Part shown: positions 1 to 32,000 of the stretch, in pieces | Layout of the letters: the number at the start of each line of letters is the position of its first letter | How positions within the stretch are numbered: position 1 is the stretch's first letter | NCBI GenBank assembly: GCA_022646745.1 | Contig: CP060262.1 | Coordinates: 900,001 to 932,000 of the forward strand | Source: Planctomycetales bacterium | GTDB taxonomy: Bacteria; 4484-113; JAFGCY01 | DNA: 32,000 nucleotides | Direction of reading: 5' to 3' | Notes under the pieces: model-generated | What the model saw: only the letters and a program-made list of their open reading frames with translations | Told to the model about the DNA's origin: nothing | Database searches by the model: none | Position numbers and translations under genes: made by a program

Positions 1-948
1 GCTGCCACACTGGGCGAGTATTACCCCATCGGCAGCGTGACGAAGACCTTCGTCGCCACGCTGTCGATGCGTGCCTGGCAGGCCGGGCTCCTGGACCTCG
101 ACGAGCCGCTCGGGCTGCACCTGCCGGAGCTGGATGAGCTGCTGCCGATCGCCGGCGAAATGCCTGTGCGCCTGCTGCTGAACCACAGAAGCGGCCTGCC
201 GAATTATTCGCTGCTGCTTGAGGGCCTGCCGCGCATCGTGGATGAGAAGCTGCTCAGCTGCCGCTGGCGCGAGCCGGAGATCCTCGCACTGCTGGAGAAA
301 GTTGTGCCGCTGTATGCGCCAGGCGCGGGCTGGAACTACTGCAACACCAACTACCTGCTGCTTGGCATGCTGCTCGAACGCGTGCACAGTCGCGATCTGG
401 CAACGCTGCTGGCCGAAGAGATCACGGGGCCACTCGGCATGGCCGACACGCTGTACATGGCAACGCAGGAAGTGCAGGGACCGCTGGCCGTGCCGCATCT
501 TTCGGCACGTGATGGCTACCGCGCGATCCCCGAGCTGCACGCGCCGACGCTGTGGCGCGGGGCCGGGGCGATCGTGTCAACGGCTGCCGACCTGCTGCAG
601 TACTCCCACGCACTGTTCGGCGGGGACCTGCTCGGGCACCAGCTGACAGCGGCGATGCAGGACTGGGAGGATGTCGAGCTCTCACGCGGGCCGGATGTCG
701 GCCTGTACAACATCTCGGAGCTGGCCTTCGGGCTTGGGCTGCTGCGCTACGTGAAGAACGACGGGCTGGAGTTCATCGGGCACCACGGCGGGATCGTCGG
801 CTACCGCGCCGAGCTTCTGTGGCTGCCGCGCGCCCGGATGCACATCGTGGCCCTTGGCAACCGGCACAAGTCCGACCTCGGCCGCGTGGTCTATGCCGTT
901 GCCAGGCACTTGCTCGGCATGCCGCAGATGCCGCGTGGGCAGATGTGA
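1..948 (+). CDS. Serine hydrolase, beta-lactamase/transpeptidase-like fold (5' end lies upstream of window)
   Basis: Frame 1 is open from nt 1 to TGA at 946-948. S-x-x-K reads as S-V-T-K at nt 34-45, Y-x-N reads as YCNTNY, and HHGG lies near the C-terminus. Strong G/C third-position bias. Confidence 0.85.
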   Translation, partial: AATLGEYYPIGSVTKTFVATLSMRAWQAGLLDLDEPLGLHLPELDELLPIAGEMPVRLLLNHRSGLPNYSLLLEGLPRIVDEKLLSCRWREPEILALLEKVVPLYAPGAGWNYCNTNYLLLGMLLERVHSRDLATLLAEEITGPLGMADTLYMATQEVQGPLAVPHLSARDGYRAIPELHAPTLWRGAGAIVSTAADLLQYSHALFGGDLLGHQLTAAMQDWEDVELSRGPDVGLYNISELAFGLGLLRYVKNDGLEFIGHHGGIVGYRAELLWLPRARMHIVALGNRHKSDLGRVVYAVARHLLGMPQMPRGQM

Positions 949-954
949 CGACCT

Positions 955-1045
955 AAGTCAACTAGTCACATAGTCAATGAGTCAACATGTGGCATCCCGA
1001 CCCTTCACTATTGACTAAGTAACTACCTGACTGCTTGACTTGACA
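955..1045. repeat. Opposed arrays of 8-mer AGTCAMNN (x4, 955-986) and reverse-complement TTGAC[TA]/CTGACT (x4, 1011-1045)
   Basis: Read directly: AGTCAACT AGTCACAT AGTCAATG AGTCAACA, then TTGACT (1011), CTGACT (1027), TTGACT (1035), TTGACA (1041). AT-rich block between convergent stops. Confidence 0.6.
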
Positions 1046-1166
1046 TGCGCCGAGGCGCAGAGGAATTCACCGAGCAGAAATCAGGAAGAACAACAATTTC
1101 TTGAAGTAGGGTGACGGTAATACCGCCACCCGGGATGGGGTGTTACCCCATCCCTACTTCCCTGCC

Positions 1167-1194
1167 CATCCCACATCCCGCATCCCGCATTCCT
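1167..1194. repeat. Heptamer tandem repeat CATCCCG-type (4 units)
   Basis: CATCCCA CATCCCG CATCCCG CATTCCT. The same heptamer recurs at 8657-8670. Confidence 0.6.
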
Positions 1195-1282
1195 GCAATG
1201 CCGGTTGCCAACTGCATTCTGCTCCCAGGAAGTGCGACTCGCGCCGCAGCTCCATTGCCGGAATGGTATCCGGCCTCCTGCC

Positions 1283-1810
1283 TCAGTCCAACGGCGTTGC
1301 TTCCTTCGCCGCCGGCAGGTAGTCCACCGGCTGGCGGTACTCATGCACGGACAGTTCCCAGCTCTCGGGCCACTGCCTGTCATCCTCAGTTCTCGCCGGC
1401 AGGTGGGACAGCTCAATCCGCCACAGCCTGTCAGCCGCGAACCACTCACAGACACCGTTACCCATGTGCTCGCTCCAGCCCCGCCCCCTGAGCTGCCCGG
1501 CGATGTCGCGCTGCGCAGCGTCGAAACTGCCGGCGTAGGCGAAGCCGACGTGCCAGGAGCGGCCTTCGTTGGCAACGCCCATGCTGTCGACCGGGTGCCA
1601 GGGGTGGCTCTCGGCGAGCATCGTGCGATTGAGCTCCAGGCTGGCAGGCAGCGCTGCCGCACTGGCCCCGCGCGGGGCATGCAGCCAGCCAGGCGGCCAG
1701 TCCGGGGGATACTGCACCGGGGCCGGATTGCGCGACAGGGCGAACACGGACGCGAGCGTGCCCAGCAGGGCCAGCCCGACGATCAGCGGCAGCAATCGCA
1801 TCCATTTCAT
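1283..1810 (-). CDS. Small secreted/membrane-anchored protein, 'VQYPxDWP' family (paralog A1, 175 aa)
   Basis: ATG at 1808-1810. Hydrophobic N-terminus MKWMRLLPLIVGLALLG. Shares motifs PVQYPPDWP, QLRGRGW and YRQPVDY with the ORFs at 5084-5743 and 5752-6432. Confidence 0.75.
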   Translation of the reverse strand: MKWMRLLPLIVGLALLGTLASVFALSRNPAPVQYPPDWPPGWLHAPRGASAAALPASLELNRTMLAESHPWHPVDSMGVANEGRSWHVGFAYAGSFDAAQRDIAGQLRGRGWSEHMGNGVCEWFAADRLWRIELSHLPARTEDDRQWPESWELSVHEYRQPVDYLPAAKEATPLD

Positions 1811-1850
1811 CCCGGATACTATGACGCCTGTGCTGGCGGAATTGGTTCGT
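1761..1850. repeat. Duplicated segment, copy 1 (A1 leader plus first 17 codons)
   Basis: nt 1761-1830 match nt 4985-5054 at 69 of 70 positions. Weaker similarity continues for about 20 nt. Confidence 0.85.
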
Positions 1851-1904
1851 CGGGGCGAACTGCCCTGCGATCAGCGGAACTTCAGACTGCCAGACCGGTG
1901 TAAA

Positions 1905-3689
1905 TCAGAACTGCACCTTTGCCAGCATTGCATCAAGGTCGCCCGCATCCGGTGTGTCATCCGTGCCCAGAGGCAGGTCCTCGAAAGCAAGGCTGATGTC
2001 CAGCACCCCATTGGCGCTGTAGTTGCTGACCGTGATGTTGTTGTCAAGCAGGTTGAACAGCGCCGGCACACTTTCCAGGGAGAGCGGGTGGAGATTGACA
2101 TCACCCACGACCTGGGACCCACCGCTGATGTACAGCTCGCCCGTCGGACCGGCCAGCAGCGAACCGAAATCGCCGAGGGACAGCAGGGTCCTGTCTCCAC
2201 CGGTGCCGGCCATGTGGAATGAACCCTCTCCGGCACCGTTCCTTACGCGCAGCAGGCTGATACCCGTGTCGTCATCACCGATGCGCGGGGTTTGCAGTGC
2301 ACAGATCGCACCCGTGCTGTCAATCAGCAGGTCGCGCAGGCGGATGCCTGTTTCAGCCGTCGGGTAGCGTAGCTGCTGGTGGCTGCTGAGTTCCATGGAA
2401 CTGTCGAACTGCAGTAACTCAATGTAGTTCTGCAGGATGTCATTCTCGGTCCAGATGTACTGTGATACGAACAGGATTCCACCGCCATGCGCGATCATCC
2501 TGGCGGAACGCGGCCCTGACTTTGAGCTGGTTTCCCAGGAGGTGACGCCCTTGGATGTGCCATCCAGACCGAATTCGGCAACGAGGATCTCCCAGGGTTC
2601 GACGATCCCTCCATCCAGGCGGTCATACACGAAGACACTGTCGTTGGCGACGCAGACCTGGCTGTCCCTGAAGTCGATGTCGGCTCCCCAGGTCCTCCCC
2701 CATTCAAGCGTGTAGTCAGCATTCACACGCAGCAGGTAGATGTCAAATCCGCCGTGGCCGACCAGGTAGAAATTGCCACTGCCATCCATTGCCACCCCGC
2801 TCAGGAAGCTGAGCTGGCAGTCAATTTCCTTGTGAGCCACGATGTTCAAGTCGCCGTCCAGCTGCATGATGTGCGGGTCAGAGCCGTTCATGCCGGTAAT
2901 GAAGATGTTGCCTGAAGCATCAGTGAACATGAAGTCGGCGGTCGTGCCTGATGCGAAGTGCAGGCGCTTGGCAGCCGTGCGCGTCCCGTCGGCAGAGTAG
3001 CGCAGCAGCGTCAGGTAACCAAGCTCACCTGCATCCTCGTAGGTTCGCAGGCCGACAATGATGTTCCCCGCGGCGTCGAAGGTGCTGCATTCCACAACCT
3101 CATGCAGGCTGTCAACACCGAATGTGTGGATCCAGTCCGGCGGTTTCGGACCGCTGACATTCAGCCTGATGCTGGCAACACTCGCCGTGTCCCCTCCGTG
3201 ACAGAGCACGGCCGCAAACGCGTGGTCCAGTCCGCTGGCATAGCGTCCGGCGACCATACCGAGATCGGCCGTGGCATCCGCATCGTAGCTGTCAATGAAG
3301 TTCCAGCGGCCGTTGTCATAATCAGCAATTGCCAGCCAGTACTCACCTGAGAGGGCGCCGAGGTTCACATCGAGCGATTCAACCGGATCGCCGGCGGACA
3401 GGTCAAAGCGGTATATCGCCCAGGCGCTGGCAGAGGAACTGGAGACAAGCTCCAACTCATCCCCGTTGACTGTTGCATCTCCGCCGCTGGCCTGCGCATC
3501 CTTGCCGGGCAGCTCCATTGATGCGCTGGCGCTCCGCGCGTCACCTTGCAGCAGGTCCAGTGCTTCCACTGATGGCAGCAACCCGGTCGGATCGGCTTCA
3601 TTCAGATGGGAATCCATCCCGCGCCCTGTACAGGAAGCTAGGATGAATGCAACCAGGGTCAGTAGAGTGCCTATCCGGATATGTTTCAT
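1905..3689 (-). CDS. Lipoprotein: shared N-terminal module plus SBBP/NHL-like beta-propeller (family B1, 594 aa)
   Basis: Start chosen at internal ATG 3687-3689 (MKHIRIGTLLTLVAFILASC, lipobox LASC) with AAGGA 9 nt upstream. N-module motifs WAIYRF and IADYDNGRWNF. Blade motifs DAAGNIIVG, DASGNIFITG, DGSGNFYLVG. Paralog of 19096-20934. Confidence 0.85.
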   Translation of the reverse strand: MKHIRIGTLLTLVAFILASCTGRGMDSHLNEADPTGLLPSVEALDLLQGDARSASASMELPGKDAQASGGDATVNGDELELVSSSSASAWAIYRFDLSAGDPVESLDVNLGALSGEYWLAIADYDNGRWNFIDSYDADATADLGMVAGRYASGLDHAFAAVLCHGGDTASVASIRLNVSGPKPPDWIHTFGVDSLHEVVECSTFDAAGNIIVGLRTYEDAGELGYLTLLRYSADGTRTAAKRLHFASGTTADFMFTDASGNIFITGMNGSDPHIMQLDGDLNIVAHKEIDCQLSFLSGVAMDGSGNFYLVGHGGFDIYLLRVNADYTLEWGRTWGADIDFRDSQVCVANDSVFVYDRLDGGIVEPWEILVAEFGLDGTSKGVTSWETSSKSGPRSARMIAHGGGILFVSQYIWTENDILQNYIELLQFDSSMELSSHQQLRYPTAETGIRLRDLLIDSTGAICALQTPRIGDDDTGISLLRVRNGAGEGSFHMAGTGGDRTLLSLGDFGSLLAGPTGELYISGGSQVVGDVNLHPLSLESVPALFNLLDNNITVSNYSANGVLDISLAFEDLPLGTDDTPDAGDLDAMLAKVQF

Positions 3690-4011
3690 GGCAAACGGTC
3701 CTTTTCGTGATCGGGTTGTCATGGCTTGCCGGCTGTTCACCGGCTCATCCCAGCAGTATATACCTAACGGGCGCCGCCCCGCAGCGGCCCAACACACCGG
3801 CGATTCCTCCCGGATGCTCTGCTGACTGTGCTGGCCTTATCTCCCGGCAGGCGACAAACCATATGGTGGAAATGGCAGCTGGCGAATCCCTGTGTTTGTT
3901 AAATCGGGCTTAAACTCCGGGGCTACCCTTGCCCGCGTCACTGACCCTCTGACATAATCCGGCCCTATCAATTGCGGCCGGGCCAGTTTGGCTGCTCTAC
4001 CAGGTTGGAAC

Positions 4012-4872
4012 ATGCCAATGTACAGATTCAGATTGACAGCCTTGCTGCTTGTTGCCACGATACTGCTCAGCAGCGGGATCTCCCAGGCCAAGGGCGCTAC
4101 GGAACACCCCGTGATCAAGCCCTTTGGCGGGGCTGAGTTCGTTGACGGGCCAAGCAAGACCACCAGTTTTGATACTTTCGACTTCCTCGTGACGACGGCA
4201 GATGGCAAGAAGACCGACAAGGTCACCAAGAAGGGCAAGTACTGGTACCTGCGCTACCGCATCACGGATGCCTCCGGCCAGCTTGACAAGAGTGTCGGTG
4301 CTGAGGAAATCCTCGAGAACTACCGCAATGCCTGCCTCCAGCGCGGCGGCACGATCCACTACGACTATTCCCGACGCCTGGTGTTCTCACTAACCCGCGA
4401 TGACGGCGGCGAGACCTGGGTCAACCTGCAGGCCAGCGACGGCAACTACGACATCACGATCGTTGACGAGAAGGGGCTGGACCCCACGCTCGTGTTCGGT
4501 GCCGAGGAAATGGCAAGCGAGATCGACATTGACGGCGACGTGGTGGTCTACGGCATCAACTTCGCCGTTGACAGCGACCGCCTGGAGCCCGGCAGCGAGA
4601 AGGTGCTCACCGAGATGGTCAAGCTGATGCGCAATGAGCCGCAGCTGCGCATCGAGATCCAGGGCCATACTGACAACACCGGCAGCGCCGACTACAACCT
4701 GAAGCTTTCGGACCGGCGTGTAGCCACCGTGCGCGAGTTCCTGATCCTGTTCGGCATTGACCCCGCGCGGATGATCTCGAAGGGCTATGGCCTGAGCCGC
4801 CCGGTTGCCACGAATGACACGGAGGAGGGACGTGCGCTCAACCGCCGAGTGGAACTGCACCGCATGAACTGA
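4012..4872 (+). CDS. OmpA-family protein (signal peptide, N-terminal domain of unknown function, C-terminal OmpA-like peptidoglycan-binding domain)
   Basis: Signal peptide MPMYRFRLTALLLVATILLSSGISQA. C-terminal motifs GHTDNTGSADYNLKLSDRRVATV and NRRVEL are typical of OmpA_C. TGA at 4870-4872. ATG at 4012 preferred over the TTG at 3988. Confidence 0.9.
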   Translation: MPMYRFRLTALLLVATILLSSGISQAKGATEHPVIKPFGGAEFVDGPSKTTSFDTFDFLVTTADGKKTDKVTKKGKYWYLRYRITDASGQLDKSVGAEEILENYRNACLQRGGTIHYDYSRRLVFSLTRDDGGETWVNLQASDGNYDITIVDEKGLDPTLVFGAEEMASEIDIDGDVVVYGINFAVDSDRLEPGSEKVLTEMVKLMRNEPQLRIEIQGHTDNTGSADYNLKLSDRRVATVREFLILFGIDPARMISKGYGLSRPVATNDTEEGRALNRRVELHRMN

Positions 4873-4984
4873 GCTGCACTGCAGCCTGCCCAGCGTATGC
4901 CGGGAGAACAGGGAAGCAATGTGGGAAACTGGCAACGGAAGTGTGCCCGGCCGCCAGATGGAGTCCAGGCAACTCTGCAACTTT

Positions 4985-5034
4985 CCCAGCAGGGCCAGCC
5001 CGACAATCAGCGGCAGCAATCGCATCCATTTCAT
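4985..5034 (-). pseudogene. Orphan N-terminal remnant of an A1-like gene (signal peptide only)
   Basis: Encodes MKWMRLLPLIVGLALLG, identical to A1, with the same upstream leader (5035-5073). Similarity stops after codon 17. The open frame then runs antisense into the OmpA gene. Confidence 0.6.
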
Positions 5035-5083
5035 CCCGGATACTATGACGCCTGCGGGCAGCGGATTGGTTCGCCGCAGTGGT

Positions 5084-5743
5084 TCAGGGCTGCATCACCT
5101 GCGGCACTTCTCCCGAGGGATCCAGGGCGACGACCTTCCCCTGCCGCTCCACATCGACAGGCTGGCTGTATTCATCGATACTCAGTTGCCACGCGTATCC
5201 ACGGAAATAGCCGGGACCGACACAGGACTTCGTGGACAGCAGCAGCGTCGGCTTTTCCCTGCCAATCAGGATGATCCGGTAATGGCCATCGCTGGAGTAG
5301 TAATGATGCAGTTCCGCCATTGGCCGCCAGACCCGCCAGCCGCGCCCGGCAAGCTGTGCCTCCAGCCCTGCTGACACTTCACTGAAGGTGCGAGGCGTAT
5401 TGAACCCGATCCGCCAGCTCCTGCATGTATTGCTGACCTGCCCGTCCCTTTCAAGCTCCCGCCAGGGACTGTATTGCGCCTCAATCACATCCGGCAGGCC
5501 GTCGAACCCACGGATCTCCCCTGCGGTGGCATGTGGCGGGGCCAGCACATACTCCAGCGGCCATTCCGGCGGGTAGTGCACCGGGCGATGGGCATGGTGC
5601 CAGTCGCTGCCAAGCGCCAGGCCGCATGCCAGCACAAGCGCAAACAATGACTGTCTTCCCCGCGACCACATCTCCCATGCAGACCAGCCAGTGGCAGCTA
5701 TGTTCCGAATCAGGCTCATTGCCGGGGGATGGCCCGGCAGCAT
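5084..5743 (-). CDS. 'VQYPxDWP' family protein (paralog A2)
   Basis: Motifs PVHYPPEWP, QLAGRGW, EYSQPVDV. Hydrophobic segment SLFALVLACGLALG. Start placed at ATG 5741-5743, 8 nt after the upstream TAG and preceded by GGAGTAGGTGGG. ATG 5719 is also possible. Confidence 0.7.
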   Translation of the reverse strand: MLPGHPPAMSLIRNIAATGWSAWEMWSRGRQSLFALVLACGLALGSDWHHAHRPVHYPPEWPLEYVLAPPHATAGEIRGFDGLPDVIEAQYSPWRELERDGQVSNTCRSWRIGFNTPRTFSEVSAGLEAQLAGRGWRVWRPMAELHHYYSSDGHYRIILIGREKPTLLLSTKSCVGPGYFRGYAWQLSIDEYSQPVDVERQGKVVALDPSGEVPQVMQP

Positions 5744-5751
5744 CCGCCCAC

Positions 5752-6432
5752 CTACTCCAGCACTTCGCCCTTTGCCTGTTCCAGGTAATCCACCGGATCC
5801 CGATACCGCTGGATTTCCAGGTGCCACTTGTACGGCTCGCCCAGGCTGGTCAATTCATCCTTGTGCAGGAAGTAAATGCAGTACATGTAATCCGTGGAGT
5901 AGTAAACGTTGTAGCCGTCCTTGCTGCTGTCCGAGCGGATCCAGCCCCGGCCCGCCAGCTCGCTCTCCAGCATGGCCACCCCATCCGCAGTCTTGCCATC
6001 GTAGCTGTACAACATCACCCAGCTTGTGACCATGTTCTCGTGCGGAGCGCGGCCGACTTCCTTCTCCGGAACGAACCAGACACCCGGCAGCACTTCATTC
6101 TCGGAACCGGGAGTGGATTCAGTGGCGAGTGCCCCCTCGGGTGCCCTGACATACTCCAATGGCCAGTCCGCCGGATACTGCACGGGGACACTGGCCCTGG
6201 CTGGCTTCGGAGGGCTGCCGGCCCGGGACTGCTCGCGCTGGTCAATGATTGACAGCATCGAGGACAGGATGACGGCAATGGCAATGATGCCGCCTGCGAT
6301 GAAGAAGTACGGTATGGCTCCGCGCATCGCCTGACTATGACGCATGACTGCCCGATTGCGAACAGGATGCCGCAGCTCCGTTGTCATGCAACACAGCCGC
6401 CCTGATCCTCGTCCAACTGGCGGGTGCGGCAT
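5752..6432 (-). CDS. 'VQYPxDWP' family protein (paralog A3)
   Basis: Motifs VPVQYPADWP, ELAGRGW, YRDPVDY. TM segment IPYFFIAGGIIAIAVILSSML. TAG at 5752-5754. Start uncertain (ATG 6432, 6387, 6345 or 6327). Confidence 0.7.
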   Translation of the reverse strand: MPHPPVGRGSGRLCCMTTELRHPVRNRAVMRHSQAMRGAIPYFFIAGGIIAIAVILSSMLSIIDQREQSRAGSPPKPARASVPVQYPADWPLEYVRAPEGALATESTPGSENEVLPGVWFVPEKEVGRAPHENMVTSWVMLYSYDGKTADGVAMLESELAGRGWIRSDSSKDGYNVYYSTDYMYCIYFLHKDELTSLGEPYKWHLEIQRYRDPVDYLEQAKGEVLE

Positions 6433-6519
6433 AATTGTTTTTTAGGTTGCAAAGCGTTAGCCGTTGATAGGGAAGCTTCACCGAGTATGTTTGCAATGAA
6501 ATGTTGCGTTATTGAGATG

Positions 6520-6985
6520 TTTCACCACAGAGCCACAGAGGGCACAGAGGAAAATGACAATGGCAATCACACGGGATCCACTTACCGAGAAGATCATTGG
6601 CGCTGCTATCGAAGTCCATCGCGCGGTTGGCCCAGGCCTGCTGGAGCAGATCTATGAGGAATGCATGTGCCGTGAGCTGGCTCTGCAGGAGTTGTCATTC
6701 CAGCGCCAGCTTCCCGTACCACTCCATTACAAGGGAGTGAAGCTGGAAAACAACTTACGGATTGACCTGCTAGTTGAGGACAAGGTGATCATAGAACTGA
6801 AATCTGTCAACAAACTGCTTGGCCTGCATGAGGCCCAGTTACTGAGCTACTTGAAGCTGACTGGCAAACAAAGGGGTCTGCTGATGAACTTCAACTGCGA
6901 ACGTCTGACGGACGGACTGAAGCGGATGGTGCTGTAGATACACGCCCAAGGATATCTCTGTGACCTCTGTGGCTCTGTGGTGAAA
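6520..6985 (+). mobile_element. Non-autonomous cassette: GxxExxY gene bracketed by 30-nt inverted arms made of CACAGAG-type tandem units
   Basis: Left arm 6520-6549 is TTTCACCACAGAGCCACAGAGGGCACAGAG. The reverse complement of 6956-6985 is the same with one mismatch. No transposase is present. Confidence 0.55.
6554..6937 (+). CDS. GxxExxY protein (PD-(D/E)XK nuclease superfamily, 127 aa)
   Basis: Literal G-L-L-E-Q-I-Y motif. D...E-L-K core (RIDLLVEDKVIIELKS). ATG at 6554 preceded by AGAGGA. TAG stop at 6935-6937. Confidence 0.9.
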   Translation: MTMAITRDPLTEKIIGAAIEVHRAVGPGLLEQIYEECMCRELALQELSFQRQLPVPLHYKGVKLENNLRIDLLVEDKVIIELKSVNKLLGLHEAQLLSYLKLTGKQRGLLMNFNCERLTDGLKRMVL

Positions 6986-7128
6986 TCAACTGGTCGCATC
7001 TTGCAAAGTCTCCAGACAGCGGTTTCGACCCATGCATCATGGCTGGGAGTTGCGAATACCGCGCAGCCAGCGCACCATCTGGATGCAGTGAATTCGTTCC
7101 ATCCAATTCCAGCACTGCTATGTTTGTA

Positions 7129-7355
7129 TTCAACCACAGAGCCACAGAGGGCACAGGGGAATATGGCATTGACTATCCCGTCAATCACTGACTGAGAAGT
7201 CAATTGGGCTTCGCGCCAAAGTTCATCAATCCATTTTTGCGGCTGGCCGGTGAAGTATCCTGGGCTTAGATCGGATGAAACGAGCACCAGGTTCACAGTG
7301 GACCTCGTCCAGTGTTAATTCCTCCTCTGTGTACTCTGTGCCTCTGTGGTGTATT
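7129..7355 (+). pseudogene. Decayed second cassette: same inverted arms around a frameshifted, internally deleted GxxExxY remnant
   Basis: Arms at 7129-7159 and 7324-7355 match the intact cassette arms. nt 7186-7207 match 6579-6600 at 17/22 (SLTEKSIGLRAKVH vs PLTEKIIGAAIEVH) but are out of frame with ATG 7163, whose frame hits TGA after 10 codons. Confidence 0.55.
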
Positions 7356-7503
7356 TCAACTGGTCGGGTGCTGAGCGTTGGCTTCAGCCTACGGCTTCAA
7401 CCAATGCAACACGACCCGTGGATGCGGCGTCATACTGCATGGGTGCGGCAAGCCTGGGAATCGCTCAGAAGCGCCTGACTGTACCCGGGGAGACATAGAT
7501 GGT

Positions 7504-7527
7504 ATGCGCCTGCGGCGCATGTATAAT
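7504..7527 (+). promoter_or_regulatory. Candidate promoter for the ABC ATPase gene: perfect TATAAT abutted by a 17-nt palindrome
   Basis: TATAAT at 7522-7527 with TG immediately upstream. ATGCGCC-TGC-GGCGCAT at 7504-7520. No good -35 hexamer. AGGAAG RBS before ATG 7560. Confidence 0.4.
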
Positions 7528-7559
7528 CGTGGGAGTATTCGCCACAGGGGCAGGAAGAC

Positions 7560-8492
7560 ATGATCAGAGTTAACAACCTCGTCAAGCATTACAAGCGGGT
7601 GCAGGCCGTGGACGGCATCACCTTCCACGTCGAGGAGGGCGACATCTTCGGCTTCATCGGGCCCAACGGCGCCGGCAAGACCACCACCATCAAGATGCTC
7701 GCCACCCTGCTGCTGCCCACCAGCGGCTCCGCGCAGATCGGCGGCTATGACGTGGTCAGCGAAAGCGACAAGGTGCGCCAGATGCTGGGTTACATGCCGG
7801 ACTACTTCGGCGTTTACAACGACCTCAAGGTCTGGGAATACCTCGACTTCTTCGCCGCCGCCTACAAGATCCCGCGCACGCGCCGCGTCGGCATCATTGA
7901 CGACGTGCTGGTGCTGACCGACCTGACCGTCAAGAAGGACGCCTTCGTGGCCGAGCTCTCGAAGGGCATGAAGCAGCGCCTCTGCCTGGCGCGCACCCTG
8001 ATCCACAACCCGAAGGTGCTGATCCTCGACGAGCCGGCCTCCGGCCTCGACCCGCGCGCCCGCATCGAGATGCGCGAGCTCCTGAAGGAGCTCAAGCGGA
8101 TGGGCAAGACGGTGTTCATCTCCAGCCACATCCTCACGGAACTGTCCGACTTCTGCAACAAGGTAGGCATCATCGAGGCCGGGCACATGGTGGTTTCGGG
8201 CGCGGTGGATGAGATCCTGCAGGCGGTCAGCCAGGGCCAGCTGGTCACGCTCAGCGTGCCGGCGGAGCAGCTTGAGGCAGCCGCCGCGGCGGCCCAGCGC
8301 CATGCCAAGGTGCTCAATGTGGAAACCAAGGGTTCCACCGAACTGGAAGTGCACTTCGACGGCCACCTGGACGACCTCTCCGAACTGATGCAGCACATGC
8401 TGGCCGAAGGCATCAAGGTCCGCTCGATGAAGGAGAGCGTGAACAGCCTCGAGGACATCTTCATGAAGGTGACTAAGGGCCAGGTGAATTAG
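7560..8492 (+). CDS. ABC transporter ATP-binding protein (310 aa)
   Basis: Walker A GPNGAGKTT, signature LSKGMKQRL, Walker B LILDEPASGLD, H-loop SSHIL. TAG at 8490-8492. Confidence 0.95.
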   Translation: MIRVNNLVKHYKRVQAVDGITFHVEEGDIFGFIGPNGAGKTTTIKMLATLLLPTSGSAQIGGYDVVSESDKVRQMLGYMPDYFGVYNDLKVWEYLDFFAAAYKIPRTRRVGIIDDVLVLTDLTVKKDAFVAELSKGMKQRLCLARTLIHNPKVLILDEPASGLDPRARIEMRELLKELKRMGKTVFISSHILTELSDFCNKVGIIEAGHMVVSGAVDEILQAVSQGQLVTLSVPAEQLEAAAAAAQRHAKVLNVETKGSTELEVHFDGHLDDLSELMQHMLAEGIKVRSMKESVNSLEDIFMKVTKGQVN

Positions 8493-8495
8493 GCA

Positions 8496-8695
8496 GGTTC
8501 CAGGGAACTGGGAACAGGGATCAGGTTTCTGAAGCGCCATAGAGGCGCTGCGAAGCTACACCATCGAAGTCACTGCAAAGCTGTGCCATCTGCCATTCCC
8601 GCCTATGCGCAGCTATGTCGCGCTGGCGCGTTCCCGCGCTACGCGCTCCTTCTGCCCATCCCGCATCCCCGGTTTCCAGTTCGCAGTTCCCTGTT
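8496..8695. repeat. MITE-like noncoding element bounded by inverted GGGAACT-type heptamer arms
   Basis: Heptamers GGTTCCA GGGAACT GGGAACA GGGATCA at 8496-8523. CAGGGAACTGGGAAC (8501-8515) is the reverse complement of 8679-8693 at 14/15. The interior carries a 52-nt unit (8598-8649) that recurs at 10029-10080. Confidence 0.45.
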
Positions 8696-8717
8696 TTATA
8701 AATTAACATGCCTATTC

Positions 8718-8754
8718 CTTGACACGGTATTTCGATTAAGGTACACATTTGTAC
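8718..8754 (+). promoter_or_regulatory. Candidate promoter plus dyad operator upstream of the 8775 ORF
   Basis: TTGACA at 8718-8723, then a 17-nt spacer, then a weak -10 TACACA at 8741-8746. Dyad GGTACA-CATT-TGTACC at 8739-8754 overlaps the -10. Confidence 0.3.
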
Positions 8755-8774
8755 CGTACACTTTGAGGTGAAAT

Positions 8775-9185
8775 ATGCAGATAGTCAAGGAAGGCCCGCA
8801 CAACTGGGATGACCTGGAAAGCCGCAAGCCGCTGGAGTGGCTGCTGGTGTACAGCATCGAGGCCAACGGCGGCATCGATGATGAATGGCTGAAAAAGGGC
8901 GGGATGCAGCGCGCCGAGGCCGAGAAGCTGCTGAAGGAGGACCCGCGCCGCCGCGAGCATATCCGTGGGCTGCTGCGCATCGGCCGCCTGTTCAGCCTGC
9001 AGATGCTGTTTGAGCTGCTCAGGCAGCGCGCCACTGAGATGCTGGCCGTGGTGATGAAGCCGGCGGAGATCAAGTCACTGCTGGGCACCCTGCGCATGCT
9101 GCGCACGGTCGAGCAGGATGAGCAGGCCTTCGCCATGCGCCAGGCCAGCTCGATGCTGCAACTGGCAACGGCCAGCACTCCGTAG
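8775..9185 (+). CDS. Hypothetical protein (136 aa, helical, no signal peptide)
   Basis: Strong RBS GAGGTGAAAT before ATG 8775. Coding-like codon bias. Tandem TAG TAG stops at 9183-9188. No motif recognised. Confidence 0.65.
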   Translation: MQIVKEGPHNWDDLESRKPLEWLLVYSIEANGGIDDEWLKKGGMQRAEAEKLLKEDPRRREHIRGLLRIGRLFSLQMLFELLRQRATEMLAVVMKPAEIKSLLGTLRMLRTVEQDEQAFAMRQASSMLQLATASTP

Positions 9186-9188
9186 TAG

Positions 9189-9258
9189 CAGCGGCGCCCC
9201 CGCCGCTGGCAACAGTGGTCAGTGGTCAGACTTCAGTAGCGGCTGCTTCCAGCAGCCG
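9189..9258 (+). terminator. Two GC-rich hairpins after the 8775-9185 ORF (possible terminator, no U-tract)
   Basis: CAGCGGCG-CCCC-CGCCGCTG at 9189-9208 and CGGCTGC-TTCCA-GCAGCCG at 9240-9258. CAGTGGT heptamers lie between them (9213-9240). Confidence 0.3.
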
Positions 9259-9307
9259 GAAGAAGTTGTCAGTTCTGAGTTCATAGTGCCATGTTACAGG
9301 TGTGGCG

Positions 9308-9663
9308 GCGCGGCTCGCATGCGCTCGAGTTTATTCGAGGTGGGGTAGCGATCGTTTTGTCAACGCGGAGTCGCGGAGACGCGGAGTAATACAGAGAGCG
9401 GATTAACAGAAAATAGTCCGTAGCGGCGCAGTCCCACTGCGGCAGCACGCGAGTTCTGGCAACAAGGCAAGTTGACACGAGAGAGAGGAATTGCCACCGC
9501 AATTCTCAGTGGCTCAGTGCTACAGTGGTGTATCAGGCGGATTTGCCTACCACTGAGCCACGGAGACACTGAGAAGATGAAGCTTGCCGGGCTCATTGCT
9601 CATTCATCATTGCTCATTGCTTCACAGCATGCTCTCCCAGTCGCACGGAGCGTGCGCCGCTAC
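9308..9663. repeat. Composite repeat, copy 1 (9308-9386 plus 9571-9663), interrupted by a 184-nt insertion (9387-9570)
   Basis: The two halves align to the contiguous copy at 9817-10000. Contains CGCGGAGN x3 (9364-9387) and GCTCATT-type heptamers (9591-9625). Confidence 0.7.
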
Positions 9664-9693
9664 GGATTTCATTTGATGATTCGTGTCTGGAGA

Positions 9694-9722
9694 TTAACCA
9701 CAGAGGCACAGAGCACACAGAG
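9694..9722 (+). repeat. Solo CACAGAG-type cassette arm
   Basis: TTAACCACAGAGGCACAGAGCACACAGAG followed by AATAATGGC (compare AAAATGACAATGGC in the intact cassette). No gene and no partner arm follow. Confidence 0.6.
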
Positions 9723-9816
9723 AATAATGGCTTGAATTCTCCGCGCCTCTCTTCAATCTCCCCGACTCCGCGTTGAAGAGAACCAGCCTGGCGAGCACGT
9801 TGTCACCCGCGCGACT

Positions 9817-10000
9817 GCGCGGCTCGCATGCGCTCGAGTAGATTCGAGCCAAGTATGCGATGTTTTTGTCAACGCGAAGGCGCGAAGACGCGAAGGGAGA
9901 TGAAGTTCGCACGGCTCATTGCTCATTCATCATTGCTCATCCATCATCGCTCATTGCTTCACGGCATGCATTCCCAGTCGCACGGAGCGTGCGCCGCTAC
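9817..10000. repeat. Composite repeat, copy 2 (contiguous)
   Basis: Contains CGCGAAGN x3 (9873-9896) and seven GCTCATT-type heptamers (9914-9962, two more units than copy 1). Shared tail CCCAGTCGCACGGAGCGTGCGCCGCTAC. Confidence 0.7.
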
Positions 10001-10080
10001 TGCCTTCTGCCTCTTGCCTTCTGCCCTTCCCGCCAATGCGCAGCTATGTCACACTGGCGCGTTCATGCGCTACGCGCTCC
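10000..10080. repeat. CTGCCTT heptamers (10000-10027) plus the 52-nt unit (10029-10080) repeated from 8598-8649
   Basis: CTGCCTT CTGCCTC TTGCCTT CTGCCCT. The 52-nt unit differs from 8598-8649 at 5 positions. Confidence 0.7.
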
Positions 10081-10102
10081 GCTCTGGCCTCCCACTGCCA
10101 AC

Positions 10103-12460
10103 TCACTGCAGCGTGGGCTTCGGGTTCAGCCGGTGCAGCACCAGCCGGGTCTGGTCCGGGGCGGCGTTCAGCTTCACGCAGGCAAAGGTCTGCAGGAAGT
10201 CGTCAAACTGCAGCAGCACCGGTGCGCAGGATGCCGCCTCGTAGGGATCGGACACCCCGGAGGCCGGCGACTCGAACCACTGCCGTCCGAGCAGGCTTTC
10301 GCCGCCGTTGCGCACAAGCGGGCTCAGCAGGCGCGGTGCCGTGGCCGAGTTGTCAGCAATCGCAAGCACCGGCATCCCGTCCCACCACTGCATGGCCACG
10401 CCGCTCACGTCGCGGTTGCTGAAGTCCAGCAGCACTTCGGAGCGCCAGTGCGCTTCCTTGTAGGGCAGCGGCGTCACGCTGCCGATGGCAATGAGCTTCG
10501 CATCACTTTCCGCCACGCCGGTTGCTGCCAGCACATGGGGCAGGCCGGACGGTGAGAAGCCGATTTCGATCCCTTCACCCTCGCCGTGGAATGGCCGCGC
10601 ATCCAGGTAGAAGGACTGCCAGTCCTCCGGCACAAGCGGACTCGGTATGCTGGCATGCAGCAGTTCAATAACGGTGAAGCCGTTTTCGGCATACACCAGC
10701 ACGATCGCCGGCCGGCCGTCCAGCTCGACCATGTCGAACACGTTCGGCAGGTTCATTCCGGACAGGTCGAACTCGCGCACGATGCTGTAGCCGAAACCCT
10801 CCGCCGGGCTGTCCATCGGCACATCGGAGAATCCGTAGACCAGCTCGCCGGTGAAGGTCTCATAGTCCGCGCGCAGGTAGCCGATCGACAGCCGGCCGTC
10901 AACTTCCGCCAGCTTGATCTCATGCCCCTGCACCTCATTGCTGGATACGAGCTCATCCGTCCAGTCATCCTCGCTGTCGGGGAACAGCGTATTGGCCCCG
11001 GCCAGGTGGATGCCCACTTCATCCAGCAGCTCATCCGTGTTGCACCAGGCCACCCAGGGCCGGCCATTGTGCTGGATCACCGCCATGCGGGCCGTCGGGT
11101 CCGCCGTGCCGATGTGCATGTCGAACGGGATGCCGAACATGTCAGCGCTGCGCGAATTGAAGTAGATGCCGTCATCCGCCCCGTTGTAGTAGGCGAAACC
11201 CAGCCGCCGGGTCGCATCATCGCCAAAGTGCATTGCATCAGCGTAGTAGTCGTAGTTTGTTTGATTCACGGACTTCAGCAGGTCGAAACTGGACTGGCCG
11301 CGGCAGCCAGTGGCCGTCGGGCTGGGCGGGCTGGTGATGCCGACCACGTCCGTCAGCACGAAGTACTCGTGCGGATCGTTGTCAACAAGCGTGGTGTCCT
11401 CAAAAGTATGCAGCCCGTTGACGGGCGCACCGGCGTCGTAGCCGATCTGCAGCACCTCGCCGTCGCGGTAGATGTCGAACAGCCCGCCGCCCCAGACCCA
11501 GGGCCACTGCAGCACGACCTTGTCGGTGTACAGGCCCTGCGAGGCGTACAGCGCGGCCGGGGCCGGCGTGCGGCGGATGCCGTTGTCAACCTCGCTCCAG
11601 GGGCCCTGCTGCTCATTCTCGTCAATCGCGCTGACCCGGTAGCTGTACTCAGTGTTGCTCAGGCAGACCGGCGTGGAGTCGTACAGGTGGTTGACCGGCG
11701 AGCCAGCGGTGATCAGCACGCGCTGCCAGGCCTCCTCATCCTCCGCCGGCAGCTTGTACTGCAGCTCATAATTCACCGCACCGGGCACCGGGTCCCAGCG
11801 CAGCTCGATGCGGTCCGGCGCCAGGCCGTCGCTGGCCGTGAAGTTGCGCACCTGCGCCATGTCGGAATCGGCAACCAAAAGCAGGCGGTCCAGTTCCACA
11901 TCCGGCTGGCCCTCCGGCAGCAGCACGGCGAGGTAGCTGTTGCCAGCGGGTCCGAGGTGCCGGGCAATGTCGTAGTGGTCCACCAGCTCGAAGGTCGGCT
12001 GCGGGTCATCGCTTGCAAGCGGGCCGAAGAAGTCCCAGCGTCCCTTGCTGTAGTCGGAGAAGGCGAAGTACAGCGGCGTGCCGGCCTCGTAGTCCAGGCA
12101 GTCCAGCTGGATGAAGCCCAGCCGCGCCTCGGGAGCGATGCCGGGCAGGCGGTAGACAGCGAAGCGATAACCGGGCTGGCCGGCGGACAGCAGGCCGTAG
12201 TCATCCGGCAGCACCTCAAAGCCGTTGCCATCCACTACATCGTGGCCCTCCACGACTTCGGTGAACACCACCCGGGCCTCGCGCAGCACATCTCCGGGGG
12301 CAGTGTCTGCCGGTAGCGGAAGCAGCTGCACTCCAGGCAACATATCCGTGGCAGGCGCGGATTCCCGCTGCAGGGTGGATGAGGTCCGCTCATCGGTGGA
12401 GCATCCGGCGAGCACCAATGTGCCGCCGAGCGTGGCAAACAGTAGTCTCAGTTTCCGCAT
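10103..12460 (-). CDS. Lipoprotein: shared N-module, 2 FN3-like modules, GRP-blade beta-propeller (family C1, 785 aa)
   Basis: MRKLRLLFATLGGTLVLAGC lipobox. RFAVYRL and FSDYSKGRWDF. TASDGLAPDRIELRWDPVPGAVNYELQYK and YTDKVVLQW...IYRDG. Blades HNGRPWVAW, VDGRLSIGY, LDGRPAIVL. TGA at 10103-10105. Confidence 0.9.
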   Translation of the reverse strand: MRKLRLLFATLGGTLVLAGCSTDERTSSTLQRESAPATDMLPGVQLLPLPADTAPGDVLREARVVFTEVVEGHDVVDGNGFEVLPDDYGLLSAGQPGYRFAVYRLPGIAPEARLGFIQLDCLDYEAGTPLYFAFSDYSKGRWDFFGPLASDDPQPTFELVDHYDIARHLGPAGNSYLAVLLPEGQPDVELDRLLLVADSDMAQVRNFTASDGLAPDRIELRWDPVPGAVNYELQYKLPAEDEEAWQRVLITAGSPVNHLYDSTPVCLSNTEYSYRVSAIDENEQQGPWSEVDNGIRRTPAPAALYASQGLYTDKVVLQWPWVWGGGLFDIYRDGEVLQIGYDAGAPVNGLHTFEDTTLVDNDPHEYFVLTDVVGITSPPSPTATGCRGQSSFDLLKSVNQTNYDYYADAMHFGDDATRRLGFAYYNGADDGIYFNSRSADMFGIPFDMHIGTADPTARMAVIQHNGRPWVAWCNTDELLDEVGIHLAGANTLFPDSEDDWTDELVSSNEVQGHEIKLAEVDGRLSIGYLRADYETFTGELVYGFSDVPMDSPAEGFGYSIVREFDLSGMNLPNVFDMVELDGRPAIVLVYAENGFTVIELLHASIPSPLVPEDWQSFYLDARPFHGEGEGIEIGFSPSGLPHVLAATGVAESDAKLIAIGSVTPLPYKEAHWRSEVLLDFSNRDVSGVAMQWWDGMPVLAIADNSATAPRLLSPLVRNGGESLLGRQWFESPASGVSDPYEAASCAPVLLQFDDFLQTFACVKLNAAPDQTRLVLHRLNPKPTLQ

Positions 12461-12522
12461 AGCATGTCCAGCCTTGTCGGGATCAGTAAGCGGGCCGCGC
12501 GGACACGGCCTGACCGATTATA

Positions 12523-12539
12523 GCCGCATGGCATGCGGC
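12523..12539. promoter_or_regulatory. 17-nt perfect palindrome in a divergent promoter region
   Basis: GCCGCATG-G-CATGCGGC, lying between divergent starts at 12460 (-) and 12776 (+). Confidence 0.3.
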
Positions 12540-12628
12540 CTGGCGAGCATGGCGGGGTTGTGCAGTCATTGGGCAATGGGCAGAAGCAGAATGAGAATGA
12601 GAAACAGATAAGGTTGCAGCAGCATCAG

Positions 12629-12676
12629 CCTACTGCCTTTGCACACTGCCTACTGGCTACTGACCACTGCCTACTG
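12629..12676. repeat. Heptamer repeats NCYACTG
   Basis: CCTACTG at 12629, then CCTACTG GCTACTG ACCACTG CCTACTG in tandem at 12649-12676. Confidence 0.6.
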
Positions 12677-12685
12677 AACACTTCG

Positions 12686-12704
12686 ATTCCGAAAGGAATA
12701 TTCC
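12686..12704. promoter_or_regulatory. Overlapping dyads ATTCC-GAAA-GGAAT and GGAATATTCC
   Basis: Read directly, about 70 nt upstream of ATG 12776. The perfect 10-nt palindrome is at 12695-12704. Confidence 0.25.
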
Positions 12705-12775
12705 GGTCACGCCATGCCGGTTTTGCTGTAAGATTCCTTTCGCCGCCAGTCAACCAGCGGCCCTTGGGAGTTGCC

Positions 12776-15700
12776 ATGTCGAATCCGATTGTTCGCTTCG
12801 TGGTGCTCGCAGGCTGCCTTGCACTGGCATCCTGCGGCCGTTCAGGTTCCGGGCTCGAGCAGGCCGGGACCGCAGTTCCGGACAGCCAGCAGGCCCTGCG
12901 TGAGCCGCAGTTCAGCCTGCGCCAGCTTTCCGCTGACCCGGCACTCGGCACAGCCGAACTGGCACTCAGCACCCGCGAATTGTCCGACGGCAGCGTGCTG
13001 GCCAGCATCAGCGTGAGCGAGGCGAAAAGCCTGCGCGGCCTGTTCTACGAACTGGATTACGATGCAGAGCAGTACAGCCCGGTCACAGCGCAGTTCAGCA
13101 GTGGACTGGCCCCGGCAGACCAGTTGCTGACGGCCACCGACATGCAGACCGCCGGCAGCCTGCAGCATGGCGCGGTGATCATCCGCGCGCTGGAGCAGGA
13201 CGGCCTGACGGGCAGTGCGAGTGTGGCCGAGGTGCTGTTCCGTGCCCAGCCATTTGAGGAATCACGCGCAGCCAGCAAGGCGCCGAAGAGCCGCTTCAGC
13301 CAGGCCACGCTCAACCTTGACGTTACCGCGAAGACGCTGAGCTGGGGCTATGCCAACGAGGGCGATTACGACCAGAACAGTGAAGTCAACGTGGCCGACC
13401 TGGCCCCGCTGGGGACATTCTTCCAGGAGAACACCGGCGGCAGTGGCCCCTTCCCGGCGGGCAGCCGCTTCTTCATGATTGACGGCGACCGCAACGGTGA
13501 GCTGAACATTGCCGACCTGGCCCCGATCGGCACCAACTTCCAGCGCAGCTGCGCCAGCTACAACGTCTACCGCAGCCTCGACCCGGCGGACATCCCGTCC
13601 GGCGAGGACCAGAGCACGATCGAGCCGCTGGGCTTCGTCAACCTCGCCGACGGGGTCAGTGCCGAGACCGGCAGCCAGCTGCAGTTCAGCTTCGCGCTGG
13701 AGGCACTGAACAGTGGCTGGTTCTACTGGGTGCGCCCCTGTGACAAGAAGGACGGCGCCGGACTCGAGGGCGTGGCCAGCAATATCGTCAGCACCGGCGG
13801 CAAGCCCGACAACGAGGAACCGACTGCGCAGTTGAGTGCAAATCCGCTCAGCGGCAACGCCCCGCTCGCGGTCAGCTTCGATGCCTCGGGCAGCACTGAC
13901 AGCGACGGCACGATCATCCAGTTCGCCTGGGACTTCGATGGCGACGGCCTGTTTGATGCGACCACCACGGTGCCGACCGTAAGCAACACATACCAGAGCG
14001 CCGGCGTGTTCACCGCGCGGGTGCAGGTGACTGACAGCGGGGCGGCCACCGCTTCCGCCCAGGTCGAGATCGTGGCCTCCACCATCAACAACGAAGCGCC
14101 GAATGCGGCGCTGCAGCTCAACCCGGCCAGCGGAACGATCCCGCTGGAGGTGACGCTGGATGCCTCCGGCACGACCGACGACGGTGTGATCGTCAACCAT
14201 GTCTGGGACTTCGATGGCGATGGCGACGTGGAGGCCACCACCGGCAGCAACCCGATCGCTATCAATACCTATACGGCAGCCGGCAACATCAGTCCGAAGG
14301 TGACCGTTGTTGACAACTTCGGGCTGGAGGACAGCGCAACCGCATCGCTCAGCCTCGTACTCGGGCCGCAGGCCCCGGTCGCCGTGCTGCAGGGCCAGAC
14401 TGAGTTCATAAACAGCCTGCAGTTCTACTCCGCCGAGAACAGCACGGATGCCGACGGCACGATCGTGCGCTACCAGTGGGATCTCGATGCCGACGGCCTG
14501 ATTGACGGCGACACCGGCGACAGCCCCTTCATCAACATCAACATTCCGCCGGGCCTGCATGAACTGAAGCTGATCGTGACCGATGACGAGGGCCTGACGG
14601 GTGAGACCAGCCTCATCCTGCGCTCGCGCAACACGGGCAGCAATCACATGCCACCCTTCGCCAGCTTCACGGTTGATCCCCTGCAGGGCACAACCGCCGT
14701 CAGCCGCACTCTGGACGCCAGCGCCAGCACTGTGGGTGATGGTGAGGACGGCACGCTGGAATTCCGCTGGGACTTCGATGGCAACTTCGATGTGGACCTG
14801 GTCACCACCGAGCCGGTCACGCAGCATACCTACATCTTGGGCGGCATGATCACGACGCGGCTGACGGTGCGCCAGAAGAACAGTGATGGCACGACGGATG
14901 ACACCACCGTGTTCGAGATCGTGCCGGTGGGCGATTTCGGCCTGGCCCCGCTGGCGAAGCTGACGGCCACGCCCCGCATCGGCGTCGACCCGCATACCGT
15001 GATGTTTGACGGTTCCGGCAGCATCGACTTCAACGGCACGATCGAGAAGTTCGAATGGGACATTGACGGAGACCTCGTGGTTGACATCGACGGCGGGACT
15101 GACCCGACCCTCGAGCAGCTCTACACATCCTCAGGCAGCCGGACGGTGCGGCTATTCGTGACGGATGATGACGGCCAGCTGAGCATTGCCAGCGTCACCG
15201 TCGAAACCAGCGATCCGGACAACCCGCCGCCGACCGCGGCACTGATCGTCAGCCCGGAGAACGGCAGCGGCCCGCGCGAAGTGACCTTCAACGCCACGGC
15301 CAGCACCGATGATTCGCAGATCGTCTCATACCAGTTCGACATCGACGGTGACGGGGACACGGACATTTCCTCCGAGGATCCGCTGGTCTCGGTCAGTGAC
15401 CTGAACATCAACGGCACTATCACAGCCAGTGTGACCGTGGTGGATGACGACGGCGGCATCGGCATCGCGACGGATACCTACACGATCACAGGCGGGTTCG
15501 AACGGGGTACCGTCGAAGAGAAGTTCTTCCCCTTCGATACGGTCTCCGCACGGGTGAACGGTTCCGGCTCGGCCTCCGTTGCCAGCCTGATCTACTACAA
15601 CTCCTCCAGCGACAAGGTGCACTTCAGCAACAGCGCTGACATAAGCGGCACTGAATGGGATAGTCCCGGCGTGGTCTTCAAGGAAGACGGACTGCGCAAC

Positions 15701-16540
15701 AGGCTCTCGCTGAAGAACGTTTTCTTCGCACCCTCCACAGCCCTCACGACCAGCGGCAGCGTGCTGTTCGCCCAGGCAAATGACACCAGCGGATTTGACT
15801 GGGCGGACCCGATCACCGTCGCCAGCCGTGGCAACCTGTTCAGCGCGGTGCTGACCACGGCCAGCGTCAACCCGGCGATCCTGTTCATCGACCGGGGCCC
15901 GACACCGGATGAGATCCGCTTCGTGCGCTCGACCTCCCCCACCGGGGCAACCTGGCCGGCAACGGAGATCACGGCCGCCGTGGCTGATTCCAGCTTTGAC
16001 GACCTGTCGGACATGCAGACCCTGTTCGTGAACGGCCGCCCGGCGGTGTTCTACACACATGATTCAGAATTCACGAACCTGCGTTACGTGCGCGCAGTGA
16101 CTGCGGATGGCAGCAGCTGGGGCACACCGGTGGAGATCCCGGGCAGCCGGCATGATGACGGCTACAGCGTGGCGATCATCGACGGCCGCCCGGCAGTGAC
16201 GGTCGGTGGCTTCTTCGAGGCCCCGCGCTTCATCCGTGCGAATGATGCCGACGGCAGCAGCTGGGGCAGCTCCGTGCTGGTCGATTCCAACAGCGGGCAC
16301 CTGGAGCGCTCGGTGCTCGCCGAGATTGACAACAAGCCTCACGTGTTCTGGGTTGACCGCCAGGGACGCTACATGATGGTGGCCGGCTTATCCAGCAGCG
16401 GTGTCATCTTCGACGACCCACAGGTGATCGGCTTCGGTAAGGTGTTCGACACCCCGCAGGCGCTCCTGAGCTTTGACAATCGCGCAATGGTGATCATCAC
16501 TGACCGGGATGGCAACCTCATCTCACTTACCGAGCAGTAG
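12776..16540 (+). CDS. Large lipoprotein: cohesin-like, dockerin-like pair, FN3-like, 6 PKD domains, Asp-box/GRP-blade beta-propeller (1254 aa)
   Basis: Start at internal ATG 12776 (MSNPIVRFVVLAGCLALASC, lipobox LASC) with GGGAG 6 nt upstream. DYDQNSEVNVADL and DGDRNGELNIADL (13361-13540). Six WDFDGDG-type PKD motifs with about 290-nt period (13820-15490). Asp-box-like TADGSSWG, DADGSSWG, SPTGATW, ISGTEW. Blades VNGRPAVFY, IDGRPAVTV. Confidence 0.9.
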   Translation: MSNPIVRFVVLAGCLALASCGRSGSGLEQAGTAVPDSQQALREPQFSLRQLSADPALGTAELALSTRELSDGSVLASISVSEAKSLRGLFYELDYDAEQYSPVTAQFSSGLAPADQLLTATDMQTAGSLQHGAVIIRALEQDGLTGSASVAEVLFRAQPFEESRAASKAPKSRFSQATLNLDVTAKTLSWGYANEGDYDQNSEVNVADLAPLGTFFQENTGGSGPFPAGSRFFMIDGDRNGELNIADLAPIGTNFQRSCASYNVYRSLDPADIPSGEDQSTIEPLGFVNLADGVSAETGSQLQFSFALEALNSGWFYWVRPCDKKDGAGLEGVASNIVSTGGKPDNEEPTAQLSANPLSGNAPLAVSFDASGSTDSDGTIIQFAWDFDGDGLFDATTTVPTVSNTYQSAGVFTARVQVTDSGAATASAQVEIVASTINNEAPNAALQLNPASGTIPLEVTLDASGTTDDGVIVNHVWDFDGDGDVEATTGSNPIAINTYTAAGNISPKVTVVDNFGLEDSATASLSLVLGPQAPVAVLQGQTEFINSLQFYSAENSTDADGTIVRYQWDLDADGLIDGDTGDSPFININIPPGLHELKLIVTDDEGLTGETSLILRSRNTGSNHMPPFASFTVDPLQGTTAVSRTLDASASTVGDGEDGTLEFRWDFDGNFDVDLVTTEPVTQHTYILGGMITTRLTVRQKNSDGTTDDTTVFEIVPVGDFGLAPLAKLTATPRIGVDPHTVMFDGSGSIDFNGTIEKFEWDIDGDLVVDIDGGTDPTLEQLYTSSGSRTVRLFVTDDDGQLSIASVTVETSDPDNPPPTAALIVSPENGSGPREVTFNATASTDDSQIVSYQFDIDGDGDTDISSEDPLVSVSDLNINGTITASVTVVDDDGGIGIATDTYTITGGFERGTVEEKFFPFDTVSARVNGSGSASVASLIYYNSSSDKVHFSNSADISGTEWDSPGVVFKEDGLRNRLSLKNVFFAPSTALTTSGSVLFAQANDTSGFDWADPITVASRGNLFSAVLTTASVNPAILFIDRGPTPDEIRFVRSTSPTGATWPATEITAAVADSSFDDLSDMQTLFVNGRPAVFYTHDSEFTNLRYVRAVTADGSSWGTPVEIPGSRHDDGYSVAIIDGRPAVTVGGFFEAPRFIRANDADGSSWGSSVLVDSNSGHLERSVLAEIDNKPHVFWVDRQGRYMMVAGLSSSGVIFDDPQVIGFGKVFDTPQALLSFDNRAMVIITDRDGNLISLTEQ

Positions 16541-16546
16541 GCCCGC

Positions 16547-18895
16547 CTACTCGGTCTTCAGTCCGAGCCTGAGCAGGTGCAGCTGGTACTCCGACTCTCC
16601 GGCGGTGCTCCTGCTCTCATTCAGTGCATGCACCTGCCCGTCGAACATGACAGCGTGGATGCCGATGTCAAGGAACTGGTTGATGTTGCGGTCCAGCTCA
16701 TTGGGGAACATTTCCCCGTAGGTCCACAGTTCGAACTTCATACTGCCGAACTGCGTCAGCCGTGGCCGCAGCAGCTCGGGCCAGTCCACATCAGCGTTGC
16801 GCAGCAGGATGAGCGGCACGTCATCATCTGCAATCAAAAGGGCCAGGTCGCGCACCCGCTTGTCACTCGTGTCAAGCACCGAATAGTGTTCCCAGCCCGC
16901 ACCTGATTCCGGAATCGCCTCATTGTCCTGCAGCAGGTAGCCGACCTGCACGAGCTCCTCAGTCTCACCATACAGGTATGCTGCCTGGAATCGCTCGTTG
17001 GCAACCAGCACATCCACCGCCTTGGCCGGCGGAGTGCCGAAGAAACCGACGGCGTTGTGGATACTGAAATCAAGGGCTGTTTCCGGGAATGCGTCGTCTG
17101 CAATGAAGAACCGCACTGAGTCATCCGCCAGGTACATGCCGGCCGGCCGGCCATCCAGCTCGGTGAAGTCAAAGGCCAGCGGCAGGCTGCCCTTGGGGGA
17201 GCTCAGGAGTTCCACCACAGTCCAGTCGGATGCCTGCTGGGGATCCGGCACATTTGCATAGGCGTAATAAAGTCCATCAGTGGAGATGTCGATCTGTGCG
17301 GCGAACATAACCGCCAGCCTGCCGTCCACGACCTCCATGCTGAGCATGCTGCCCAGCGGGCTGGATTCATGCACCGGCACCGTGCTGAAGCTGCCCCCGT
17401 CCGTCGGGTTGGCACTGCTGCCCCGTGCCACGTACAGGCCCGGCTCAGCGTGCAGGAAGCTCGCGTTCAGGTATGCGACCCAGGGCCGGCCGCCGAGGTT
17501 GGCAATCTCCGGGTGGCTGGCAACCTGCGTATCCGCCACCTTGACCGAGCTCAGGCCCTCGCCGTTCACAAGGTATTCGATCATCGTATCGGCCTCACTG
17601 TAGACCACGAAGCAGGCCTGTCCCACGGAGGGATCCGCCGGCCCGGCGAGGTTGGAGAAGAACCCGTCGTCAGGGTTGCCACCGATCAGCTGCTCAGCAC
17701 TCCATTCAGCGATGCAGCCTGTCGTGGGTTCGCTTTCGATGCTCGGGCCACTCGGGCCGTTTACAATCGCGGTGTAGCTGTGCGCGCCGGGAATCGGCTC
17801 CAGCGCGTCACTGAAGTCGTCGACGACCACCTGGCCGTTGTTGGTCAGCAGCTCCACGTCATCCAGCACCAGTTCGCCGTTGCGGAACAGGTCAAGCGAT
17901 AAACCGACTGGCACGTCGCTGATCTCAACCTGCAGTTCCACCCTGTCAGTCAGGGCTCGCTGTGTCGTCGTCAGGCGGGGCTGCGGGGTCTGGCGGAAAC
18001 CCACCTTGGGATCGCTGAACCCGCTGGTCTCCAGCCCGGCATTTGCACGGACCCGGTACTCGTAGTGCACGCCGTAATCCGCACCCTTGCCGACGGGGAA
18101 GTCAGCGGAATGTGAGAAGGAGCTGAAACTGCCAACCGGGATATTGATCAGCAGTTCGTAGCTGCTGTCCGGCTGCGCCTCCTCCTTGTAAAACAGGTCG
18201 TAGCTTTCCGCTCCCGGCACCCCGGAGAATGTCATGAAGATGCTGCCTTCGCTCAGGCCCTGGGCTACGAAATCAATGACTGGGATGCCAAGCGCCTGTT
18301 CCAGCCGGAAGTCCAGCTGCTCAATGACGCAGTCGGTGGTTTCCGACCCATCTGCAATCACCGCGATGTACACGTTGCCGGCAGGACTGATGTAGTCCGC
18401 ACCACTGAAGTCACCGCTGAGGTCGACATTCATGGCACTGCCCGGTGCTGTGCGCGTGAACAGCTGCCAGCGACCGGCACTGAAGTCCGCGAAGCCGAAG
18501 AAGTAGCTGGCATTGGTAGTGAGCTCCGACATCACGATGTTGATCTCGCTGAAGGAGACCCCCGGGTCGATGCTGCTGACCTGGTAGATTGCATACTTCA
18601 GGTCATCCGCATCCGCCGGCGTCAGGCGCATGAAGAAGGGGGCTTCCTGCACGCCATTGAAGTCAAAGGCTGAACCGCCGCCGATGGAGAATTCAAGCAG
18701 CACCGAACTTTCCCGGCTGAGGGCTGGATCAACTGGCAGGTCAAGCGGCAGGGCCGGCAGGCCATCGAGCGTGGCTGGTCCAGTGCTGGTGCTGGCCAGG
18801 CTTGTCTCAACCTGCTGCGGGCCATCTGAACCGCAGCCCGCTGCGCAAAGCAGGATGAGCATGAACAAAGGCAGAAAGGAGCTGGTGCGTGCCAT
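16547..18895 (-). CDS. Lipoprotein, family C2 (782 aa)
   Basis: MARTSSFLPLFMLILLCAAGC lipobox, with GGAGAG before the ATG. KYAIYQV and FADFSAGRWQL. LTDRVELQV...LFRNG. Blades LGGRPWVAY, VDGRLAVMF, LDGRPAGMY. TAG at 16547-16549. Confidence 0.9.
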   Translation of the reverse strand: MARTSSFLPLFMLILLCAAGCGSDGPQQVETSLASTSTGPATLDGLPALPLDLPVDPALSRESSVLLEFSIGGGSAFDFNGVQEAPFFMRLTPADADDLKYAIYQVSSIDPGVSFSEINIVMSELTTNASYFFGFADFSAGRWQLFTRTAPGSAMNVDLSGDFSGADYISPAGNVYIAVIADGSETTDCVIEQLDFRLEQALGIPVIDFVAQGLSEGSIFMTFSGVPGAESYDLFYKEEAQPDSSYELLINIPVGSFSSFSHSADFPVGKGADYGVHYEYRVRANAGLETSGFSDPKVGFRQTPQPRLTTTQRALTDRVELQVEISDVPVGLSLDLFRNGELVLDDVELLTNNGQVVVDDFSDALEPIPGAHSYTAIVNGPSGPSIESEPTTGCIAEWSAEQLIGGNPDDGFFSNLAGPADPSVGQACFVVYSEADTMIEYLVNGEGLSSVKVADTQVASHPEIANLGGRPWVAYLNASFLHAEPGLYVARGSSANPTDGGSFSTVPVHESSPLGSMLSMEVVDGRLAVMFAAQIDISTDGLYYAYANVPDPQQASDWTVVELLSSPKGSLPLAFDFTELDGRPAGMYLADDSVRFFIADDAFPETALDFSIHNAVGFFGTPPAKAVDVLVANERFQAAYLYGETEELVQVGYLLQDNEAIPESGAGWEHYSVLDTSDKRVRDLALLIADDDVPLILLRNADVDWPELLRPRLTQFGSMKFELWTYGEMFPNELDRNINQFLDIGIHAVMFDGQVHALNESRSTAGESEYQLHLLRLGLKTE

Positions 18896-18925
18896 GGAGC
18901 TCTCCGGGAAATCTCAGCTTGTCTC

Positions 18926-18955
18926 AATTCTATGCCGAAGGACTGGGACACGTCA
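18926..18955 (-). promoter_or_regulatory. Candidate sigma70-type promoter for 16547-18895
   Basis: On the minus strand: TTGACG (18950-18955), 18-nt spacer, TAGAAT (18926-18931). About 30 nt upstream of ATG 18895. Confidence 0.35.
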
Positions 18956-19095
18956 AACCACACACTTCTGCCAACATCCATCTGCACAGTGCCTGCCGGC
19001 CTGCAGGATCCCTGCATCCGGGCACTGTCCCTCAGCCAGCTAAGTTGCGAGCCATGTCCCTAAAGGCTCCTGTGCCGCTTGAATGATGAATCCCG

Positions 19096-20934
19096 TTACA
19101 GGCTCAGGCGCATCACCAGCGTGTCGTCATACTGACCCGGGACGTCCTCCAGACCGCTGCCTTCCAGCACGGTGACACCTTCCACGTCGGATGGGATGGC
19201 CGTCACATCCGTGATCTCCAGCACCACATCAGTGATGTCGCCACCGATGTCGTGGCTGCTGACACTGGCGGGTACGAGGGTCAGGCCCGTGATGTCGCGA
19301 GTGCTGCCGGCGGCATAGATGCTGCCGGCCGGACCCATCATCAGCAAGGCCCGGTGCCGGTCGTGGTTGTAGTCACTCTGCACAAGCACATCCAGTGGGT
19401 TCGTTCCGGTGATGTCCCAGGCTCCGGTAAAGGAGCCGTCCGGGGCGAAGCGGCCGAGGTTGAAGCTTTCATTGATCTTGCGGCCCAGGATGAAGAGCGA
19501 GCCATCGGAAGCAATGGCCGAGCCTAGCGCGATTGTGCCCTGGATGGCCGGCAGGCTGCCCACACCGCTGTGCCAGACCGGATCAGACAGGTCGGCCTTG
19601 AAGCTGAGCTGCTTGTGCAGGGTGACGAACTGGCCGTCAATGTGGTCCTGCGACAGGCCGGAGAGGTAGACCCGGCCGTTGCCTGCCGTGATCGTCTCGG
19701 ATCCGAAGGCAGCAAACACCGGCTCGTCCCCCGTATCGATGTAGAGTTTGCTGCCGATCAGGTTGGCATCCTTGTCAAAGGCGATCAGCATCGGGTACTT
19801 GGCCTCGAAGCCCGATGCGGTCTCGTTGTCATCTAGCACGAACACGTCCGTGCCGAGCACTGCCATCTCCACATCCGGCGTGAAGAAGGCATGTGGCCAC
19901 TGCTTGCCCCAGATCTGGTTGCCATCCTGGTCGAACTTGAGCACGCAACCCCTGTCATCCTCACTCCAGACGTCATGTGTGCCGCTGAGCAGCAGGTTGC
20001 CATCGCTGTCCATGCGCATGCGCCACTGATCCCCGCGGCCCACCAGTTCATAGGTCTTTGCCCAGATGAGCGCGCCATCGCTGTCCAGCTTGAACATCTC
20101 GAGGTCGCCGTCAACCACCACTACGTAGATGTTGCCGCTGGAATCCACCACGATGTCGTCCACATAGATCGAATCAGTCCAGCGGATCGTCTTCGCCAGG
20201 GTGCGCATGCCGTCCTTGTCATAGCGCAGCACCAGCGCGAAGTCATCGCTGGAATTGTCGCCGCGCACACGTGTGCTGGCCGTGTAGACATTGCCATCCG
20301 CATCAGCTGTGACACCCTGCAGCACCTCGAAGTAGTCGTTGCCGAACTCATCGGTCTGCTCACCGTAGCTGTGCACCCAGTCCGGCGTGACCGGCGAGGG
20401 AGATGACAGCGTGACTGAATTGACAACTGCCTCCTTGCCCCCGTGGCAGAGGATGGCGACATATGTGTGCGTGCCGTTGCTGAGGTCGTCCGAGATCGAG
20501 CCGAGGTCCATGATGTGGCTGGACTCGTAGGGTCCGCTGAAGTCCCAGCGGCCCGTGCTGTAATTGCTGATGGCGATGTAATACCCGGTCACGAACTCGA
20601 CTTCCGCCTCCAGGGTCTGCAGGCGCGGTTCGACCGTGGTGTCGAACTGGTACATCACCCACTGGCTTTCGCCGGCGGCCGTGTCAAGCTCAGCCTTGTT
20701 GCCATTGAGCACAGACCCGTCACTCTTGAGGAAGGTCATCTCCCCGGACTTCGTCTGCACGGCAGCCACGCTGCGCGGGGCATCCGCCGGGACTGGCAGC
20801 TGGGGCAGGGCGGACTGCATGTCCGTATGCTGCGTGAACCCGAGTGAGCCGTTGCCATTGCCCTGAGAGCATGCGCTGAGGATGCATGCCGCCGCAAGAG
20901 TGATGGCGTACTGGAATATGCCTCTGCCGATCAT
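19096..20934 (-). CDS. Lipoprotein: shared N-module plus SBBP/NHL-like beta-propeller (family B2, 612 aa)
   Basis: MIGRGIFQYAITLAAACILSAC lipobox. WVMYQF and ISNYSTGRWDF. YVAILCHGG and PDWVHSYG as in B1. Blades DADGNVYTAS, DSSGNIYVVV, DSDGNLLLSG. TAA at 19096-19098. Confidence 0.9.
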   Translation of the reverse strand: MIGRGIFQYAITLAAACILSACSQGNGNGSLGFTQHTDMQSALPQLPVPADAPRSVAAVQTKSGEMTFLKSDGSVLNGNKAELDTAAGESQWVMYQFDTTVEPRLQTLEAEVEFVTGYYIAISNYSTGRWDFSGPYESSHIMDLGSISDDLSNGTHTYVAILCHGGKEAVVNSVTLSSPSPVTPDWVHSYGEQTDEFGNDYFEVLQGVTADADGNVYTASTRVRGDNSSDDFALVLRYDKDGMRTLAKTIRWTDSIYVDDIVVDSSGNIYVVVVDGDLEMFKLDSDGALIWAKTYELVGRGDQWRMRMDSDGNLLLSGTHDVWSEDDRGCVLKFDQDGNQIWGKQWPHAFFTPDVEMAVLGTDVFVLDDNETASGFEAKYPMLIAFDKDANLIGSKLYIDTGDEPVFAAFGSETITAGNGRVYLSGLSQDHIDGQFVTLHKQLSFKADLSDPVWHSGVGSLPAIQGTIALGSAIASDGSLFILGRKINESFNLGRFAPDGSFTGAWDITGTNPLDVLVQSDYNHDRHRALLMMGPAGSIYAAGSTRDITGLTLVPASVSSHDIGGDITDVVLEITDVTAIPSDVEGVTVLEGSGLEDVPGQYDDTLVMRLSL

Positions 20935-20967
20935 TGTCAGACCCCGCTTTGTAATGTTCAGACTGAC

Positions 20968-20973
20968 ATTATA
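20968..20973 (-). promoter_or_regulatory. Perfect TATAAT (-10) in the AT-rich gap upstream of 19096-20934
   Basis: Plus strand ATTATA at 20968-20973, 34 nt upstream of ATG 20934. No convincing -35 hexamer. Confidence 0.35.
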
Positions 20974-21089
20974 GTTTGGCGAGAAGCTGTCTGACTGAAA
21001 ATCAGGGATGATCCGTCTCAGTTACTGTTGCCAATTGGAACCGGAAGGCGGTGTTAATCAATATTTAACCTAACCTCATTCCATCGGGC

Positions 21090-23453
21090 CTAGAACGGCA
21101 GCTCCTTGGTCTGCACCACGTACTGCACGAAGCGGCGCTCATCACCGGGGTTGTTGTCAAACACATTGCCGGTCATCAGCAGCAGCTCGCCGATCGCCAG
21201 CAGGTTCGGCGGGCCGATGATGTCCTCGTACTCGTTGCTCACATCCAGCTCGAACTCGATCCAGCGCTTGTAATCCAGCCCGCGGCCGGTATCCTCGCCA
21301 AGCGGCACGAACAGGCGCGGATAGCCAATCACACCGTCATTCAGTGCGGCCAGCGGCATGCCGTTGTGGAACAGCAGCGACACTCCCTCCGCACGCTGCC
21401 CGCCGAGGTCCGCGATCAGCGAACCGTACCAGTGGGCGGAGTTGTCCGGATCCGGCACCTGACTGCTGATGCCGGCCAGCAGGCAGTCGGTCTCCCCGTT
21501 GCCAATTCCGGCCACGGCATGCAGCCGGCCCTCGTACACCTGCAAGTCCAGGCTCTGCGTGGTGCCGTAGCTCTGCAGGGTGTCAATCACCAGGTGTTCG
21601 GTCCAGTCATCCGGGCCCTGCGGAGGCAGCACTCCGGCATGCGTGGCGTACAGCCGCGAGGTGCCCTGGATGCCCAGCCCGTACATCACATAGGGCAGGC
21701 CCTGGTAGTCCACCAGGTCGAAGCTCAGCGGCTGCTCCACACCGTCGGCGTAGTACTGCACCTGGCTGAGCTGTACGTCGTCAACATTCCCGTCTGAGGG
21801 GTCGGGGATCCAGCAGAAGTCCATCTCAGAATCGTTGAAGTCAGGGCCGTCCTTGGCGTAGAGGATGCCAATCCCGCCATCGAAGGCGCTCATCGCAATG
21901 TAGTTGGCGTAGACCCGTCCCTCATCCAGCAGGATGGTGTTCCAGTCCTCATCGGCTGTCGGCACCAGCGTGTCCGGCCAGGCCAGGTACAGGCCGACAT
22001 TGGCCAGACCCGCCTCAGCATCGTCGTTGGCGTATGCGATGAACGGCCGGCCCATGTAGTCCAGCGTGGCCATCGCCGCCTCACTGCTCTCCATCGAGAC
22101 CGTGGTGACCTGTTCGACCGCCGGGAAGCCCGCCACGAAGGGGTCCGCATGCAGGAACTCAAGCTCAAGGTCCTCGGAGTCGTAGTAGGCAAAGCCGACC
22201 TGGCGGCCCTCCGGCGGGCCGAATTCAAGCGCGGAGCCGAAGAACTGCGGGTTGCCAAGCGAGGCAATCAGCGAACCGGAGCCGGAATCACCACGGCAGC
22301 CCTTGTCCTTCGGGCCGGGCTCGCTGGAGCCGTTGTCACCATTGATCACGATGTAGTACTCATGTTCCAGCATGTCCGGCACTGTGTCATCCGCCCAGGA
22401 CATGAACTGCTCGAAGCCGGGTGGGATCGAGAGCGGGTCATCGTCGGCGATCTGCACGCCGTCGCGGAACACGTCAACAGTCGCGTTGTCCTCGAAGGTG
22501 ACCGGGAACCACAGCTCGACGCGGTCCGGGAACATGCGGTCCGTTGCCATCATGTAGGTCGGCGCCGGGGTGCGCCGGTAGCCGCTGTCCGTATTGCTGA
22601 ATTCGCTGAAATCACTGCCCATCCGGCCGCGCACGCGGTAGTCGTAGTCAACATCGTAGAGGCAGGGCGGTGCGTCGTCATCATTGTGGTTGACCGTCTG
22701 GCTGCCGCCTTCGACCGTCTTCAGGAGCGTCCAGGCCTCATCGCCCTCGCTGGAGAGCTTGTAGAACACCTGGTACTCCTCCGCATTCGGTGCGAGGTTC
22801 CAGTTGAGCTGCACGCGGTCGCTGTACCAGGCGTCGCTGGCGGTGAAGTTCAACGGCGGCGTCAGGCCGCCATCCGCGCTGACGACGATCTTCTCGATCT
22901 CCGCGGACTGCCCCGCCCCCTGCAGCAGCACTGCCAGGTAGAAGGTGTAACCCGCACTGACATGCCGTGCCGGGTCGAACTGCTCACGCAGCTGGTAGAA
23001 ATCCTGCCCGGGATCGATCGGCACCGAGCTGAAGTCCCAGCGCCCGCTCGAATAGTCCGCCAGGCCAAAGTACAGCGTGCCGGCCTCGCTCTGGGCCTGC
23101 ATGTGCACCTCGAGTGCGGTGACGATCGCGGTAGGGTCCACCCCGCCGAGGCGGTAGATCGCATAGCGGATGCCCTCATCCTCCGGATAGAGCGCATAGG
23201 AAGCCGGGAACAGGATCGTACCGTTGCCGTCGAACACCAGCCCCCCAAGCTGCTCATAGCTGAAGATCGCACTGGCCTCGCGCGCGGCATCCTCACTGAA
23301 TTCATCAAGCGGGATGGCAGGCAGGGCCGACAGCAGGGCCGGTTCCGGCAGCCAGCCGGGGACAGCCAGGCTTTCCGCGTTGTGGCGGGATCCCCCGCAG
23401 GCGCCAATCAGGACCATGCAGGACAGCAGTATCGTGCTCAGGGCGAGTCTCAT
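21090..23453 (-). CDS. Lipoprotein, family C3 (787 aa)
   Basis: Start at ATG 23451-23453 (MRLALSTILLSCMVLIGAC) with GGAG 7 nt upstream. RYAIYRL and LADYSSGRWDF. TASDAWYSDRVQLNW and PDRVELWF...VFRDG. Blades YMGRPFIAY, YEGRLHAVA, HNGMPLAAL. TAG at 21090-21092. Confidence 0.9.
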   Translation of the reverse strand: MRLALSTILLSCMVLIGACGGSRHNAESLAVPGWLPEPALLSALPAIPLDEFSEDAAREASAIFSYEQLGGLVFDGNGTILFPASYALYPEDEGIRYAIYRLGGVDPTAIVTALEVHMQAQSEAGTLYFGLADYSSGRWDFSSVPIDPGQDFYQLREQFDPARHVSAGYTFYLAVLLQGAGQSAEIEKIVVSADGGLTPPLNFTASDAWYSDRVQLNWNLAPNAEEYQVFYKLSSEGDEAWTLLKTVEGGSQTVNHNDDDAPPCLYDVDYDYRVRGRMGSDFSEFSNTDSGYRRTPAPTYMMATDRMFPDRVELWFPVTFEDNATVDVFRDGVQIADDDPLSIPPGFEQFMSWADDTVPDMLEHEYYIVINGDNGSSEPGPKDKGCRGDSGSGSLIASLGNPQFFGSALEFGPPEGRQVGFAYYDSEDLELEFLHADPFVAGFPAVEQVTTVSMESSEAAMATLDYMGRPFIAYANDDAEAGLANVGLYLAWPDTLVPTADEDWNTILLDEGRVYANYIAMSAFDGGIGILYAKDGPDFNDSEMDFCWIPDPSDGNVDDVQLSQVQYYADGVEQPLSFDLVDYQGLPYVMYGLGIQGTSRLYATHAGVLPPQGPDDWTEHLVIDTLQSYGTTQSLDLQVYEGRLHAVAGIGNGETDCLLAGISSQVPDPDNSAHWYGSLIADLGGQRAEGVSLLFHNGMPLAALNDGVIGYPRLFVPLGEDTGRGLDYKRWIEFELDVSNEYEDIIGPPNLLAIGELLLMTGNVFDNNPGDERRFVQYVVQTKELPF

Positions 23454-23534
23454 ATTCACTCCAGAATGCAACATCAGCAGATTGCCCACAGCGCCTCATG
23501 CGCCCGGTGGCCACTTCAGCAGCCTGCTTCAATT

Positions 23535-24719
23535 CTAGCGTGAGTCGGCGTCCTGTGCAGCTGTCGCCGTTCCATCGGCATTGAGCGTGGCCAGCTGCTC
23601 GTCAACCATGCGCGTGGTCAGCTTGCGTGCGCCGTCGTCACCGCAATTGACAACGGCGGCCGCCGCACAGTGCCGGGTATGGCTCAGCACCGTGTGGATG
23701 TAGAAGGTGCCGGCGCTGCCGTCATGCGTGGAGATCCGTTCATGCAGCGGGCCCTGCGGGGTTTCGACGTCGCGCTCCAGCACGATCCAGCCGCAGGCGT
23801 AATGCCCGCTGGGCTCATGCAGGAAGGCGAAACTATCCGCGCTGAGCAGGCTGGGGCTGCCGGACAGGCCGTCGATATGCAGCTGCAGGAACTTCGCGTA
23901 CTCGCCGAGCGGCATGCTCAGGTCACCGGCCGGCGCGATCTCCGGCGGCATGGAGTAGCCCTGCAGGCGGCCATAGGGGAACACCTTGCTGCCGCGGATG
24001 GTGTAGCCGGTCGGCTCTGCCGCGTCGTGGTCCAGCGGCCAGCCCAGCTGCACCTGCATCCCGAGCGGATCAAACAGCCGCTGCTGCATCAGCTCCTCCC
24101 AGGACTGCCCGCTGCGCTCCTCGGCCATCGCACTGGCAACGCAGTATCCGGCATTGCTGTAGAGGTACAGCCCACGCCGGCCGGCTGGCTCCTGCGCCAG
24201 CAGCCACTGCGCGAAGGACAGCCGGCGCTCGCGGCTGCCGCCCTCCCGCTCAGGCACGGCCTTCCACTCGGAGCCGGCTGTGAAGGCCTGGATCCCGCTG
24301 CGGTGCGTGAGCAGCTCATGCAGGCTGGCTTCGCGCATCGCCTCATTGAAGGTGGCGGACTGCTCCGGCCAGACCTCGCTTACCGTGGTGTCCCAGTCGA
24401 GCAGGCCTTCCTCAACGAGCGCCGCGATCATCGTGGCGGTCATCGCCTTGGTGTTGGAACCGATGTGGAAGTAGCTGTCCGCCGTGACCTGGACCGCACT
24501 GTCCTTTGCCAACGGTCCCTTGACTGAAATTTCCGCTGCCCCATTGGCCAGCAGCAGGCTGCCGATTGCCAGGCTGTCCGCATCGAGCTGCAGCTCAGCA
24601 GCACGGGTGCTGATGCTGGCAACAACCAGCACCACGACACTGAGCGTGATGATCGCCGGCCACAGCCAGCGCGGCCGCTTGCGCCTGCGTCCACTGCTAT
24701 CCACTGCCTGGTCCATCAC
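23535..24719 (-). CDS. Membrane-anchored serine hydrolase, beta-lactamase/transpeptidase-like fold (394 aa)
   Basis: N-terminal TM WLWPAIITLSVVVLVVASI. S-x-x-K reads as S-N-T-K (HIGSNTKAMT). Y-x-N reads as YSNAGY. GTG 24719 or ATG 24716 as start. TAG at 23535-23537. Confidence 0.9.
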   Translation of the reverse strand: MMDQAVDSSGRRRKRPRWLWPAIITLSVVVLVVASISTRAAELQLDADSLAIGSLLLANGAAEISVKGPLAKDSAVQVTADSYFHIGSNTKAMTATMIAALVEEGLLDWDTTVSEVWPEQSATFNEAMREASLHELLTHRSGIQAFTAGSEWKAVPEREGGSRERRLSFAQWLLAQEPAGRRGLYLYSNAGYCVASAMAEERSGQSWEELMQQRLFDPLGMQVQLGWPLDHDAAEPTGYTIRGSKVFPYGRLQGYSMPPEIAPAGDLSMPLGEYAKFLQLHIDGLSGSPSLLSADSFAFLHEPSGHYACGWIVLERDVETPQGPLHERISTHDGSAGTFYIHTVLSHTRHCAAAAVVNCGDDGARKLTTRMVDEQLATLNADGTATAAQDADSR

Positions 24720-24761
24720 TCCAGCATAGCGCCGGACTTGAGCTGCCTGCTGCAGCGGGCA

Positions 24762-27137
24762 CTAATCCAGCGGGCTGAGCTGGATCCAGTCCAGGCGCAG
24801 CAGCTGGCGGTCGGCTCCCCCGTCGTAGGTGCTGTTGGACAGCACGGCAATGCCGCCGTTGACCTCGACGATGCTGACCGCCTCTGGGCAGCCGGTGATG
24901 TGGTCGCCGGGGTAGCCGGCCTTGAAGCCCGTGAACAGGATGTCATTCACACCGGAGTGGATCTCCGGGTTACGGCGGCCGAGCCAGGCATCCGGCAGGC
25001 GGTAGGGCAGCATCAGCAGCGCGGCATCCTCCGCCGTGCTGGAGCGGGCGTAGACCGGCTTGCCGGCGACTGATGACAGCGCAAGATGCGTCACGCCGTG
25101 GTCCAGGATGTTGTCAGCGAAGAACTCCTCCCAGTCGCTGAAGATCGCCGGGAAGGGGCTGGTGGCGCGGTACAGCTTGGTGATCACGTAGACCTTGCCG
25201 CTCTCCTTCACCATGCAGGCCAGCTGCAGTTCGCCATCCAGCACCTGCAGGCCGATGTCCGCCAGCATGTCACGCACGTGGGTGGTCTGCACCTGGTGTG
25301 AGACCCAGTCCTGCGAACCCACCGGACTGAGGTCTGTGGAGAACATGCAATGGGCCGCCAGCAGGTTGCCACCGGGCAGCTGGTTGTCAAAGGCGATTGC
25401 GATCCGGCCGTTGTACTCAGCCATTGCGAAGTTGTGCGGCACGTATTCGCCCTGGGCAAGCACCACGATGTCGCTGACCGTCCAGCTGCCACCGACCCCA
25501 AGTGGGCCGGAGCGCTGCGCCAGGCGCCAGCTGGTCTGCTTGGTGTTGGCGTTGTAGTGCATGTAGCTCACAGCCGGGCGGCCATCGATGATGGCGAAGG
25601 CCAGGTCTCCGGTGGGCTTGATCAGTTCTATGGTCTCAACGATCCAGTCCTCATCCGACTCAGGCAGCGCCTTTGTGGAGAAGGCCATGTACACACCCTG
25701 GTCCAGCACGGTTCCTCCGCTGTTCTCCCAGGCCACGGCAGGCAGCCCGTTCTGTTCCAGCACCACGCTGTCACTGGGCAGAGTGGCCCAGTCGATGCGG
25801 CTGAGGGGCGAATAACCGGTCAGGCTGCCGGGCAGGGCGCGGAACATCAGGGCATTGTTGCCCGTGTCGTTGTATGCGATGCCGAGCGTATCGTTGGCAA
25901 TCAGGGCCATCCCGCCGTGGAACAGCTCGCCGGCCGGTGCCTCAAGGATGTCGCTGCCATCGCGGTTGCCTCGGAAGCCCGTATCGCTGGCAGGCACAAG
26001 GCCGGTCTCACCTGCCTCATAGGCGTAGACGTCGTAGGCGTGCGCGGCGTAGTCAGTCACGGTGTAGTCGTAGTAGGTGAAGATGCCATATTGATTGGTC
26101 AGGATCACTTCATCCTCGATTTCCTCTCCATCACGGTAGATGCTGAAGCGCGCATTATGCCCAAATCCGGCCTCGGGCCAGTGTAGCTCCACGTGGTCCT
26201 CATGCAGGCCATCGCTGGCATCCATCCAGAGCGGGGTTGGCAGCGAGGCGAAGCCCGTGTCCGGCAGGGAATAGGGCGACCAGTGCCCATCTAGGGTGTA
26301 GCGCATGCGGTATTCGTAGATCACGCCGGGCACGCAGGGCACCGGGGACAGCGAGTTGTGCAGGTAGCTGTACTCACCCTTGGTTTCATACAGCAGGGCA
26401 AACTGGCTGCCCTCCACCGTTGTGTCACGGAACTCGACCTGCACCGGGCTGACCGGGAAGTCCAGGTCCTCCCAGCGCAGCTGCACTGAGTATGGGCTGC
26501 CACCGTCCGCCGCCCGGAACCAACCGGGGGCCGGCGGCGCGTCCGAGTCATTGCTGACAACCACGTTGTCAACCGTCAGCCCGGAGCCGCTGCCACGCAT
26601 GAGGATGGCGATGTAGACATTGAATGCCGGGCTGAGGTTGCGCCCGAGGTCCACGAAGCCCTGCATGTTGAATACATAGGGATCACCGGACTGCACAGTG
26701 CGATGGAAGTCCCAGCGGCCGCTGGCATAGTCGGCGACCGCGAAGTAGATGTCCTGGCCGGGCTGCTGCTGGCTGAGCACGAATTCCAGCTTGCCGATCT
26801 CCGCATCCGGATGGATGCCCGGCAGGCGGTAGACCACGAAGCGGCTGTCATCCGCATTGACCGGCTGCAGCAGCAGGCTGTGGTCCTTGTTCTCCACTCC
26901 ATTGGTGAGGAAGCAGTCGCGCCCTTCCAGCAGGTAGCCGAAGGTCTCGCTGGCATTGCGCAGCGCTTCATCGGAGAACACATCCTGCGGAATGGCACCG
27001 AGGCTGTCAGCCTGCGGCAGGCCTCCAGTGGTGTTGTCAACAGGCTGCAGCGGGCTGCTGCCGGAACCGTTGCCGGAACATGAAGCGGCCAGCACTGTCA
27101 GCATGGCCAGGCAGGAAAGAAGAATCACACGTTGCAT
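24762..27137 (-). CDS. Lipoprotein, family C4 (791 aa)
   Basis: ATG 27135-27137 (MQRVILLSCLAMLTVLAASC) with GGGGGA 6 nt upstream. RFVVYRL and VADYASGRWDF. DASDGLHEDHVELHW...IYRDG. Blades QNGLPAVAW, IDGRPAVSY, YNGRIAIAF. TAG at 24762-24764. Confidence 0.9.
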   Translation of the reverse strand: MQRVILLSCLAMLTVLAASCSGNGSGSSPLQPVDNTTGGLPQADSLGAIPQDVFSDEALRNASETFGYLLEGRDCFLTNGVENKDHSLLLQPVNADDSRFVVYRLPGIHPDAEIGKLEFVLSQQQPGQDIYFAVADYASGRWDFHRTVQSGDPYVFNMQGFVDLGRNLSPAFNVYIAILMRGSGSGLTVDNVVVSNDSDAPPAPGWFRAADGGSPYSVQLRWEDLDFPVSPVQVEFRDTTVEGSQFALLYETKGEYSYLHNSLSPVPCVPGVIYEYRMRYTLDGHWSPYSLPDTGFASLPTPLWMDASDGLHEDHVELHWPEAGFGHNARFSIYRDGEEIEDEVILTNQYGIFTYYDYTVTDYAAHAYDVYAYEAGETGLVPASDTGFRGNRDGSDILEAPAGELFHGGMALIANDTLGIAYNDTGNNALMFRALPGSLTGYSPLSRIDWATLPSDSVVLEQNGLPAVAWENSGGTVLDQGVYMAFSTKALPESDEDWIVETIELIKPTGDLAFAIIDGRPAVSYMHYNANTKQTSWRLAQRSGPLGVGGSWTVSDIVVLAQGEYVPHNFAMAEYNGRIAIAFDNQLPGGNLLAAHCMFSTDLSPVGSQDWVSHQVQTTHVRDMLADIGLQVLDGELQLACMVKESGKVYVITKLYRATSPFPAIFSDWEEFFADNILDHGVTHLALSSVAGKPVYARSSTAEDAALLMLPYRLPDAWLGRRNPEIHSGVNDILFTGFKAGYPGDHITGCPEAVSIVEVNGGIAVLSNSTYDGGADRQLLRLDWIQLSPLD

Positions 27138-27169
27138 CACACGTCCCCCAATAGAAAGGTGATAGCTGG

Positions 27170-27198
27170 ATTGTAACCCGCCGGGCCGCTGTTGTCGA
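27170..27198 (-). promoter_or_regulatory. Candidate sigma70-type promoter for 24762-27137
   Basis: On the minus strand: TCGACA (27193-27198), 17-nt spacer, TACAAT (27170-27175). Confidence 0.4.
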
Positions 27199-27276
27199 GG
27201 TAATCACTTGCAAGCCAATCCGGATGATCAATGCTACCTACGGGCGAAACAGCCGGAACACTTCCAGCCCTTGGGG

Positions 27277-28710
27277 CTATTGATCAATGCCCTGATGGTA
27301 GTTGCGCTCATCGTACTGCCCGATGTGGTAGCCGCGCAGCTTCTCCAGGAAGGGCTCGAAATGCAGTTCGCTGAACCTGCGCCGGGCACTGTAGTACTCT
27401 GCCAGCGCCGGATAGCGGTGCTGCGGGTACTTCCAGCTCCAGCGGCGCAGTACGCCAAGTTCAGGCTCCTCGAAGCAGCCGTTCGAGTACATCCGCCAGG
27501 CCAGCGGCTTGAATTCATTCTGGCGGTAGCTGTACTTCAGCTCCGGGTTGCCCTCCAGCCAGCCGACATACAGCTCATACCAGGCATCGGGATGCTCGAA
27601 GCGGGCCTGCTCCTGCCACTGCAGCTGCGCGGCCAGCGCCCCGTCCAGCAGGCCGGACTGGTAGTACAGCTGCTGGCGGCCCGGCCCATCTAAGCCATCG
27701 CCGGCGTCCACCGTCATGATCTGCAGGGCTACATTTGCCAGCAGGCAGCCGTGGCTGATCTCCGTGATGCTGCCGGTGTTCACCGGGCGCAGGGCGAACT
27801 GGTAGCAGGCGTCGAATGAGCGTTCCATGCCGATGTCGGGGCTGACAACAAGCAGCTCCTTCATCACATCCTTCATCTCGAGGTAACTCCAGTTGTCAAA
27901 CACGAGGTGCTGCTGCACCTCGAGGATGCTGCCGGCGAGGATCGGGTTGCCAATGTCACCGCTGGCCAGGCGCGGCTCGATGAATGACAGCGGGAATGGC
28001 AGGCGCGGCTGGCAGGGCAGCTGGTTGGCCTGCTCCAGCAGTTCCACCAGTTCGCTGTCAACTCCGTATGTGCTGAGCGCGATGAACTTGTCGTAGTACG
28101 GCCAGGCGCTGCCGGGATTGGCGGCGATGGCACTGTCCAGCAGCTCCAGCTGGTCCTGCTCAAGGGCCCGGTTGCGGTCAATTGAGTCCTGCCGGCCACT
28201 GGCCTGCTCCAGCAGGTGCGAATGGTGGCGGTACATGCTCGTGTATCTGTGGACCGCCAGCAGGTCGAGCAGGTGACCGTCGGCAACGCCTGTATCGAGG
28301 GCCGTCGCCAGGTGCTGCACCGCCGGGTCCGAGAGATAGCTGTCGGCGGGCTCTGGCTGGTCCCTGTTGTACAGCCTCCGCGGCAGCCTCCCTGCAAGTG
28401 CCGCCTCATTGAAATAGCGCAGTTCCCAGTAGCGCGGGTCCTCACCGAAGTCCTGCTCCCAGCTTGCGAGCACGCCGTCGTCAATCGCGCAGTACAGGCG
28501 GGAGGGAGGCCGGTCAGTGCGCAGGGTCAGGCTGGCTATCCCCACGCCCCAGCGCTTCCTGGCCAGCCAGGCTGACTGGTAGCGGTCGTACAGTGCATCG
28601 CCGGTCGGCACCACGCGGGTGATCCACAACAGGCGCATCAGTGGCAGGAGGAGGAGCAGGGCCAGCAGGACCTGCAGCAGGCGGCGATGGCGACGGATGA
28701 AGTCCTTCAC
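27277..28710 (-). CDS. Membrane-anchored helical protein, family D3 (477 aa), function unknown
   Basis: GTG start at 28708-28710 overlaps the upstream TGA (GTGA). TM LLQVLLALLLLLPLM. Shares TGDALYDRYQ, DPRYWELR, FPLSF...GNPILAGSIL and MKDVMKEL with 30016-31350 and 29211-30029. Confidence 0.8.
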   Translation of the reverse strand: MKDFIRRHRRLLQVLLALLLLLPLMRLLWITRVVPTGDALYDRYQSAWLARKRWGVGIASLTLRTDRPPSRLYCAIDDGVLASWEQDFGEDPRYWELRYFNEAALAGRLPRRLYNRDQPEPADSYLSDPAVQHLATALDTGVADGHLLDLLAVHRYTSMYRHHSHLLEQASGRQDSIDRNRALEQDQLELLDSAIAANPGSAWPYYDKFIALSTYGVDSELVELLEQANQLPCQPRLPFPLSFIEPRLASGDIGNPILAGSILEVQQHLVFDNWSYLEMKDVMKELLVVSPDIGMERSFDACYQFALRPVNTGSITEISHGCLLANVALQIMTVDAGDGLDGPGRQQLYYQSGLLDGALAAQLQWQEQARFEHPDAWYELYVGWLEGNPELKYSYRQNEFKPLAWRMYSNGCFEEPELGVLRRWSWKYPQHRYPALAEYYSARRRFSELHFEPFLEKLRGYHIGQYDERNYHQGIDQ

Positions 28711-29141
28711 TCCGCAGGCTCCATCCCCACGTACAGCTCCGGGTGCTCGAAGTCGAATGTGGCGAGGTGCCGGAGCATCTGCCGGCAGCGTGGCACTTCG
28801 TTGTCAAGCAACCAGCGGTTGAGCGCGTACTCCTGTTCATAGCGGCCATACATCGACAGGTCGTTTATCTGGCCCAGCAGGATGCCGATTCCCTCCGCCA
28901 GACCGACCTCTGGATATGGTTCTTCCGGTACCCAGGGATAGAGTTCTGCATCATGCAGTATCGCCCAGTACTGGTTGTCCGCAAGGTACTGCGCCAGATC
29001 GGGGTCACTGGCCGCAAGCCGCGCATGAATTCCCTCGCAGTACCCGTCAAGCCGCTCAAAGTCCTCAAGCAAGCGCGAATAGCCCTGCGGGCGGGACTGA
29101 TCCTGCCAGATGGACAGATCGGCAAGCACCACCCGGGACAT
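28707..29141 (-). CDS. C-terminal fragment of interrupted family D2 paralog (144 aa if expressed from ATG 29141)
   Basis: Aligns to the C-terminal third of 30016-31350 (GIHARLAASDPDLAQYL, EYALNRWLLDNEVPRCRQML, HLATFDFEHPELYVGM). In the same frame as 29211-30029. No SD before ATG 29141. Confidence 0.6.
   Translation of the reverse strand: MSRVVLADLSIWQDQSRPQGYSRLLEDFERLDGYCEGIHARLAASDPDLAQYLADNQYWAILHDAELYPWVPEEPYPEVGLAEGIGILLGQINDLSMYGRYEQEYALNRWLLDNEVPRCRQMLRHLATFDFEHPELYVGMEPAE
28721..28769. repeat. 49-nt tract identical to 30033-30081
   Basis: CCATCCCCACGTACAGCTCCGGGTGCTCGAAGTCGAATGTGGCGAGGTG is present at both sites. Flanking paralogous sequence is only about three-quarters identical by eye. 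Confidence 0.9.
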
Positions 29142-29210
29142 GATGTTGGCAATCTGCGGCGTGCAGCAGAGCCAGGCTGTCCCTGCGGATTCCCGCTGGC
29201 GAAGCTCGCA

Positions 29211-30029
29211 CTACGAAAGGACCGTCATTGCCTCCATCAGGTCCACATCCGCACCGGCAATCAGCTCCTTGTACCGGTCCTTGAAGGTGAGGTACTCGTA
29301 GATCCCGCCGTCAGACAGCATGCTGCCTGTTGCCAGGATCGAACCGGCCACTGCCGGGTTGCCGACCGGATCGCCTGCCAGCATCCGCCGGCGCACGAAG
29401 GAAAGTGGGTACAGGTCCACAGCTGCCGAGGCCGACAGGCTGTCGCTCCTGCGCATCATATCCAGCCAGCGCTGGTCCATTCCGTACAGGGCCAGGTGGA
29501 TGGCTGCCTCGGAATACACCCAGCGGCTTTCGGGAAAGCGTGCAGCATAACTGGAGGTCAGCTCATCCGTGCGCGCATCCTCATCGCTGGCGGACAGCGT
29601 TGCGTCGGCACGGATGTCACGCAGCTCCCGGCCCAGCAGCTCGCGTGCCGCAGCGGGGCCGGCGTCAGCGCATTCCAATGCACGCCGCAGGGTTGGCCGG
29701 TCAGGCAGCCTGCTGCCATTTGCTGCGGCAGCCACAACGGCACGCAGTTCCCAGTAGTCACTGCGCTGGCCGAACTCCGGCTCCCAGGCTTCGACTGCAT
29801 TCAGCGAGGGAGCCCATAGCCAGACCATGTTGCCGGCCCAGGTGGGCTCACCTGAATAGAGGTCGTCACGGTGCTCGTCCAGCACCGCCTGCTGCAGGCG
29901 GTCATACAGCGGGTCACCGGTCGGGATTGGCTCACCGGGCAGCTGCGCAAAGGCGACTGCCGGCCTAAGCAGCATGGCAAGCAGAGTGAGCACCGTTGCC
30001 AGAATCCGCATGAGCTTAGTTTTCATCAT
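29211..30029 (-). CDS. N-terminal fragment of interrupted family D2 paralog (272 aa, ends at in-frame TAG 29211-29213)
   Basis: ATGATG at 30024-30029 overlaps the upstream gene by 14 nt. Signal peptide MMKTKLMRILATVLTLLAMLLRPAVAFA. TGDPLYDRLQ, SDYWELR, ECADAGP, YPLSF...GNPAVAGSIL and FKDRYKEL match the 30016-31350 product. Confidence 0.65.
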   Translation of the reverse strand: MMKTKLMRILATVLTLLAMLLRPAVAFAQLPGEPIPTGDPLYDRLQQAVLDEHRDDLYSGEPTWAGNMVWLWAPSLNAVEAWEPEFGQRSDYWELRAVVAAAANGSRLPDRPTLRRALECADAGPAAARELLGRELRDIRADATLSASDEDARTDELTSSYAARFPESRWVYSEAAIHLALYGMDQRWLDMMRRSDSLSASAAVDLYPLSFVRRRMLAGDPVGNPAVAGSILATGSMLSDGGIYEYLTFKDRYKELIAGADVDLMEAMTVLS

Positions 30030-31350
30030 CAGCCATCCCCACGTACAGCTCCGGGTGCTCGAAGTCGAATGTGGCGAGGTGTTCCAGCATCTCCCTGCAG
30101 CGCGGCATTTCGTTGTCAATCAGATAGTGGTTGAGGGCGTATTCATCCAGAGCCTGTTGCTTGAGCAGGTTGCCATTACTTTGGCTTCCCGCCAGTGCCA
30201 TATAGTCCTGCAATTCAGCTGCTGCGTTGCTGGCTGAAGCACCCCGCAGGTTGTACCAGGTGAAGGCCTCGTTCATGTACGCTGCGAGCCGTGGATCATA
30301 CGCAGCGACACGGGCGTGTATGCCCGAACGCCATGCATCGTAGGCCTGCCAGTCCGCCAGCCAGGCCTGCATTCCCTTTACCTGTAGGCTGCCTGGCTCC
30401 CAGTCCGTATGAAGAACCACGATTTCCGACAGAACCTCCTGCAATACTATCGGTGCCGTCAACTGCAGGGGATCATCGCTGTCAATCCGCGGGCGCAGTT
30501 CCCGCCGCATCAGAGCTGACAATGCCCGGGCCATGCCCAGTTCACTGCCCGCCAGCTCAAGTTCCTTGTATATGTCCTTGAGGCGATTATGGTTGCCATA
30601 TTCATAAGTGCTCTGGTAGCTTCGCAGCATTAGCAGTGATCCAGCGATCATTGGATCCAACACCGGTCCAGCTGGGGATCCAGCCCCGACCGCGATCGCC
30701 AGGGGGAACAGCTCGCCACTCGCCAGACCATCCAGCGAGTTTCCTCGTTCCAGCATTTCGACATACTGCGCATCCAGGCCATACCAGCTGAGGTGGTCTG
30801 CTGCGATGTAGCAGATGGCGGCATTGTCAGGCAGACGCGTGCGGTAGCGCTCGATGATCTCCGCCGTGGCAGCATCTTCCTGCCAGGCATCAAGCTCCAG
30901 CGATTCATCGTAACGGATTGCGTGCAGTTCCAGCTTCATTGCGCGTGCCAGCACCTCAGGACCGGCATCATTGCATTCCGTTGCCCGCTGCAGGAAACCA
31001 GCCTCACTGCCCTGCTCATCGACACCGAGCCTGGCCAGACTGGCCCGCAGGCACCAGTAGTCGCTGCGCCCGCTGAATTCGGCTTCCCAGCTGATGACTG
31101 TTTTTAGGTCAGGAGCCCAGGGCCACTGGGACGTCCCCATCAGGTTGGCGAATCTGTCATGTACTGGCTGGCAGCTGGCGGCCAGCACCGCCCGCTGCAT
31201 GCGGTCGATTAAGGGATCCCCGCTGGGCTGAATCCTTTGCTGCGAGCGCAGCAGGAAACCACCGAAGATGATCAGGCTGAGGATGCCGCCCAGAACCAGC
31301 AAGGCGAGTGCGATCCACCTGCCTGTCCTGCCTGTCTGGATCTGCTTCAT
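30016..31350 (-). CDS. Membrane-anchored helical protein, family D1 (444 aa), function unknown
   Basis: ATG 31348-31350 with GGGGGA upstream. TM WIALALLVLGGILSLIIFGGFLL. Full-length template for the split D2 pair. TAA at 30016-30018. Confidence 0.85.
   Translation of the reverse strand: MKQIQTGRTGRWIALALLVLGGILSLIIFGGFLLRSQQRIQPSGDPLIDRMQRAVLAASCQPVHDRFANLMGTSQWPWAPDLKTVISWEAEFSGRSDYWCLRASLARLGVDEQGSEAGFLQRATECNDAGPEVLARAMKLELHAIRYDESLELDAWQEDAATAEIIERYRTRLPDNAAICYIAADHLSWYGLDAQYVEMLERGNSLDGLASGELFPLAIAVGAGSPAGPVLDPMIAGSLLMLRSYQSTYEYGNHNRLKDIYKELELAGSELGMARALSALMRRELRPRIDSDDPLQLTAPIVLQEVLSEIVVLHTDWEPGSLQVKGMQAWLADWQAYDAWRSGIHARVAAYDPRLAAYMNEAFTWYNLRGASASNAAAELQDYMALAGSQSNGNLLKQQALDEYALNHYLIDNEMPRCREMLEHLATFDFEHPELYVGMADDEN
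30033..30081. repeat. 49-nt tract identical to 28721-28769
   Basis: See 28721-28769. Both copies encode HLATFDFEHPELYVGM and sit immediately upstream of the next gene's start codon. Confidence 0.9.
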
Positions 31351-31359
31351 GTCGTCCCC

Positions 31360-31375
31360 CGGGGCAGCTGCCCCG
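31360..31375. promoter_or_regulatory. Perfect 16-nt palindrome 10 nt upstream of the D1 start codon
   Basis: CGGGGCAGCTGCCCCG, adjacent to and overlapping the GGGGGA RBS of the minus-strand gene. Confidence 0.3.
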
Positions 31376-31477
31376 CATACCTATTATTACATTGCCTCGC
31401 GGACAGCAGTTTCATGACACCGCATGTCACCTTCTTCCGCCCCTGCGGCACACACCACCCGCGCCGGCAGGGTTAGG

Positions 31478-31489
31478 ATTTCATGAAAT
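31478..31489. promoter_or_regulatory. Perfect 12-nt palindrome upstream of the 31511 gene
   Basis: ATTTCATGAAAT, 22 nt before GTG 31511. Confidence 0.25.
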
Positions 31490-31510
31490 TGCGATTACGG
31501 AGTCTGCACA

Positions 31511-32000
31511 GTGCTGAATGCCATCCGTCCCGCCGCGCTTGCGGCCATGTCCATGTGCGTGCTGCTGTCCGCATCCTGTGCGGGAAACGGGAACCGCCCG
31601 GCGCAGTCGCTGCAGCAGGCCCAGCAGCCGGCTGCCGGGCAGGCGGGTACACCCGAGGCCGGTCAACCTGATCCGGCATTTTCCCTGCCCTCCCTGAACA
31701 GCCTGAAGCTGGAGAATGCGCCCGTACGCAGCGGCTCATATGTGGATTCCGACCTGCTGCATGAGGGGGTGGAGTATGAAGCGGGCCTGCCGCATTCACA
31801 TGTGACGCAGGACGGGGCATCACTGATGTTCTCCCCCGACCTGTCGAACCCGGGCAATCCCGGCATCGCATACGCAATCTACCGCTACACGGTGCCGGAC
31901 TATGACCGCGCGCCGGAATTCCGCATCACATACGACCAGACCTTCGAATTCAGCAACTTCTGGCTGGCGCTGGCAAACTGGGAAACGCGGCGTTGGGACC
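31511..32000 (+). CDS. Lipoprotein with the shared N-module (family B/C member, 3' end beyond window)
   Basis: Not in the supplied ORF track because it has no stop in the window. GTG 31511 preceded by ACGGAG at 8 nt. VLNAIRPAALAAMSMCVLLSASC lipobox. Hand translation gives AYAIYRY and LALANWETRRWD. Open to nt 32000. Confidence 0.8.
   Translation, partial: MLNAIRPAALAAMSMCVLLSASCAGNGNRPAQSLQQAQQPAAGQAGTPEAGQPDPAFSLPSLNSLKLENAPVRSGSYVDSDLLHEGVEYEAGLPHSHVTQDGASLMFSPDLSNPGNPGIAYAIYRYTVPDYDRAPEFRITYDQTFEFSNFWLALANWETRRWD

Follow-up and report, generated by a model that had tools for sequence, protein, structure and literature searches.

The stretch of DNA analysed here (the window) is 32,000 nucleotides long. 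It comes from an uncultured bacterium of a saline activated-sludge lineage labelled UBP7; the contig of a relative is labelled 4484_113. Seven genes of the window encode proteins sharing a homologous module of ~140 residues (N-module) that is present in no other ORF of the window (Table 1). The seven proteins have the same layout, i.e., a lipobox signal peptide, a tether of ~25-40 residues rich in Ala, Pro, Gly and Ser, and then the N-module. An eighth protein contains six PKD domains (Pfam PKD_4, E 4.4e-48, six stretches) and a C-terminal repeat region with the blade motif NGRPAV; the N-module profile gives no match in it, in agreement with the sequence-only reading, which had described it as lacking the module. 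Its gene and C1 are divergently transcribed, and a PKD/C1-like gene pair is kept in a relative (L004), in which the C1 ortholog is 56% identical. The module genes continue past the right end of the window with at least one more (L002:4387-6690). The other genes of the window encode beta-lactamase-family hydrolases, an OmpA-like protein, an ABC ATPase and proteins of unknown type. Neither polysaccharide-utilisation genes nor SusC/D were found in the window.

Table 1. Genes of the putative lipoproteins in the window and position of their predicted parts (aa, residues; nt, window positions).
Gene	Position	Strand	Length	N-module	Other parts	Basis
B1	1905-3689	-	594 aa	aa 51-184 = nt 3138-3539	lipobox LASC (Cys20), tether, SBBP-like propeller region	ORF and translation
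C1	10103-12460	-	785 aa	aa 59-203 = nt 11852-12286	lipobox LAGC, disordered tether; two FN3-like domains, ~aa 210-385; 7-bladed beta-propeller, ~aa 389-777	full-length model and Foldseek (C-terminal parts)
PKD	12776-16540	+	about 1254 aa from MSNPIVRF (longest ORF starts at 12533)			
C2	16547-18895	-	782 aa	aa 60-203 = nt 18287-18718	FN3 x2, propeller	
B2	19096-20934	-	612 aa	aa 53-184 = nt 20383-20778	SBBP-type propeller	
C3	21090-23453	-	about 787 aa from MRLALST	nt 22857-23285	FN3 x2, propeller	
C4	24762-27137	-	791 aa	nt 26532-26963	FN3 x2, propeller	
C5, 5' part	31511-32000	+	cut at window end	first 60% only, nt 31727-31999	lipobox SASC, long Gln/Ala/Pro tether	

The seven module proteins and the PKD protein are assigned to the bacterial lipoprotein class because their signal peptide ends in a lipobox (criterion [LVI][ASTVI][GAS]C). 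A lipobox-like motif, L/A-[AS]-[AGS]-C, is present in all eight proteins that had been read as lipoproteins. The module proteins are thus probably lipidated and located in the envelope. B1 is 99% identical to P0006 (594 aa) and C4 is identical to P0001.

The N-module is characterized by the signature LPxLP..R, [WYF]A[IV]Y.F, [DN][YF]..GRW.F and SP.GN.Y[VI]AV, in which the Trp of GRW is invariant. Conserved positions are found in loop motifs (G14, SP.GN) and in the core strands; strand beta5 ([WYF]-A-[IV]-Y-x-F) is conserved on both faces. The two motifs by which the module had initially been recognized, about 30 residues apart, occur in one copy each and with this spacing in 7/7 proteins. With the module HMM the scores are 122.9 bits for B1, 119.6 for B2, 116.7 for C4 and 38.3 for the partial domain of C5. 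A resemblance due to chance or composition would find its sole argument in the fact that B and C modules are just 17-28% identical when compared in pairs. Against it, (i) BLASTP gives 35-42 bits for these pairs over 74-118 residues; (ii) a profile built from 46 module sequences matches, among all six-frame ORFs of the window, exactly these seven (E 5e-12 to 3e-38); (iii) 914 database homologs are alike in position and signature; (iv) a common fold is predicted with confidence. Chance similarity is thus refuted, its probability being negligible, and the motif similarity noticed before reflects homology.

The N-module has no match to any named domain of Pfam and NCBIfam, as had been suspected from the sequence. 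CBM families of Pfam give no match at E<=1 with the 46 module sequences, or at E<=0.1 with the seven proteins, and a profile search of the PDB gives nothing below E 0.26. The AF2 model of the C1 N-module (pLDDT 93.7, pTM 0.87) is all-beta with eleven strands. From this model, the N-module is confidently predicted to be a beta jelly roll of the galactose-binding-domain-like class. Foldseek returns 105 PDB matches at E<=1e-3, mostly CBM6/35/32/4/16/65, Cry domain III and Kex2 P-domain. The top match is the CBM6 of an agarase (2cdp/2cdo, E 3e-7 to 7e-6, TM 0.5-0.62, i.e., a moderate similarity), and the N-module is superimposable on the CBM6 beta jelly roll. It is followed by Cry toxin domain III (TM about 0.6), CBM35, CBM65, CBM32, CBM4, PP2 lectin and Kex2 P-domain, all of which we take to belong to the galactose-binding-like fold class. 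The AlphaFold and Foldseek check proposed in the sequence-only reading thus gives a confident jelly roll with CBM6 as its nearest relative, though the closest solved folds have TM values of 0.5-0.6 and 11-14% identity.

CBM6/CBM35 (e.g., the CBM6 of agarase Aga16B) have about 130-140 residues, the same jelly-roll topology class and the best Foldseek matches (E 3e-7, TM 0.53-0.62). They differ from the N-module by an identity of 11-14%, by the lack of any Pfam CBM match for the 46 module sequences at E<=1, and by position: CBM are appended to a glycoside hydrolase, whereas the N-module is strictly N-terminal behind the lipobox. Cry toxin domain III, Kex2/furin P-domain, CBM32, CBM4 and PP2 phloem lectin share the fold class (TM up to 0.63, Cry11 domain III); on the contrary, they have no sequence relationship with the N-module and are found in other domain contexts and other organisms.

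The C-terminal bodies are of several types. The full-length model of C1 (pLDDT 83.5) consists of the jelly roll, two FN3-like sandwiches and a 7-bladed propeller made of 28 strands, which bears out the architecture initially described for family C. The FN3 region of this family matches FN3 tandems (integrin beta4, LAR, contactins) in Foldseek with a probability of 1.0. By sequence, the Pfam fn3 match is just E 0.012, thus the FN3 membership is founded on structure; a 93%-identical protein carries the NCBI name «fibronectin type III domain-containing». FN3 plus propeller also align structurally with polysaccharide lyases, i.e., PL42 (FoRham1, PDB 7esk, target-normalised TM 0.59-0.60) and PL11 (YesW/YesX, structures 2zux/2zuy, about 610 columns). 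However, identity is 10-13%, there is no Pfam lyase match, and any 7- or 8-bladed propeller scores similarly.

In family B, the SBBP-like nature of the propeller has some support at the level of the repeat. The B2 propeller matches NCBIfam Lepto_SBBP_lipo (E 6.1e-10, in the 38-42-bit range, far below the cut-off of 400) and the delta-60 repeat (6.9e-5), and Pfam SBBP at only E 0.022. In B1 the propeller region matches Lepto_SBBP_lipo weakly (E 0.0046, again well under the curated cut-off) and Pfam SBBP not at all. SBBP reaches 1.9e-6 in 2 of 67 homologs. The LipL53-type SBBP proteins of Leptospira (NF047494), which are lipoproteins too, match the C-terminal bodies of B2 (E 6e-10) and P0153 (4e-11); at 38-42 bits for a family cut-off of 400, the repeat type only is shared, and the match lies wholly in the propellers, outside the N-module.

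C5 had been placed in family C, and this assignment is not retained. Its full-length counterpart P0153, 99% identical to C5 over the 163 residues within the window, is B-like, i.e., N-module, PKD and SBBP-type propeller (Lepto_SBBP_lipo 4e-11, far below the curated cut-off). The full-length counterpart at L002:7696-9840 has 714 aa and contains PKD_4, which is matched also in P0012. The C-family propeller had further been proposed to form the C-terminus of the PKD protein. The blade motif h-h-h-[DN]G[RK]P-A-h-x-Y is indeed shared above chance: the C-terminus obtains 16.9 bits with a blade-unit HMM, a score reached by 0/300 shuffles (maximum 6.9). The link remains weak, since just 2-3 short blade motifs align and the whole-propeller HMM of family C gives 7.5 bits.

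Beyond the window, 914 cluster representatives (clusters of metagenomic proteins at 50% identity) match the module profile at E<=1e-3, and 69 at <=1e-10. The domain shuffling noticed in the window, i.e., one homologous N-module on differing C-terminal architectures, is thus far wider than the window. The N-module starts at residue 62 (median; 10th-90th percentile 35-81) and is almost always the first domain behind the lipobox. A lipobox-like motif (L-[AS]-[AGS]-C, then Gly/Ser) is present in 108 of the 134 homologs having a complete N-terminus. LPxLP..R lies upstream of the N-module in 62/151 proteins, for 4.5 expected from shuffles. Downstream partners are PKD, fn3, PQQ/BamB-like and SBBP propellers, CarboxypepD_reg, PPC and cytochrome c. 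The 67 homologs analysed for partners include no polysaccharide-lyase catalytic family, and a single protein has a glycoside-hydrolase-associated domain (GH85_C).

Comparison of strain orthologs gives a dN/dS of 0.08-0.25 for each folded module. In C1 and C4 this range covers N-module, FN3 and propeller, whereas the three parts of the PKD protein have 0.08-0.20. Signal-peptide/tether segments have 0.26-0.33 (from 5-10 substitutions only) and unrelated neighbour genes 0.06-0.30. Every module is under purifying selection. The paralogs are 24-31% identical to each other. A closer counterpart in other genomes exists for five of the six complete paralogs: C1 (56%), C2 (58%, P0002), C3 (51%, P0007), B2 (44%) and, weakly, B1 (25-28%). 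For C4, the 152 retrieved proteins contain no such counterpart. Since the paralogs are so divergent, yet four of them have orthologs elsewhere with 44-58% identity, the set is old and stable. The best explanation is that the seven genes are old, individually conserved paralogs forming a stable, functionally differentiated set and not a fast-evolving one.

The sequence-only reading had proposed, on the contrary, a diversifying cell-surface repertoire for binding or adhesion; in its full form, this view supposes adhesins that change fast through shuffling of modules and thereby vary in binding specificity. It is favoured by the presence of seven module genes (eight with the flank), of three architectures or more, in about 40 kb, by differences between strains near the cluster (a 2.5-kb indel and a mosaic identity, the latter possibly an assembly artefact) and by the PKD, FN3 and propeller domains, which adhesins often contain. 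Nevertheless, dN/dS in the parts of C1, C4 and the PKD protein is no higher than in neighbour genes, the paralogs are old with orthologs elsewhere, and neither repeats nor cassettes nor signals of recombination appeared inside the genes. The diversifying character is thus not upheld, and such a repertoire is considered improbable.

What the N-module does is suggested by its fold class, and we give an about even chance to the following reading as a whole: the N-module is an unnamed sequence family with a galactose-binding-like (CBM6-like) jelly roll, it is obligatory as first folded domain in a broad class of envelope lipoproteins made by uncultured, little-known bacteria, and its most likely function is glycan binding. 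The protein would be exported and lipid-anchored at the lipobox Cys, as its sequence suggests. A flexible tether (~25-40 residues, rich in Ala, Pro, Gly and Ser) ending in LPxLP..R would lead into the jelly roll. The latter, judging from the fold class, would most likely hold a glycan, either a polysaccharide from outside or one of the polymers in the cell's own envelope, which would give all members of the family a common attachment or targeting function beside the membrane. The variable C-terminal bodies (SBBP-type or novel 7-bladed propellers, FN3, PKD, CarboxypepD_reg, PPC, cytochrome c) would bring differing activities. Fold class does not prove a lectin function, since TM is 0.5-0.6 at 11-14% identity and the class includes non-lectins (Kex2 P-domain, Cry domain III).

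Such an organisation has parallels. Surface glycan-binding lipoproteins of Bacteroidota (SusE/SusF-like, SGBPs) have a lipid anchor, a tether, an N-terminal beta-sandwich near the membrane and distal domains that vary and serve binding or catalysis, and lipoprotein sialidases are known in which a beta-propeller follows an N-terminal CBM. These proteins are alike in outline to those of the window, and the order CBM then propeller matches families B and C (no homology is claimed). They differ in that their N-terminal domain is Ig-like or of a named CBM family and that their genes lie in SusC/D loci; here there is no SusC/D and the phylum is another one. It must be added that two observations count against the lectin reading: the N-module is strictly N-terminal, whereas classical CBMs occupy variable positions beside glycoside hydrolases or lyases, and there are almost no carbohydrate-active partners (GH85_C, one protein of 67) and no polysaccharide-utilisation genes in the window.

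In a rival reading, the N-module is not a lectin and serves as a protein-docking «handle». Some shared component of the envelope, such as a membrane receptor or a machine for sorting or surface export, would recognise it together with LPxLP..R. This would explain why the N-module is always first after the lipid anchor, whatever follows. The strict N-terminal position (median start 62; 10th-90th percentile 35-81), the conserved linear motif just upstream, the conservation of both beta5 faces and the extreme diversity of partners, almost none of them carbohydrate-active catalytic domains, agree with it. However, none of the adjacent genes recurs consistently as a candidate partner in the few loci available, the nearest solved folds are mostly carbohydrate binders, and to our knowledge no lipoprotein sorting system uses a jelly-roll domain. 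Docking is considered somewhat unlikely. Less probable still is a bolder proposal, i.e., that tether, LPxLP..R and jelly roll form a lineage-specific «display handle». This would be a new kind of device by which candidate phyla sort or anchor lipoproteins, and an envelope polymer or a shared envelope partner would recognise it. It would be analogous to the Bacteroidota lipoprotein export signal and to Slam substrates, while structurally unrelated to either, and would allow any C-terminal domain to be mounted on the cell surface. It is very improbable that the N-module is an N-terminal pro-domain, i.e., an intramolecular chaperone for folding of the downstream propeller that is then removed. 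Lower-rank Foldseek matches to the TKS propeptide complex, the BMP10 prodomain and the Kex2 P-domain point to it, but the N-module is followed by neither a protease domain nor a conserved cleavage motif, the folds downstream are very different (even a small cytochrome c), and purifying selection on the N-module is as strong as on the rest of the protein.

The find is modest and overturns nothing, as modular lipoproteins with a beta-sandwich as first domain are a familiar theme. It nevertheless concerns a domain family missed by current libraries, which comprises about 900 clusters (50% identity) and whose fold is predicted with confidence. It also offers a first entry point to the many envelope lipoproteins named «hypothetical» in uncultured wastewater and sediment phyla. 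Should the N-module bind glycan or anchor proteins to the envelope, hundreds of unannotated proteins could be annotated, and it would explain how such organisms mount a varied surface toolkit.

The window (G+C about 62%) contains eight large lipoprotein genes interspersed with unrelated genes, and all eight products, the PKD protein included, carry a lipobox-like motif, L/A-[AS]-[AGS]-C. The sequence-only reading had placed a common N-terminal module in seven of them (B1, B2, C1-C4 and «C5»), and this is borne out by several results: (i) the two motifs that mark the module occur once each and in the proposed order in these seven proteins, and are absent from the PKD protein; (ii) the seven N-terminal regions can be aligned across about 135 columns; (iii) module pairs between family B (module plus SBBP-like propeller) and family C (module, two FN3-like domains and a seven-bladed propeller) score 35-42 bits over 74-118 residues by BLASTP; (iv) a 46-sequence profile of the module, run against every ORF of 100 aa or more in the six reading frames of the window, matches precisely the seven ORFs, with E-values from 5e-12 (the truncated copy) to 3e-38. 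The PKD protein is not matched by this profile and thus lacks the module, as had been proposed. The lipoprotein cluster extends beyond the right window end, with at least one more module-bearing gene there on the strain contig L002.

Coordinates of the genes considered (window numbering unless a contig is named; L002, strain contig; L004, contig of a relative)
Feature	Position	Strand	Remarks
Beta-lactamase-family serine hydrolase	37-948	+	Pfam E 1.6e-44
B1 lipoprotein	1905-3689	-	
Overlapping ORF, first	5084-5827	-	no Pfam match
Overlapping ORF, second	5752-6432	-	no Pfam match
PDDEXK_3 (GxxExxY-type) gene	6512-6937		
C1 lipoprotein	10103-12460	-	
PKD protein	12776-16540	+	
C2 lipoprotein	16547-18895	-	
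B2 lipoprotein	19096-20934	-	
C3 lipoprotein	21090-23453	-	
Beta-lactamase-family serine hydrolase	23535-24719	-	Pfam E 2.2e-35
C4 lipoprotein	24762-27137	-	
Adjacent trio, first	27277-28710	-	no Pfam match
Adjacent trio, second	29211-30119	-	no Pfam match
Adjacent trio, third	30016-31350	-	no Pfam match
«C5» lipoprotein	31511->32000	+	5' end only
Gene adjoining the next, without module	L002:1893-4190	-	765 aa; CarboxypepD_reg plus Pro/Glu-rich repeat
Module-bearing gene right of window	L002:4387-6690	+	767 aa; module E 3.5e-30
Beta-lactamase-family gene	L004:1-367		

The seven-sequence profile, searched exhaustively with HMMER against 1.84 billion cluster representatives, gave 914 proteins at E<=1e-3, 69 of them at E<=1e-10. 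Among the best 150 of the 914, each protein has a single module copy, starting at a median residue of 62 (10th-90th percentile 35-81), and a lipobox-like motif precedes it in 108 of the 134 proteins with a complete N-terminus. The usual form of this lipobox is L-[AS]-[AGS]-C with Gly/Ser in positions +2 and +3, and the spacer between Cys and module (median 35 residues) has a high content of Ala, Pro, Gly and Ser. Directly before the first strand of the module a conserved LPxLP..R motif is found, in 62 of 151 proteins by strict pattern vs. 4.5 expected from shuffles. The signature of the module, derived from 119 sequences, comprises R2 and G14 (97%), the strand [WYF]-A-[IV]-Y-x-F, the segment [WY]-x-[AG]-[LIV]-[AS]-[DN]-[YF]-x-x-G-R-W-x-F, of which the Trp is invariant, and the segment S-P-x-G-N-x-Y-[VI]-A-V.

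Pfam has no family that matches the module in the seven window proteins or in ten diverse homologs; the 46 isolated module sequences gave nine unrelated single matches at E<=1, i.e., chance level. NCBIfam has no match on the module, and PDB sequence searches with two module profiles returned chance-level matches alone (best E 0.26). The module indeed matches no named domain of these libraries, and the finding named beforehand as counting against this, an existing Pfam domain of known function, did not appear. AlphaFold2, on the 46-sequence alignment, models C1 residues 59-202 as an all-beta domain of eleven strands (pLDDT 93.7, pTM 0.87), for which Foldseek finds 105 PDB matches at E<=1e-3. 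The leading one is the agarase CBM6 (2cdp/2cdo; E 3e-7, TM 0.53-0.62), accompanied by domain III of the Cry11/Cry4/Cry1 toxins (TM about 0.6), CBM35, CBM65, CBM32, CBM4, CBM16, the PP2 phloem lectin and the Kex2 P-domain, with 11-14% sequence identity to the module. All these we take to belong to the galactose-binding-domain-like jelly-roll class; therefore the module is predicted, from its model, to be a new sequence family within that very common and mostly carbohydrate-binding class.

In the full-length C1 model (19 sequences; pLDDT 83.5, pTM 0.76), the signal peptide and the tether (the spacer from the lipobox Cys to the module) are disordered at residues 1-37 and 52-62. The jelly roll spans about 63-200, beta sandwiches follow at about 210-295 and at about 300-385, and 28 strands at 389-777 form a seven-bladed propeller. 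Foldseek matches it to FN3 tandems, to the FN3-plus-propeller receptors ROS1 and Sevenless, to the propeller lyases PL11 YesW/YesX and to PL42 FoRham1 (7esk; target-normalised TM 0.59-0.60). The likenesses of the propeller to these proteins are generic and are no proof of an enzymatic function. The proposed SBBP-like nature of the B bodies is supported, at the repeat level only, by Pfam and NCBIfam matches. «C5» had been wrongly labelled as family C: its counterpart P0153 (714 aa, 99% identical over the part covered by the window) consists of module, PKD and an SBBP-type propeller. It is encoded on the same contig as another module protein, P0061.

Among 67 homologs, the module is accompanied by PKD (22), PQQ_2/BamB-like and related propellers (7), CarboxypepD_reg (6), fn3 (5), PPC, cytochrome c and SBBP (2 each), besides further partner domains. 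The joining of the module to differing C-terminal architectures thus holds for the whole family, and shuffling around a fixed N-terminal module goes beyond this locus. The C-termini of B1 and B2 (about 1905-1950 and 19096-19140) share with the homologs P0012 and P0032 a conserved final strand, G..DD(A/T)L(L/V)M.L, which in the SBBP-type members may be a propeller-closing strand or a C-terminal signal.

The PKD protein has six PKD domains (Pfam), and its C-terminus had been proposed to be the propeller of family C. The match as a whole propeller is weak (7.5 bits for the C-terminal 349 residues against the family C propeller HMM). A blade-unit HMM from C1-C4 scores 16.9 bits (maximum of 300 shuffles 6.9), but what aligns, in 2-3 blades, is no more than a brief pair of strands, h-h-h-[DN]G[RK]P-A-h-x-Y. 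From these sequence comparisons a common propeller is plausible but unproven. Over 15490-16540, five non-canonical Asp-box-like repeats (..SGTEW.., ..SGFDW.., ..TGATW.. and twice ..ADGSSWG..) are interleaved with copies of the NGRPAV strand motif; Pfam has no BNR match for them. In the N-terminal part (12776-13800, residues about 1-340 of the mature reading), a duplicated calcium-loop-like motif, GDYDQNSEVNVADLAPLG / DGDRNGELNIADLAPIG, is seen by eye after a beta-rich segment. Its form, D-x-[DN]-x-[NS]-[GE]-x-[VI]-N-[VI]-A-D-L-A-P-[LI]-G, is dockerin-like; Pfam has no match at E<=1 for the cohesin-like plus dockerin-like region thus suspected. The divergent PKD/C1 gene pair is kept on contig L004, where the C1 ortholog is 56% identical. 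The 763-aa gene adjoining the PKD gene there was rejected as a C2 counterpart, having no match to the module HMM or to the propeller HMM.

The paralogs, for which the sequence-only reading had proposed dN/dS, are too diverged (24-31% amino-acid identity) for it to be informative, and strain orthologs (window vs. contigs L001 and L002, nucleotide identity 91-97%) were used instead with the Nei-Gojobori method; C2 was left out because its ortholog is truncated at the L001 contig end, making the value artefactual. C1 has a whole-gene dN/dS of 0.14, C4 of 0.20 and the PKD protein of 0.19; the 5' part of C3 has 0.10, and unrelated neighbour genes lie at 0.06-0.30. For C1 and C4, respectively, it is 0.13 and 0.08 in the module, 0.09 and 0.25 in the FN3 pair, and 0.15 in both propellers. 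The module is under purifying selection. The window paralogs share only 24-31% identity with one another, and several have closer counterparts in other genomes (C1-P0004 56%, C2-P0002 58%, C3-P0007 51%, B2-P0013 44%); among the retrieved proteins, B1 has weak counterparts only and C4 none. These low dN/dS values and closer counterparts elsewhere speak against the «diversifying» repertoire of the sequence-only reading. The lipoprotein set is instead old and stable, and presumably differentiated in function.

Several neighbouring features must be mentioned. Both beta-lactamase-family genes lie within or adjoin the lipoprotein cluster, and another is found near the PKD/C1-like pair of the distant relative; these hydrolases may be functionally associated with the cluster. 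The adjacent trio looks paralogous by eye, each member having P(T/S)GD(P/A)LYDR(L/M/Y)Q after a hydrophobic stretch at the N-terminus. The two overlapping ORFs are probably paralogs, since their products have in common the motif YP(P/A)(E/D)WPLEYV.AP after a hydrophobic segment. A short element, ACCACAGAGCCACAGAGGGCACAGAGG, has direct and inverted copies at 6520-6568, 6956-6986, 7128-7177, 7325-7357 and 9690-9741, flanking the PDDEXK_3 gene and also intergenic, upstream of C1; additional direct repeats of 45-95 nt occupy 9292-10080. Window and L002 are identical (100%) over 28718-32000 and 94.7% identical over 22409-28635, with about 2.5 kb extra in L002 at the junction, bearing a 752-aa gene; the cause is either recombination between strains or a chimeric assembly. 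The HKST MAGs, source of the closest genome contig, were obtained in a study of saline activated sludge (PMC8495973).

The sequence-only observation holds once amended, and its interpretation is borne out in part. The module is a homologous, widely distributed and strictly N-terminal jelly roll that follows the lipobox and precedes variable C-terminal bodies. The proteins would be exported and lipidated, and the flexible tether with the LPxLP..R motif would place the jelly roll beside the membrane. There it would most likely bind a glycan, whether from outside or from the envelope of the cell itself, as a common targeting or attachment function to which the differing distal domains would be joined. 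The main rival is a protein-docking handle for a common envelope partner, to which the strict position of the module, the linear motif upstream and the near absence of carbohydrate-active partner domains all lend weight; the nearest fold relatives of the module speak for the lectin reading. The module adds a new sequence family to a well-known fold and a well-known architectural theme, and is useful for the annotation of proteins from uncultured phyla.

What the first reader, a model, noticed from the sequence alone, without database searches (positions are those of the whole stretch)
27277..31350. Three tandem, translationally coupled paralogs of an unrecognised membrane-anchored helical protein, flanked on both sides by family-C lipoprotein genes
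D1 (444 aa), D2 (split) and D3 (477 aa) each have one N-terminal TM segment or signal peptide. Conserved landmarks follow: [ST]GD[PA]L[YI]DR.Q just after the anchor, SWE..F....[DR]YWELR, EC.DAGP, FPL[SA]...G[ND]P[AI][VL]AGSIL, [FLM]KD.[YM]KEL, and in D1/D2 a C-terminal EYALN..L.DNE.PRC...L.HLATFDFEHPELYVGM. Gene junctions overlap by 14 nt (30016-30029) and by GTGA (28707-28710), which implies stoichiometric co-expression. The block lies between divergent C5 and downstream C4. I cannot assign a family or function. The context suggests an inner-membrane partner (sorting, assembly, sensing or anti-sigma-like) for the lipoprotein repertoire.
Basis: partly seen in the sequence, partly recalled or inferred. 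Interest (0 to 1): 0.65.

Follow-up and report, generated by a model that had tools for sequence, protein, structure and literature searches.

The report
Tandem exported TPR-like proteins, function unknown
Three neighbouring genes in an uncultured (UBP7-like) bacterium encode related, exported all-helical TPR-like proteins from a rare, unannotated family. The cluster here is a cut-down, recombined version of a larger one in relatives, and nothing ties it specifically to the neighbouring lipoproteins.

Summary
D1 (30016-31350), D2 (28707-30029, broken by an in-frame TAG at 29211-29213) and D3 (27277-28710) are real minus-strand paralogs. They are under purifying selection, each has one N-terminal export segment, and they overlap as described.

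They belong to a rare, uncurated family: 176 clusters among 1.84 billion representatives, all unnamed or 'hypothetical'. A confident AlphaFold model of D3 (pLDDT 86) is all-helical. It has one canonical TPR repeat and no PDB or viral fold neighbour.

Relatives revise the picture in four ways:
- The ancestral cluster is D1-D2-D3'-E-D3, where E is a polymorphic secreted protein of about 760 aa.
- The window's D3 is a D3'::D3 deletion chimera, and E is absent here.
- The D2 stop is a segregating allele. D2 is an intact 440 aa in sister assemblies.
- The window is a recombinant whose breakpoint lies at the D2/D3 junction.

The GTGA overlap between a D1/2-type gene and a D3-type gene is conserved in five loci.

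Distant family members sit alone in unrelated housekeeping contexts, without C-type lipoproteins, so the 'lipoprotein partner' idea is unsupported. The anti-sigma idea is excluded because there is no cytoplasmic domain.

Best reading: periplasmic, membrane-tethered TPR-like binding scaffolds whose ligand is unknown. Interest is modest.

The parts
30016..31350 (-). D1, 444 aa: N-terminal signal-anchor plus an exported all-helical domain; D1/2-type C-terminal motif HLATFDFEHPELY
   Evidence: ORF. Hydrophobic segment at aa 13-34. AF2 model is all-helical, pLDDT 68. dN/dS 0.20 against L036.
29211..30029 (-). D2 N-terminal fragment (272 aa from ATG 30029; the conserved alternative start, ATG 30011, gives MRIL…). 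Sec-type signal peptide ending AFA|Q. Ends at the premature TAG.
29211..29213 (-). In-frame TAG that interrupts D2. This is a segregating nonsense allele; intact alleles carry AGC (Ser) here.
   Evidence: TAG in the window, L001, L002 and L037. AGC in L036 and L040-L043, where D2 is one ORF (440 aa in L036). Orthologs in L005/L006 are intact. D3 also ends in TAG, so TAG is an ordinary stop here.
28707..29141 (-). D2 C-terminal fragment (144 aa from the first ATG), in frame with the N-terminal fragment; carries the D1/2-type C-terminal motif
   Evidence: 56-59% identical to the C-termini of intact D2 orthologs.
27277..28710 (-). D3, 477 aa, signal-anchor plus TPR-like helical domain. A chimera: codons 1 to about 28 derive from paralog D3', the rest from D3.
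   Evidence: Alignment A4. AF2 pLDDT 86.4, pTM 0.87. dN/dS 0.16 against L001. The identical protein occurs on 11 contigs.
28627..28710 (-). D3'-derived 5' end of D3. It is the deletion/recombination junction that removed the D3' body and gene E, and it is also the strain-level recombination breakpoint.
   Evidence: Window 28718-32000 is 100% identical to L001, while 22409-28635 is 94.7% identical. L001 carries about 2.5 kb extra here, including E. The reverse pattern is seen against L036/L038.
28707..28710 (-). GTGA overlap of the D2 stop with the D3 start
   Evidence: The same overlap occurs in L036, L005, L006 and L004.
30016..30029 (-). D1/D2 junction: a 14-nt overlap if D2 starts at 30029, or a 4-nt gap if it starts at the conserved ATG 30011
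28721..28832 (.). 112-nt direct repeat (copy 1), the 3' end of D2
   Evidence: 87% identical to 30033-30144.
30033..30144 (.). 112-nt direct repeat (copy 2), the 3' end of D1
24762..27140 (-). Downstream neighbour: C-family lipoprotein, 792 aa (context, not part of the D unit)
   Evidence: A promoter-like site of its own at 27170-27198.
31511..32000 (+). Upstream divergent neighbour: 5' end of a 714-aa PKD lipoprotein (context)

Best explanation
D1, D2 and D3 are paralogous extracytoplasmic proteins. D1 and D3 are tethered to the inner membrane by an uncleaved N-terminal anchor. D2 is released by signal peptidase.

Their roughly 400-residue domain is an all-helical, TPR-like solenoid containing one canonical TPR repeat. 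They belong to a rare, uncurated family found in uncultured bacteria (relatives include MAGs labelled UBP7 and 4484-113 and one labelled Planctomycetales), where it is usually a single stand-alone gene.

In the UBP7-like lineage the family split into a D1/2-type (C-terminal HLATFDFEHPE motif) and a D3-type. These two types are translated as a coupled pair, with a conserved GTGA stop/start overlap.

Inferred, not shown: they act as periplasmic protein- or peptide-binding scaffolds or chaperones, possibly as a D1/2-type:D3-type heteromer. In relatives their nearest candidate client is the co-encoded polymorphic secreted protein E.

The window carries a reduced, recombined version of the ancestral D1-D2-D3'-E-D3 cluster. 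E and most of D3' were deleted by D3'/D3 recombination, and D2 carries a segregating nonsense allele.
For: Shown:
- Paralogy.
- Purifying selection, dN/dS 0.16-0.43.
- A single N-terminal hydrophobic segment in D1-D3 and in 135 of 142 full-length family members.
- A family of 176 clusters at E<=1e-3, named only 'hypothetical protein' or unnamed.
- An all-helical AF2 model of D3, pLDDT 86.4, pTM 0.87.
- The family profile hits a consensus TPR, E=6e-5, at one repeat, and Pfam TPR models hit up to 5 of 60 members.
- The best Foldseek matches are TPR arrays.
- The ancestral cluster, an intact D2 and E are present in L005, L006, L004, L003 and L001.
- The D3 chimera.
- The D2 TAG is polymorphic.
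- The GTGA overlap is conserved in 5 loci.
- The strains are mosaics.
Against: - There is no significant structural neighbour: Foldseek E>=0.057 and TM<=0.30. 'TPR-like' therefore rests on one repeat plus the general helical-repeat appearance.
- No ligand, partner or biochemical activity was observed.
- E is absent from the window and from L036, yet D1-D3 remain under constraint, so E cannot be the only client.
- Family-wide invariant acidic and Asn residues (D38, D42, E85, D91, N229 in D3) could instead mark an active site.
- No conserved neighbour was found across the wider family.
Confidence: 0.5

Rival explanations
1. One reading: D proteins are dedicated inner-membrane partners (sorting, assembly or quality control) for the neighbouring C or N-module lipoprotein repertoire.
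For: In the window the block lies between a C lipoprotein and a divergent PKD lipoprotein with the N-module. That divergent PKD lipoprotein is syntenic in L001, L005, L006 and L036. One distant locus (L009) has a neighbour that matches the C middle domain, E=1e-26.
Against: Full-length C proteins occur only in the window's species among all fetched loci. L003 and L004 have D genes with no C or N-module neighbour. About 25 distant loci have none. C5 has its own promoter-like site and a 136-bp spacer. Exported dockerin-like or PKD proteins are not enriched near D: 9 of 123 genes within three genes of D, against 6 of 144 farther away.
Confidence: 0.1
2. The cluster is a diversifying, recombination-prone interaction locus (self/non-self recognition, an immunity-like array, or a phage- or predator-facing envelope module). 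In this reading the D paralogs are cognate binders or neutralisers of the polymorphic secreted protein E.
For: E has two allele classes about 41% identical, with near-identical termini. Between L005 and L006, D2 and E are far more diverged (dN 0.36 and 0.52) than the flanking D1, D3' and D3 (dN 0.03-0.06). D1 is 38% identical between species whose HD gene is 91% identical. Also consistent: tandem paralogs, chimeras, a null allele and strain-level recombination at the locus.
Against: D2 and E allele types do not co-vary: the window/L001 D2 is closer to L006's although its E is L005-like. Polymorphic toxins vary at the C-terminus, whereas E's termini are its conserved parts. There are no PADLOC hits. 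Distant family members are single genes in housekeeping contexts. dN/dS is below 0.55 everywhere.
Confidence: 0.12
3. D is an all-alpha periplasmic enzyme (for example a glycan- or peptidoglycan-acting lyase or hydrolase), not a scaffold.
For: Family-wide near-invariant acidic and polar residues: TGDxLxD, WExxFGxDPRYW, and GN…PFP.
Against: A confident model has no fold match to any all-alpha enzyme in the PDB. The only sequence and structure signals are TPR.
Confidence: 0.08
4. D is an anti-sigma-like or transmembrane signalling sensor.
For: A single-pass membrane topology with a large extracytoplasmic domain.
Against: The N-terminal cytoplasmic tails are only about 8-12 residues, and D2 has a cleavable signal peptide. 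None of the D proteins or the large ORFs scanned has a zf-HC2, RskA or sigma-factor Pfam hit.
Confidence: 0.02

Closest known systems
Generic TPR / consensus-TPR helical-repeat scaffolds (e.g. CTPR proteins, MamA)
   Same: All-helical repeat architecture. The family profile matches one canonical 34-residue TPR, E=6e-5. Pfam TPR_16/17/19 models hit a few family members. The top Foldseek hits are TPR arrays.
   Different: Only one recognisable TPR. The overall fold has no significant PDB match (TM<=0.30). D1-D3 themselves hit no Pfam TPR model. The family has its own conserved motifs (PTGDxLxDRY, WExxFGxDPRYWELR, GN..P….PFP) that are not TPR features.
E. coli YfgM (partner of PpiD at the SecYEG translocon)
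   Same: An N-terminal single transmembrane anchor followed by a periplasmic TPR-like helical domain, working as part of a hetero-complex in export and chaperoning (PMC9643414, found). This is the best architectural analogue for 'how it may work'.
   Different: YfgM is much shorter (about 200 aa, from my own knowledge). No sequence or fold similarity was detected: there are no Pfam hits at all for D1-D3, and YfgM/PpiD did not appear among the listed Foldseek matches. No PpiD-like gene adjoins the cluster.
Periplasmic TPR chaperones of cytochrome c maturation (CcmI/NrfG type)
   Same: Membrane-anchored proteins with a periplasmic TPR domain that binds a client peptide (my own knowledge, not tested here).
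   Different: No ccm or nrf genes are nearby, and no sequence or fold match was found.

Membership tests
TPR superfamily | Sequence match to the 34-residue TPR consensus | tested here: inconclusive
   The family profile matches CTPR390 at E=6e-5 over one repeat (profile positions 166-214, roughly D3 aa 190-235). Pfam TPR models hit up to 5 of 60 members but not D1, D2 or D3.
TPR superfamily | Tandem array (3 or more) of helix-turn-helix repeats forming a superhelix, with structural similarity to solved TPR domains | tested here: inconclusive
   The AF2 model is all-helical. The best Foldseek hit is an 8-repeat CTPR, E=0.057, TM 0.19/0.30. Nothing reaches E<=0.001.
YfgM-like (anchored periplasmic TPR-like co-chaperone) | N-terminal transmembrane anchor plus a periplasmic helical domain | tested here: met
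   One N-terminal hydrophobic segment with a positively charged N-tail. This is a by-eye and Kyte-Doolittle assessment, not a dedicated predictor.
YfgM-like (anchored periplasmic TPR-like co-chaperone) | Sequence membership in the curated YfgM-type Pfam/NCBIfam model | tested here: not met
   No Pfam or NCBIfam hit for D1-D3. Among 60-67 family members only generic TPR models are hit, and only in a few.
YfgM-like (anchored periplasmic TPR-like co-chaperone) | Complex with PpiD and SecYEG | not testable with these tools
   Needs co-purification or complex prediction.
Anti-sigma factors (single-pass, zf-HC2/RskA type) | Cytoplasmic N-terminal sigma-binding domain and an adjacent ECF sigma gene | tested here: not met
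   Only 8-12 residues precede the hydrophobic segment. No such Pfam domains occur in the D proteins or in the large ORFs scanned.
Polymorphic-toxin immunity arrays | Immunity genes immediately downstream of a toxin with a variable C-terminal domain, with co-varying pairs | tested here: not met
   E varies in its middle and has conserved termini. D and E allele types do not co-vary. The window has no E. No PADLOC hits.

The most novel reading that the evidence does not exclude
The D1/2-type and D3-type proteins form a membrane-tethered periplasmic heteromer. It is the receptor or handler of the polymorphic secreted protein E. The whole D-E locus is a recombination-driven diversifying envelope module (recognition or defence) specific to UBP7-like bacteria, built on a previously undescribed helical fold family.
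Probability: 0.1. Interest if true: 0.6.

Novelty: new member of a known kind. Interest (0 to 1): 0.3.

Why it matters
It defines a coherent, uncurated family of exported TPR-like proteins: about 176 clusters at 50% identity, with no Pfam, NCBIfam or PDB counterpart. A confident structural model and diagnostic motifs are now available, so the family could be curated as a new DUF.

It also shows how a locus read from a single genome can mislead. The 'three coupled paralogs' are a strain-specific remnant of a five-gene cluster, carrying a deletion chimera, a segregating null allele and a recombination breakpoint.

Biologically it is a modest lead into envelope biology of an uncultured phylum. 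It does not answer any open question.

Tried and rejected
- Curated libraries: Pfam, NCBIfam, PADLOC and PHROGs on D1, D2a, D2b and D3 gave nothing. The only hit was a sub-threshold STI1 DP match on D2b. Pfam and NCBIfam run on 60-67 family members gave only sporadic TPR models.
- PDB by sequence: only single-repeat TPR matches.
- Foldseek: the D1 model (pLDDT 68) and the D3 model (pLDDT 86) were searched against the PDB, and the D3 model also against BFVD. No hit reached E<=0.001.
- The word-indexed homolog search recovered only 4-8 relatives, even when given an alignment.
- Stop-codon recoding for the D2 TAG: rejected. D3 ends in TAG, and intact alleles carry Ser at this position.
- Misassembly as the cause of the D2/D3 junction: rejected. 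The junction is collinear in NCBI, ENA and Logan assemblies.
- A conserved operon partner across the wide family: none found.
- Enrichment of dockerin-like or PKD exported proteins near D: not significant.
- An E homolog inside the window: none. E against Pfam and the PDB: nothing.
- The promoter/terminator scan found no more sites than the shuffled controls.
- No tRNA or Rfam elements in the window.
Full report
**1. What is in the sequence**

Four ORFs occupy the minus strand of 27277-31350: 30016-31350 (D1, 444 aa), 29211-30029 (D2 N-part, 272 aa), 28707-29141 (D2 C-part, 144 aa) and 27277-28710 (D3, 477 aa).

Translating 28707-30032 in one frame shows that the two D2 parts are in frame. They are separated only by a TAG at 29211-29213, not by a frameshift.

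The paralogy is real:
- D1/D2a: 37% identity, E=5e-40.
- D1/D2b: 46% identity, E=5e-26.
- D1/D3: 26% over 314 aa, E=5e-12.
- D3/D2a: 29% identity, E=2e-16.

In orthologs, however, the only conserved D2 start is the MRIL… ATG (window 30011), which lies 4 nt after the D1 stop. The 14-nt overlap is therefore not certain.

Each protein has one strongly hydrophobic N-terminal segment. D2's ends in a typical signal-peptidase I site (AVAFA|Q). D1 and D3 have basic N-tails and no such site, so they read as signal anchors with the helical domain outside the cytoplasm.

**2. Are they genes?**

Yes. Between strains, dN/dS is 0.16 for D3 (window vs L001), 0.20 for D1 and 0.21 for D2 (window vs L036). These values are similar to the neighbouring beta-lactamase-family gene, at 0.17.

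**3. What family?**

Curated libraries contain nothing. Pfam, NCBIfam, PADLOC and PHROGs are all negative for D1-D3.

The word-indexed search of 5.8 billion proteins found only three non-self relatives of D1. An exhaustive HMMER profile search of 1.84 billion cluster representatives found 176 at E<=1e-3, of which 75 were at E<=1e-10.

- These proteins are 420-610 aa long. The sources give them no name or call them 'hypothetical protein [bacterium]'.
- 135 of 142 full-length members have a single N-terminal hydrophobic segment.
- Some carry an extra 60-150 residues between the signal peptide and the first conserved motif. The conserved domain is therefore exported, not merely membrane-proximal.
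- Family-wide near-invariant motifs are PTGDxLxDRY, WExxFGxDPRYWELR, a canonical TPR (P[DG]xAWxYYxRA…G…A…L…GN), a PFP loop, and a C-terminal L..[FY][DH][FY]…P element.
- The HLATFDFEHPE C-terminus of D1/D2 occurs in only 6 of 155 retrieved proteins. D3's IGxYDER ending occurs in 4. D1/2-type and D3-type are thus lineage-specific subtypes.
- D3-type is closer to the family consensus: 300-324 bits against 160-200 bits for D1/2-type.

**4. Structure**

With 7 sequences, the D1 model was mediocre (pLDDT 68). With the 67-sequence alignment, the D3 model is confident (pLDDT 86.4, pTM 0.87) and entirely helical, with about 25 helices.

Foldseek against the PDB gave no hit at E<=0.001. The best was an 8-repeat consensus TPR at E=0.057 with TM 0.19/0.30. 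BFVD likewise gave nothing.

The family profile matches consensus TPR proteins over exactly one repeat, E=6e-5. Pfam TPR models hit up to 5 of 60 members, and NCBIfam gives only three sporadic TPR hits.

Conclusion: a TPR-containing, TPR-like helical-repeat fold with no close solved relative.

**5. Relatives rewrite the local anatomy**

The window's species is represented by several independent assemblies. L036 (GCA_020440665.1, JAGRNS01) is 97.9% identical to the window and collinear over 10.7 kb. The nearest other species are MAGs labelled UBP7 HKST-UBA03 (L005) and AC1.30 (L006).

In L005 and L006 the cluster reads as follows:
- a divergent PKD lipoprotein,
- D1,
- D2 (one intact ORF, 53-62% identical to D2a and 56-59% identical to D2b),
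- D3' (480 aa),
- E (758-763 aa, secreted, with no Pfam or PDB hit),
- D3.

Other relatives show shorter versions:
- L004 (labelled 4484-113): D1-type, D3-type, E.
- L003: D1-type, E, beta-lactamase-family gene.
- L001, another strain of the window's species: D1, D2 (TAG), E, D3.

The window and L036 have no E.

Alignment A4 shows that window D3 residues 1 to about 28 match the D3' N-terminus of L005/L006 almost exactly. The remainder is 93% identical to L001's D3. The window's D3 is therefore a D3'::D3 chimera. It was produced by a deletion between the conserved TRVxPTGDALYDRYQSA regions, which removed the body of D3' together with E. The GTGA 'coupling' between D2 and D3 is inherited from the ancestral D2/D3' junction.

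That same GTGA overlap of a D1/2-type stop with a D3-type start is present in the window, L036, L005, L006 and L004. This is the best evidence here for a functional D1/2-type:D3-type pair.

**6. The D2 stop**

The TAG haplotype occurs in the window, L001, L002 and L037. In L036 and L040-L043 the codon is AGC (Ser), and D2 is a single ORF, 440 aa in L036. Orthologs have Glu or Arg at this position.

TAG also terminates D3, so it is an ordinary stop in this organism. D2 is therefore a recent, segregating nonsense or split allele, not a family feature. Oddly, it differs from the intact allele by three consecutive bases.

**7. A recombining, fast-evolving locus**

The window is 100% identical to L001 across D1-D2 (28718-32000) but only 94.7% identical across D3-C-bla. 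Against L036/L038 it is 100% identical across D3-C-bla, while D1 and D2 differ (dS about 0.1). The window haplotype is thus a recombinant whose breakpoint lies at the D2/D3 junction.

Between the window species and L005, amino-acid identity varies widely by gene:

| Gene | Identity |
|---|---|
| HD-domain gene | 91% |
| D3 | 60% |
| D1 | 38% |
| E | 76% (41% to L006's allele) |

Between L005 and L006, D1, D3' and D3 have dS of 0.12-0.22. D2 and E have dS of 0.84-0.99 and dN of 0.36-0.52. E falls into two allele classes with near-identical termini.

D1 and D2 also share a 112-nt direct repeat at 87% identity at their 3' ends, although overall they are only 39% identical at the amino-acid level. 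This suggests gene conversion, and the repeat is a substrate for further deletions.

**8. Testing the lipoprotein-partner idea**

An HMM built from the four roughly 790-aa C paralogs of the window finds full-length C proteins only in the window's own species. It finds only a weak N-module match (E about 1e-6) in the divergent PKD lipoprotein of L005/L006, nothing in L003 or L004, and one partial middle-domain match in a distant locus, L009.

I fetched 25 metagenomic loci, 2 distant genomic loci (L007 and L008) and 2 further contigs (L034 and L035). In these:
- D homologs are mostly single genes.
- Tandem pairs occur in L017, L020 and L034.
- The neighbours are heterogeneous. Judged by eye from their N-terminal sequences, they include ribonucleotide reductase, PheT, EF-Ts and ThyX. 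By Pfam, they include an MscS channel and polysaccharide-synthesis genes.

A dockerin-like module recurs in exported neighbours, but it is not enriched near D: 9 of 123 genes within three genes of D carry it, against 6 of 144 farther away.

The anti-sigma idea fails on the absence of any cytoplasmic domain. The downstream C gene has a 136-bp spacer and a -35/-10-like site of its own at 27170-27198, although the scan as a whole is not above chance.

**9. Most likely mechanism**

Shown:
- The proteins are exported or anchored, all-helical and TPR-containing.
- They are paralogous and under purifying selection.
- D1/2-type and D3-type genes are pairwise coupled by a conserved overlap.

Inferred: they act as periplasmic protein- or peptide-binding scaffolds, possibly as a heteromer. 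The closest analogy is the anchored TPR-like YfgM, which works with PpiD at the Sec translocon (PMC9643414). In relatives, E is the nearest candidate client.

Because D1-D3 stay constrained in E-less strains, E cannot be the only client.

Rivals I considered are a diversifying recognition or immunity-like module, an all-alpha enzyme, and a lipoprotein-specific helper. They are listed with their tests in the Rival explanations section.

**10. Verdict**

This is a new, uncurated family of a known general kind, exported TPR-like scaffolds. In this window it is caught in a reduced, recombinant state. Interest is modest. The locus dynamics and the missing partner E are the most informative additions.

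Noticed in passing
L001:12726-14984 (also L003:11444-13753, L004:2980-5322, L005:14120-16396, L006:14081-16348); absent from the window: Gene E encodes a 750-780-aa secreted protein with no Pfam or PDB match and an internal INGxxYxYPxDF duplication. It follows the D genes in every related species but is deleted in the window. It has two allele classes about 41% identical, with near-identical N- and C-termini.
   Followed up: partly
window 28635-28718 (breakpoint); arms 22409-28635 and 28718-32000: The window haplotype is a mosaic. Its left arm (D1-D2) is 100% identical to strain L001. Its right arm (D3-C-bla) is 100% identical to L036/L038. Each arm is about 5% diverged from the other strain.
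   Followed up: yes
window 29211-29213: The D2 nonsense allele differs from the intact allele by three consecutive bases (AGC to TAG), plus one further base 10 nt upstream. This is an unusual multi-nucleotide route to a stop codon, and it is seen in four independent assemblies.
   Followed up: partly
window 28721-28832 and 30033-30144: A 112-nt direct repeat at 87% identity forms the 3' ends of D2 and D1, although the two genes are only about 39% identical at the amino-acid level overall. This suggests gene conversion and provides a substrate for deletion.
   Followed up: partly
window 10103-12460, 16547-18895, 21090-23489, 24762-27140 (all minus strand): Four paralogous lipoproteins of about 790 aa (family C, 24-31% identical to each other), with no Pfam domain. 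Among all fetched loci, full-length copies were found only in this species. A 1159-aa protein in L009 shares their middle domain (E=1e-26), alongside fn3 and PQQ-propeller domains.
   Followed up: partly
window 12533-16540 (+), aa 268-345 of the product: The 1335-aa PKD-repeat protein carries a dockerin-like two-loop module (GDYDQNSEVNVADL … DGDRNGELNIADL) that Pfam does not call. The same module is common in exported proteins of the related loci, but it is not enriched next to D genes.
   Followed up: partly
window 37-948 (+) and 23535-24719 (-): Two serine beta-lactamase/transpeptidase-family (PF00144) genes. The second is syntenic with the D cluster in L001, L003 and L036.
   Followed up: no
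window 27170-27198 (-): A sigma-70-like -35/-10 pair (TCGACA-17-TACAAT) lies just upstream of the C lipoprotein gene. This suggests the gene is transcribed separately from the D genes. The scan count overall is no higher than in shuffled controls.
   Followed up: no
window 6001-7000 and 9001-10000: Local GC dips (0.55-0.58 against about 0.62 elsewhere). The first coincides with a stretch (about 6430-7390) that has no ORF of 150 aa or more.
   Followed up: no
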